From an uncultured Bacteroides sp. (lineage in GTDB: Bacteria > Bacteroidota > Bacteroidia > Bacteroidales > Muribaculaceae): DNA of 48,867 nucleotides. Numbering within the stretch: position 1 is the stretch's first letter; each line of letters begins with the position of its first letter. The notes under the pieces were generated by a model. It had not been told where the DNA came from. It worked only from the letters and a program-made list of their open reading frames with translations, and searched no databases. The DNA lies in assembly GCA_964531905.1 (NCBI GenBank), contig CAZHHF010000001.1, positions 1 to 48,867 of the forward strand, in the 5' to 3' direction. Below, piece by piece: positions 1 to 48,867 of this stretch. A program made the position numbers and the translations under genes.

Positions 1-711
1 AGTGTAGCTTTCAAGACCGATACCGAATACTTTAGACTCTACGCAGTCTTTCATCCAGTCATATTTATGTTCGAAGATCTGGTCAAGAGAATCCTTGAGA
101 AGTTCGCGGTAGAGATAGCGGTTTACGGTTATATCTTTGCTTCCGTCGTGTACCCATGTGTTCATGATACATGGATCATTCTGAGCTTCACCGATGGCCT
201 GAGCGATAGCACGGCAACGGCGAGAGTGTTCGATCCAGAAGTCACGGATGGCTTTATCGGGGTTGGCGAGCGAGAGGTCACCGCTTTTGGGGTGAGAGAA
301 TGAAGTTGAGTTGAAGTCGAGGAGGATGCCGTTGGCTTTACCCCAGTCGATCCAGCTTTGGAAGTGGGTTACGTCGCACTGGTCGCGGTCAACGTATTTG
401 CCACCGAAGTCACCGTAGATTTCGTGGAGGTTGAGACGGTGTTTTCCGGGGATAAGGCTCATTGCGTAGAGAATATAATCGGGGAGTTCGTTGATGTCAC
501 GTGCTTTGCCGGGATAATTTCCGTTAACCTGAATACCGCCGGTGAGTGATCCGCCCTGGTTTTCAAATCCTGCAACGTCGTCGGCCTGCCAGCAGTGCAT
601 GCTGAGATGGAAGTTCTGCATTTGTTCCAGCACTTTCTCAGTATCGACACCGAGAGCGGCATAGCGTTCGCGTGCTATTTCGTAAGCTTTGTTGATTTGT
701 TGTTCGTTCAT
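1..711 (-). CDS. rhaA: L-rhamnose isomerase, N-terminal 237 codons; the 3' end runs off the left window edge
   Basis: Absent from the ORF track because there is no stop inside the window. The reverse frame is open from ATG (709-711) down to position 1. My translation starts MNEQQINKAYEIARERYAALGVDTEKVLEQMQNFHLSMHCWQADDVAGFENQGGSLTGGIQVNGNYPGKAR and ends DCVESKVFGIGLESYT. It is collinear with enterobacterial RhaA blocks (SMHCWQGDDVSGFEN, GSLTGGIQ, GNYPGKAR, ESKLFGIG.ESYT). It starts 20 nt downstream of the rhaB stop. Confidence 0.85.
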   Translation of the reverse strand, partial: MNEQQINKAYEIARERYAALGVDTEKVLEQMQNFHLSMHCWQADDVAGFENQGGSLTGGIQVNGNYPGKARDINELPDYILYAMSLIPGKHRLNLHEIYGDFGGKYVDRDQCDVTHFQSWIDWGKANGILLDFNSTSFSHPKSGDLSLANPDKAIRDFWIEHSRRCRAIAQAIGEAQNDPCIMNTWVHDGSKDITVNRYLYRELLKDSLDQIFEHKYDWMKDCVESKVFGIGLESYT

Positions 712-731
712 TGTTGTAGGTGTTAGTTAGT

Positions 732-2198
732 TTATTTAATGGTTTCTTCAAATTTCTTGTGGGCTGCTTCCCATTTTTCGGTATCGGTGGGGAGGAATGT
801 CTCGCTGTCGATGTTGCGGGCGATGATCGAGCGCATCTCGTTCAGCGATGAAACGAGTCCGCACGCTTTGGCTTGAAGCATGATATTACCGATGGCAGTC
901 GCTTCGGCCGGTCCGGCTACAACAGGAATACCGAGCGCATTTGCTGTGAGCTGATTGAGGAAGCGGTTGCGTGATCCGCCGCCGATAACGTGGAGACGTT
1001 CGATGGGATATTGTGATATCGAGCGGAATATGTCGAGGACCGAACGATAGGTCAGTGCGAGGCTTTCGAAAATAACGCGGATGAATTCACCGTGGGTCGA
1101 AGGTGCTTTCTGACCAGTGCGGTTGCAATATTCAACGATTGCTGCAGGCATATTGGCAGGGCAAACGAATGAAGGATCATCGGGGTTGATGAATGCCATG
1201 AATTCGGGTGCGGCTTCGGCAAGAGCGACCATTTCGGGATAGGTGTAGCTGGTTCCTTCTTTTTTCCATGCCTGAAGGCATTGTTCTACTATCCACATTC
1301 CGGTGATGTTCTTGAGAACGCGGACTGTTGATTCGATTCCACCCTCGTTGGTAATGTTATGAGCGCGTGTAACGTCGTTGATTACCGGCACGGGTGACTC
1401 GATTCCCATGAGCGACCATGTTCCGCTTGAAAGGTATGCGAAGTTAGTGTCTTTGGCCGGGACGGCGGCTACTGCCGATGCAGTATCGTGGCCGGCAACG
1501 GCAACTACCGGGATTGAGGGTAATCCGGTTTCCTCGGCTATCGACTGACGCAAGTTACCGATCACTGTGGCCGGATTAGTAAGCGGTCCGAATTTATCGG
1601 CGCTGATTCCAACGATTTCGAGCAGTTCAGTGTCGAGTTCTCTCTTTTCAGGATTCAGGATTGCTCCGGTAGATGCGATGGTGTATTCAGTAACGAGATT
1701 GCCGGTGAGCAGGTAAGCGAGTGCGTCGGGCATGAACGCGATTTTATCGGCAGCTGTCATGGCAAATGTGTTCTTGAGTTCGTTGAACTGGAACACAGTG
1801 TTGAAATACATGTGCTGGATTCCGGTACGGTCGTAAAGCTTGTCGGCAGTCATTACCGATTCGAAGAATCGTTCGGGCGCCCCGCTATACTGTGGATCGC
1901 GATAGGCATGCGGCAGGCCGATGATCGATCCGTCGGCAGCTATACATGCGAAGTCTACACCCCATGTGTCGATACCGATCGATTCCGGTACGATTCCTTT
2001 TCTTGCCACAAGTGCAAGACCTTCCTTGATGTTTTCGAGCAGTGAGAATATGTTCCAATACATGTGTCCGTCATGGGGCATCATGTGGTTGGGGAAACGG
2101 TTGATTTCTTCTGTTGATAGATGGCCGTCGCTATTAATTGACGCGAGGATAGTTCGACCGCTTGTCGCTCCGAGGTCTATTGCGATGAAATGTGGCAT
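732..2198 (-). CDS. rhaB: Rhamnulokinase (FGGY carbohydrate kinase family)
   Basis: 488-aa ORF with ATG start. RhaB-like blocks: IDLGATSGR, GIDTWGVDF, AYRD, YLSSGTWSLMG, NITNEGG, RVLKNITGMW, HVIGGGS. It lies immediately upstream of rhaA on the same strand. Confidence 0.85.
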   Translation of the reverse strand: MPHFIAIDLGATSGRTILASINSDGHLSTEEINRFPNHMMPHDGHMYWNIFSLLENIKEGLALVARKGIVPESIGIDTWGVDFACIAADGSIIGLPHAYRDPQYSGAPERFFESVMTADKLYDRTGIQHMYFNTVFQFNELKNTFAMTAADKIAFMPDALAYLLTGNLVTEYTIASTGAILNPEKRELDTELLEIVGISADKFGPLTNPATVIGNLRQSIAEETGLPSIPVVAVAGHDTASAVAAVPAKDTNFAYLSSGTWSLMGIESPVPVINDVTRAHNITNEGGIESTVRVLKNITGMWIVEQCLQAWKKEGTSYTYPEMVALAEAAPEFMAFINPDDPSFVCPANMPAAIVEYCNRTGQKAPSTHGEFIRVIFESLALTYRSVLDIFRSISQYPIERLHVIGGGSRNRFLNQLTANALGIPVVAGPAEATAIGNIMLQAKACGLVSSLNEMRSIIARNIDSETFLPTDTEKWEAAHKKFEETIK

Positions 2199-2240
2199 TG
2201 ATTTATAGTATAAAAAGGGTTAAATAGAACGTTTGTTTCG

Positions 2241-2248
2241 CAAAGTTA
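2241..2248 (-). promoter_or_regulatory. Candidate Bacteroides-type -7 promoter box (TAACTTTG on the minus strand) for rhaB-rhaA
   Basis: Plus-strand CAAAGTTA is the reverse complement of TAACTTTG, which matches the TAnnTTTG consensus. It lies about 45 nt upstream of the rhaB ATG and downstream of the terminator hairpin at 2341-2378. Confidence 0.3.
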
Positions 2249-2332
2249 ACTAAAAAAGATCATTTGATTCTGTCTGAAATGTATAATTTTTTGTCACTGT
2301 CGTATCAAATATGTCTTTTTCATCGGGTTCCT

Positions 2333-2378
2333 ATAAAAAACCGCCGTACATTCCGGATTAATCGGAGTTGTACGGCGG
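2333..2378 (-). terminator. Rho-independent terminator ending the long Sus-like operon
   Basis: Perfect 10-bp inverted repeat CCGCCGTACA (2341-2350) / TGTACGGCGG (2369-2378). On the minus strand it is followed by a T6 run (plus-strand AAAAAA at 2335-2340). It sits 40 nt after the stop of the 2418-3401 gene. Confidence 0.7.
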
Positions 2379-2417
2379 CTTGATGTTTATGGTCGGAAAC
2401 TGTTACCTGTTCCTGTA

Positions 2418-3401
2418 TTAGAGAACAACTTTAGAAACTTCGCTGCCCTGACGACGGATGTAGAGACCGTTTGCGGGGTTTTCAACGCGGATACCCTGAA
2501 GGTTGAAGTATTCAACGGGAGCGTTGTTGTCACCGGCGATAACTTCTTCAACACCTGCGAGAACTACAGGTTCCCATCCCGGATGGAGAGTCATGAGACC
2601 GCTGAATTCGATAACATCGCCGGGCATAACGTTGCTAACGGCTACGTCAACGAATTTAGCGCAGTATCCATCAGGCCATTTTGCGTTGTGGGTTTCGTTA
2701 AGTTCGATACAAGCGAGGCTGTTATATGGTGCGCCTGAAGTGATTTCAACATATTCGTTAGCAGGAACATTGTCGAAATCGAAAGCTGCTGTACGCATAA
2801 CGTCACCTAATTCATAGTAACCTCCGGCATTTTTAGCATTGATATTCGGAGTTGAAATATAGCCTTTTACAACGGCACCAGCGGGAGCTTTGATACCGAT
2901 TCTCATACCGGTGCAGTCTTTAAGATATGCACGGTCACCGGTGTAGCTGAGTTCGTTATCGGCATCGTTGATACGATTGGGAGCACCCGGGAGTACGAGG
3001 TGGAAGAGCATGGTTCCGGGAGCGGTGATGTCGGCTACGTCGGGATACTGAGTCTGCGCGGGGATTGTTACAACAACTTTATCGCCAACCATAGTTCCTG
3101 CAACAACAGCACCGTGTAATTTTTCTGCATTTGCTTCGATTTTTGCCTGACGGGGAATAAGGTCGGTCTTGTTACCTTCATAGATCGAGCTTGAAACCAT
3201 TGAGCCGTCGGAATTGATCATCGGCATGGCGAAGTTGGTGTCGAACCAGAGTGTGAGAGCATCAATTGAGGTATTGTTCTCGATTGATGCGTCGATAGCA
3301 TCCTGTGACGGTTTGAAGAAGTAACCGTGGTGAGCCTGTGCGGATGCTCCGAGAGCGACAGCCGCACATGAAACTGAAAGGAGTAAATGTTTAAGATTCA
3401 T
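2418..3401 (-). CDS. Secreted protein of unknown function with a T9SS (Por) C-terminal sorting domain
   Basis: 327 aa. N-terminal signal peptide MNLKHLLLSVSCAAVALGASAQA. The C-terminus VEYFNLQGIRVENPANGLYIRRQGSEVSKVVL fits the type-A T9SS CTD pattern (Y.L.G.RV, then G.YI, then K.V.). I recognise no catalytic motif. Confidence 0.6.
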   Translation of the reverse strand: MNLKHLLLSVSCAAVALGASAQAHHGYFFKPSQDAIDASIENNTSIDALTLWFDTNFAMPMINSDGSMVSSSIYEGNKTDLIPRQAKIEANAEKLHGAVVAGTMVGDKVVVTIPAQTQYPDVADITAPGTMLFHLVLPGAPNRINDADNELSYTGDRAYLKDCTGMRIGIKAPAGAVVKGYISTPNINAKNAGGYYELGDVMRTAAFDFDNVPANEYVEITSGAPYNSLACIELNETHNAKWPDGYCAKFVDVAVSNVMPGDVIEFSGLMTLHPGWEPVVLAGVEEVIAGDNNAPVEYFNLQGIRVENPANGLYIRRQGSEVSKVVL

Positions 3402-3446
3402 GATGATTTTTGATTAAATTGTTAATAATTGGAATATTATGGTTTA

Positions 3447-5612
3447 TTATCTCATGTCGAGCGTAAATTTTTTCGGTCGTGTCATTTCTTCGGTATATAC
3501 GTTTCCGTAGGGGTCGGTAACCTCGATGAAGAGTGTCGATGTTTTTGAGGAGGCCTGCACTGTGAAGAAGTGTGATGTTTTGCTCGGTAGACGGCCCGAA
3601 GTGATGTTTTCGGCCCTATCCTTGTTTTCTCCGTTGTTCAGACACTGGCAAGCATTGGATGCAATATGGAGCGGGTCAAATGCGTTGATGCGTGTAACCT
3701 TCAGCTCTTTGCCCTCCTCGGTGACTTTTATTTTCCAGCGGTTGTCGAATGCGAACACGTTGATGAACACCTTATTGTCGGTACGAGCTTTAGGAGTTGT
3801 GGCTCCATCGGCATAGACTCCTCCCCATTCTTCCATGCAACCGGGTACTTTGGATTCGAAAAGATCATAAGCTTTTTTGTTGCTGCGGGTTGAGTTGGGG
3901 AAGAATACTGATTTACGGATGAAGGTTTCGTTACCGTCGTAGGTACGGAACTGGTAGTTGCGGTCATAACCCATTGATTTGTAGTAATTGGTGTAGGTAG
4001 TGCCATTTACTTCCATTACGAAATATCCACCAACTGAGCCGTCGGCGCAAATATGGTTCTTGGCCATGTGATCCTGTCCGGTGTACCAAAGTGAACCGTT
4101 TACGGCGCCGATATTGTATTCGCGTATCGGTTTCAATTCGGTGCTTGAGTTGGTGTGGGCGTGACCGGTGAGGATGGTGACGTTACTGTAGGTGTTGAGA
4201 CACGGTTTCAGATCGCCGTAGTTTTCAAGACTGTAACCGACCGATGTTACTTGTGAAGATCCGGAAAGTATCGCTTTCTTGAAATAGCGGCAGTGCATAC
4301 ACACGACAAGCGGTGTGGTTTTCGGCACCATAGCGAGGTCTTTTTTCAGCCATTCGATCTGATTGTCGGTGATTCTTTCATCGTATGACCGGTCGCCGAG
4401 TGTACCTATCGAGGCACCTTCGTTACGGTAAACGATATTGTCGAGAACAACATAGTGGATATTGCCTATGTTGAATGAATAGTAGCTCGGTCCGATTTCG
4501 TTACGCCATGTGTTCTCGGCAATGAAGTCACCGGGATAGTACGGGTCGTTGTCATGGTTACCCATGCAGTGGAAAAGTGGAGCGTCGATCATTTCGAAGT
4601 AAGGCTTGGCTGCTCCGAGCGCAAGGTTATAATCATACCAATAAAGATCGTGGGTTTCATCTCCAAGACTGATACAATATACATCTTTGCCTTGTGCCTT
4701 GTAGCCTGCTATGGTTGCGTTCACGTCGGGGATGAAACGCTCGGTGAACTGGCGTGGCGTGTCGCGGATGTTGGCGACATGCATGTCGGCGAGTCCGATA
4801 ACCACGTAGTCGGTATTGTCGTTCTTGAACAGTTCAAAGTTGTGCTGTTCGATTACCGATGCATCTGAGATGGAGAACCGTGAATAAAATTTCGGGAAGT
4901 TCTTGTCGTTCTTAACATTATAGCCTCCGGGAACCGAAACGAACACATAGCTTCGGGTCTTGTCGCTGTTAAGATAGTAGCGTCCATAGGCATCGGTTGT
5001 GGCAACGTTTGTGCCGTCACTGACAACCACACCTTCAACCGGTGTGTCACCGCAATATACAACTCCTTTCACGTTATATCCGTCCTTATCGGGAATATCA
5101 AGGCTGATTCCGCTAATGGTCACGTCAACTTTGACGGGTTCGCTAAGATCGGTGCTGACTTCGCCTTTAGAAGCGCTTACGCGGTAGTGGCATGTGCCTT
5201 TGGATGGTGCTGTATCGAGATATTCGTTTTCGTTTACCGCAGATGCGATACGTGAGTAGATCCGACCGTCGGCTGAACGGTAAACATCGTAAACATTACC
5301 GGCTACAGCATCCCATTTAAGTGAGACGCCGTTCTGCACAGATTCAGCACGGAGATTGGCCGGACCATCGTCAAGATCAATGACATCCATATAGTCAATC
5401 TCTCCGATGTTGTAAGAATAGGCCGGAATACCTAAACTATAGAAGTTCACTGCTTTTACCGAGCCATTATCTTCCACTTTGGTGCAGTCAATTGTGGCCG
5501 CGTCAAACGAGTTGACGATTTCTCCGCTTTTGAAGATCTGAAGTGCTGTTCTGGCTGTCGCTCCGCTGATCGCAAAGGCAGTAAGGATTGATATGATCAG
5601 GAATCTTTTCAT
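3447..5612 (-). CDS. Secreted calcineurin-like metallophosphoesterase with an extra N-terminal FN3-like module and a CarboxypepD_reg-like domain
   Basis: 721 aa with signal peptide MKRFLIISILTAFAISGATA. FN3-like stretch NLRAESVQNGVSLKWDAVAGNVYDVYRSADG. Regulatory-like domain VKGVVYCGDTPVEGVVVSDGTNVATTDAYGRYYL. Metallophosphatase motifs GLADMHV, SLGDETHD, MGNHDND, LTGHAHTN. It is a paralog of the 6140-7960 gene. Confidence 0.8.
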   Translation of the reverse strand: MKRFLIISILTAFAISGATARTALQIFKSGEIVNSFDAATIDCTKVEDNGSVKAVNFYSLGIPAYSYNIGEIDYMDVIDLDDGPANLRAESVQNGVSLKWDAVAGNVYDVYRSADGRIYSRIASAVNENEYLDTAPSKGTCHYRVSASKGEVSTDLSEPVKVDVTISGISLDIPDKDGYNVKGVVYCGDTPVEGVVVSDGTNVATTDAYGRYYLNSDKTRSYVFVSVPGGYNVKNDKNFPKFYSRFSISDASVIEQHNFELFKNDNTDYVVIGLADMHVANIRDTPRQFTERFIPDVNATIAGYKAQGKDVYCISLGDETHDLYWYDYNLALGAAKPYFEMIDAPLFHCMGNHDNDPYYPGDFIAENTWRNEIGPSYYSFNIGNIHYVVLDNIVYRNEGASIGTLGDRSYDERITDNQIEWLKKDLAMVPKTTPLVVCMHCRYFKKAILSGSSQVTSVGYSLENYGDLKPCLNTYSNVTILTGHAHTNSSTELKPIREYNIGAVNGSLWYTGQDHMAKNHICADGSVGGYFVMEVNGTTYTNYYKSMGYDRNYQFRTYDGNETFIRKSVFFPNSTRSNKKAYDLFESKVPGCMEEWGGVYADGATTPKARTDNKVFINVFAFDNRWKIKVTEEGKELKVTRINAFDPLHIASNACQCLNNGENKDRAENITSGRLPSKTSHFFTVQASSKTSTLFIEVTDPYGNVYTEEMTRPKKFTLDMR

Positions 5613-5632
5613 GATTGGTATACCTTTGTTGT

Positions 5633-6121
5633 TTAACGGACTATGAATTTAACAGTGTGGCGGTCGTTGCTGTCGGTCGTTGTGGCGAAGTATATTCCTT
5701 CAGGGAGTCCATTTATTGTCAGAATACCATCAGGATCAAATCTTTTTGAAATGATCTGTGATCCTTTAGCATCGTAGACTGTACAAATGAACGCTTCGGG
5801 ATTTGCTGCACTCAGTTTTAGGCTGCCATTAATATATTTCAGCACCGGCCTATCATCGCTAACGGCTGTTATCGAACTCTGGAGCTGAGTAACGCGGATG
5901 ACGTTATAGGTTGAATATGCCCATGTGACAGGTTGTATATCCGTATTGGTGCGAGAACCTACTGACATGTAGTTAGTATTGAAATATACTCTGTTGCGAG
6001 TTGACAGAGGGTATTCCACTGCTTCGCCGTTCCCTTCGAGACGTATCGAAGGTTCCGTGGCCTTGATATCGGCTACGGTAGCTAAAGCTATTAGTGATGC
6101 CAGTACTATTGATTTATACAT
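5633..6121 (-). CDS. Small secreted protein consisting of little more than a signal peptide and a T9SS C-terminal sorting domain
   Basis: 162 aa with signal peptide MYKSIVLASLIALATVADIKA. C-terminal FICTVYDAKGSQIISKRFDPDGILTINGLPEGIYFATTTDSNDRHTVKFIVR fits the T9SS CTD pattern. The gene is tightly packed, with 18-20 nt gaps to the two metallophosphoesterase paralogs on either side. Confidence 0.55.
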   Translation of the reverse strand: MYKSIVLASLIALATVADIKATEPSIRLEGNGEAVEYPLSTRNRVYFNTNYMSVGSRTNTDIQPVTWAYSTYNVIRVTQLQSSITAVSDDRPVLKYINGSLKLSAANPEAFICTVYDAKGSQIISKRFDPDGILTINGLPEGIYFATTTDSNDRHTVKFIVR

Positions 6122-6139
6122 GAGTTAACTGAGTGAGTA

Positions 6140-7960
6140 TTATTTCATACTTGTGGAGAATTCTTTCGGACGGGTCATTTCTTCGGTGTAGACAACGTTA
6201 TCGGCATCGGTTACCTTGATGGTAAGCTTAGATGTGGCTGATGACGCCTGCACACGGAAGAAGTGTGCGGTAAGGCTCGGCAAACGACCTGAAGTTATGC
6301 TTTCTTCCTTGCTTGCGTCGGCGCCGTTGTCGAGGCATTTGCAAGCCAATGAAATGATATGCAGCGGGTCATAGGCGTTCATACGGATAACATCGAGTTT
6401 TTTACCGTTTTCGGTAACTTCGATTTTCCAACGATCGTCCCATCCGAATACGTTTATGAATACCATATTATCGGTACGTGCTTTGGGAGTCGTAGCTCCA
6501 TCGGCATAAACTCCGCCCCATTCTTCCATACAGCCGTAGTTTCCGTTGCTGGGATCATTAGCCTTTTCGTTGAAGAGGTCGTAAACCTTTTTGTTGCTAT
6601 ATGACGATGCCGCATTAGGGAAATGTTTGGTCTTTCTGATGAAGGTCGTGTTACCGTCATAAGTTCGGAACTGATAGTTCTTATCGTATCCCATGCTCTT
6701 GTAGTAGTGGGTGTAGTTATTACCCTGTATATCCATCACGAAGTATCCTCCTACCGATCCGTCGCCACAGATATGATTCTTGGCCATGTGATCCTGACCG
6801 GTGTACCATAGTGAACCGTTAACGGCTCCGATATTATATTCGCGTATGTTTCCTTCGCCGGTGCTTGAGTTAGTGTGGGCATGGCCTGAAAGGATTGTTA
6901 CATTACTGAATCCGGACACACAATTCTTTAGATCTTTATAATTTTCAAGAGTGTAGCGTATTCTCGGTTTCTGGGGATCGGGATCTTTGTCGTAAAGTTT
7001 GGCCTTGTTGAAATATGACGCGTGCATGGCAATGACGAGGGGTGCGGTTTTATCAACAGCCGCGAGATCTTTTTTGAGCCATTCGAGCTGTTCGGACGTT
7101 ACTTTGAGATCATATTCGCGGTCACCGATCTTGCCTTGTGTTCCACCATTGTTTATGTAGACGATATTGTCAAGGACAACATAGTGGAACTTACCGATAT
7201 TGAATGAGTAGTAGCTCGGTCCCATTTCTTTGCGCCATGTGTTTTCGGCAAGGAAATCATCGGGACAGTACGGGTCATTGTCATGATTACCCATACATTG
7301 AAAAAGAGGAGCGTTTATTTTTTCAATATAAGGTTTGATGGCTCCAAGTGCGAGGTTATAGTTGTACCAATACAGATCGTGGCTTTCGTCACCGAGACTG
7401 AGACAGTAAACATCTTTGCCCTGCGCTTTGTATTCGGCGATGGTAGCATTTACGTCGGGGATGAATCTTTCGGTGAACTGTTTTGGGGTGTTGCGTATGT
7501 TGGCCACATGCATATCGGCGAGTCCGAGAATAACGTAATTATCCTTATCGGTTTTCGTCAGTTCGAAATTGTGCTGCTCGGTTACCGATTCGTCGGCTGT
7601 GCTGAACTTGGAAAAGAACTGCGGATAGATTTTATCGGTTTTGACTTTGTAGCCCGAGGGAATTGAAACGAAAACGTATTCACGCTTTTTATTACTGTTG
7701 AGATAGTAGCGTCCGTTAACATCAGTTTTCACTACTGATGTGCCATCGCTGACAACGGCGCCCTCAACAGGCTCGTTTCCGCAGTAAACGACTCCTTTCA
7801 CGTTATTCCCGGCTTTATCGGGAATATCGAGGATAAGTTTATCTCCCGGTTCTTCTACTGGAGGAGTCGTCGGGACATCGGGAATATCTTTTTTTGAGTC
7901 ACCGCAGGCGTTTAGTATAAGAGCGGCGGCAAAAGGTATGAAAAGTTTCTGTAGATTCAT
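6140..7960 (-). CDS. Calcineurin-like metallophosphoesterase, probable lipoprotein
   Basis: 606 aa. N-terminus MNLQKLFIPFAAALILNACGD is a lipobox-like signal ending in Cys. Motifs: VKGVVYCGNEPVEGAVVSDGTSVVKTDVNGRYYL, GLADMHV, SLGDESHD, MGNHDND, LSGHAHTN. Long identical runs are shared with the 3447-5612 protein. Confidence 0.8.
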   Translation of the reverse strand: MNLQKLFIPFAAALILNACGDSKKDIPDVPTTPPVEEPGDKLILDIPDKAGNNVKGVVYCGNEPVEGAVVSDGTSVVKTDVNGRYYLNSNKKREYVFVSIPSGYKVKTDKIYPQFFSKFSTADESVTEQHNFELTKTDKDNYVILGLADMHVANIRNTPKQFTERFIPDVNATIAEYKAQGKDVYCLSLGDESHDLYWYNYNLALGAIKPYIEKINAPLFQCMGNHDNDPYCPDDFLAENTWRKEMGPSYYSFNIGKFHYVVLDNIVYINNGGTQGKIGDREYDLKVTSEQLEWLKKDLAAVDKTAPLVIAMHASYFNKAKLYDKDPDPQKPRIRYTLENYKDLKNCVSGFSNVTILSGHAHTNSSTGEGNIREYNIGAVNGSLWYTGQDHMAKNHICGDGSVGGYFVMDIQGNNYTHYYKSMGYDKNYQFRTYDGNTTFIRKTKHFPNAASSYSNKKVYDLFNEKANDPSNGNYGCMEEWGGVYADGATTPKARTDNMVFINVFGWDDRWKIEVTENGKKLDVIRMNAYDPLHIISLACKCLDNGADASKEESITSGRLPSLTAHFFRVQASSATSKLTIKVTDADNVVYTEEMTRPKEFSTSMK

Positions 7961-7985
7961 GATTGATTATTGATTGTCGGGCAAT

Positions 7986-9668
7986 TTATACTTCATCGGG
8001 CATAGCAACGAGTTTACCGGTAGCGCGTACGGTAGGCATCGGTGCATTCCATCCACGGAGTTTATCTCCGAGTTCCTTTGCCATATTTTTTACCATTTCA
8101 GGGTGTTTCGAAGCAATGTTGTTGTGTTCTCCGAGATCATCTTTAAGGTTATATAGCTCAAGTTCGCCGGTGTGCATTCGATAAACGAGCTTATAATCTC
8201 CGCGACGCAGCGCACTCATGAAGTCGATATCGTCCTGATCCTCGAAACGGAGCTGGTGGGGATAATGGAATACGAGCGGACGAGTAGCATCAAGACCGGA
8301 AACCTCAATAGGTATCTCAAATGCATTTGCTTCTTTCTGATTGTTTATTTTTCCGTTTTTCTTTGCTTCAGCCACGTATTGAGAACCATCGGTGATGAGT
8401 TTTACGATTGAGTTTCCGTCGCGTGTCTGTACAGTCTGTGGATTTTCAACTCCTGCAAGTTCGCAGAAAGTAGGGAATAAGTCTTCGGTAACGACCGGAG
8501 TGTTGATTCGGGTATCGGGTGCGACTTTTCCAGGCCAGCAAACCATCATCGGGACGCGGATACCTCCTTCATAGACCGATCCTTTTCCTTCGCGCAGAGG
8601 AAGAGCCTGTGTGTGCAGTTCGCCACCTTTTTCACCTCCGACGCTGTGGGGACCGTTATCGCTGTAGAAGATGATGATAGTGTTGTCGGCGATACCTTTT
8701 TCTTCAACGAAGTCGAGTACTTCGCCGAGACTCTTATCCATTCCTTCGACCATAGAAGCATAACGTGCTTCTCCTTCATCGTAGCCTGCGTCAATATATT
8801 TCTGATAGAAACGCACGTCGCGCTGTATCGGAGTATGGTTGGTGTAATGAGCGAAATAGAGGAAGAACGGTATGTTTTGTTTTATTGGATGTTCAAGCGT
8901 TTTCAATGCTTCGCGAGTGATTGCATCGGTCAGATGCACGCCACTTGCATAATATTGCGACATGTTCTGTACTGATCCGTAGTCACCTTGACCAGGGAGA
9001 TTGCCGAAGTTGTCCTCGGGCTGATAGCTTTTCGGGTGTCCGTTCTGCGCACCGGCGATGTTGACAACGAATCCCATATTGTAGGGATTGCTTCCCGGAG
9101 TTCCCGCAGGCGCCCAGTGAGCTTTGCCGACGTGGATCGTGTGATAACCTGAATCACGTAGCAACTGAGGCATCGGAGTGGCATAGAGTGTGTTGTTGAG
9201 ACCATAAGTCTTGCGGTCTTCCTCATTGTCGAACTGTGCAGGGCAGAGAGCGTTGTAGTTCCATTTCGGGTGAGCGAAGATGTCATCGAGATTCTCGTTG
9301 GTGGCACCCGGATGTCCGCCGATAGCATCGGGAACGATATCTTTGTAGAGTGAACTGAACGAGGTGATACCCATGTGTGCCGAGTTCATTCCGGTCATAA
9401 GGCATGTACGTGTAGGAGTTGAAAGTGAACATGCGTATGCGTTGGTGAGCATGACACCTTTTTTGGCAAGGCGTTCCATGTTGGGAGTGTGGAACATTTT
9501 GTTGCGCGGGTAGGTCTCTTCACCGAACGGGAGTGAGGTTTCTGTCCAACCGTAGTCATCTACGAGGAAAAAGATGATATTTGGCCGTTGCTGTTGCGCA
9601 TAGGCTTGCATAGTCATTGCGAGCGGAGCTGCCAATGCTATATTCCGGAATGTATTCTGTAGTTTCAT
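7986..9668 (-). CDS. Sulfatase-family enzyme (alkaline-phosphatase superfamily), Ser-type formylglycine motif
   Basis: 560 aa with signal peptide ending AYAQQ. N-terminal metal-binding block NIIFFLVDDYGW. The active-site signature LSTPTRTCLMTGM aligns to (C/S)xPxR...LxTG with Ser at the modified position. Also present: HVGKAHW and IIFYSDNGP blocks. Confidence 0.8.
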   Translation of the reverse strand: MKLQNTFRNIALAAPLAMTMQAYAQQQRPNIIFFLVDDYGWTETSLPFGEETYPRNKMFHTPNMERLAKKGVMLTNAYACSLSTPTRTCLMTGMNSAHMGITSFSSLYKDIVPDAIGGHPGATNENLDDIFAHPKWNYNALCPAQFDNEEDRKTYGLNNTLYATPMPQLLRDSGYHTIHVGKAHWAPAGTPGSNPYNMGFVVNIAGAQNGHPKSYQPEDNFGNLPGQGDYGSVQNMSQYYASGVHLTDAITREALKTLEHPIKQNIPFFLYFAHYTNHTPIQRDVRFYQKYIDAGYDEGEARYASMVEGMDKSLGEVLDFVEEKGIADNTIIIFYSDNGPHSVGGEKGGELHTQALPLREGKGSVYEGGIRVPMMVCWPGKVAPDTRINTPVVTEDLFPTFCELAGVENPQTVQTRDGNSIVKLITDGSQYVAEAKKNGKINNQKEANAFEIPIEVSGLDATRPLVFHYPHQLRFEDQDDIDFMSALRRGDYKLVYRMHTGELELYNLKDDLGEHNNIASKHPEMVKNMAKELGDKLRGWNAPMPTVRATGKLVAMPDEV

Positions 9669-9701
9669 GATCGGTTTGTTAAAAAGTGGTTATGTTATTT
9701 T

Positions 9702-11138
9702 TCAAAGGGGCCAGTTATCAGTTCTGAATGGTGATGCAGGGATCCCTTCGGTGTTATAAAGATTTACGCGGAAGAACGTATCGAAACCGTAGCGCACGGC
9801 CTGAGGATTTTTTACTTTCGGTGAACTTACGATAACGCTGTTCCCTTTTATCACGGCTTTGGCCGGATAGAACTTTCGGTCAGCCCCGGCAATATAAAAT
9901 CCGGTGAGCGATTTTTTATTTGGTGTCATCAAACCGTTGTCGGCATAATCAAATTGAATTACCATCTTGTTGCCGTCGGTTTCGGCACTTCGGTAAATCG
10001 GTCCGCAGCATGCGATATCTTTACCATATTGCTTGTTCAGCGCCCAGCGGGCGAGACGCTCTCCGGGGATTACTTTATTACGAGGATGTATATCGAGTGA
10101 ATCACCGGCATCAGTTATGACAGCCATGCCAATATTCTGTATGCCGCTTTTGAATGTTTTCAGCTGAGCTTCGCGGATTCCTGCCGACTGTCGGTGGAAC
10201 GGTGCGATCTGGACGAAGTAGAACGGCATGTCGGGCTGTTTCCACTCCTTGCGCCAGCTGTTGATCAGCGTTGTGAATACTTTTTGATATTTGCTGTTGC
10301 GCATGTCGTTGGCCTCGCCCTGATACCAGATGTTTCCTGCTATCGTATAGCCGAGAATCGGGTTGAGCATACCGTTCCATAGTGTTGCAGGAACTTTGTA
10401 GGGTTTCTTGGAGGTTTCTACTTTATCGAGACCGAATTCATCGTAAACATCCTGATAGAACGGATCATTCTTCATAAGATCTTCTTTCATCCACGATTCT
10501 GCGTGGGTGTCGCCGTATGCCGACAGAATAAGACCAACTGGAATATTGAGTTCATTGAACAGTTTGCGTCCGAATACGAAACCTACTGCTGAGAAGTCAA
10601 ATGCTGTTTCCGGTGTACATTGTACCCAGCGTCCGACGCAATCGTATCGTTCTTCAAGTGGCGATTCGCAGTAGCCTACAGTGAACAGGCGTATGTCGGG
10701 ATAATCGGCATCTTTCATCTGTTCATCAAGATCTATCATTCCGGTCTGCCATTTGAAATTATGCGGGTGAGGTCCAACAGGGAAGAGCATGTTGCTCTGA
10801 CCGGTACATAACCAGACTTCCCCTATGAGAATATTGCTGATATTTATGCGGTTGTTGTGACCCTGCACCGACATGGACTGGTTTTTAAGCGTAGCGGGTG
10901 GTGTAGTGACCGTCGTTGACCAATTACCGTCGGCCTGAGCTATAACGGTATATGTTTCGTTTGTCCATGATGGCGATATACTTACATATTCGCCGGGATC
11001 AGCCTTACCCCAGATACGTGCATCGGTATGTTGTTGCAGAACCATATTGTCGGATATGATTGCCGGGAGTGATACCCTTGCATTCACCGACATAAATGTC
11101 GAGATAACTGTCAGCAGGCTTATGAGGCTTTTATTCAT
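9702..11138 (-). CDS. SASA-family carbohydrate O-acyl esterase (sialate O-acetylesterase-like)
   Basis: 478 aa with a signal peptide. Catalytic block IGEVWLCTGQSNMLFPVG. Conserved blocks: IWYQGEAN, PFYFVQIAPF, AVITDAGDSLDIHPRNK. It is a paralog of the 11255-12697 gene. Confidence 0.75.
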   Translation of the reverse strand: MNKSLISLLTVISTFMSVNARVSLPAIISDNMVLQQHTDARIWGKADPGEYVSISPSWTNETYTVIAQADGNWSTTVTTPPATLKNQSMSVQGHNNRINISNILIGEVWLCTGQSNMLFPVGPHPHNFKWQTGMIDLDEQMKDADYPDIRLFTVGYCESPLEERYDCVGRWVQCTPETAFDFSAVGFVFGRKLFNELNIPVGLILSAYGDTHAESWMKEDLMKNDPFYQDVYDEFGLDKVETSKKPYKVPATLWNGMLNPILGYTIAGNIWYQGEANDMRNSKYQKVFTTLINSWRKEWKQPDMPFYFVQIAPFHRQSAGIREAQLKTFKSGIQNIGMAVITDAGDSLDIHPRNKVIPGERLARWALNKQYGKDIACCGPIYRSAETDGNKMVIQFDYADNGLMTPNKKSLTGFYIAGADRKFYPAKAVIKGNSVIVSSPKVKNPQAVRYGFDTFFRVNLYNTEGIPASPFRTDNWPL

Positions 11139-11254
11139 TATCGCGGGTTGGTATTATAAGGTAATTAGTTCAACAAAGTAAGTTTATTTGTAATGTTATT
11201 AATGTAACTATTGTAACAAATGATAGCATTAATGTAACATTATCGGCTTATACA

Positions 11255-12697
11255 TCAGCGATTTGCCGAATTTAACTTTTTCAAAGGCTTATCCGTACGG
11301 AACGGTGATGCCGGTAAGCCAGCTCCGTTGGAGAGGTTTATTCGCGGAAAGTTGGAGAATCCGTATCTCACGGCAGTGGGTTCTGTTACATCGGGTGAGT
11401 ATAGGATTACTTTGTCTTTGACTATTTCGGCGATGGCAGGATAGAATTTCCGGTCGTTGCCGGCGATATAAAATCCTGTTACCGGTTTTCCGTCATAGGT
11501 TCTGAGTCCTTTATCATGGCGGAATTCTACTATTGCTTTACCGTTACGATAGCTTACATTTTTTACTATCGGACCTGAGAACTCATTTTTTCGTCCGTAG
11601 GTGTTATTGAGAGCTATCAGCGCAAGGCGTTCGCCGGGTGCAACTTTGTTGCGCGGGTGTATATCGAGCGAGTCGCCGGCATCGGTGATAACTGCCATAC
11701 CCACATTGCCGATTCCTGATTCAAGCACTTCGAGCTGCGCTTCGCGGATATACGGTGAACGGTCGCGGAACGGTGCTATCTGCACATAGTAGAAAGGCAT
11801 ATCGGGATGTTTACGATCGGCTCTCCATGAATTTATAAGAGTTTTCATCATGGCCGCATAATTGTATGCGTTCACATTGTTCCCTTCACCCTGATACCAT
11901 ATTGTTCCCGTCACATCATAGCGGTTGATCGGGTTTATCATTCCGTTCCACAGGCCGCCCGAAGTGCGGTGGGCTGTTTTTGGAGTAACAACCTCGGGAG
12001 CGTATTTCCGCTTCATGAAATTGTACATCGTATCTGTCTGCAATTCGGGATTTATCCATGATTCAATAGAAGTTGCTCCAACAGCCGACTGTATAAGTCC
12101 AACCGGAACTTTCAGCTCTTTGTGGAGACGGTGTCCGAATATGAATCCAACGGCAGAGAAATCGTAGACTGTCTCCGGTGTGGCTTTCACCCAGCGACCT
12201 GAAAAGTTCTCGAGTTTACGGTCGACCGAGATTGCATAGTCGACGGTGAACAGTCGCAGTTCGGGAAAAGTGGCGTCGGCAAGCTGTTCTTTGGCATCGA
12301 TCATACCGGTTTGCCATACAAGTGTATCAGTGTGATCGCCTACGGGAAAGACCATATTGCTCTGACCTGTGCATAACCATACTTCACCTATCAGAACATC
12401 GTTGACTCTAACCGTATCACCGTCGATGAAGTCGATATGATGTGTAATGTTCGAAGGTTTGCCTGTTGGAATCCGTGTTTCCCAGTTTCCGGCAGCGTCA
12501 GCAGTGGCGACTATGCTTTTATTAGTCCATGACGGCTTGATTCTTACTTGTTGGTTCGGTGCTGTTCGGCCCCAGAGACGTGCGCCGTCATTGCTGCGCA
12601 GTACCATGCCGTCGGAAATAAGAGCCGGCAGAGTCACCCGGCCCCAGGCGGGACAGAGCAACATAGCCATTATGGATGCGATGATTATGCGTTTCAT
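11255..12697 (-). CDS. SASA-family carbohydrate O-acyl esterase (sialate O-acetylesterase-like), second copy
   Basis: 480 aa with a signal peptide. IGEVWLCTGQSNMVFPVG, IWYQGEGN, PFYYVQIAPF, AVITDAGDSLDIHPRNK. Confidence 0.75.
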   Translation of the reverse strand: MKRIIIASIMAMLLCPAWGRVTLPALISDGMVLRSNDGARLWGRTAPNQQVRIKPSWTNKSIVATADAAGNWETRIPTGKPSNITHHIDFIDGDTVRVNDVLIGEVWLCTGQSNMVFPVGDHTDTLVWQTGMIDAKEQLADATFPELRLFTVDYAISVDRKLENFSGRWVKATPETVYDFSAVGFIFGHRLHKELKVPVGLIQSAVGATSIESWINPELQTDTMYNFMKRKYAPEVVTPKTAHRTSGGLWNGMINPINRYDVTGTIWYQGEGNNVNAYNYAAMMKTLINSWRADRKHPDMPFYYVQIAPFRDRSPYIREAQLEVLESGIGNVGMAVITDAGDSLDIHPRNKVAPGERLALIALNNTYGRKNEFSGPIVKNVSYRNGKAIVEFRHDKGLRTYDGKPVTGFYIAGNDRKFYPAIAEIVKDKVILYSPDVTEPTAVRYGFSNFPRINLSNGAGLPASPFRTDKPLKKLNSANR

Positions 12698-12708
12698 TAT
12701 TTATAGAT

Positions 12709-13971
12709 TCAGTTACAATAATATGGACCGTTGACGGTTTTCACGGTGTAGGAATCGTTGGTGTCGTCAAGCGAATAAACATAGAATTCTTTTCCCCCCG
12801 GAACAACGCGGATTACTATATGACCTTCCTTTGCAGGCATTTTATTGGTGTTGGGATATGCCACATATTTGGTTGCCTTGTGGAAATTTGTAGAATATAC
12901 ATCCTTGATCTTGCCGGGATAGGCTTTCACTTTCGACTGTATGCGGCGCAGAACCTCAATGTCGGGTTGTTGAGCTTTGGCATTGTGTACCACGATTACT
13001 TGCGGTCGGAGACCTTTAAGGATGTCAACGCCCATCGCATCGTAGTTCATGTGATGATTACTCTTCATTGCCTCGACAGGTCCTGCCACGGCGCCTACAG
13101 GAAGTTCGATGTTTTGCCAATCGTGAGTGGTTACCGAAGGAAGGTCACCGCCGGTGAAGTAATCAAACGGTCCGTAAGATACGCGGAATGCGATAGAACA
13201 TTCGTTTTCATCGGGCCAGTCCGACTTGTTGGGCAGATATTTCGTGGGAATAAAATGATCGCGTGTCACATCGGCTACGCCTGTCCATACAACTCCGTTG
13301 GCTGCAATGTTGCGTACTTCAAATTCGGGATACTTTTCAGGATTGTGTGTAAGTACGATCTGATCGTTCTTGCCCACGTTGAAGCACTCGATCTCGGTTC
13401 CTTTGTTCTCCTTATGCCATTTGATGAAGTTAAGATAGTTGGGGAACGCGAGGCTCACAGGTTCAATAGGGAGTTTATAATCGGGCCACGCTCTGTCGAT
13501 GACTTTTTTGAACGGAATAGTTTCACCTACGCCTGCCAGTCCGGTCAGTTTGTAGGCTCCTGTTTTCGATTCGGGCATACCCTCATAGACATCTCCCATG
13601 TGATCCATGTGGAAGTGAGTCAGGAGCATATAGTCGAGTTCACGGTTACCTGTTCCTTCGAGAAAATGCTGAATATACTTTGTGTATGTTTCGTAAGGAG
13701 CTGTTTTGGCATCAGGTTTCGGATCCACAAGATTCGGGCCTTTACTTTTCGACTCTCCGGCGTCGACAAGCATGGTTGTCCCGTCGGGGAAAATCATGAA
13801 CGTACATTCGCCTCGACCGGTGTTCACTGCATGAATGTCGAGGTAACCGTCGGTCCAGGAAGGTAACGGTTTCCCCACTTCGGCTTTCTGAGCCGAAGCG
13901 CAGAGTACGGCAGTTGTTGCGATGGCTACAGTGATTATGCTTTTAGCGAATTTCATAATGCAGTCGATCAT
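12709..13971 (-). CDS. Secreted metallo-beta-lactamase-fold hydrolase
   Basis: 420 aa with the HxHxDH motif LLTHFHMDHMGD. The ATG at 13971 overlaps the upstream stop (ATGA). An in-frame ATG at 13956 gives a cleaner signal peptide (MKFAKSIITVAIATTAVLCASAQ) and may be the true start. Confidence 0.75.
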   Translation of the reverse strand: MIDCIMKFAKSIITVAIATTAVLCASAQKAEVGKPLPSWTDGYLDIHAVNTGRGECTFMIFPDGTTMLVDAGESKSKGPNLVDPKPDAKTAPYETYTKYIQHFLEGTGNRELDYMLLTHFHMDHMGDVYEGMPESKTGAYKLTGLAGVGETIPFKKVIDRAWPDYKLPIEPVSLAFPNYLNFIKWHKENKGTEIECFNVGKNDQIVLTHNPEKYPEFEVRNIAANGVVWTGVADVTRDHFIPTKYLPNKSDWPDENECSIAFRVSYGPFDYFTGGDLPSVTTHDWQNIELPVGAVAGPVEAMKSNHHMNYDAMGVDILKGLRPQVIVVHNAKAQQPDIEVLRRIQSKVKAYPGKIKDVYSTNFHKATKYVAYPNTNKMPAKEGHIVIRVVPGGKEFYVYSLDDTNDSYTVKTVNGPYYCN

Positions 13972-15341
13972 TCAATAATAGCGTTCTGATTTTTAAGTTC
14001 GGCTTGTAATGCGGCTACATTTACTTCGCGTGGAGTGGTATTGTTGATGGCAGCCATAGCCGCAGCGATTCCGGCTGCATGTCCGGTCGCGCCACAAGTG
14101 GCACCTACGCGGATTGTACCAAGTGCTTCGCGTTCGGTTGAAATGCAACGTCCGGCAACGAGCAGATTGTCGATTTTTTTCGGAACGAGACTACGGTACG
14201 GGATAGGATAGGGGAGAGGTACATACATATCGTGCGCCCCGTTCTGTCCTTTTGGCGGGTGAATATCGATAGGCCATACTCCGAGTGCGATCGAATCCTC
14301 TATTTTGCCTGGATTAACTATATCTTCACGTGTCATCACGTATTCACCTGCCAGACGGCGGGTTTCACGGATGCCGATGGTTGGTGACGTTGTCATGATC
14401 CAACTATTTTCGAAGCCTTTACAGTGAGTGCGGTAGTAATCGGCGATAGTGTGTGCATCGCGTCGCGCTTCGATTTCAGCGTCGGTCAGTTCGCGTGCGT
14501 TCACTGCTGAACCGTAGACGCGGGTTGTGTTCACCCACGGGAAATTCCGTCGAAGACCACCGAACCACGGACCGCCGAAGAATGGGAGTTCTCCATCCTC
14601 GTAGGCTTTTGCGAGAACGGGATTGTTGATGTCGATACCGATGTCACGGCGACGGCTCGAGTATGCCAAACCTTCTTTTCCGAGGTATCCTGGTTCCGGT
14701 CCGAACGGGATGATAAGTTCCTCTTCGAATGGAATTGGGCCTGAAGGTTCAACTTCAGCAATGAAGAATGGCAATGTCATAGGCTGGAGTTCATCGGAGA
14801 TGTTGAACTCGGCTCCTGCGCGTGCCATAACGTCGCCGTTGCCGGTACAGTCAACGACCACTTTGGCCATTATTGCTTTACGTCCGTCAACATTCTCGAT
14901 TATTACTCCTTTCACTTTGTTGTCCTCAACGATAGCATCGGCAACCCATGTGTGGAGCAGGCATTTGATACCGTATTTTTCGAGCAGACGGTCAGCGGCA
15001 AGTTTCATTATCTCGGGGTCGGAACTGAGAACCCATGAACGGTTGTTCTCTACTCCGCCTTTCTCTTCGGCGAGCTTTATCCATTCCTCCATCACTCCGG
15101 CAACACAGCGGCGATAAGGACGGAGCCAGCTGTTGAAGCCTGCAAGGGTTATTACCATACCGTTGGTCCACATTCCACCGAATGATCCCATTGCTTCTAC
15201 AATCATAACGGTAGCCCCGGTTTTTGCTGCGCCTACCGCAGCTCCTATTCCGGCGGGACCACCTCCGATAACGAGTACGTCAACGTTCTCAATCACGTCG
15301 ATTTCTCGAGCTTTTTCAATATATTTATTATTGTTTTCCAT
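13968..15341 (-). CDS. FAD-dependent oxidoreductase (FAD_oxidored-like), no signal peptide
   Basis: 457 aa. Rossmann dinucleotide motif DVLVIGGGPAGIGAAVGAAKTG near the N-terminus. The N-terminus MENNNKYIEKAREID is hydrophilic, so the protein is presumably cytoplasmic. Confidence 0.7.
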   Translation of the reverse strand: MENNNKYIEKAREIDVIENVDVLVIGGGPAGIGAAVGAAKTGATVMIVEAMGSFGGMWTNGMVITLAGFNSWLRPYRRCVAGVMEEWIKLAEEKGGVENNRSWVLSSDPEIMKLAADRLLEKYGIKCLLHTWVADAIVEDNKVKGVIIENVDGRKAIMAKVVVDCTGNGDVMARAGAEFNISDELQPMTLPFFIAEVEPSGPIPFEEELIIPFGPEPGYLGKEGLAYSSRRRDIGIDINNPVLAKAYEDGELPFFGGPWFGGLRRNFPWVNTTRVYGSAVNARELTDAEIEARRDAHTIADYYRTHCKGFENSWIMTTSPTIGIRETRRLAGEYVMTREDIVNPGKIEDSIALGVWPIDIHPPKGQNGAHDMYVPLPYPIPYRSLVPKKIDNLLVAGRCISTEREALGTIRVGATCGATGHAAGIAAAMAAINNTTPREVNVAALQAELKNQNAIIE

Positions 15342-15365
15342 TGTTGTGATAAGTTTTGATCAGTG

Positions 15366-16493
15366 TTAATATTTAATCAGTTTCAATCGCAGATTCTTTA
15401 CTGTCGCTTTGTCGCCGGCAGCAGCGATAGAGAACTGTGGAATTTCATTGTAAATTACTACCTGATGTTTCCCTTTTGGAGCATCGGTGTTTTTGAACGT
15501 CTGTTTTCCAAGTGTTATTTCGGCGTCTCCTTCAATGTCGAAGTCGAGGTAGAGTCCCCCGAAATAAACCGGTTCATTATATTGACCCAGTACCAGACGG
15601 GAGCCGGGGGTAATTTCCAGATCGGATATCTGCATCAGTATCTCGCCTTCGCTGTCGTTGTCGGGGGCGAGAAAGTCGGTTGACACAACGTCGATTCCGT
15701 TGCGGTTTATCAGGTTGAACTGCGGGAATTTATCGCTGTGTGATTCGGTGAGAAGATTATGTTGTCGCGATAACGCGACGTTTTCAGTGTATTTATCGGG
15801 TGTGAAACGTGTTGTGCTGATAGCCATGATCACGTTTCCAAGCCGGTTGATCCGGTCAAATGTCGTTTGATATAGGATACCCATCAACGGAACATCCTTG
15901 ATTGCGAGAGAATCTCGGATGATATCATTTGCATCGTTATTTGAAGTGACGATGTAGTTTCCGCGGCCTAATATCGCATCGGCTTCTTTTATTATGCCCT
16001 GCAGGAAGCTTTCCATTTTGGCTTCCTCAACTTTTTTAGGCTCGATGAAAACAATCAGCCCGTTGCGTCGACATTCAAGCAGATATTCATGAAGAGAGGG
16101 TATTTTTGATTGATTTTCAGGAGCATCGGCCTTGAGCTTATAATTGCTCTGCAACTCTTTCCATGTAAGATCGGCAACCGGGATAGGTTCGCTGATTTTC
16201 TGCCCGTCGGCTGTAAGACATGTTCGTTTCAGAGTAGCATCGTGCATTACAACTAATGAATCGTCGGCCGACAGACGCACATCGGTTTCAATCGCATCGA
16301 ATCCGGCACGTTTGGCAAGGCGGATAGCTTCAATGGAATTCTCTCCGGCTATAGTCGATTTCAGGTCAACTCCACGGTGGGCGATAAAAATGCGTTTACC
16401 GCTGATGGAATCGAGCAGTGACGAAGCCATAGCGGAATTGCAGCAGAGAGAGATCAGAAGCAGTTTTGCAAAAAACGATGTGATGCGGTTCAT
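15366..16493 (-). CDS. Secreted glycerophosphodiester phosphodiesterase (GDPD) with an extra C-terminal domain
   Basis: 375 aa with signal peptide MNRITSFFAKLLLISLCCNSAMA. GDPD blocks IAHRG, ENSIEAI, GFDAIETDVRLSADDSLVVMHD, collinear with GlpQ/UgpQ. About 110 additional residues follow the catalytic barrel. Confidence 0.8.
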   Translation of the reverse strand: MNRITSFFAKLLLISLCCNSAMASSLLDSISGKRIFIAHRGVDLKSTIAGENSIEAIRLAKRAGFDAIETDVRLSADDSLVVMHDATLKRTCLTADGQKISEPIPVADLTWKELQSNYKLKADAPENQSKIPSLHEYLLECRRNGLIVFIEPKKVEEAKMESFLQGIIKEADAILGRGNYIVTSNNDANDIIRDSLAIKDVPLMGILYQTTFDRINRLGNVIMAISTTRFTPDKYTENVALSRQHNLLTESHSDKFPQFNLINRNGIDVVSTDFLAPDNDSEGEILMQISDLEITPGSRLVLGQYNEPVYFGGLYLDFDIEGDAEITLGKQTFKNTDAPKGKHQVVIYNEIPQFSIAAAGDKATVKNLRLKLIKY

Positions 16494-16508
16494 TAGATTG
16501 GAAGTTAG

Positions 16509-16543
16509 TCATCACACCCGGAAAATCTTACCGGGTGTGATGA
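16509..16543 (-). promoter_or_regulatory. Intercistronic stem-loop between SusD and the GDPD gene
   Basis: Perfect 13-bp inverted repeat TCATCACACCCGG (16509-16521) / CCGGGTGTGATGA (16531-16543) with a 9-nt loop. It lies in the 62-nt gap after the SusD stop. There is no T-tract on the minus strand, so it is not a canonical terminator. Confidence 0.5.
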
Positions 16544-16555
16544 TATGGTAGTGAA

Positions 16556-18286
16556 TTAATATCCCTCGTTCTGTTTAAGGTTCTTGTTGATTACAAGTTC
16601 TTTGGCGGGAATAGGCCAGAGATACATGCGCTCGCTGAAGTTTCCTTTAGAGTGGACTTCGCATAATTGAGCATCGATAAGTTTCTGGAAATCGGGGATA
16701 CAGTCGTCATCGATTTCGGGAGCATATTCCCAGAACCAGTGGCCATCGGTTTCGATCTTTTTCGCTTTGGTCTTGTTGGCGATGAGACCGCAGTTTGGTT
16801 TGTTGAAAGCTTTCTCGGCGATTCTCCAACGGATGCAGTCATAATAACGGAGACACTCGAAAGCGAGTTCCACGCGGCGTTCGCGACGGATAACCTTGCG
16901 GAGTTCTTTCTGGTCCTTGCTTGTGATGGCAGGGTATTTGCTGACTTCGCCAACCTGACATTTGTAAGCGCGGGCGCGAACTTTGTTGATTGCATCAAGA
17001 ACTGAATCGTCGATCTTGTTCTGCTCGATCATTGCTTCGGCGTAGATCAGGTAAACATCGGCCAGACGGATTATCACATTGTCGTTGGTCGCTTTTTTCA
17101 AACCGGTACACCATTCGATTTCAGTACGTTTCTTCCATACGAGACCGTTGTAAGATGCATTGGCGTTACCAACAGGATAGCTATCGATGTTCGGTACCAT
17201 TTTATTCTGATTATAGTCCATTACTTTAGTTGCTGACGGACGAGGATCGAATACGACACCGAGATTAGTGCTGCCGAATTCAATAAGTGTTTCGGCACAA
17301 CGCGGGTCACGGTTTTTGAAAGGATTCTTAGGATCGAACAGCGGTGATTCATCAATAGGAAGACCATCGGTACATTCAAATGCTGCGAGGATCGCCCATG
17401 ACGGACCTTTTGAAGCAGTACCGCCGGCGAGACGCGGGCAGTAAGAGCTTGCCGAGCTGAACGGCGCGTTTGATGCGTAAAGTTCGAGGTTATCGGAGTT
17501 GGGAGTCAGGAAGATTGACTCGGCATCGTTGCGGGCGTGGAAATACTCACCGAAGTCGGGATGGAGACGGTAGATTCCTTTATCAGCGAGAGCCATACAT
17601 TCTTTAGCTGCTTCAGCAGCTACATCCCAGTCTTCAAACCAGAGGGCGAAACGCGCTTTCAGAGCGAGAGCGGCACCTTTGGTGGCAGTGCGGTAGGCAG
17701 AGTTCTTTTCAGGAAGATTCTCGATCGCGAAATCGAAGTCCTCATAGATTTTCTTGATGATCTCGGCTTTCGGAGTCTGTGACATGGTGTACGACTCTTC
17801 GATAGTTGTTGCGTTTTCAACATAGACAACATCTCCGAAGTGGAAAACGAGCATACCATAGTGATAAGCGCGGGTGAATCGGGCCTGAGCTTCGTAATCG
17901 AGGAGTTTAGTCTCGTTGATTCCGTGTTCGCGACCACGGTCCATGTTGGCGATGATTGTGTTGGCGCGAACGATCGCCTTGTAAAGGTTGGTGTAGGTGG
18001 TCTGAAGCTGTAGATAACCTTTTATGTCGCTTTCACTGTTGAGTGTTCCGTCAACGATCGGTTGTCCGGCAACCTTGCGGTAAAAGTAGTCGTCGTTCCA
18101 TGCTTCCTGACCGAGATCCCACCATACGGGGCGATATATGTCAGCCACTGCGAGATCATACTCTGTTTCGGAAGAGAACCAGGTCTCGCTTGAACCCTGG
18201 TCGAGCGGATAGCGGTCAAGATCGATACATGATACCGATGTGAAGGCCAAAGCCAGAGCCGGTAATATATGTTTGATATTTTTCAT
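16556..18286 (-). CDS. SusD/RagB-family nutrient-binding outer-membrane lipoprotein
   Basis: 576 aa. Lipoprotein signal ALALAFTSVSCIDLD. It starts 13 nt downstream of a SusC-type gene. SusD-like C-terminal blocks RERRVELAFECLRYYDCIRW and LKQNEGY. Confidence 0.85.
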   Translation of the reverse strand: MKNIKHILPALALAFTSVSCIDLDRYPLDQGSSETWFSSETEYDLAVADIYRPVWWDLGQEAWNDDYFYRKVAGQPIVDGTLNSESDIKGYLQLQTTYTNLYKAIVRANTIIANMDRGREHGINETKLLDYEAQARFTRAYHYGMLVFHFGDVVYVENATTIEESYTMSQTPKAEIIKKIYEDFDFAIENLPEKNSAYRTATKGAALALKARFALWFEDWDVAAEAAKECMALADKGIYRLHPDFGEYFHARNDAESIFLTPNSDNLELYASNAPFSSASSYCPRLAGGTASKGPSWAILAAFECTDGLPIDESPLFDPKNPFKNRDPRCAETLIEFGSTNLGVVFDPRPSATKVMDYNQNKMVPNIDSYPVGNANASYNGLVWKKRTEIEWCTGLKKATNDNVIIRLADVYLIYAEAMIEQNKIDDSVLDAINKVRARAYKCQVGEVSKYPAITSKDQKELRKVIRRERRVELAFECLRYYDCIRWRIAEKAFNKPNCGLIANKTKAKKIETDGHWFWEYAPEIDDDCIPDFQKLIDAQLCEVHSKGNFSERMYLWPIPAKELVINKNLKQNEGY

Positions 18287-18299
18287 TGTTGTATTCTGT

Positions 18300-21200
18300 T
18301 TAGAAGTTAACGTTCAGACCGAATATTACCGATTTGGTGATAGGATAGCTCGAAGTCGTACGTTCGGGATCGTATCCGGTCGGGTAGTCATTGATAGTGA
18401 AGAGGTCGTTACCGCTCACGTAAACGCGTACACGGTCGATGTAGGCCTTACGGGTCCATTTCTGCGGCAGGGTGTAGCCGAGAGTGATGTTTTTCATACG
18501 GAAGTAACGTCCGTTGAACATCCAGAAAGTAGACATAGCATTGTTTACGTCCTTGTTGGTGGTAGTAAGACGCGGGTAGCGTGCTTTGGCGTTCTCTTCA
18601 TCGGTGTTTAGTGAACTCCAGTAGTTGCCGTCGAGGATACCCGGGATTGAACCCCATTTTCCGCGATACGGTTGAACCATTGACTCGGTCATACGAACAT
18701 TCTGAGAACCGATTCCCTGGAATGCCATGCTAAGGTCGATACCTTTCCATTGTGCGTTGATGGTTCCGCCATAGAGGTAACGGGGGAGTGAGTTGCCAAG
18801 TAGAGTCTGGTCATATTCGGGTGAGATCACACCGTCGGGTACACCGTCGGGTCCGGAAATATCTTTGAATTTGACGTCACCAACTTTGGTGGTTGCGTTC
18901 AGTTTCGGAGAATTGTCGAGATCTTCCTGAGTAAGGAAAAGTCCGTCGGCAACGTAACCGTACCATTCATTATAGTAGCTGCCCTTGCGGCTTGTCTTTT
19001 CACCGGTGAACTGAGTTCCTTTAAGATCACCCATTTTCGAAATATAATCCGAGAAGTTTACGGCAACGCTGTAGGTGAAATCACCGATACGGTCGTTCCA
19101 GCTCAGCTCGAGGTCATAACCGGTTGTATTCATGCGTCCGGCGTTCTGGTCGGGGTTGGAGTAACCAAGATACTTCGGAATTTCAAGCGCGAGGAGCATG
19201 TCTTTGGTATATTTCTTATAGAAGTCGCCGGTGAATGACAGACGGTTATTGAAGAAGCGAGCATCAACACCGATATCGAAGCTTTCGGTTGTTTCCCAGG
19301 TAATGTTCTTGATAGCGTAAGAGATCTGGGCTGCACCCTGACGGAATTCAACTTCGTTTTTCGCATTGTAAAGAAGTGATTTGGTGAAGTCCATCAGTGA
19401 GATATAGGGATAGTTACCGATACGGTCATTACCGAGCTGTCCCCATGATCCGCGGATTTTAAGGAATGTAAGCGCTGCCGGATTGATGTTCTGCATGAAT
19501 TTCTCCTGTGAGAGAACCCATCCTAAAGATACCGAGGGGAATGTTCCGATACGGTGTTTTTGGTGGAATCGTGAAGACTGGTCGTCACGGATATTGAATT
19601 GCAGGAGGTAACGGTTGTCGTAGCTATAGACTACGCGGCCGAATACAGAACGGTAGGCATTCTCATAGGCAGTTCCGCCAACACCCAGATAATCTTTGTT
19701 TGCGACAGAAAGGTATGGGTAGGTGTCAAGAGCCATATTGTTAGTTGATGCCGACTGCGATTCATGGAAATAGTAGTACGTTTCATAACCTGCCATGAGG
19801 TTCACATCATGTTTACCGAATGTGTTGTTGTAGTTGGCCAGGAGCTGGGTTGTAAGACGTTTTGCATCAGCACGTTCCTCTTCAAGGTTGTTGGTGGTGT
19901 AGTCGCTAAGATATCCTGCGATTGTAAGAGGATCATCCTGACGGTAGTATGGCACTTTCTTAGTGAAAGTCTTTGTTTTTGTGAAAGTGAGCTGCGGAGC
20001 CACGATTGCCGAAAGCTTCAGACCTTTGAACGGAGTGACGAAGATTGAGAATTTACCTGCGGCTTTAAGTGTGGCTGCGTTGATATCACCGCCTTCGGTA
20101 AGTTTTCCGTAAGGGTTCGATCCGTCTTTAACGTCACCCATAGTGCCGTTCTGCCAGCGGTGAGCGTAAGCGGGCGATGCATTGTAGATACCGCTCCATA
20201 CTGTTGTGAATTTCGGCTTTTCGGTTTCGCTGTAGATTACGTTGATGTCGGCGTTGGCACCGATATACTTGTTGAAGGTGAAGTCATTGTTGGTGCGTAC
20301 CATGTAACGCTGATAGGTATTCTTGGCTTCCTTGAACAGACCGTCGGTCTTGTCATAGCTGAGGGTAACGCGTGTTTTTACTTTCTTGGAGCCTCCGGTG
20401 AGGTTGATTACGTGTGACTGGCGGGGTGCAGAACCTTTGATCATAAGATCATACCAGTCGGTGATAGGATAGTTGTCGGGATCCTCAGCGTTGCGTGCGA
20501 CCCAGTTGGCAACCTGATCCTCAGTATAGATCTGATACCATCCTCCCGAAGGATTGTCATTGTAATGAAGCTCGTTGACCATCTCGAGGTAGCGCTGCAT
20601 TCCAACGTTTGTCGGCTGTGAAGCGGGTATTTCGAGACCGTATTCGAAGTTATATGTGAGTTTGATGTCGCTTTCACTCGCGCGTTTGGTAGTGATAAGG
20701 ATAACACCGGCAGCAGCACGTGAACCGTAGATAGCGGCTGAAGCTGCGTCTTTAAGCACCGAGATGCTTTCCACATCGTTGTTGTTGATGTTGTCGATAT
20801 TGTCGGTAGGCACACCATCGACGATAATAAGCGGAGACGCGTCACCGATTGTTGTCACACCACGGATTAGAATGTCGCTTGAACTTGCTCCCGGCTGACC
20901 GTTGGAACGGGTTACCTGGACACCGGCGATAGCACCCTGGAGAGCTGTAGCGAGTTTGGTGGTGTGGCGCTCAGCAACTTTTTCACCCTTAAGATTTGAT
21001 ACTGCTCCGGTAAGGTCTTTTTTCTTGATCGTACCATAGCCGATAACGACAACCTCATCAAGGAGTTCGGTGTCGCTGACAAGAGTAAAATCATATTTAT
21101 TGGACTCGCCAACGGTAGTTTCCTGAGATTTGTAACCGATGAAGCTGACAACCAGTACATCTCCTTTTGATGCTTTGAGAGAGTAATTACCGTCGATATT

Positions 21201-21416
21201 GGTCATGGTGCCGTTCGACGTGTTTTTGATTTTAACAGTCGCGCCGATTATAGGCTCGCCCTCATTGTCAATCACAGTACCTGTGATATCCTTGACATCA
21301 GGCGGTAATTGGCTTGCGAGGCCGCTTAAGGAGCAGCATAGCAGCCCTATAAGCAGTAGGACTGCACGGCTTGCCGACATCGTCCTTTTCAGCAATTTGT
21401 CAATAGTTGAATGCAT
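18300..21416 (-). CDS. SusC/RagA-family TonB-dependent outer-membrane transporter
   Basis: 1038 aa. CarboxypepD_reg-like N-domain ITGTVIDNEGEPIIGATVKIKNTSNGTMTNIDGNYSL. Plug/TonB-box region LDEVVVIGYGTIKKKDLTGAVS. C-terminal beta-strand ending FGLNVNF. An alternative start is the ATG at 21380 (MSASRAV...). No STN/anti-sigma extension is present. Confidence 0.9.
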   Translation of the reverse strand: MHSTIDKLLKRTMSASRAVLLLIGLLCCSLSGLASQLPPDVKDITGTVIDNEGEPIIGATVKIKNTSNGTMTNIDGNYSLKASKGDVLVVSFIGYKSQETTVGESNKYDFTLVSDTELLDEVVVIGYGTIKKKDLTGAVSNLKGEKVAERHTTKLATALQGAIAGVQVTRSNGQPGASSSDILIRGVTTIGDASPLIIVDGVPTDNIDNINNNDVESISVLKDAASAAIYGSRAAAGVILITTKRASESDIKLTYNFEYGLEIPASQPTNVGMQRYLEMVNELHYNDNPSGGWYQIYTEDQVANWVARNAEDPDNYPITDWYDLMIKGSAPRQSHVINLTGGSKKVKTRVTLSYDKTDGLFKEAKNTYQRYMVRTNNDFTFNKYIGANADINVIYSETEKPKFTTVWSGIYNASPAYAHRWQNGTMGDVKDGSNPYGKLTEGGDINAATLKAAGKFSIFVTPFKGLKLSAIVAPQLTFTKTKTFTKKVPYYRQDDPLTIAGYLSDYTTNNLEEERADAKRLTTQLLANYNNTFGKHDVNLMAGYETYYYFHESQSASTNNMALDTYPYLSVANKDYLGVGGTAYENAYRSVFGRVVYSYDNRYLLQFNIRDDQSSRFHQKHRIGTFPSVSLGWVLSQEKFMQNINPAALTFLKIRGSWGQLGNDRIGNYPYISLMDFTKSLLYNAKNEVEFRQGAAQISYAIKNITWETTESFDIGVDARFFNNRLSFTGDFYKKYTKDMLLALEIPKYLGYSNPDQNAGRMNTTGYDLELSWNDRIGDFTYSVAVNFSDYISKMGDLKGTQFTGEKTSRKGSYYNEWYGYVADGLFLTQEDLDNSPKLNATTKVGDVKFKDISGPDGVPDGVISPEYDQTLLGNSLPRYLYGGTINAQWKGIDLSMAFQGIGSQNVRMTESMVQPYRGKWGSIPGILDGNYWSSLNTDEENAKARYPRLTTTNKDVNNAMSTFWMFNGRYFRMKNITLGYTLPQKWTRKAYIDRVRVYVSGNDLFTINDYPTGYDPERTTSSYPITKSVIFGLNVNF

Positions 21417-21572
21417 AAATGATGGTATAAATGATTAGAAATTAGGCAGAGAATAATATAGGGTGTGTTTTTTAACTTAGGAATTGTACTTATTGGAAAC
21501 CTTTGTAACCTTTCAATATTAACCTTAAAAATTCATGGTATCCTATTATTGTTCTTGTCTTATGAAATTGGT

Positions 21573-21624
21573 GCCGGCGGGATTAGGGATTGCAAACTTA
21601 AAAAAATGGAAATATCCCGCCGGC
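21573..21624 (-). terminator. Possible terminator or insulator hairpin between the phosphatase-kinase-dehydrogenase operon and the SusC operon
   Basis: 11-bp inverted repeat GCCGGCGGGAT (21573-21583) / ATCCCGCCGGC (21614-21624). The loop is long (30 nt) and there is no strong T-tract, so the call is weak. It lies 37 nt after the alkaline phosphatase stop. Confidence 0.4.
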
Positions 21625-21660
21625 GAATTATAATGTGAGGTCAGTTAGTCAGTATAATTT

Positions 21661-23100
21661 TCAGTCGGTAACCGGGTAACCTCCGAGGTTGGAGATTATA
21701 CGTGCTATTCCGGCATTATCGGTGCGGGCTGTAAATGCATCTGCACCTGCTCCTACCGCATAGACAGGAACGAATGATGCGGAGTGGCCTCCTGATCCCC
21801 AGCCTAAGTAGGCAATTTCATTAATGATCCGTTTAGCTTCTGTGGCGAGAGGTATCACAGCCTGATATTCACTCTCGACAAGTTCTACTTTCGGTCCGAA
21901 TGATTCCTCATAGGCTGCATCGAGACGTGCTTTTTGCTTGTCGTTGAGTTGCAGTGCGGTTCCGAATCCGAAATATTCGGCGAGAGCCTTGTCGGCCATC
22001 TCTTTAGTCACCACGCCTTTATTTTCTTTTCTCATTTGATTGAGAATACGGGTGAATTGAAGTTCGCTGACTTTTTGATTTGAGAGGGCTTTGAGATTAA
22101 GAACGTAAGGACCTGTTCCGAGGCAGAGTGAGCCTGTCTCATGGTCGGCGGTGACAACAATCAGGGTTTCATCGGGATGCTTCTTGTAGAATTCATAGGC
22201 AATTCCGATAGCATTGTCGAAATCCTGTATTTCATGGATGATCGGCGCTGCGTCGTTGCTGTGACATTCCCAGTCGATATTGCCTCCCTCGATCATGAAG
22301 AAGAATCCGTTTGGCGCATCCTTCATAAGGAAATCGATACCTGCCTGAGTAATTTCAGGAAGAGTCAGATTACCGGGCTGGCGGTCGATGGTATATGGGA
22401 TGGTACGTTCATCGATTTTAGATGTTTCCTCATCCTGTAACAGGATTATTTTATCGGCTTTATCGATGTTCTTGCGGAACTCGTCATAACCGCGCACGAT
22501 AGTATATCCGTGTCGGCGAGAGTTGTTGAAAACTCCGAGCGAGTCTTCGGGAACTGCCCCCCAGAAGTCGGCGCCTCCGAAGAAATCAAATCCCGACGGA
22601 CCAAGTTCCATAGCGATGTCATTGTAATTTTTACGGCTTTCATTGTGGCCGTAGAATGCAGCGGGAGTAGCGTGGTTTATAGCTACACTCGAAGATACGC
22701 CTACACGTTTGCCTGCCTCTTTGGCGCGATAGGCAATGCTTTTAAGTGGAGTCTTTTTATCGCTTGCAACGCCGATACAGCCGTTGGCGGTTTTTGAACC
22801 TGTAGCAAGAGCGGTTCCTGATGCTGCTGAATCGGTAACTCCGTTTGTCGATGAATAGGTTGATGCTATCGATGCGTAGGGGAACTGAGTGAACAGCAAT
22901 GGAACAAGACCGATTTTTCCTTCCATTTCTCCGCGATAGAGTTCCGTCAGCTGAACTTGGTTCTGACCCATTCCGTCGCCGATAAAATAGAAAACATATT
23001 TAGCCTGCTGTGCCAGCGCCGGATTGTAGGCGGCGCTGAGCATGGCGGCTGATAGGGTAAGGGTTAGTAGTTTTGATTTATTCATGGTTTTAATAGTCAT
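21661..23100 (-). CDS. Secreted alkaline phosphatase (PhoA family)
   Basis: 479 aa. Blocks YFIGDGMG and VTDSAASGTALATG (nucleophile-Ser region, compare PhoA DGMG and TDSAAS), plus VVTADHETG. Signal peptide; the likely true start is the ATG at 23085 (MNKSKLLTLTLSAAMLSAAYNPALAQQ). Confidence 0.85.
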   Translation of the reverse strand: MTIKTMNKSKLLTLTLSAAMLSAAYNPALAQQAKYVFYFIGDGMGQNQVQLTELYRGEMEGKIGLVPLLFTQFPYASIASTYSSTNGVTDSAASGTALATGSKTANGCIGVASDKKTPLKSIAYRAKEAGKRVGVSSSVAINHATPAAFYGHNESRKNYNDIAMELGPSGFDFFGGADFWGAVPEDSLGVFNNSRRHGYTIVRGYDEFRKNIDKADKIILLQDEETSKIDERTIPYTIDRQPGNLTLPEITQAGIDFLMKDAPNGFFFMIEGGNIDWECHSNDAAPIIHEIQDFDNAIGIAYEFYKKHPDETLIVVTADHETGSLCLGTGPYVLNLKALSNQKVSELQFTRILNQMRKENKGVVTKEMADKALAEYFGFGTALQLNDKQKARLDAAYEESFGPKVELVESEYQAVIPLATEAKRIINEIAYLGWGSGGHSASFVPVYAVGAGADAFTARTDNAGIARIISNLGGYPVTD

Positions 23101-23101
23101 T

Positions 23102-23971
23102 TTATTTTAAGGACTCCGGGAGTACCGGCATAGCACCTGACTGAGTGCATACATAAGCCGACACATCAACCGCTCTTTTATGTGCGGTAGGGATGTCGAT
23201 TCCATTAAGCAGTGATGCGCAGAACGTCGCGGTGAATGAATCTCCTGCTCCTACAGTGTCGGCGATGGTGACTTTCGGAGTTTCAACGAATAGTGTCTGT
23301 TCGGGAGTGATTGTGTAACTGCCGTTAGCTCCGCATGTGAGTACAACGATCTTCAGGTTGTATTTTTCGAGGATTTTGCGTCCACATTCGGCAAGGTCAC
23401 CTTCGATACCAAGCATCTTGCTCACGATCACAACCTCTTCATCGTTGATTTTTAAAACGTTACACAGCTTGAGCGATTCTTCGATGATCTCCTGGCTGTA
23501 GAAGTTCTGGCGGAGGTTGATGTCGAATACTTTGAGTGAGTTCTCGGGCATCATCGAGATGAAACGTTTGATGGTTTCGCGTGATGTAGCGTTTCTCTGT
23601 GCGAGTGAACCGAAGCAGAGGCAGTCGGTGTGGGCGGCAAGTTCGTCAAGCTCCTTGCTGGATGGGATATTGTCCCACGCAACATTCTGTTCAATGACGT
23701 ATGAAGGAATCCCCTTGTCATCGAGAGTCACCTGAACGGTACCGGTGGGATAGTCCACACGGTTAAGGATATGTTTCAGATTGCGGTTGCTGAATATATC
23801 TACGATTTCGTTCCCGAGTTCATCGTTTCCGATCGCACTCACTGCGTAGCCGTCGCATCCGAGCTGTGATGCATGGTATGCGAAATTAGCAGGTGCGCCG
23901 CCTATCTGGCGTCCGGTAGGGAGACAATCCCAGAGTGCCTCACCGATTCCAACTACTGTTTTACGATTCAT
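23102..23971 (-). CDS. PfkB-family sugar kinase (fructokinase-like)
   Basis: 289 aa with no signal peptide. N-terminal GIGEALWD. C-terminal ATP/anion-hole motif DTVGAGDSFTA. Confidence 0.75.
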   Translation of the reverse strand: MNRKTVVGIGEALWDCLPTGRQIGGAPANFAYHASQLGCDGYAVSAIGNDELGNEIVDIFSNRNLKHILNRVDYPTGTVQVTLDDKGIPSYVIEQNVAWDNIPSSKELDELAAHTDCLCFGSLAQRNATSRETIKRFISMMPENSLKVFDINLRQNFYSQEIIEESLKLCNVLKINDEEVVIVSKMLGIEGDLAECGRKILEKYNLKIVVLTCGANGSYTITPEQTLFVETPKVTIADTVGAGDSFTATFCASLLNGIDIPTAHKRAVDVSAYVCTQSGAMPVLPESLK

Positions 23972-23984
23972 GGCGTCGGGAAAT

Positions 23985-25028
23985 TTAGATTTTGATTACC
24001 GATTTAACGATATTGGCTTTGTCGGATACGCTCTTATCCATAGCTTCCTGAATTTCATCAAGGCTGAACTCGTTGGTAACGATACCTTTGATATTGATTC
24101 GGCCTGAAGCAACAGCGTCGATTGCCATCGGATATATGTGACGGTAACGGAACACCGATTTGAAAGTGAGCTCCTTGTCGATGAATAAGCTGATAGGCAG
24201 GGTGAGTTCACCTGTCTTAGAATAGCCTACAAGGACAATAGTTGATCCCTTACGGGCAATTTCGATAGCCTGGCGGGTTGTTATTTCGGTTCCGGCAGTT
24301 TCGATAGATAGATCTACGCCGCGACCGTTTGTAAGTTCATTGATACGTTCCTTGAGGTCCTCTTTAGCCGAGTTGATAACGGCAGTAGCACCGAGTTCCA
24401 TAGCTTTTTCAAGACGTTTCTCCATGATATCCACAACGATGACGTTGCTTACGCCTTCGGCCTTGAGTGCCATCATTGAAACGAGACCGATACATCCGGC
24501 GCCAAACACTACGGCTGTCTGGCCAACGTGCGCTCCGCCTTGATTAGCTGCATGGAAACCGATGGCGAGCGGCTCGATGAGTGCGCCTTCAAGAGTTGAC
24601 ATATTATCGGGAAGCTTGAAGCAGAGATCGGCTTCGTGAGCCACATATTCGCAGAATACGCCGTCGACCGGAGGAGTTGCAAAGAAGATAACGTCGGGGC
24701 AGAGATTATATTTACCTTCGCGACAGAATTCGCAGTGACCGCAGGTCCTGACGGGATCGAGTGCTACGCGATCACCTACCATGAGATGGGTGACATCTTT
24801 ACCTACGGCAACAACCGTACCGCCGGTTTCATGGCCAAGAACAAACGGAGGCTCAACGATATAGTCACCGATACGGCCCGATTCATAGTAGTGAATATCT
24901 GATCCGCAGATACCCACGTATTCTATTTTAACTAAAACCTCATTATCTTTAGGAGTCGGAATCGGACGTTCTACAAAGCCCATTTTGCCGATGCCGAGCA
25001 TCACGGCTACTTTCATGTTATTTTCCAT
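23985..25028 (-). CDS. Zn-dependent medium-chain polyol dehydrogenase (sorbitol/L-iditol dehydrogenase-like)
   Basis: 347 aa. Catalytic-Zn block GICGSDIHYY with GHETGG. Structural-Zn cysteines CGHCEFCREGKYNLC. NAD fold VFGAGCIGL. Confidence 0.8.
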   Translation of the reverse strand: MENNMKVAVMLGIGKMGFVERPIPTPKDNEVLVKIEYVGICGSDIHYYESGRIGDYIVEPPFVLGHETGGTVVAVGKDVTHLMVGDRVALDPVRTCGHCEFCREGKYNLCPDVIFFATPPVDGVFCEYVAHEADLCFKLPDNMSTLEGALIEPLAIGFHAANQGGAHVGQTAVVFGAGCIGLVSMMALKAEGVSNVIVVDIMEKRLEKAMELGATAVINSAKEDLKERINELTNGRGVDLSIETAGTEITTRQAIEIARKGSTIVLVGYSKTGELTLPISLFIDKELTFKSVFRYRHIYPMAIDAVASGRINIKGIVTNEFSLDEIQEAMDKSVSDKANIVKSVIKI

Positions 25029-25075
25029 GATAAAAATGCAATACTGTTGGTTGTTATAATCAAGATTAGTTACAG

Positions 25076-25083
25076 CAAATTTA
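25076..25083 (-). promoter_or_regulatory. Candidate -7 promoter box (TAAATTTG on the minus strand) for the dehydrogenase-kinase-phosphatase operon
   Basis: Plus-strand CAAATTTA is the reverse complement of TAAATTTG, matching TAnnTTTG. It lies about 50 nt upstream of the ATG at 25028. Confidence 0.3.
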
Positions 25084-25129
25084 TAATTTTAGGGTATTAA
25101 AGCATGTAACTTTTAACATTAAAATTTTA

Positions 25130-25173
25130 CGCAACCGTTCCCGCAACCGTTCTCAATTCCCGCAACCGTTCCC
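25130..25173. promoter_or_regulatory. Three direct repeats of CGCAACCGTTC; candidate operator in the divergent intergenic region
   Basis: CGCAACCGTTC occurs at 25130-25140, 25142-25152 and 25161-25171. The extended 15-mer TTCCCGCAACCGTTC is perfect at 25138-25152 and 25157-25171. The repeats lie between the dehydrogenase ATG (25028) and the LacI-family ATG (25335). Confidence 0.45.
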
Positions 25174-25334
25174 ATAGCCGGTCAATGATCAGTGTGATGC
25201 AAGGTTGATAGAATAATAAAATGAGTTAAATTTTTGTCATTATTGTTTTTTTGTCTTTTCTTTGTAAGAAACAAATATTTTGCTTAAAGAAAAATCTTCC
25301 TCGGATATAAATTATAACCATATTTGAGTAGGGT

Positions 25335-26360
25335 ATGAAATACGTGACGATAAAAGATATAGCGGCTGCTCTCGGGATCTCAAAGTCGACGGTGTCGCGT
25401 GCGCTTAATGGCGACACATCCAACGTCGGAAAAGAGACTCTGAAGAAAATCGTGGAGACAGCGCGGGAAATGGGATATAGACGCAATGAGGTGGCGGTTA
25501 ATCTGAGAGCCAACAGTAACCGTGTCATCGGTGTGATTGTCCCTGAGATTACCACGCCGTTCTCAATGAGTTTTATTTCCGAAGTACAGAAAATAATGGT
25601 GGAGCAAGGCTATCGCGTGAGTATTGCTTTTTCTAATGAGGATCCTGAACTTGAGAAAGCTAATCTTGAGATGTTTCGTGACGGCCGTGTGGAAGGTCTG
25701 CTTATCAGCTCATGTCATTCGACAGCCAATCTGAAAACATATCAGGAACTTATTAGCCGGAGATTACCGATAGTTTTCTTCGACCGAATCATATCCGATG
25801 GTATAAAAGCTCCGTGTGTGAGGAGCAATGACCACATCAAATCGTTCTTTATGGTAGAGAATCTGATAAGGCAAGGACGTAAGAAGATTCTTCATCTCGC
25901 AGGTCCCGATCATATACAGAACGCGGTTCTGAGACGGAAAGGTTATCGTGAAGCAATGGAGAAATTCAAGCTCCATTGCGGTCCTGAGATGATTGTTTCG
26001 TGTGGAGTCGATGTAGAGGATGGCGCTAAGGCCATTGAAGCGGTAATTGAGCGGGGTATAGAATTCGATGCTATTTTCTGTTTCACTGAAACCCAGGCAC
26101 TCGGAGCCAAAAGATGTTTGCAGGAGCATAATATCGCTATTCCCGGTGATGTGGCGATTTCATGTATGTCTGGAACCATCCTGTCAACACTTGTTTATCC
26201 GCAGATTACGGCTGCCGAGCAGCAGGTCGATGAGATGGCTAAGATTGCGTCGGAACTACTTCTTGAAAAAATTAATGACTATCAGGCTCCCGACCGCACT
26301 ATTGTCCTTGATGCTAAAATCAAAGAGCGTAGCTCAACAGGCTTTTGTGAAAAATCCTAA
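25335..26360 (+). CDS. LacI-family transcriptional regulator
   Basis: 341 aa. N-terminal HTH MKYVTIKDIAAALGISKSTVSRALNG followed by YRRNEVAVNLR. A periplasmic-binding-protein-like sugar-sensor domain follows. Confidence 0.85.
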   Translation: MKYVTIKDIAAALGISKSTVSRALNGDTSNVGKETLKKIVETAREMGYRRNEVAVNLRANSNRVIGVIVPEITTPFSMSFISEVQKIMVEQGYRVSIAFSNEDPELEKANLEMFRDGRVEGLLISSCHSTANLKTYQELISRRLPIVFFDRIISDGIKAPCVRSNDHIKSFFMVENLIRQGRKKILHLAGPDHIQNAVLRRKGYREAMEKFKLHCGPEMIVSCGVDVEDGAKAIEAVIERGIEFDAIFCFTETQALGAKRCLQEHNIAIPGDVAISCMSGTILSTLVYPQITAAEQQVDEMAKIASELLLEKINDYQAPDRTIVLDAKIKERSSTGFCEKS

Positions 26361-26467
26361 GATAATTACTAGAACTTATTTCATTCCGTTAGAATAACCG
26401 GTATTCACGTTAAATTATTGTACCGTCGGGAAGATGGGGCTATATAAACCGCAAGTAAAAGTATTAG

Positions 26468-26486
26468 TAAATGTTAAAAACATTTA
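26468..26486. promoter_or_regulatory. Perfect palindrome TAAATGTT-AAA-AACATTTA in the AT-rich leader upstream of the plus-strand SusC
   Basis: 8-bp arms at 26468-26475 and 26479-26486 with a 3-nt spacer, about 130 nt upstream of the SusC ATG (26613). Its function is unknown. Confidence 0.3.
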
Positions 26487-26612
26487 AAATATTTTGTAGA
26501 ATCTAAAATAATCATTTACTTCGTAAAATACATTATATATAGACTACAATTTTATGTTATTCCCCTCTAATAGGGTTTAATTAAATCAATACCAATTAAT
26601 TATCTATTTTTT

Positions 26613-29600
26613 ATGCGAAAAGTAATTTATTCAGCTATGGCGTTTATGACCGCGTCGTTTTTGCTGTCTCCTAAATTGCTGGCTGAAAGTCAGTTGAGGG
26701 GGGGGTAGAAGCAGCGGCACAATCAACGCAAACAGCTACTTGTTCCGGAACCGTATATGATGAAGACGGTGAACCTCTGCCCGGAGCATCGGTATTTGTT
26801 GAAGGTGGAAATGGAACTTCAACAAACATCGACGGAAAATTCACGATTGCTAACGTAAAGATTGGTTCAACAATCAAAATTTCTTATGTAGGCTATCTGC
26901 CTAAATCGGTTGTTTGGAATGGCGAGCCTATTGAAGTAACCCTTAAATCTAATACTGAGTCACTCGATGAAGTTGTGGTTGTAGGTTACGGTGTGCAGAA
27001 AAAAGTAAACCTTACCGGTGCGGTTTCGCAGGTTAAGGGTGAAGACATTGCACATCGTCCCGTTGCCGATGCAGCCCAGATGCTTCAGGGTGTGGTACCC
27101 GGTCTTCTCGTGACAAACAGTAATTCAGGTCGTCCCGGCGGTAGCGCAACACTTCAGCTCCGCGGACAAGGAAACCTTTCAGGTACCGGTACGCCCTACG
27201 TGCTTGTCGACGGTGTTGAAATGAGCCTTTCCGATGTGAACCCTAACGATATCGAGAGCATCTCGGTGCTTAAAGATGCAGGTGCCAGCGCTATCTATGG
27301 TGCGCGAGCTGCTTACGGTGTGGTACTCGTTACCACTAAACGTGGTCAGGAAGGCAAAATGCGTGTAAGCTATCAAGGTTCTGTTGGATGGAGCAAACCC
27401 ACAAAGCTTCCTGAAATGCTTGATGGTTATGAATTCGCAAAGATGTGGAATGCAGCTTGTGCCAATGCCGGTGTAAGCCGTTTCTATTCTGATGAGAAAC
27501 TTGAACTCCTGCGTCAGTTCCGCGATAATCCCAACAGCGTTGACCCGTGGCAGGAACTCGCACCTAATGCTTCAATGAACCCCGCATTTGAGAATTCCGA
27601 GTCAGGTATCGGTAACACCGACTACTTCGATCTCCATTACAAGAATTGGGCGTTCAAGCAGAATCATAACATCAGCGCGAGCGGCGGTGGTAAACGCGCG
27701 CAATACTACGTTTCACTCGGCTATTATGGTGAAGATGGTATTCTCCGCTATGCCGACATGGACTATAAGCGTTACAACGTATCTTCAAACATCAAGTCAG
27801 ATGTTACCAAGTGGCTCTCAGTTCGTGCCAACACCAAGTTCATGCACTCTGATACCGACACTCCTTTCGGAACCGGTGGTCTCAGCGAAGGTTTCTACCA
27901 CTCACTCGCCCGTTTCCGTCCTACCGTACACTATAAGGACCCGAACGGCAACTTTACTGAACTTACTATGATTCCGTATCTCCAGAGCGGAACATACACA
28001 ACAAGCAAACGCGATCGTTTCAACATTACATTCGGTGTTGATGTTCAGCCGCTCAAAGGTTGGAAGATCACAGCCGATTATACCTACCGCTATGTAGGTC
28101 TCGAATACGAGGCAATGAACGTTGCTCCTGATATTTATGCAGCCGACGGTGTGACAATCTCAAAAGGTGTGCGCGATGAGTTAGGTGTGCAGAAAGACGG
28201 ACGCTATACAAAGCAGAATACCGTAACCCGCTATCAGAACTTCAGCCTTTACACCTCTTATAACCTTACCGTAGCAGAGAAAAACAACTTCATTGTTATG
28301 GCCGGTTACCAAAGCGAGGAAAACCGTTATTCAAGCATATATAATTATGTGAACGGTCTTTACACAATCACTAACCCGGGTATCGGTACCGGTTCAAGCG
28401 CAGTAACTGCAACTGACAGCCGCACAAGTTGGGCGACCCGTGGTTGGTTCGGTCGTTTGAATTACGACTTTGACGGCAAATATCTCTTTGAGTTAAATAT
28501 GCGTTACGACGGTACATCACGCTTCGCGAAGAATAATCGCTGGGGCTTCTTCCCGTCGGTGTCAGTAGGTTGGAATATCGCTCAGGAAAACTTCATGGAG
28601 TCGCTTCGACCCACTCTCAACAATCTTAAACTCCGTCTATCTTATGGTAAGATGGGTAACCAGGCAGGTGCTGCTCTGTATACCTTCGCTTCTACTATGA
28701 ATATTACTGCAAAAGGTAATTATATCTTCTCTGACGGACGCCACGGTTACATCAATGCTCCCGGCGTTATCGACCCCACTGTAACATGGGAAAAAGTTCA
28801 GAGTAAGAACATCGGTCTCGATTTCGGTCTCTTCAACAATGCCCTCACAGGTACAATCGAGGTATTCCAGCGCGATACAAAAGACATGCTCGGTCCCGGT
28901 GAGGACTTCCCCGATTTCTTCGGCGCAGACGCACCGCAGGCCAACAACGCCAATATGCGTAACCGCGGTTGGGAATTACAGCTCAACTGGATCGGACGAA
29001 TTGGCAAAGACATAACCTATAGCATCGGTGGATCTATCTCTGACGCTACTGCAACTGTTACCAAATATAAGAATCCCACATTTACCGATCCTGTCGGAAA
29101 CTGGTACGATGGACGTGACGTAGGTCAGATCTGGGGTTACCGCTCAAGCGGTCTTATCCAGACTCAGGATGAAGCTGATGCTTATAACAAACTCGATCTA
29201 TCTTACCTCAATGGCGGTGTATGGACTCCCGGTGACGTGAAGTACATCGATCTCAATGGTGACGGTAAAATTAACAAAGGATCAAACGTACTCGGCGACA
29301 TGGGCGATTACACCGTGATCGGTAACACCACTCCACGTTATCAGTACACCATCAACGGTAGCATCGGCTGGAAAGGTCTGCATTTGAGCGTGATGTTCCA
29401 GGGTATTGGCAAGCGCGACTGGAATCCCGGTACAATTCCTTATTTCTGGGGCTGGGGACCGTATGCACAGGCAACATTCTTCAAGCAGCACACCGATTAT
29501 TGGACCGAGGATAATACCGACGCTTACTATCCGAAACCTTACCTCCACACTGCCGGTGGTATCGGAGTATTCAACAACCGTAACCGTCAGACTTCCGACA

Positions 29601-29857
29601 GATATCTTCAGGATGCTTCTTATCTCCGTCTGAAGAACCTCACTGTTAGCTACGAGTTGCCGAAGACAATCCTCTCTCACGTGGGTCTTGATAAGGTTAT
29701 GGTGTTCTTCACAGCTGAAAACCTTTGGACCATCACAAACCTTGCAAAGATGTTTGACCCTGAAGCAATCTTCACTAAAAACGATTATACCAGTGAAGGA
29801 GGTAAAAACTACCCCATGAACAAGGTTCTGTCTGTAGGATTAAATATCAACCTTTAA
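26613..29857 (+). CDS. SusC/RagA-family TonB-dependent transporter, interrupted by a frameshift in a G8 tract (OFF/pseudogene as sequenced)
   Basis: ATG 26613 gives MRKVIYSAMAFMTASFLLSPKLLAESQLRGG, then TAG at 26706. The frame used by the track ORF (GTG 26975) is open back to 26687. From 26705 it reads VEAAAQSTQTATCSGTVYDEDGEPLPGASVFVEGGNGTSTNIDGKFTIANVKIGSTIKISYVGYLPKSVVWNGEPIEVTLKSNTESLDEVVVVGYGVQKK. That is the signal-peptide-proximal CarboxypepD_reg domain and TonB-box region every SusC needs. One extra G (or two fewer) restores a single ORF of roughly 1080 codons. Confidence 0.8.
26698..26705 (+). repeat. G8 homopolymer at the SusC frameshift site
   Basis: Eight consecutive G read directly from the sequence. 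The two reading frames overlap only across 26687-26708, so the indel must lie in or next to this tract. Confidence 0.9.
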
Positions 29858-29875
29858 TAACATAGAAAAATCGAA

Positions 29876-31669
29876 ATGAAAAAATATATTTTAAGCCTTA
29901 TTGCAGGTCTGGCGCTTACATCGTGCTACGACCTTGACCGTGAGCCGGAAGGAGTTCTCTCATCTTCCACTCCATTCACAAGCACAGGCGAAATGAGCAG
30001 CTATCTCGATCAGTTCTACGAATCGGGAGTTAGAGGTCAGGGATTTGCTGCAGGTGGAGGATCAGGTATTGCCGGTAATGATGTCAATTCCGATAATATG
30101 ACTGGTACAGCAGTGAACCAGCGTCTTGCCGGACGTACATCAACAAGCAATGCTTCATCGCTTGATAATTATAAATATATCCGCAGAGTGAATTTCTTCC
30201 TCAACAACCTCGACAACTGTCAGCAGGCTGGATCTGCAGCTTACAATCAGGCAGTTGGTGAAGGATACTATTTCCGTGCGTGGTACTATTATCAGCTGTT
30301 TATCAACTATGGACCTATCGCATGGGTTGAAGTTCCCCTTGATCCTGATATGGAAGTCATGAAGATCCCTCGCGACAGCCGTACAGTGATTGCCGATCAT
30401 ATCCTTGCCGATCTTGATCTCGCCATCGAGTATCTTGGAGAAAAGAACAATAGCTCTTCGATGCGTGTACACCGTGATGTGGCGCGCGCACTCAAGAGTG
30501 AGGTTGCTCTTTTTGAAGGAACATGGGAGAAATATCACAAAGCTAAGAACGACCCCTTCTTCGATCCTGCCGTGACCGATGCAAAAATCAATGACTATTT
30601 AACTCAGGCTGCCGATGCTGCGAAAGCTGTCATGGATCGCAACGTGTGGAAAATCTACAATACCGGTGATGTCAACAACGACTACCGTGTTATCTTCGAG
30701 ACTACCGATCTTGGAAGCAATTCCGAAGTGCTTTGGTACAAGAAATATGACGGTACTGAAATCGGTAACAACGTTGACCGTTACCTCAATCAGGGTGGTG
30801 GCAGCTGTGGTGTGACTGCATCACTTGTCGATGATTATCTGACAATCGACGGTAAGCCGTTCGTTGGCACACAGCGTACAGAGGCTCAGAAAGTATGGGG
30901 TAACGAACTCCTTCCCACCGTACGTGACCCGCGTCTCGCCCAGACTGTAGCAACTCCAGGACAGCAGCTTCGTCCCGACGAAGGTCCTTCTTACACCTTC
31001 CCCCCGCTTATCGGTACTTCGGCCTACAATAATAACGTTACCGGCTTCTCATTGCTTAAGCATGTGCAGATTAACTATACCGGAAGTCTCGATGCCGAAT
31101 CTAAGGGTGCTACTCCCGCGATACAGTTCCGTTATGCCGATGTTCTTCTCAACTATGCCGAAGCACTTGTAGAACTTAACGGCGCTGCAAATGCATCGAA
31201 AATTATTGAGGCACTCCATCCGCTCCGCGAGCGTGCCGGTATGCCCGACGTGGACTTTGACCGCGAATACAACACCGACCCATCTTATCCGTTTGCTAAC
31301 CTCGATAAATACGTTCAGGCTGTGCGCCGTGAGCGTCGAATCGAGAAAGCTTGCGAGGGACGTCGTTTAGAAGATATTCTCCGTTGGGCAGCCGCCGATG
31401 AACTTATCATTGGAAAATGGCATAAGGGAGCGATGTTCATAGGTAGTAACCTCGCCGACCAGTTCCCGACTCTCGTTTATGATCAGCCCTCAAAGAACAC
31501 TCTGTTCCTTACAGGAAATCCGGGTGATGAATATCGCTACATCACTATCAACAAGGAGGGTTATGAATCAGGATGGCAGTTCAATCCTCAACGCGACTAT
31601 CTCCTTCCCATCCAGGAACGTATGGTATCTCTTACCGACGGCCTCTGGAAACAAAATCCAGGCTGGTAA
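29876..31669 (+). CDS. SusD/RagB-family nutrient-binding lipoprotein
   Basis: 597 aa. Lipoprotein signal LIAGLALTSCYDLD. It starts 18 nt after the SusC stop. SusD-like blocks RYADVLLNYAEA, RRERRIEKACEGRRLEDILRW and C-terminal WKQNPGW. Confidence 0.85.
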   Translation: MKKYILSLIAGLALTSCYDLDREPEGVLSSSTPFTSTGEMSSYLDQFYESGVRGQGFAAGGGSGIAGNDVNSDNMTGTAVNQRLAGRTSTSNASSLDNYKYIRRVNFFLNNLDNCQQAGSAAYNQAVGEGYYFRAWYYYQLFINYGPIAWVEVPLDPDMEVMKIPRDSRTVIADHILADLDLAIEYLGEKNNSSSMRVHRDVARALKSEVALFEGTWEKYHKAKNDPFFDPAVTDAKINDYLTQAADAAKAVMDRNVWKIYNTGDVNNDYRVIFETTDLGSNSEVLWYKKYDGTEIGNNVDRYLNQGGGSCGVTASLVDDYLTIDGKPFVGTQRTEAQKVWGNELLPTVRDPRLAQTVATPGQQLRPDEGPSYTFPPLIGTSAYNNNVTGFSLLKHVQINYTGSLDAESKGATPAIQFRYADVLLNYAEALVELNGAANASKIIEALHPLRERAGMPDVDFDREYNTDPSYPFANLDKYVQAVRRERRIEKACEGRRLEDILRWAAADELIIGKWHKGAMFIGSNLADQFPTLVYDQPSKNTLFLTGNPGDEYRYITINKEGYESGWQFNPQRDYLLPIQERMVSLTDGLWKQNPGW

Positions 31670-31692
31670 TAAGATATTTACCTGAAATATTT

Positions 31693-31727
31693 CGCCCCCT
31701 GCCATGCATGATTGCCGGCAGGGGGCG
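31693..31727. terminator. Bidirectional terminator hairpin between convergent genes
   Basis: 11-bp GC-rich inverted repeat CGCCCCCTGCC (31693-31703) / GGCAGGGGGCG (31717-31727). It is flanked by an A/T-rich sequence on both sides (AAATATTT upstream, ATTTATTATAT downstream). It lies between the SusD stop (31669) and the GH3 stop (31757). Confidence 0.65.
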
Positions 31728-31756
31728 ATTTATTATATGTGATGTTTGCCGATCGG

Positions 31757-34700
31757 CTATTTCGACAATGTCATGTGTATCGAATTTCGTCCTTTGACAT
31801 CGGCCGATTTCTCGTCGTAACCTTCGACACTGAAGATTAGACGGTCGTTATCGGCAACCTTAATGTTGTAGGAGCCATCGTTGCCTGTGCGTGCAACAAT
31901 TTTCTTTTGTTTGGCTGAGTAAACATTAACTCCTTTGAGGGGAGTAGCCTGAACGTCGCGCACAACACCCGAAACACTGATTTTTTTCCCGGTTCCTTTA
32001 TATGCCGGTTCGTCGTTGGATTTGATCTCATCGACTTTCTTTACTTCACCATAAGTGACGGTCGTTTCGAGTGGAAGATTGTCAGATGCGAAACCCGCCA
32101 TAATGATGAATTCACCTGGCTCGAGATGACTGCGGCCAGAATTGTCGGTAAATGCGAGTTCCGATAACGGGAAGCTCATATCGACATTACATGTTTCACC
32201 CGGTTCGAGAGATATTTTGCTGAATCCTTTCAACTGTTTGACCGGGGTTGCGATGGAACTTACCACGTCGCGAATGTAGATCTGTGGAACTGCTTTACCT
32301 GAACGGTTACCGCTGTTGCTCACATTTACACTGACTTTAACAGAGTCGGATGTTATTGTTGCGTTAAGATCGGCAATGTCGAAAGTAGTGTAACTCAGAC
32401 CGTGGCCGAAAGCATACAATGGATCGGGTGAAGAGAACACGTAATCGCGACCGGGGCGTTCGTAACTTCCGGGAGCCTTATAGTATCCGTGATCCGATGG
32501 CAAATGATTATAGTGTGCCGGAAGATGACCGGCACTCTGGGCAAACGATACCGGAAGATGACCCGATGGATTTACATTGCCGGCGAGTATATCGGCGATT
32601 GATTCTCCCTCGCATTCGCCGGCATACCATTGTACGATGATTGCCGGGATATTCTCTTTTTCCCATGCGATTGAGTAGGCTTTGCCGGTTACAAGAACGA
32701 GGACGGTTGGAGTTCCGGTTGCCGCAACCTCACGGATAAGCTGTTGTTGCGCTCCGGTGAGATTCAGGTCGGGAGTATCGAACCCCTCACCGCAGTTTGA
32801 TCCGGAATAATCGCGGGCGAGCGATGCACTTGCACTTCCGCAGAAAAGGATGGCGACATCGCTTTTACGTGCTGCTTCAACCGCTTCGGATATGCCCGAT
32901 GTCTCACGACTCATCAGATCGCATCCTTTGGCATAGTTGATCGTGATACCGTTTCCTGCGAGTTTTCTTATGCCCTGAAGCGGAGTGATACCATTGCTGT
33001 TATTGCGGCTCCAGCTATAGTCACCGAATTGTACCTGATCGGCGTTAGGGCCGATGACAGCAACTGATTTAAGTTTATTGAAGTCAAGTGGAAGAATATT
33101 ATTCTCATTTTTGAGAAGTACAGCTGATTCATCGGCTATCTCGCGCGACAGAGCTACGCTTTCGGGAGTGTGCATCGCTGTCGATTTATAACGTTCGCCA
33201 TATGGATCCTCAAACAACCCGGCTTTGAACTTGGCGAGAAGCACACGTCCTACCGCCCGATCAAGATCCTCCATCGTAAGGAGAGAATCGGCTATCAGTT
33301 CCGGGATGGCGGGGAAGCAGTCGCTCGAAGCTTCCACATCGAGTCCGGCCAACAAGGCCTGTCGTGCGGCATCGGCCTTGCTGTCGGCAGTGTGATGAAA
33401 TCTGCAGAGCATGTCGATCGCTCCCCAGTCGGAGTAGACATATCCTTTGAATCCCCACTGGTTGCGGAGTACGTCGGTAAGTAAATAGTGTGATGACGAG
33501 TTAGGTTCGTTATTCCATGAATTATAGGTCGACATGACTGCCATGATCGGTAGCCCTGTAATCACTCTGCGGAACGGTTTCATGTATATGTCGTGAAACT
33601 CACCCTTACCGCAGGTGACCGATGCGAGATTCAGTCCGCCTGATGGATTTCCGTGCGGGCCGAAATGTTTGAGCATCGGTGCAATTCCGTTGTCGATGTA
33701 TCCTTTTACCTCGTTGTAGGCGAATTCTCCGTTAAGGAACGGATCTTCACCGTAGGTTTCTTCAACGCGTCCCCAACGGAGATCGCGTACAACATCGATG
33801 CACGGTGACAATACCTGATTGATCCCCTGATAGTGGAGATCATTTGAAGTGGCAGTCGCCCGGCGGTAGCCGAGCGACGGATTGAAGGTTGATGCGAGTG
33901 CGATGTTCTGAGGAAATATCGTTGATCCTTCATGTACCGACCCGTGAAGTGATTCGGCGACTATAAATGCAGGAATTCCGAGCCGTGTGTTGTTGACCAT
34001 GTGTTCCTGCACAGCGCGCATATTCCTGTGACAACTCTCTCCGGTCAGCGGGAACCCTTCGACAAAGCCATAGGCTACATCGCCTGCTATGCGCTTAACG
34101 TTCTCTGGATCGAATTCCTGATTGTTGAACAGATCACCCGAGTGGAGATGCCTTATCTGAGCTACTTTCTCATATATGTTCATTCTCGAAATAAGGTCAG
34201 CGACTCTTTCTTCATCGGGGAGTGTCGAATCCTTGTAGCTTTTCGATTTCAGTTTGATGATTACCGGATAATGGTCGGAGACACCTTCCACACGATCTAC
34301 TTTAGCGCTGATGCAACGTTTCATCAGTTTCGGTGAAAGCAGAATGTAGTCAAGATGAGTGCTTACTGAATCTATACGCGGATCTCCGGGTTCCATCTTG
34401 CGGCTGAATGCCGACGGGAATGTCATTCGGTCACGTGGATCGTTGTTGAACTTGACCAGCGGGTCGGAAAGCCCCGATGCAAGAAACGCCGAGATTACCG
34501 AGATATCGAAATTGCCCATCGGGTTGAGGTTATTCCAGTCGGGGCGTTTTGCATCACCCTTTTTGGCATTCCTGAGCCATTTCTTCTTTGTTGCCATTAG
34601 ATCGGCATCGTAAGGAGATATTGAATTAAGGTCACCGGCAACGAGATAATCGGTAAGTCCGAGACTATCGGCATAGTTGGTGATAATGTCGGCTTCCTGT

Positions 34701-35146
34701 CGGCGGAACTTGTAATCAAATGGACTGAGGTGAGTGATCAGAAGGTCGACACCGGCAGTTTTTACGTGGAGCAGACCGTGCCACAATCCTTTTTTCTGAC
34801 CCAATACAATTTCCATCGGGGTAATGATGCGATTGACCGTCTCGACAGGATGGCGCGATACAACACCTACAGGATACCATTCCTCTTTGAGTAGCGATGT
34901 ATGGGGCATTCCGCAATCCTTCCCGAGTTTCTCGAGTTTTTCAGGAGTGAATCCCACAAGTTCGTCAAGCATGAGTACGTCGGGATTCTTTTCCTCGACC
35001 CATTTCAGGAAGTTGGAATAGCGGACGGGATCATTCTCGAGTCCCTCCCAGATATTATAGGTAGCTATTGTAAGAGTATCCTGTGCGGCGAGCATAGAGC
35101 TACCGCACAGAACACCGATAATAGCTGCAATCAGTTTTCTGATCAT
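31757..35146 (-). CDS. Fusion protein: N-terminal endonuclease/exonuclease/phosphatase (EEP) domain + GH3 glycoside hydrolase + Fn3-like + C-terminal CarboxypepD_reg-like domain
   Basis: The track ORF starts at a TTG (35152). The ATG at 35146 gives MIRKLIAAIIGVLCGSSMLAAQ, a signal peptide. EEP blocks: LTIATYNIWEG, VLMLDEL, LLITHLSP, and the terminal VSDHYPV. GH3 blocks: GIPAFIVAESLHGS, KHFGPHGNPSGGLN, GYVYSDWGAI (nucleophile Asp), FGHGLSYTTF. Tail: VSGVVRDVQATPLKGVNVYSAKQKKIVARTGNDGSYNI. Confidence 0.8.
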   Translation of the reverse strand: MIRKLIAAIIGVLCGSSMLAAQDTLTIATYNIWEGLENDPVRYSNFLKWVEEKNPDVLMLDELVGFTPEKLEKLGKDCGMPHTSLLKEEWYPVGVVSRHPVETVNRIITPMEIVLGQKKGLWHGLLHVKTAGVDLLITHLSPFDYKFRRQEADIITNYADSLGLTDYLVAGDLNSISPYDADLMATKKKWLRNAKKGDAKRPDWNNLNPMGNFDISVISAFLASGLSDPLVKFNNDPRDRMTFPSAFSRKMEPGDPRIDSVSTHLDYILLSPKLMKRCISAKVDRVEGVSDHYPVIIKLKSKSYKDSTLPDEERVADLISRMNIYEKVAQIRHLHSGDLFNNQEFDPENVKRIAGDVAYGFVEGFPLTGESCHRNMRAVQEHMVNNTRLGIPAFIVAESLHGSVHEGSTIFPQNIALASTFNPSLGYRRATATSNDLHYQGINQVLSPCIDVVRDLRWGRVEETYGEDPFLNGEFAYNEVKGYIDNGIAPMLKHFGPHGNPSGGLNLASVTCGKGEFHDIYMKPFRRVITGLPIMAVMSTYNSWNNEPNSSSHYLLTDVLRNQWGFKGYVYSDWGAIDMLCRFHHTADSKADAARQALLAGLDVEASSDCFPAIPELIADSLLTMEDLDRAVGRVLLAKFKAGLFEDPYGERYKSTAMHTPESVALSREIADESAVLLKNENNILPLDFNKLKSVAVIGPNADQVQFGDYSWSRNNSNGITPLQGIRKLAGNGITINYAKGCDLMSRETSGISEAVEAARKSDVAILFCGSASASLARDYSGSNCGEGFDTPDLNLTGAQQQLIREVAATGTPTVLVLVTGKAYSIAWEKENIPAIIVQWYAGECEGESIADILAGNVNPSGHLPVSFAQSAGHLPAHYNHLPSDHGYYKAPGSYERPGRDYVFSSPDPLYAFGHGLSYTTFDIADLNATITSDSVKVSVNVSNSGNRSGKAVPQIYIRDVVSSIATPVKQLKGFSKISLEPGETCNVDMSFPLSELAFTDNSGRSHLEPGEFIIMAGFASDNLPLETTVTYGEVKKVDEIKSNDEPAYKGTGKKISVSGVVRDVQATPLKGVNVYSAKQKKIVARTGNDGSYNIKVADNDRLIFSVEGYDEKSADVKGRNSIHMTLSK

Positions 35147-35148
35147 AA

Positions 35149-36984
35149 TCAATAGTGACGTTTAAGCTTTATGTTCATTGTCTTGGGGATCCAAACACGA
35201 TAGCGTACGTCGGTTGCCCATGAATTACCTGCCGATGCGAAGTCGCATACCTTAACGAAGCGTTCGGCGTCGGTTCCTTCGAGATTTGCACCGACAGTTA
35301 CGGGGATTTCGATTGTCATCCATGCAAACGCGGGTGATTCAACCACGCGTGCGTTCTCAATGATTTCGCCGTTGGCATCCACTACCGATGATTCATCGAC
35401 AAATCCGTCGTTGAAGCGGCTGTCGCGTGCGAATACTACCGGACCTCTCACAATGGCCTGCATCATGTTCTGCTCCACGAGTTTTACAGGCATATCGAAT
35501 TTGATTTCGATTTTGTCACCTTTCTTCCATTTGCGGTTGATGGGCAGATAGCATCCGGGAGCGACGCCGGCGATTTTTTCTCCGTTGACGCTTACCGAAG
35601 TGGTCTCACTCCATACAGGAATACGCAGGTTGATGGCAAATTCTTTCTCTTTGGCCGGATCGACAGTGATTTCTACATTGTCGGTTGCCGGATAAGCGGT
35701 GTTTTGAGTCAGTTTAACATCGGTGCCGGCGATAGTGAAATTACCGGTCATATCGCCGTAGTAGTTGATATTCAATCCTTTGCTGTTGTTTTTTACTGCA
35801 AAATCGGGGATCATTGCGAATCCTCGAGGGCCATTGGCGTTGCAGCAGTTGATATGGAGACCACACTGCTCCTCGCCTTCAAAGCGGTGTCCTTCAATAG
35901 GACTGTATTTGGCGATCTGTGATGCGTCGTCCTTCAATGATGCCATAAGGGCATTGTAGAGAGTCTTTTCGATCTGGTCGGCATAGAACGGTTTGCCGGT
36001 GAGTTCGAGAAGTTTGTCGCAGAGCTGCATCCATGTGAAAGTAACACATGTTTCCATTGTGTGATAGGTGGGATGAGTCTGGAAATCTTTACCGTGATAC
36101 CAACATTCGAAAGAACTGCCCGATCCGGCTATGTTGATCTCTTTGTCAACGATGTTTTCAACTGCTTTTTCAACAACGTCGAGATATGTAGGATTGCCGG
36201 TGAGTTTATAGAGTTCGAGCAAACCGACGTAGCACGACATCATTTCGTAGGCTTTCTGACCATTCTCAGGTGAGAACCAGTCATCAGGATGAGGGAAACG
36301 CGATGCAACGTCAACTCCGTTGAGAGTTTTCGAGATCAGTTTAGGACCGTCGGGGGTTTCCCATTCTCCAACGATATAGTTGGCGAAATCGAGATATTTC
36401 TTATTGCCGGTGGCATTGTAGAGATATACAACCGGTTCGAGGACCGAGCTTGCAGCCATGCCGTGATAGTTACCTACTTTCGTGATATTGGCTTTGCCCT
36501 CTTCGGGACCCACTTCGGTCATCAGGTGATCGATCACTTTTGATGCTGCATCGAGCGCTTTCTTGTCACCCGAAAGATTATACCAGGCAAGCAGGCCGAG
36601 CGTAGTGTACTTACGTCCCCACACATCCCACTGATAGAGGTGATAATCGGGAGCATAGTTACCTATATATCCGTCGGGTTGCTGAGTGGCGATGATCTGA
36701 TCTACGCTTGCCTTGATTTTATCGTAGAGTTTGGGATCGCGGTTGTAGCGATAGGAATTAATGGCACCCTGTACCCATTTACCCCAGAATTCGGTCTGCC
36801 ATGATGCGGTGTCGTTCTTATGGGTGAATGGTTCTGTAATGTGGTCTACATCCTGACCTACGACACGCGTTTTGATGCAGTCGTCGATACGGTTGCCCAC
36901 ATATCCGTTGAGCTTTATGCTGTCGGCCGATGCCACACCGGCGATCGATGCAACAGCGATTATTGATAAAACTGTTTTCTTCAT
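35149..36984 (-). CDS. GH127-like (DUF1680) glycoside hydrolase
   Basis: The track ORF begins at a GTG (37026) that overlaps the upstream hairpin. The ATG at 36984 gives MKKTVLSIIAVASIAGVASA, a signal peptide. The Cys-rich block CGLHINCCNANGPRG resembles the Zn/catalytic-Cys cluster of GH127 beta-L-arabinofuranosidase-type enzymes. The size is about 610 aa. The stop lies 2 nt before the GH3-fusion ATG. Confidence 0.65.
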   Translation of the reverse strand: MKKTVLSIIAVASIAGVASADSIKLNGYVGNRIDDCIKTRVVGQDVDHITEPFTHKNDTASWQTEFWGKWVQGAINSYRYNRDPKLYDKIKASVDQIIATQQPDGYIGNYAPDYHLYQWDVWGRKYTTLGLLAWYNLSGDKKALDAASKVIDHLMTEVGPEEGKANITKVGNYHGMAASSVLEPVVYLYNATGNKKYLDFANYIVGEWETPDGPKLISKTLNGVDVASRFPHPDDWFSPENGQKAYEMMSCYVGLLELYKLTGNPTYLDVVEKAVENIVDKEINIAGSGSSFECWYHGKDFQTHPTYHTMETCVTFTWMQLCDKLLELTGKPFYADQIEKTLYNALMASLKDDASQIAKYSPIEGHRFEGEEQCGLHINCCNANGPRGFAMIPDFAVKNNSKGLNINYYGDMTGNFTIAGTDVKLTQNTAYPATDNVEITVDPAKEKEFAINLRIPVWSETTSVSVNGEKIAGVAPGCYLPINRKWKKGDKIEIKFDMPVKLVEQNMMQAIVRGPVVFARDSRFNDGFVDESSVVDANGEIIENARVVESPAFAWMTIEIPVTVGANLEGTDAERFVKVCDFASAGNSWATDVRYRVWIPKTMNIKLKRHY

Positions 36985-37004
36985 TGAAACGATGATTGGT
37001 TGGT

Positions 37005-37057
37005 TAAAATAACAAATCCCCGACACAAGCCGGCTTTTTCGACATCGTGTCGGGGAT
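37005..37057 (-). terminator. Hairpin plus T-rich tail after the surface-lipoprotein gene (terminator or attenuator within the PUL)
   Basis: 11-bp inverted repeat ATCCCCGACAC (37016-37026) / GTGTCGGGGAT (37047-37057) with a 20-nt loop. The minus-strand downstream sequence is TTGTTATTTTAA. It lies 38 nt after the stop at 37095. Confidence 0.55.
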
Positions 37058-37094
37058 TCGACCCTTATATTACCTTAGAAAAATTGCGATTGTA

Positions 37095-38282
37095 TCAATA
37101 TGCGGGATCCACTTCCCAATGCATGTTGCGGAAGGTGTGAACCTTACCGTTCTGTTTATTGGGGTCAAGACGCATGATTCGTTTCGAACTTGCGCTTGTA
37201 TTGATTGTTGAGGGATCCATGAAGTTGAATGTATTCTTGCATGCCGAAGTCAGGTTCCAGCGAACTGTTCTCCAATATCCGTTGGTGTTTCTGAGACCGT
37301 CGTAGCCGTTAGGATCGTGTACGGTATAGTCTTTGTACTGAACCATCTTGCTTGGCGGGTAGTCGAGATAGAGTCGGAGATTCTTGATGTTGGTCTCCGA
37401 TTTATAACGGAACACGAGGATTGTTCCTGTCGGATTCTGATCGAATTTAGAGTATGTATAGGCATCGGTACCGCTTGATGTTACAGTGAACTCATTTAAA
37501 GTCTCGTTGAATTCAGCAGTCATCATAGCTGCATTAAAGAAGTTGGTGAATACATAAGAGATCGAAGGATCGTAGATGTGTTCTACCGGAACTTCCACCT
37601 GGAATGTCTGTGTGAGAGTTTCCGAAACTTCTTGAGTTTCATTGTCGATCATGTAATATCTCATTTCGATATCCTCTTCGATAGGAAGATCGTTGATCAC
37701 TTCAACTTTCGGAAGTTTGGCATCGAATTTAGATTCAAGTTCGGTGGTCGGTTTTCCGGGGTTGTAGTAATCGTAGTGGAGAACAACGAGAGTCAGATCG
37801 GCATCAAGTTCATTTTCCCAAGTGATCTTTGCCGATTCAACTCCGGGGGTGAACTTAACGGTCTTAACGATGTAATCTTTTGCTTTTGACTTGTCTTCAG
37901 GAGCAGCTTTTACGGTTACGGGTGCCGAATTATTGCCGGCGTAGGAGTACGCTGTTACAGTGAACTCATATTCGTTTACATCGGTAAATCCGGGAATGAC
38001 GGCGCGGATACGGTTCGGATTCTGGGAATCGATACTGTATTTGCTCACTTTACGGTCAACTTTGTTTCCCTCGCTGTCGACATAGCTTACCAATGAATAG
38101 TAATACTGGTCATTTTCAGGAAGGTCCCAGTTAAGGATCACTGCACCTACATAGGGAGTTGCCTCAAGGTTCTGAACCGGGTCAACGTTAACGTTCTTCA
38201 CAACGTCGTTGTCGCGGTAGTCTTCGCCGCAGCTGCATGCGAGCAGTGCGACGAAGAGTGATATGAATAGGTTCTTTTTCAT
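37095..38282 (-). CDS. PUL-encoded surface lipoprotein with an FN3-like (DUF4959-like) N-domain; possible glycan-binding protein
   Basis: 395 aa. Lipoprotein signal LFVALLACSCGED. FN3-like stretch VQNLEATPYVGAVILNWDLPENDQYYYSLVSY. Its position immediately after SusD is typical of SGBP-type genes. No catalytic motif seen. Confidence 0.55.
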   Translation of the reverse strand: MKKNLFISLFVALLACSCGEDYRDNDVVKNVNVDPVQNLEATPYVGAVILNWDLPENDQYYYSLVSYVDSEGNKVDRKVSKYSIDSQNPNRIRAVIPGFTDVNEYEFTVTAYSYAGNNSAPVTVKAAPEDKSKAKDYIVKTVKFTPGVESAKITWENELDADLTLVVLHYDYYNPGKPTTELESKFDAKLPKVEVINDLPIEEDIEMRYYMIDNETQEVSETLTQTFQVEVPVEHIYDPSISYVFTNFFNAAMMTAEFNETLNEFTVTSSGTDAYTYSKFDQNPTGTILVFRYKSETNIKNLRLYLDYPPSKMVQYKDYTVHDPNGYDGLRNTNGYWRTVRWNLTSACKNTFNFMDPSTINTSASSKRIMRLDPNKQNGKVHTFRNMHWEVDPAY

Positions 38283-38298
38283 GTTATCTTAGTTTATA

Positions 38299-40089
38299 TT
38301 ATTCCCAACCCGGATTCTGCCAGTTTATACCAGAGAGCTGGAACATTTTGGAAACTTCGGTCTGATTGATAGGATAGAGGTTGAATTTGGATTCTGCGTA
38401 ACGGCGGTCGGCGAGTTTGATACGCTGGTACTCATAAGTTCCGTCGTTTTTGCGGGTGATCTTCATACCGGTAACGAATTTATCGGTTTCGCTGAGGATG
38501 TTCCAACGGCGAACGTCGTAGTAACGGTGATCCTCGAACGCGAGTTCAACGCGACGTTCCTTGCGGTAGCGGCGTTCGAAGTCGGCCTTGTTAATTCCAG
38601 AGGGGAGGCCTGGCATTCCAACGCGTTCACGAACTTTGTTTACTGCTGCGAGAGCAGTCATACCTTTGACTGCAACCTCGGGACCTGCGCTCTGATATGC
38701 AGCCTCGGCGAAATTGAGGTAAAGCTCGGCAAGGCGGAAGATTGGCATATAACCGTCGGAGTTAGTGTTACCCGAACGCCAGCTGTTGAACTTACGCATA
38801 TAGTAGCCTGTACGTGTGAAACGAACATCGGTAGCTTTGTCGGAGATTTCGCAGTTTCCTCCTACATAGGTATAAAGGATTGAATTCGCATTATTGAGGT
38901 TACGCTGACATCCGTTGTAATAGATCGAAGCATAGAAACGGGGATCGCGGCCTTTATACGGATCGGTTTCATCGTAGCTTGAATCGGCATTGATGTTAGG
39001 CTGAAGATGATCGGCGTCGATGTATCCGAGGATTGGTTCAGTGCCGTCGGCCATATCGTAGCAGTCGACAAGTTCCTGTGAGGGACAAGGACCGGCTTCT
39101 CTCATTGCCGAATTCATCGGGGTTCCTGCGTAATCATAGATTTTCAGACGTGTTCCCGATTTCAGGATCGACTCCTTGTCGAAAGTGCGGCCTGCATCGT
39201 TAACCTGCAGGAAGTAGTTGTCGTAGCAGTTGATGGCGTCGTTTTCGATAGGATTGCTTCTGAAAAGCTCGGCACCGTGGGCGATGCATGCGTCGAGAGA
39301 TTCTTTTGTGATCTCGGCTGCTTTAGCCCATGTGTACTTGCTTCCTTCAACATAGTAGAGAGGACTTGCTGCGTAGAGAGCGACTTCCGATTTGATCGCA
39401 TGTGCGACAAAACGGTTCACTTTGTTATTCTCATCGAGCCATTTGAAACCTACTGAAAGATCTTCAGTTTCCTTACATGCGAGTGCTTCATCACAGTCAT
39501 TGATTATGAAGTCGGCACATTCCTCGATGCTTGCGCGACGGGCTTTGCTGTAGTCATAGTCCATCTCGTAAGGTTCGCTTGCCAGAGGCACACCGCCGTA
39601 GCGCTTCACGAGCTGCCAGTAGTAGAATGCGCGTAAGGTCTTTACCTGCGCGATCCAGCCGTTTTTCTGGTCTTCGTTGAAGTTGTAGGTCGCTACTGAA
39701 GGATCCTGGATATTCTTCAGGAAGATATTACAGTCATAGATAGCGGCGAAATATTTATCCCACGGGTCAATTGTTTTGGATGTCAGAGGGAACGATGTGG
39801 ATGATGCGCGTCCGTTATACCAGTTTGAGATGGTGTGGGTCTGACCGTCATTGGCATCCTGTGCTTCGTCACAGAAACCTGCAAGCATCGGAGTGGTGGT
39901 ACCACCGTAGGTCAGAGTGGTTTTGGGAAGGGCATCGGTAAGTTTAGAAAACATTTTGGCTGTACGGTCGTAGCGCGAGAAGATCTCCTTCATGCTCAGA
40001 CGGCCGTCGTTGTCCATATCGAGGTCGGCACACGATACTGCCGATACAGCGATGAAACCGATAGCGAATATTTTAGTTATATTTTTCAT
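38299..40089 (-). CDS. SusD/RagB-family nutrient-binding lipoprotein (pair 2 of the tandem)
   Basis: 596 aa. Lipoprotein signal AVSAVSCADLD. Blocks FRLAELYLNFAEA, RKERRVELAFEDHRYYDVRRW, C-terminal NWQNPGWE. Confidence 0.85.
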   Translation of the reverse strand: MKNITKIFAIGFIAVSAVSCADLDMDNDGRLSMKEIFSRYDRTAKMFSKLTDALPKTTLTYGGTTTPMLAGFCDEAQDANDGQTHTISNWYNGRASSTSFPLTSKTIDPWDKYFAAIYDCNIFLKNIQDPSVATYNFNEDQKNGWIAQVKTLRAFYYWQLVKRYGGVPLASEPYEMDYDYSKARRASIEECADFIINDCDEALACKETEDLSVGFKWLDENNKVNRFVAHAIKSEVALYAASPLYYVEGSKYTWAKAAEITKESLDACIAHGAELFRSNPIENDAINCYDNYFLQVNDAGRTFDKESILKSGTRLKIYDYAGTPMNSAMREAGPCPSQELVDCYDMADGTEPILGYIDADHLQPNINADSSYDETDPYKGRDPRFYASIYYNGCQRNLNNANSILYTYVGGNCEISDKATDVRFTRTGYYMRKFNSWRSGNTNSDGYMPIFRLAELYLNFAEAAYQSAGPEVAVKGMTALAAVNKVRERVGMPGLPSGINKADFERRYRKERRVELAFEDHRYYDVRRWNILSETDKFVTGMKITRKNDGTYEYQRIKLADRRYAESKFNLYPINQTEVSKMFQLSGINWQNPGWE

Positions 40090-40100
40090 ATTTTCCTTGT

Positions 40101-43100
40101 TTAGAAAGTGACTTTTACTCCGAGGTTGATCACGCGGTAGGTCGGGAATGCTGAGTAATCACCGATTTCAGCGTCAATGTTCTTTGAACGGAGATGATCG
40201 ATGGTGAACAGGTTCTGACCGTTGAGTGCGAAGCGTACTTTCTCGGCGAAGAGTTTTTTGCTGATCGAGTAGGGGAGAGTATAAGCGATTTCAGCATTTT
40301 TGAGACGCAGATAAGAGCCGTCCTGGATAAAGTAGTCATTGTCGACGAGACTGGTTGACTTGGAGATGCTCAGAGCGGGGTAGTCGATTTTTTCGCCTGC
40401 AGTCCAGCGCTCCTGAGTCCATGCGTTCATGTGGATATCGTTGAACACACCCTGGTTTGCGGTTTCGTATGAACCGAGTCCCGAGAGATCAACCGAACGC
40501 TTGGTAGTTCCCTGAAGAAGGAAGCTTACCTCGAAGTTTTTCCAGGCGAAACCACCGTTGATTGTATAGTAACCGCGGGGGCAGTTGCTGTAGCCGATAG
40601 GAGACTTGTCTTTGGCGTCGATTTTACCGTCGTTGTTGAGATCTTTGTATTTGAAGTCACCGGGACGGGGAACACCGATAGCCGAGTAGTCGATACCGCA
40701 GTTGTCGATTTCATCCTGGAAGTTGAACATACCGTTACCGTTGCTGTAATCGATGAGATAACCCCATTTCTGACCGATGCTCTGTCCTTTTTTAGCATAA
40801 GGATAGTAGTATCCGTCGCGAATAGCTTCCATCATATCGATCATGGTGTTCTTGTTGTAGCTGTATGATCCGCCGACGAACACGGTCCAGTCGCGGTTGA
40901 TAACCTTGTTGTAGAGTGCCGAAAGCTCGAAACCGTGGTTTTTGATCTTACCAGAGTTGACCATCGGGAAGTAATCGAGGGGAACACCCTGGAACGACGG
41001 AACGAGTGTCGATGATGTAATCAGCACATTGTTGCAATGCTGGTTATAGTAGTCGAATGAAATGCTGAGGTCATTGTTGAAGAAGCCGAGATCAACACCA
41101 TAGTTAACCTTGCGGATCTTTTCGGGAGCGAGATTCGGGTTACCGCGCATACCCTGCTGACCTTCGAAGTCAACATAGTCGGCGTAAAGCATACGCTCGT
41201 CGCTGATCTGATCATTGTTGTTGATACCGTAAGAGAAACGGAATTTCAACAGGTTCATCCACGGTTTGATATCCTGCATGAAGCTTTCTTCAGAAGCAAT
41301 CCATGTTGCCGATACTGCAGGAGTTGAATACCAGCGGTGATCGGGGTGGAACTGCTCTGATCCGCTGTAACCGAAGTCACCGCGAACGTAGTAACGGTTC
41401 TTGAAGCCGTAAGTGGCGGTGAGACCCATGCTTTCACGCTTGTAGGGGAGGATATCAGCTCCGCTGGTGGTTTCGATCTGACGTTCCTGATAGAAGATAT
41501 AACCCATTGCGTTCACGTAGTGGTCGCCGAACGAGCGTTTATAGTTGGCAAACGCCGAGAGGTTTAGGTTATAGTACATCTGACGGCCCTTAGCGTAGCT
41601 CAGAGGAGTGTTCTCTGTTGTACCGAGACGGTCGTACGAGTTGGTTCGGTTATTGAGTACGTAAAGCTGGTAGTTCTGAGAGTTGGTCTGTTTGTTGTTT
41701 GAGCTGGTCTGATAACCTACTACAGCTGAAAGTGAGAGACCTTTAGTGAGTTGGCTGAGATCGGCTTTAAGGCCACCCTGAGCGAAGATGTCGGCTTTGA
41801 GAGCTTCAATGTAACCCGAGCGGTTGAGCAGACCGTAAACAGGGTTTGAGATACCTTCGATTGTAAGAACTTCACCTCCTGCGTGAGCCACAGTCTCGTC
41901 CTCGTTAAGGATCTGAGTGGTGAGGGGGCTTGAGAATGTCGGAGGAAGTTTGAACAGAGCGGTATAAATGTTGCCGTTGCTGTCGCCTGCGGTTTTGACG
42001 CGGTTGATTGATCCGCTGATTCCCATCATGGCGCTCAACCAGCTGTTGATCTTCACATCGATGTTTGAACGGAAGTTGAAACGGTCGATGCTCGGTTCCG
42101 GATTGTATTTCCAGTCATTGTTCTCAACAGTTTTGAACGGTGAGGTTTCGTGCATATAGTTCACATTGGTGAAGTATTGCAGACGGTCGGTACCTCCGCT
42201 GATTGTGAGTCCGGCACGTGTCATCCACATCGTTTTGTTGAAAAGGTTGCCATACCAGTCGTAACCTCCTGCGGTTCCGTTATCGAATGCGTCGATCTGC
42301 TCCTGAGAGAACTGAGAGAAGAGTCCGAGACCATCGTTGTAACCGGCCTGGTTGCGTAGACGTGCATAGTCGCCTGAGCTGATTTCGAAAGGAGTCTTCG
42401 TTACCTGCTGCAGAGCCTCGTCAACGTAAACCGAGATGTTGTTTCGTCCGATTTTACCATGTTTGGTGGTGATTACGACAGCACCGTTACCACCCTGCAT
42501 GCCGTAGAGAGCGAGTGCCGATGCGTCTTTAAGTACGGTTACGGTTTCAATCTCCTCGGGAGTGATGTACATGTAGTTGGCGTTGGGGCTGATCTGTCCG
42601 TCGATGATGATGAGCGGTTTATTGCCGTTGGCGGTAGTAAGTCCGCGCACGATCAGCGAGATGCCGTTTGCGCTTGATGAAGAAGCTACACGACCGGGTT
42701 CACCGTTGTTCTCGATTACGGTAAGTCCGGGCAGACGTCCGGCGAAAGTTTTACCGAGGTGTGATTCGGGCGATTTCTGAAGAACCGATCCTGAAACCAT
42801 TGAAACCGCTCCGGTGAGTTCGCGGCGGGTGACTTTATAATAACCGAGGTCGATGATCTCGTCGAGCGATCCGGTAGGTTCGCCCATCGAGATGTTGCCG
42901 TTTTTGGCGGCATCGTTAACATTTACCGATTTGGTGTTATAGCCAACGTAGTGATAATTAAGGTATTTGCTGCCGTCGCTGACGGTAATCTCATATTGTC
43001 CGTTGATGTTGGTAATCGCTTCGGCACCGTTATTCGACGACTTGATCATCGCGCCGGCAACAGGAATTCCATCCTGATCGAGGACGATACCTTGAATTTT

Positions 43101-43190
43101 CAGCGGGCTGGCCGATGTCTGGGCGCTGACGGTGGCGGTTGCCATAGTCAGAGCCGCGCATGCAGCCATTATTTTGATTCTTTGTTTCAT
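40101..43190 (-). CDS. SusC/RagA-family TonB-dependent transporter (pair 2 of the tandem)
   Basis: 1029 aa. Signal peptide, then IQGIVLDQDGIPVAGAMIKSS (CarboxypepD_reg). Plug region TRRELTGAVSMVSG. Calcium-loop-like DLNNDGKIDAKD. C-terminal INLGVKVTF. Confidence 0.9.
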   Translation of the reverse strand: MKQRIKIMAACAALTMATATVSAQTSASPLKIQGIVLDQDGIPVAGAMIKSSNNGAEAITNINGQYEITVSDGSKYLNYHYVGYNTKSVNVNDAAKNGNISMGEPTGSLDEIIDLGYYKVTRRELTGAVSMVSGSVLQKSPESHLGKTFAGRLPGLTVIENNGEPGRVASSSSANGISLIVRGLTTANGNKPLIIIDGQISPNANYMYITPEEIETVTVLKDASALALYGMQGGNGAVVITTKHGKIGRNNISVYVDEALQQVTKTPFEISSGDYARLRNQAGYNDGLGLFSQFSQEQIDAFDNGTAGGYDWYGNLFNKTMWMTRAGLTISGGTDRLQYFTNVNYMHETSPFKTVENNDWKYNPEPSIDRFNFRSNIDVKINSWLSAMMGISGSINRVKTAGDSNGNIYTALFKLPPTFSSPLTTQILNEDETVAHAGGEVLTIEGISNPVYGLLNRSGYIEALKADIFAQGGLKADLSQLTKGLSLSAVVGYQTSSNNKQTNSQNYQLYVLNNRTNSYDRLGTTENTPLSYAKGRQMYYNLNLSAFANYKRSFGDHYVNAMGYIFYQERQIETTSGADILPYKRESMGLTATYGFKNRYYVRGDFGYSGSEQFHPDHRWYSTPAVSATWIASEESFMQDIKPWMNLLKFRFSYGINNNDQISDERMLYADYVDFEGQQGMRGNPNLAPEKIRKVNYGVDLGFFNNDLSISFDYYNQHCNNVLITSSTLVPSFQGVPLDYFPMVNSGKIKNHGFELSALYNKVINRDWTVFVGGSYSYNKNTMIDMMEAIRDGYYYPYAKKGQSIGQKWGYLIDYSNGNGMFNFQDEIDNCGIDYSAIGVPRPGDFKYKDLNNDGKIDAKDKSPIGYSNCPRGYYTINGGFAWKNFEVSFLLQGTTKRSVDLSGLGSYETANQGVFNDIHMNAWTQERWTAGEKIDYPALSISKSTSLVDNDYFIQDGSYLRLKNAEIAYTLPYSISKKLFAEKVRFALNGQNLFTIDHLRSKNIDAEIGDYSAFPTYRVINLGVKVTF

Positions 43191-43225
43191 AAAAATCTTT
43201 GTTTAGACTTCGTTTAATGATTGGT

Positions 43226-45079
43226 TTACCATCCGGGATTTTGCCATTTTACACCGGTGCTGCTCTCAAGGCGAGAAGCTTCGTCGTTAGAGAGCGGGAG
43301 GAGAAGGTCACGGTTTTCAGCGCCTCCGCGTTCCTTGTTCCAGATGTTACGGCGTTCGTAGTTGAATGTACCGTCGGCATTTTTAGTGATGTACATTGCA
43401 GTGAGCCATGAACAGGTTGCTTTGAGGTCACCGTCGGGTTTCTGCCAGCGGCGAAGGTCGAAGTAGCGTTGTTCTTCCCATGCAAGTTCAACGCGGCGTT
43501 CATTGTGAATTCTTAAAATGGTCTCCTCTTTTCCGAGAGCGGGAAGTTCAGGCATGCCCACGCGGCTACGTACCGGTTTTACGGCTGCGCGTGCTTCAGC
43601 GAGATGGCCTGCTTCGGCAGCGGCTTCGGCGAGGTTAAGATAGATTTCGGCCAGACGGAAGAATTTCCATTTGATCATCGAACCTGCGTTCTTGGTGTTG
43701 TCACCGTCGATATTGGGAGCTACCATCTTGCAGAAGTAGTAACCTGTGCGGCTGCGTGCGCGGTCATTTGATGAGAAGTTGATTCGGTGTTTACCGCCTT
43801 CGTAGATCTCGGCAGTTTTCTTTGTCGCACTCCATGTGAACTGGTCACCGTTGCAGATCACTGTCTCGTGGAGACGCGGGTCACGGTTGGCGTACGGATT
43901 CTGCGGATCGTAGAGTGTGTTATCGGCGTTATAGTTTGGTTTCAGATGCTGTTCGTCGAGATACGGATTGGCGAGGTCGAGTACAGGCTTGCCATCGGTA
44001 GTTTCGAATGCGTCTACGAGTTCCTGAGTCGGACAGGTACCGCAGTAGGCGGTGTTAGGCTCGCCGCTGCCGATGTAACCGATGTGCCAGATCCAGTGAC
44101 CGTTGTTGGCACGGTGATAGAAGATAGTCTCTTTATCGCGGGTTGCTGCAACGTCGGGGTTTGTACAGTTGATCTGACGGAAAGCGTTACCGGCTCCGGT
44201 TCCGTACACGCTGGTGTTGGTGCAGTCGGTGAAAAGTTCAAAGCCGTTTTTAGTCAGTTCTTTGACAGCTTCGTCATTGATCTTATAGGCCCATTCCCAG
44301 TAGTCATTGCCTTCGTTGAAAAGAGGACTGGCGGCAGTGATACTCATGCGTGATTTGATCGCCCATGCCAGACCTTTGGTCATACGCATTACCTCGTTTG
44401 ATACGGTAGTACGCCAGGGAAGATCAGGACAATCGATAGCATAGTCACAGTCTTCGATGATGAAGTCAACCACATCTTTTACCGATTCGCGTTTCAGGCC
44501 TGAGAAGTCGGCTGTATAACCGTAGTTGGTCTTTACGATAGGGAGTTTACCGAACCAGCGAACGAGTTCCGAGTAGAAGAATGCGCGGAGTAGGTGTGCT
44601 TCGGCCTTGAAACGTGAGCGTTCTTCCTCGCTTTTCACAGTCGCTTTATCGATAACTTCGAGGAACTGGTTGCACTGATAGATCTGCGCCCAGTAGTTTG
44701 CCCAATATGAACCGATCGCGGTTCCGGCTGCAGTACCGCCGTTTGCTACGATACCGCCTGTGTCGCGAAGGGGATGTGATCCGGCGCTGTGACGACCGTT
44801 GTAAAGGGTGTTCACGGGAACGCCTGATGTTCCGTCGGCGCTTGACCATGCGTCATCGCTCATCGAAACGGGCAGTGGCTCGAAGTTCTGATAGGTATAG
44901 GCTTTCTGAGGAATCTTGTCGTAGCATTTTGCCATGAGACCGCTGACCAGGTTAGGGTCGCTCAGGATCTCCTCAAGTGTCAGCGAGCCGTCGGGAGCGG
45001 TGTCGAGAACATCGCTGCAAGAGGTGAGCGCGGCCGACATCGTGAGTGCTGCTGATAATATTATTGAACTATATTTCAT
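43226..45079 (-). CDS. SusD/RagB-family nutrient-binding lipoprotein (pair 1 of the tandem)
   Basis: 617 aa. Lipoprotein signal SAALTSCSDVLD. Blocks FRLAEIYLNLAEA, NERRVELAWEEQRYFDLRRW, C-terminal KWQNPGW. Confidence 0.85.
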   Translation of the reverse strand: MKYSSIILSAALTMSAALTSCSDVLDTAPDGSLTLEEILSDPNLVSGLMAKCYDKIPQKAYTYQNFEPLPVSMSDDAWSSADGTSGVPVNTLYNGRHSAGSHPLRDTGGIVANGGTAAGTAIGSYWANYWAQIYQCNQFLEVIDKATVKSEEERSRFKAEAHLLRAFFYSELVRWFGKLPIVKTNYGYTADFSGLKRESVKDVVDFIIEDCDYAIDCPDLPWRTTVSNEVMRMTKGLAWAIKSRMSITAASPLFNEGNDYWEWAYKINDEAVKELTKNGFELFTDCTNTSVYGTGAGNAFRQINCTNPDVAATRDKETIFYHRANNGHWIWHIGYIGSGEPNTAYCGTCPTQELVDAFETTDGKPVLDLANPYLDEQHLKPNYNADNTLYDPQNPYANRDPRLHETVICNGDQFTWSATKKTAEIYEGGKHRINFSSNDRARSRTGYYFCKMVAPNIDGDNTKNAGSMIKWKFFRLAEIYLNLAEAAAEAGHLAEARAAVKPVRSRVGMPELPALGKEETILRIHNERRVELAWEEQRYFDLRRWQKPDGDLKATCSWLTAMYITKNADGTFNYERRNIWNKERGGAENRDLLLPLSNDEASRLESSTGVKWQNPGW

Positions 45080-45114
45080 AGTTAAAAATGTCTTTTAGAT
45101 TGGTTCTGTTGATA

Positions 45115-48100
45115 TTAGAAAGTCACGTTCAGACCGAAAGTGAACATTTTTGTGATCGGGTACTGGTTTGATTCAGTCTGCTCGGGGTCAATACAGTTGG
45201 TCTTCATGTGGTGCCATGTGAAGAGGTTGGTGCCGCTTACATAGGCGCGTACTTTGGTCAGACCGATAGTTTTGAGAGCTTTCTTTGACAGCGAGTAGCC
45301 GAGTTCTACGTTCTTCAGGCGGAGGAACGAGCGGTCCATGATGAAGAAATCGTTGGCGAGGTGGCTCACTGAGTTTGAAGTAGAGAGAGCAGGATAAGTG
45401 ATTTTGGCTCCCGATTCATAGCGTTCCTGAGTCCATGCGTTGCGGTGATATTCAGTATAGAAACCGGTAAGACCGAGTTCGTTGACACCGTAGCCCGAAT
45501 AAGCCTGTGATACTTTGCCTACACCCTGGAACTGGCAGGAGAAGTCAAACTGACGATATTTTGCAGTTGCTCCGAAACCGTAAGTGATACGGGGAATTGC
45601 GCTGTACTTGATGGGCGAGACATCTTTTTCGTCAATAGATCCATCGTTGTTAACGTCGGAGTAAAGGAAGTCTCCCAAACGCGGAGTTCCAACCTTATAA
45701 GCTTCTTTTGCCCACGCAAGTTCTTCGGGAGTGTTGATGTAGCCGTTGCCGTTGGAGTAGTCGATCTTGTAACCCCAGCACTGTTTCAGGCTGTAGCCGG
45801 TAGAACGATACTGATAAGCGTATTCTTCACCATATTTTACTTCATCGAGGAACTTAACCTTGTTGTGGTTGTAGGCGAAGTTTCCGTTGAGGCTGAAACT
45901 GAAATTCTTATTGATTTTCTTGTGCCAGCTTGCGTCGAATTCGAAACCTGAGTTGTCGACCTTACCCATGTTTACTTTAGGTAATGCCGATGTGGGGATA
46001 CCGTTGATCTGAGGTACGGTAGAACGGCTGATAAGAATATCTTCGCGGTTTTCACGGAAGTAATCGACTGCGATCTGAAGTTCGTTTCCGAGGATGGTTG
46101 CGTCGATACCATAGTTCTGTTTGTAGGCGATTTCCCATCCGATGTTCGGGTTACCGAATTTCACATAGTTGATGTATGATCCGCTACCGAGTGAAGCGAT
46201 ACCGATGTTGTTGCTTCCGCTTACAAGATTGATTTTGTCAAGGTAGAGGAAGCGGTCGTCACCGAGCTTATCGTTACCGACTTTACCGTAAGATCCACGA
46301 AGTTTGAGGCGGGTAACGAAGTTATTGTCCTTCATGAATTCCTCATTGCTGATGACCCAGCCGAGTGATACAGCGGGGAAGAAACCGAAGCGGTGTCCTT
46401 TGGCGAACTGCTCCGAACCGTTGTAGCCGAGGTTAACTTCGGCCAGGTAGCGGCTGTCGTAACCATAAGTTGCACGTGCTGCGACACCGATCATGTTGTA
46501 GGGCAGGTCTGCGGCATATTTCTGCCAGTTGTCGCGCTGAACGAGTGCCATACCTGTTACACGGTGAGGACCGAAGTCACGCTCGTAGTTGATTGAATAC
46601 TGGATGTTTAGGTAGTAGTTGGTGTAGTTGGTCTTGGTGAGTGCGATAGCGTCGTTTTTGTCACCTGTGATGTCGTTGTAGTAGTTGTTTCCATCTTCGG
46701 TGGTTGCGCTGTTGGCACCGTAAGAACGATATTCACGCTGAGCGTTGCGGGTGTTGTAGGCTTTTGAGTCGAAAGCAACGAGGAGTTTCGTGCTGAGACC
46801 TTTGGTAATGAAGTCGAGACCCCAGTCTACAACGAATGAAGATTCGAGACGCATGTCGGTCTCGTTCATGTAACCGCGACGGTTAAGGTCACCGTAGATG
46901 TTACGTCCGGCAGGTGCGCCAATCTGTTGAACGATGTTGCCCGGTTCTACGGGAGTTCCGTCATCGAGAGTATAGCCTGCTTCGGTGTACGGACCAACCT
47001 GAGTCGGGTCAGTTGCCCAGATATAGCTCATTGCGTTGACAACCATGTTTTTACGGCTGGTGAAGATGCCGCCCGATGCAGGGCTGTTCACTTTTCCGAG
47101 GTAAGATGCGACGTTCAACGAGAGTTTGAAATTCTTGGTTACGTTGAAGTCGAGGTTAGAACGGAAGTTGAAGCGGTTGCTGTGGAATCCGGGATCATAG
47201 CCGAGTTTGCTCTTGTCTTCGGTTTTAAGCTGACCGCTCTGGCCGAGGTAACCGATGTTGAGGAAGTAGCGCACTTTGTCGTTACCTCCGTTTACGTTAA
47301 CGTTGATACGGGTCTGGGGCGCCCAGCTTTTGAAATATTCGCTGTAAACGTCGCGGTCGGGGAAGAATACGGGATCAGTTCCGTTTTTGTACATGTTGAT
47401 CATGTAGGGTGTGTAGGGGAGCTGATCTTCAGCTGTTCCGTCGTTACGGAATGCCTGATTGCGCAGTTCGGCAAATTCCCATGAGTGGATGCGGGTGGGC
47501 TGGAAAGCGAATTTCTGCATGCTGTAGTTGGCAGCGACGCTTACCTGAGCTTTTCCGGTTTCACCACGGCGGGTTGTTACGAGAATCACACCGTTGGCAC
47601 CACGCACACCGAATACAGCTGTCGCTGATGCATCCTTCAGGATTGAAACGGTCTGAACTTCGTTAGGATCGAGTGAAGATATATCGTCACGGGGAACACC
47701 GTCGATGAGGATCAGCGGTGACTGGCCGTTGGTGGTGCTGGCACCACGGAGATAAATGGTAACGTCATCGACACCGGGCATACCTGAAGTCTGGAGAGTG
47801 GTAAGACCGGGGAGACGTCCGGCGAGTGCTGTTGTGAGGTTCGCTGCTGCTGTCTGTGAGATAGTCTCGGCGCTGACTGCAGCTACAGAACCGGTCATTG
47901 TTTCTTTTTTCTGTGTACCGTAAGCAACAACAACCACTTCTTCAAGGGCTTGTGCGTTGGTTTTAAGTTTGATCTTGAGTGGATCGGATGCGTTGGTGAC
48001 TTTTACTTTCTCGGGCATGTAACCGACGTATGTGAAAGTAAGTGTTGTCGGAAGCTTCACGTTAAGCTGGAAATTGCCGTCGAAGTCGGTAGCCACACCT

Positions 48101-48309
48101 GCTTTGGAATCAGCTGCAATAACGCTGACACCGATCAGTGGTTCACCATCTTCGTCGACAACGGTTCCTTTCACCAATGTTGCGCTGGCTCCCTGCTGCA
48201 TAGGCTCGGGAGAAACGGCTTCATTAGCGAATCCGTTGAGTGGAGTACCCACAAGCGAGAGCAGAAGCATTGCGGTTCCGGCTCTCAGAGTTAGATAGTT
48301 TTTTCTCAT
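45115..48309 (-). CDS. SusC/RagA-family TonB-dependent transporter (pair 1 of the tandem)
   Basis: 1064 aa. VKGTVVDEDGEPLIGVSVIAADS (CarboxypepD_reg). LEEVVVVAYGTQKKETMTGSVAAVS (TonB box/plug). DVNNDGSIDEKD. C-terminal FTFGLNVTF. Confidence 0.9.
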   Translation of the reverse strand: MRKNYLTLRAGTAMLLLSLVGTPLNGFANEAVSPEPMQQGASATLVKGTVVDEDGEPLIGVSVIAADSKAGVATDFDGNFQLNVKLPTTLTFTYVGYMPEKVKVTNASDPLKIKLKTNAQALEEVVVVAYGTQKKETMTGSVAAVSAETISQTAAANLTTALAGRLPGLTTLQTSGMPGVDDVTIYLRGASTTNGQSPLILIDGVPRDDISSLDPNEVQTVSILKDASATAVFGVRGANGVILVTTRRGETGKAQVSVAANYSMQKFAFQPTRIHSWEFAELRNQAFRNDGTAEDQLPYTPYMINMYKNGTDPVFFPDRDVYSEYFKSWAPQTRINVNVNGGNDKVRYFLNIGYLGQSGQLKTEDKSKLGYDPGFHSNRFNFRSNLDFNVTKNFKLSLNVASYLGKVNSPASGGIFTSRKNMVVNAMSYIWATDPTQVGPYTEAGYTLDDGTPVEPGNIVQQIGAPAGRNIYGDLNRRGYMNETDMRLESSFVVDWGLDFITKGLSTKLLVAFDSKAYNTRNAQREYRSYGANSATTEDGNNYYNDITGDKNDAIALTKTNYTNYYLNIQYSINYERDFGPHRVTGMALVQRDNWQKYAADLPYNMIGVAARATYGYDSRYLAEVNLGYNGSEQFAKGHRFGFFPAVSLGWVISNEEFMKDNNFVTRLKLRGSYGKVGNDKLGDDRFLYLDKINLVSGSNNIGIASLGSGSYINYVKFGNPNIGWEIAYKQNYGIDATILGNELQIAVDYFRENREDILISRSTVPQINGIPTSALPKVNMGKVDNSGFEFDASWHKKINKNFSFSLNGNFAYNHNKVKFLDEVKYGEEYAYQYRSTGYSLKQCWGYKIDYSNGNGYINTPEELAWAKEAYKVGTPRLGDFLYSDVNNDGSIDEKDVSPIKYSAIPRITYGFGATAKYRQFDFSCQFQGVGKVSQAYSGYGVNELGLTGFYTEYHRNAWTQERYESGAKITYPALSTSNSVSHLANDFFIMDRSFLRLKNVELGYSLSKKALKTIGLTKVRAYVSGTNLFTWHHMKTNCIDPEQTESNQYPITKMFTFGLNVTF

Positions 48310-48415
48310 TTTTTACTGGTTGACGATGATTGGTCAAAGATTAATTCAAGATTGGTTTTCAATGATATGGCACGTAGCCATGTCTCATAGTTTTAAATTT
48401 ACAAGGGTTAGATGT

Positions 48416-48867
48416 TCATTTTTCTGAAAGGTAGTTTATTTGATTATTTAGTTTATAGATTTCAGCGCGGATATTGTCGAGCGTATCGACAATGAGGTAG
48501 TATTCATATTGGAATACCGATTTTTTACCCAGTTTTGTAGAACAAAGAGGTGCGATATAGGATGTTGCGATACTGAGATCGTCACCATCGGTGGAGTCGC
48601 TGTAGCGACCGGCGATAAATCGTTCGGCTTTAGGACTATATACGCCCATACCCCATAGATTGTCATCGACGAATGCCATCCATTTTTCGGTTACTTTGGG
48701 ATATTTACCCCAGAAACTTCCTGGAACGTCAAGATGGATCTGAACAACTTCGGGATTGTCGAGTTTGTCACCTGTAAACGGATGATCACCGAAATAGGAG
48801 TAGAGATTCTTGAGAGCCGATATTGGATATACGGCGGGGATCTCCTGGTCTTTTTTGGTAGGTTTAC
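48416..48867 (-). CDS. C-terminal part of a protein of unknown function; the 5' end lies beyond the right window edge
   Basis: The track lists an 87-aa ORF from ATG 48679. The same frame stays open to the window end. My translation of 48680-48865 is KPTKKDQEIPAVYPISALKNLYSYFGDHPFTGDKLDNPEVVQIHLDVPGSFWGKYPKVTEKW, continuing into MAFVDDNLWGMGVY... I recognise no family. Confidence 0.5.
   Translation of the reverse strand, partial: KPTKKDQEIPAVYPISALKNLYSYFGDHPFTGDKLDNPEVVQIHLDVPGSFWGKYPKVTEKWMAFVDDNLWGMGVYSPKAERFIAGRYSDSTDGDDLSIATSYIAPLCSTKLGKKSVFQYEYYLIVDTLDNIRAEIYKLNNQINYLSEK

Follow-up and report, generated by a model that had tools for sequence, protein, structure and literature searches.

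The window (the whole stretch of DNA analysed, 48,867 nucleotides, from an uncultured, mouse-gut-type Bacteroidales bacterium of the Muribaculaceae) carries, between positions 2418 and 21416 of its minus strand, twelve co-directional genes, whose boundaries in the ORF list agree with those of the first-pass annotation. From susC to the gene for a 327-aa protein, the intergenic gaps are 13, 62, 24, -4, 11, 116, 33, 25, 18, 20 and 45 nt, bearing out the gaps of at most 116 nt and the 4-nt overlap described earlier; this overlap, between the FAD oxidoreductase and metallo-beta-lactamase-fold (MBL) genes, becomes a gap of 11 nt if the second Met (13956) is the MBL start. Pfam recognises among the products SusC (CarbopepD_reg_2 and Plug), SusD, GDPD, FAD_oxidored (PF12831), Lactamase_B, two SASA proteins, a Sulfatase, two MetallophosN/Metallophos/MetallophosC proteins and one Por_Secre_tail protein. 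Towards the 3' end, MP606 is followed by a 162-aa T9SS protein, MP721 and the 327-aa protein. All motifs quoted in the first-pass annotation are present in the translations (IAHRG, ETDV..HD, HFHMDHMGD, GQSNM twice, and GLADMHV, GNHD and GHAHTN in both metallophosphoesterases).

Phosphoester chemistry is represented several times over. The secreted ‘long’ GDPD phosphodiesterase (15366..16493, minus; Pfam E 2e-22) has a signal peptide, intact HR/EN/ExD/HD catalytic motifs and a C-terminal extension of ~150-180 aa past the matched GDPD region, and is 46-51% identical to Opitutaceae homologs that adjoin an MBL gene. The secreted MBL-fold hydrolase (12709..13971, minus; Lactamase_B) belongs to a family carried by >580 genomes of many phyla, in which HxHxDH is invariant, and its sole sequence or profile matches in the PDB are Pce/CbpE (1.5e-8) and ComEC (4e-5), on the strength of which it may be regarded as a putative phosphodiesterase. 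Pneumococcal Pce/CbpE is a teichoic-acid phosphorylcholine esterase, but the window protein shows only weak similarity to it, limited to the parts that bind metal; the other solved relative is the nuclease domain of ComEC. The two metallophosphoesterases, both with intact catalytic motifs, are 71% identical paralogs: MP606 (6140..7960, minus) is a lipoprotein (lipobox LNAC-GDSKKD) that is possibly surface-exposed, and MP721 (3447..5612, minus) bears a 170-aa N-terminal extension that looks Fn3-like by eye.

Three further enzymes of the operon are of another kind. Two SASA/SGNH carbohydrate O-acetylesterases, 53% identical to each other, are encoded at 11255..12697 (esterase 1, which has the GQSNM motif and matches 9ega, 9h4u and 7kmm in the PDB with E values between 1e-83 and 1e-73) and 9702..11138 (esterase 2), both on the minus strand. 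The first-pass annotation noted that the sulfatase fold also hosts phosphodiester-handling enzymes, but the sulfatase here (7986..9668, minus) is not one of them: the protein matches the PDB entries 6uss (E 1.5e-130) and 7oza (E 8.8e-130), has a Ser-type formylglycine motif (STPTR), has an anSME gene as neighbour in the related locus L001, and is by sequence a bona fide S1_16 carbohydrate sulfatase. One Phe of the protein aligns with the sole Trp of 7OZA near the position of the stacking W109; we take this Trp to be W109, and 7OZA to be BT3796. 7OZA and 7OZ9 are among the entries deposited with a paper characterising S1_16 BT3796/BT3057 as 4S-Gal/GalNAc sulfatases.

Two small proteins complete the operon. 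The 162-aa protein (5633..6121, minus) ends in a type-A sorting domain of the T9SS (TIGR04183 at 29.1 bits, the cut-off being 23; Pfam Por_Secre_tail falls below its cut-off). The secreted 327-aa protein (2418..3401, minus), with a T9SS-type tail, matches no family in Pfam or NCBIfam and has ~25 full-length homologs, Muribaculaceae MAG proteins among them; homologs stand at the equivalent position in L001 and L091. Its AF2 model (pLDDT 87.5) is a CBM-like beta-sandwich, the better-fitting Foldseek matches being CBM29/30/11/70-type modules (E ~3e-3 to 1e-2, target-normalised TM 0.43-0.53); none of the matches is a GH catalytic fold, and the protein is a candidate surface binding protein. The earlier statement that no GH or PL signature occurs among the twelve proteins is upheld by Pfam and NCBIfam, but because SASA proteins are carbohydrate esterases the operon, though free of GHs and PLs, is not free of CAZymes. 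Some 10 kb upstream, another PUL encodes an EEP-GH3 fusion and a GH127, which count against the reading that we favour below.

Where does the unit end? Both hairpins reported to bracket the twelve genes are real. That at 2341..2378 (minus; dG -26.6 kcal/mol, z -6.1), which runs into UUUUUU, is a strong intrinsic terminator closing the operon; the GC-rich one between phoA and susC (21573..21624, minus; 11-bp GC stem, dG -22.6 kcal/mol, z -4.8) need not terminate, since its loop is 30 nt long and no U-run follows it. The twelve-gene unit stands as described, but the functional unit is larger, reaching 25028/26360 and taking in phoA, pfkB, adh and a divergent lacI, all four syntenic in related genomes and the first three co-directional with the operon. 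PhoA (21661..23100, minus) is a secreted alkaline phosphatase (Pfam Alk_phosphatase E 4.5e-67) with a signal peptide and the DSAAS nucleophile motif. The fructokinase-like PfkB sugar kinase (23102..23971, minus) matches 2qhp, deposited as ‘Fructokinase’, at E 1.6e-121, and the Zn-dependent, sorbitol-dehydrogenase-like polyol dehydrogenase (23985..25028, minus; ADH_N and ADH_zinc_N) matches 5vm2 (E 2e-95), the ketose reductase 1e3j (4.5e-95) and, at about 1e-86, the sorbitol dehydrogenases of sheep (3qe3) and human (1pl6). These two enzymes and the PF12831 FAD-dependent oxidoreductase (13968..15341, minus; Pfam E 2.5e-108), whose AF2 model retrieves only generic flavoprotein folds with Foldseek, lack the signal peptides present in the hydrolases and PhoA and are cytoplasmic.

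The LacI-family regulator (25335..26360, plus; LacI and Peripla_BP_1/3) has as its top NCBIfam match, below cut-off, an RbsR-like ribose-utilisation repressor. A repeat search of the window found GCAACCGTTC three times, as exact direct repeats, between lacI and adh (25131..25171); this candidate operator has no further exact copies in the window. The triple repeat is kept in the lacI-adh intergenic region of L091, where the flanks have diverged, and its core, AACCGTT, appears to resemble that of cre/LacI-family operators, AANCGNTT. At the window's locus neither an ECF/anti-sigma nor a Pho regulator was seen, SusC lacks an STN domain, and the operon is apparently controlled by a sugar-type repressor, the whole of 2341-26360 probably being under LacI control. 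The repeat lies upstream of adh, not of susC, which counts against a single system; susC would be co-regulated only if transcription reads through the hairpin at 21573-21624.

Syntenic loci, which the first-pass annotation proposed to look for, do exist, and the core recurs in other bacteria, with its genes in other orders. Synteny in about eight related loci (L001-3, L005, L091, L092, L094; L001-L003 are near-identical copies, as are L092/L094) argues that the arrangement is not due to chance. The gene set phoA-susC-susD-GDPD-FAD(-MBL)-...-SASA-sulfatase, preceded by pfkB and, where the sequence reaches that far, by adh, is conserved in L001-3, L005, L092 and L094 and, in a decayed state, in L091; phoA is syntenic in every one of them. 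In L001 and L005, esterase 2 is the copy conserved (62-65%) and an SSF transporter takes the slot of esterase 1. Farther afield, the order is LacI-SusC-SusD-GDPD-FAD-MBL-SSF-ADH-PfkB in L047 (Parapedobacter), ECF/FecR-MBL-SusC-SusD-FAD-ADH-PfkB-MBL-SSF in L085, LacI-mannitol DH-SusCD-MFS-Metallophos-FAD-NAGPA-MetallophosN/C-EEP-ADH-EEP-PfkB in L087 (Niabella, with an MP606 homolog 44% identical) and ABC importer-MBL-FAD-ADH in L089; in Opitutaceae, LacI accompanies MBL, with GDPD-TBDT-(Metallophos)-MFS close by, and the same neighbourhood encodes an ADH and a distant PF12831 protein. The recurring core thus comprises orthologous SusCD (replaced by a plain TonB receptor in Opitutaceae and an ABC importer elsewhere), the flavoprotein (that of the window being 61-91% identical to homologs in Bacteroidales, Sphingobacteriales and Chitinophagales loci), Zn-ADH, found together with the flavoprotein ortholog in almost every related locus, usually PfkB (L047, L085, L087 and gut-type loci), a transporter of the inner membrane, and control by LacI (encoded at the corresponding position in L091, L047, L087 and Opitutaceae) or ECF. 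In the distant loci the ADHs share only 30-39% identity with that of the window and look Tdh-like in NCBIfam, and ‘polyol’ may therefore not apply to every version. The SusC-type transporter (18300..21416, minus) is 46-52% identical to those of L047, L085, L087 and L019 but 27-32% to the window's other three, and the SusD-type lipoprotein lid (16556..18286, minus; SusD_RagB and SusD-like_3) 42-44% to its core-type counterparts but ~25% to window paralogs, which means that the transporter moves together with the core.

What does the system feed on? The core is always accompanied by phosphodiesterases of varying kinds (Pce/ComEC-like MBL, long GDPD, metallophosphoesterases, EEP, NAGPA), and glycosidases do not recur beside it in the loci that were examined. 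The earlier interpretation holds in part. Its proposal of phosphodiester hydrolysis, here the common chemistry, is supported by the MBL likeness, the intact GDPD and metallophosphoesterase motifs, and the EEP, NAGPA or other Metallophos enzymes substituted elsewhere. The S1_16 sulfatase and acetylesterases point to a sulfated, acetylated Gal/GalNAc-containing glycan, which would normally need glycosidases. Pure Pho-type phosphate scavenging, the earlier alternative, is weakened by the LacI regulator, the conserved operator-like triple repeat and the conserved polyol/ketose catabolic genes; the recurrence of a catabolic core with phosphodiesterases favours carbon use of a phosphodiester-linked polyol or sugar substrate over such scavenging.

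We therefore prefer, with about even confidence, to regard 2341-26360 as one catabolic system in which SusCD imports a phosphodiester-linked carbohydrate or polyol that ester hydrolases alone dismantle, the bonds predicted to be cut being phosphate, sulfate and acetyl esters. From the gene content, motifs, synteny, recurring core and predicted localisation signals, we infer the order of steps, the phosphodiesterase activity of the MBL enzyme and the substrate class. MP606 at the surface, aided by T9SS-displayed binding proteins, would cut the substrate into importable pieces for uptake by SusCD; in the periplasm, MBL, the long GDPD and MP721 would cleave phosphodiesters and PhoA would take off terminal phosphate, with the two O-acetylesterases and the sulfatase stripping decorations in the gut lineage. 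The freed polyol or sugar would then enter the cytoplasm, the SSF symporter being the presumed carrier in sister loci; unlike these, the window encodes no SSF transporter, which counts against the scheme. In the cytoplasm, Zn-ADH and the flavoprotein would oxidise the polyol or sugar and PfkB would phosphorylate the product for glycolysis. Foremost among the candidate substrates are polymers of polyol-phosphate or glycosyl-phosphate that resemble teichoic acids or capsules, although classical teichoic acids do not fit with the sulfated sugar implied by the sulfatase; inositol-phosphoglycan or phospholipid head groups come next. GH-free SusCD loci with phosphodiesterases have been catalogued before (PMC6499787), and PusCD systems have been described; the present locus looks like an uncharacterised feeding route on phosphodiester-linked sugars or sugar alcohols.

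The operon comprises twelve minus-strand genes that run from 21416 to 2418 and are separated by 11-116 nt, except for one pair that overlaps by 4 nt (ORF table). Pfam and NCBIfam assignments give the order SusC, SusD, GDPD (glycerophosphodiester phosphodiesterase), a PF12831 FAD oxidoreductase, a metallo-beta-lactamase (MBL)-fold protein, two SASA/SGNH-type esterases and a sulfatase, followed in the 3' part by a metallophosphoesterase (MP606), a 162-aa T9SS protein, a second metallophosphoesterase (MP721) and a 327-aa protein. The gene row delineated in the first-pass annotation is borne out by these data, and all motifs quoted there were found in the translations. SusC (18300-21416, minus strand) carries the Pfam domains CarbopepD_reg_2 and Plug without an STN domain, and lies 13 nt from SusD (16556-18286, minus strand), so that the adjacent susC-susD pair by which a polysaccharide utilization locus (PUL) is recognized is in place. 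The second hallmark of a PUL, at least one GH or PL, is not: neither Pfam nor NCBIfam assigned such a family to any of 15 co-directional genes, in agreement with the earlier reading of the operon as free of GH and PL signatures, even though the two SASA proteins are carbohydrate esterases. Nor did Pfam place an HTCS or an ECF/anti-sigma regulator next to the locus, where only a LacI-family regulator was seen. As for the hairpins said to bracket the operon, the one at 2341-2378 has all the marks of an intrinsic terminator, with a U-run behind a hairpin of dG -26.6 kcal/mol and z -6.1, whereas the upstream one at 21573-21624 is a real stem (11 bp, GC, with a 30-nt loop) that lacks a U-run. Both were evaluated by folding; a consensus terminator scan had found neither, because their loops are longer than 8 nt.

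Judged by gene order and strand, the unit is larger than these twelve genes, as phoA, pfkB and adh stand directly upstream on the same strand with lacI divergent from them. The first, upstream of susC (21661-23100, minus strand), encodes a PhoA-type alkaline phosphatase with a signal peptide and the DSAAS nucleophile motif; the second (23102-23971, minus strand) a PfkB kinase with its best match (E 1.6e-121) in PDB 2qhp, an entry that bears the name 'Fructokinase', ahead of the ribokinase models; and the third (23985-25028, minus strand) a Zn-dependent dehydrogenase (ADH) related to ketose reductase and mammalian sorbitol dehydrogenases at ~1e-86 to 1e-95. Signal peptides can be read in the translations of the hydrolases, PhoA, SusC and SusD, and none in those of the flavoprotein, ADH and PfkB; MP606 is possibly surface-exposed, since its lipobox is followed by acidic residues. 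The LacI-family regulator (25335-26360, plus strand; Pfam/NCBIfam) diverges from adh, and the region between the two genes contains three exact copies of GCAACCGTTC within 41 bp (25131-25171), with no other exact copy in the window and none in front of susC. The triple repeat is kept at the same place in L091, a sister locus in another genome, although the flanks have diverged, and its core resembles a LacI/cre half-site, which makes it a candidate operator. A palindromic LacI operator was not found; this direct repeat turned up instead.

The surroundings of the unit deserve a brief description. Directly behind the operon terminator lies a rha operon (1-2198, minus strand) with rhamnulokinase at 732-2198 and L-rhamnose isomerase starting at ~710 and running down to 1; the same adjacency occurs in L091, and the link may be positional only. 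Rhamnulokinase was considered as a member of the unit and rejected, as it follows a strong terminator and is the first gene of the rha operon. On the other side, the plus-strand SusC after lacI (26613-29857) begins at its Plug domain, with a GTG at 26975, and is preceded by a signal-peptide-like ORF in another frame (26613-26708), which points to a frameshift or decay at the 5' end, or else to an error in the sequence; the SusCD pair to which it belongs is not present in L091. A separate PUL (35149-48309, minus strand) holds two SusCD pairs in tandem, with identities of 34% and 35% between them, alongside a DUF4959 protein and a GH127-like enzyme. The gene for the latter overlaps by 4 nt a gene (31757-35152, minus strand) for a 1131-aa protein composed of an N-terminal endonuclease/exonuclease/phosphatase (EEP) domain, GH3, an Fn3-like domain and a C-terminal CarboxypepD_reg domain. 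This EEP-GH3 fusion, which also adjoins lacI in L091, may have glycosyl-phosphodiesters as its substrates, to judge from a glycosidase joined to a phosphodiesterase-type domain, and a functional link with the operon is conceivable; glycosidases for the operon could come from this neighbouring PUL (GH127, GH3-EEP).

Among the predicted hydrolases, the MBL protein (12709-13971) belongs to a large family that gave 1453 matches at E <= 1e-5 and is represented in more than 580 genomes of Bacteroidota, Verrucomicrobiota, Acidobacteriota, Planctomycetota, Proteobacteria and others, and its HxHxDH motif (HFHMDH), typical of a binuclear-metal centre, is invariant in 26 homologs. The protein of the window itself has no exact match in public assemblies, whichever start codon is used, its nearest relative being 73% identical. 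When compared with all solved structures, both as a single sequence and as a family profile, it matched only the pneumococcal teichoic-acid phosphorylcholine esterase Pce/CbpE and, more weakly, the ComEC nuclease domain; the profile reaches Pce at E 1.5e-8 with the similarity confined to two short stretches. The earlier comparison with Pce is therefore the best analogy available, though a remote one. The GDPD protein matches Pfam PF03009 at E 2.3e-22 over profile positions 1-143 of 244 and retains all residues of the HR...EN...ExD...HD set (IAHRG, GENS, ETDV, MHD). The two metallophosphoesterases, MP606 (6140-7960; 606 aa; MetallophosN, Metallophos and MetallophosC) and MP721 (3447-5612; 721 aa; MetallophosN/C), are 71% identical to each other. 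The SASA proteins resemble solved carbohydrate or sialate O-acetylesterases at 1e-73 to 1e-83.

For the sulfatase-fold protein (7986-9668), a role as a phosphodiesterase was considered and had to be abandoned in view of its matches at 1e-130 to the solved sulfatases 6USS and 7OZA (E 8.8e-130 for the latter), with 7OZ9 following at 1.2e-84; 7OZA and 7OZ9 were deposited with the paper that characterized the S1_16 enzymes BT3796 and BT3057 as 4S-Gal/GalNAc sulfatases. Its Ser-type STPTR FGly motif and the metal-binding DD in LVDDYGW accord with this, and it is predicted to be an S1_16-type formylglycine carbohydrate sulfatase. A Phe (..ITSFS..), after which comes an insertion of ~25 aa, aligns with a Trp (..VTNWT..) of 7OZA, which we take to be BT3796. 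By its position, this Trp would correspond to the stacking W109 of BT3057/BT3796, a residue that according to the S1_16 study is needed for 4S-Gal/GalNAc activity and that Phe or Tyr could theoretically replace. In the related gut locus L001 the gene row closes, two genes past the sulfatase, with a radical-SAM/SPASM maturase (anSME).

For the 327-aa protein (2418-3401), a model with pLDDT 87.5 found its better-fitting neighbours in CBM29, 30, 11 and 70, with weak scores and no glycosidase catalytic fold among them, so that a CBM-like beta-sandwich is predicted. Its full-length homologs include proteins of Muribaculaceae MAGs, and its last ~45 residues, which the model sets apart as a small beta unit of their own, recur with 65-90% identity at the C-termini of many proteins that are not related to it in other respects, several belonging to Muribaculaceae or Duncaniella; these relationships also indicate where the organism of the window belongs. 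No T9SS HMM of Pfam or NCBIfam (TIGR04183 / PF18962) matched the 327-aa protein. The 162-aa protein (5633-6121) does carry the T9SS sorting domain TIGR04183 (29.1 bits, cut-off 23). The flavoprotein (13968-15341) is a PF12831 FAD-dependent oxidoreductase (Pfam, E 2.5e-108), for which a literature search returned no functional paper. An attempt to read its function from an AlphaFold model with Foldseek was given up, as it returned generic two-domain FAD folds only (geranylgeranyl reductase, halogenases, fumarate reductases) at TM < 0.45.

Which of these genes belong together across genomes? A metagenome scan with the flavoprotein profile returned mostly paralogs of 30-38% identity, along with five usable orthologous loci. 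Near-complete synteny is seen in Bacteroidales MAGs of the gut type (L001-3, L005, L092 and L094), with the row adh-pfkB-phoA-susC-susD-GDPD-FAD-MBL-SSF-SASA-sulfatase, in which a sodium/solute symporter (SSF) stands where the window has its first SASA gene; adh was seen in L001-3 and L092/L094, MBL was not seen in L092, and the near-identical L001-3 continue with Metallophos, a 327-aa homolog and anSME. The closest relative, L091, with a flavoprotein 91% identical, still has adh, pfkB, phoA, GDPD, FAD, SASA, sulfatase and MP606 and has lost susD and the MBL gene, from which it follows that the locus is dispensable in some strains; remnants of SusC (126 aa, 8420-8800) and MetallophosC (129 aa, 18195-18584) persist there, and the import part is apparently decaying.

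More distant loci share a smaller core. A Parapedobacter locus (L047) reads LacI-SusC-SusD-GDPD-FAD-MBL-SSF-ADH-PfkB; another, L085, reads ECF/FecR-MBL-SusC(STN)-SusD-FAD-ADH-PfkB-MBL-SSF; and one from Dysgonomonadaceae (L007) reads SusCD, a 540-aa unknown protein, MBL-FAD-MBL-SSF-ADH. Two Niabella loci (L087/88) begin with LacI, mannitol dehydrogenase, an fn3 protein, SusCD, MFS, Metallophos, FAD and NAGPA (phosphodiester glycosidase), and continue with a MetallophosN/C protein 44% identical to that of the window, RibBA, EEP, ADH, EEP and PfkB. Four loci from Opitutaceae or Lacunisphaera combine LacI and MBL with a cluster of long GDPD (46-51% identical), TonB receptor, in part Metallophos, and MFS, with ADH and a distantly related PF12831 protein encoded nearby; L089 joins an ABC importer to a cytoplasmic RNaseZ/PhnP-like MBL, flavoprotein and ADH, and in L093 the flavoprotein is linked to ABC permeases. 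The ADHs of these distant loci are only 30-39% identical to that of the window. The operon SusC is 46-52% and SusD 42-44% identical to their counterparts in L047, L085, L087 and L019 (an ECF-regulated version), as against 27-32% and ~25% to the three other SusCD pairs in the window; the transporter has therefore been inherited together with the flavoprotein/ADH/PfkB core. A phosphodiesterase component is always there in these loci and its kind is interchangeable, glycosidases were not seen as recurrent neighbours in the core-type loci examined, and sulfatase, SASA, PhoA, MetallophosN/C and T9SS proteins are lineage-specific additions.

Several neighbourhoods contain further genes of potential interest. 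The Niabella RibBA gene (L087, 14715-15926) lies between MetallophosN/C and EEP inside a phosphodiesterase-rich SusCD operon; RibBA is a DHBP synthase/GTP cyclohydrolase II that consumes ribulose-5-phosphate, and its presence may reflect a product of the pentulose-phosphate kind, or a role in supplying the PF12831 enzyme with flavin. In L019 a gene for an Nramp-type divalent-metal transporter (1233-2495) is found directly upstream of MBL and may supply metal to the binuclear hydrolase. In Ereboglobus sp., a termite-gut verrucomicrobium, five tandem MBL paralogs (L038, 7103-13932) form an unusual local family expansion, ahead of which stand one gene resembling MetallophosN/C and two for PF12831 flavoproteins. 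The MBL family is also part of another conserved module, found in genomes of Prolixibacteraceae, Draconibacterium and their relatives (L004, L008-L013, L017, L022, L041 and others), together with one or two GH92 mannosidases, a 318-aa Metallophos protein, a short 280-aa GDPD, BNR, PIG-L or YhhN proteins and two unknown families of ~570 and ~617 aa; from its gene content this module looks like a set for degrading phosphomannan or mannosyl-inositol-phosphate (GPI/MIPC/PIM-like).

What purpose might a dedicated importer serve in such company? What stays constant is an importer, either in the outer membrane or of the ABC type, along with an inner-membrane symporter, two dehydrogenases and a sugar kinase in the cytoplasm, and a sugar-type repressor; to these is added at least one hydrolase of the phosphodiesterase type, located outside the cytoplasm except with ABC import, where it is internal. 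Their combination follows the logic of a carbon-catabolic pathway in which phosphodiesters are the only bonds of the compound that need cleavage. Phosphodiester hydrolysis as the depolymerizing chemistry, suggested in the first-pass annotation, is thus also what we would predict. Fitting compounds would be a polyol- or sugar-phosphate polymer or a small diester of two alcohols, and the sorbitol-dehydrogenase-like ADH and the fructokinase-like kinase would make up the classical hexitol route to fructose-6-phosphate. The mannitol-dehydrogenase-family enzyme and NAGPA-type phosphodiester glycosidase of Niabella suggest glycosyl-1-phosphate linkages, and the fixed S1_16 sulfatase, with anSME, and the acetylesterases are a sign that the gut version encounters a Gal/GalNAc-type sugar bearing sulfate and O-acetyl groups. 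Our tentative reading, possible rather than probable, is that the module of flavoprotein, Zn-ADH, in part PfkB, importer and phosphodiesterase constitutes an undescribed pathway for a common environmental phosphodiester, be it a two-alcohol diester or polyol-phosphate repeats such as teichoic-acid fragments; that it is widespread in Bacteroidota, with related loci in Verrucomicrobiota and an untyped genome with an ABC importer; and that the dedicated SusCD pair recruited to it would be the first to import a non-glycosidic phosphodiester-linked polymer for carbon, the gut Muribaculaceae-type locus being extended to a sulfated, O-acetylated form.

Within this explanation lies the more specific proposal, in line with the first-pass annotation, that the substrate is a poly(polyol phosphate) or poly(glycosyl phosphate) from neighbouring Gram-positives, teichoic-acid-like or of the capsule type, which GDPD, MBL and the metallophosphoesterases would depolymerize before PhoA frees a polyol that is oxidized to a ketose and phosphorylated; we consider it rather doubtful. 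It finds support in Pce and ComEC being the sole solved relatives of MBL, in the intact catalytic residues of GDPD, in the hexitol-type ADH and PfkB, in the mannitol dehydrogenase and 'phosphodiester glycosidase' of Niabella and in the absence of GHs as recurrent neighbours in the core-type loci examined. Rhamnose wall polysaccharides bearing glucitol-phosphate or ribitol-phosphate exist in streptococci and enterococci, and the rhamnose catabolic operon directly downstream would suit such a source. Folds and catalytic motifs of known teichoic acid turnover, those of GlpQ (a GDPD of B. subtilis/S. aureus; PMC7086022) and of Pce/CbpE, are likewise present here; however, the similarity is remote and partial (E 1e-5 to 1e-8), MBL has no Pfam choline-binding repeats, GDPD belongs to a longer subfamily with an extra C-terminal domain, and the host is Gram-negative with TonB-dependent import. 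Moreover, classical teichoic acids are unsulfated, yet in the gut-type locus the S1_16 sulfatase and anSME are fixed; neither a D-alanyl esterase nor PhoD was recognized, ribitol and glycerol routes normally use other kinases, and a literature search on SusCD- or PUL-mediated use of teichoic acid found nothing specific.

How does the locus compare with SusCD-like systems already known to handle phosphorylated compounds? Those called Pus (phosphate utilization systems) can import organophosphates (PMC8115612; 10.64898/2026.09.03.749221), and in F. johnsoniae the SusCD-like pair has as neighbours, instead of glycosidases, an enzyme of the PI-PLC/GDPD superfamily, a phosphodiesterase of the calcineurin-like kind and a PhoA-type phosphatase; the locus shares with them a SusCD-like pair accompanied by phosphatases and phosphodiesterases (PhoA, GDPD, MBL and two Metallophos proteins) and few CAZymes. 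In contrast, phosphate depletion induces Pus loci, which contain ECF sigma/anti-sigma pairs, whereas here LacI is found, SusC lacks STN, and the pair is joined to polyol/ketose catabolism (ADH, flavoprotein, PfkB) as well as to MBL, acetylesterases and a sulfatase; the gene content, with LacI and no ECF pair in the window, would speak against Pho/ECF control. By analogy with these systems, the substrate might instead be the inositol-phosphate head group, or an inositol-phosphoglycan, released from dietary plant GIPC, fungal (M)IPC or PI/GPI lipids, and the locus a gut, carbon-oriented counterpart of Flavobacterium PusCD, an alternative to be taken seriously and on balance unlikely. F. johnsoniae PusCD1/2 import IP1 and GroPI, for which PusD1/PusD2 have a Trp-centred pocket (10.64898/2026.09.03.749221), and their loci hold a PI-PLC, a calcineurin-like homolog of a Botrytis GIPC-PLC and a PhoA-GDPD fusion (10.64898/2026.09.03.749221; PMC11496612). 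The same enzyme classes recur in the window as GDPD, which the domain name cd08577 places in the PI-PLC-like superfamily (10.64898/2026.09.03.749221), two calcineurin-like phosphoesterases, one of them a lipoprotein, and PhoA; in other phyla the MBL family keeps company with GH92, short GDPD, Metallophos and PIG-L, a mannosyl-inositol-phosphate-like signature; and GIPC glycans carry pentoses and deoxyhexose (PMC11496612), the neighbours here being GH127, GH3-EEP and rha genes. Against this, the window contains no iol-type genes for inositol catabolism, ADH and PfkB point to the hexitol route, a sequence comparison of the metallophosphoesterases with the PDB revealed no similarity to sphingomyelinase-like enzymes, Pus loci work in phosphorus nutrition under ECF regulation while LacI is found here, and the sulfatase is left unexplained.

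Could the locus serve as an accessory PUL that removes decorations from a host or dietary glycan carrying sulfate and O-acetyl groups (for instance 4-sulfated Gal/GalNAc or acetylated sialic acid), with glycosidases elsewhere and the phosphoesterases in a minor role? The closeness of the sulfatase to 7OZA of the S1_16 4S-Gal/GalNAc study and of the SASA esterases to solved O-acetylesterases would suit it, as would the GH3 and GH127 genes upstream and the survey of Lapebie et al. (2019), in which 52% of 28,250 susC/D loci had no CAZymes and may depend on remote ones (PMC6499787). Core-type loci of other orders lack sulfatase and SASA and yet keep orthologous SusCD, flavoprotein, ADH and PfkB, so that the ligand of the transporter is set by the core and not by the accessories, and phosphoesterases account for five of the 13 predicted enzymes of the unit; we regard this alternative as quite improbable.

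The CAZyme-free loci of that survey include 576 with phosphodiesterases and without sulfatases or peptidases, for which nucleic acids were suggested (PMC6499787); the present locus resembles them in combining susC/D with PF00149 or PF01663 in the absence of GH or PL, and differs in its sulfatase, carbohydrate esterases and conserved cytoplasmic pathway, those loci having been defined without sulfatases and not analysed further. Pho-type scavenging of organic phosphorus or the targeting of nucleic acids, with phosphate rather than carbon as the aim, would agree with PhoA and four phosphodiesterase-type enzymes linked to SusCD, with the Pus systems established in Flavobacterium (PMC8115612) and with these 576 loci, and is nevertheless the least credible reading, ranked below the main one already in the first-pass annotation, because LacI and an operator-like repeat take the place of PhoBR or an ECF pair, no Pho/ECF regulator occurs in the window, phosphate uptake needs neither the conserved cytoplasmic dehydrogenases nor a sugar kinase, nuclease, nucleoside hydrolase and nucleoside phosphorylase are all absent, and PhoA is restricted to the gut-type variant.

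Two further systems invite comparison with the phosphodiester-for-carbon pathway that we favour. Membership in the Rus family (ribose utilization systems of Bacteroidetes; Glowacki et al., 10.1101/574913) was considered because LacI, PfkB and SusCD occur together here, as in Rus with its highly variable hydrolases, and because a figure legend of that study lists, for uncharacterized rus-like types, FAD oxidoreductase, GDPD, fructokinase, cpdA-type phosphodiesterase, sialate O-acetylesterase and ADH (10.1101/574913). It was rejected, since the ribokinase(s), RusT and, usually, nucleoside hydrolase that mark Rus next to rusCD are not what the locus contains: no RusT-type permease, nucleoside hydrolase or RusR is present, PfkB is fructokinase-like, and the Niabella and Parapedobacter loci of Table S5 are different loci (10.1101/574913). 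The xanthosan system of Xanthomonas (XanT and XanP, PMC12807533) also couples TonB-dependent uptake of a sugar phosphodiester to subsequent cleavage by a phosphodiesterase, for carbon; by contrast, XanP is a 2H phosphoesterase, the substrate is an effector-made cyclic Gal-phosphate dimer, SusD is absent, and there is no homology to the enzymes here save for the GDPD relation of AvrBs2.

GH-free SusCD loci with phosphodiesterases and organophosphate-importing Pus systems are thus already described; new here is a conserved module that unites orthologous SusCD and interchangeable phosphodiesterases with carbon catabolism under LacI, and its sulfatase/esterase-extended gut variant. Roughly one SusCD locus in two lacks a glycosidase, and for most of these no substrate is known; the present locus offers a concrete, testable example, in that a transporter, a cytoplasmic flavoprotein/dehydrogenase/kinase trio and interchangeable phosphodiesterases are kept as a set in several orders of Bacteroidota. 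Should the substrate be a teichoic-acid-like polymer or a phospho-inositol glycan used for carbon, Bacteroidota of gut and soil would have an additional means of recycling phosphodiester polymers of cell envelopes, and it would provide first functions for a large MBL family found in more than 580 genomes, for a clade of PF12831 flavoproteins and for the MetallophosN/C proteins.
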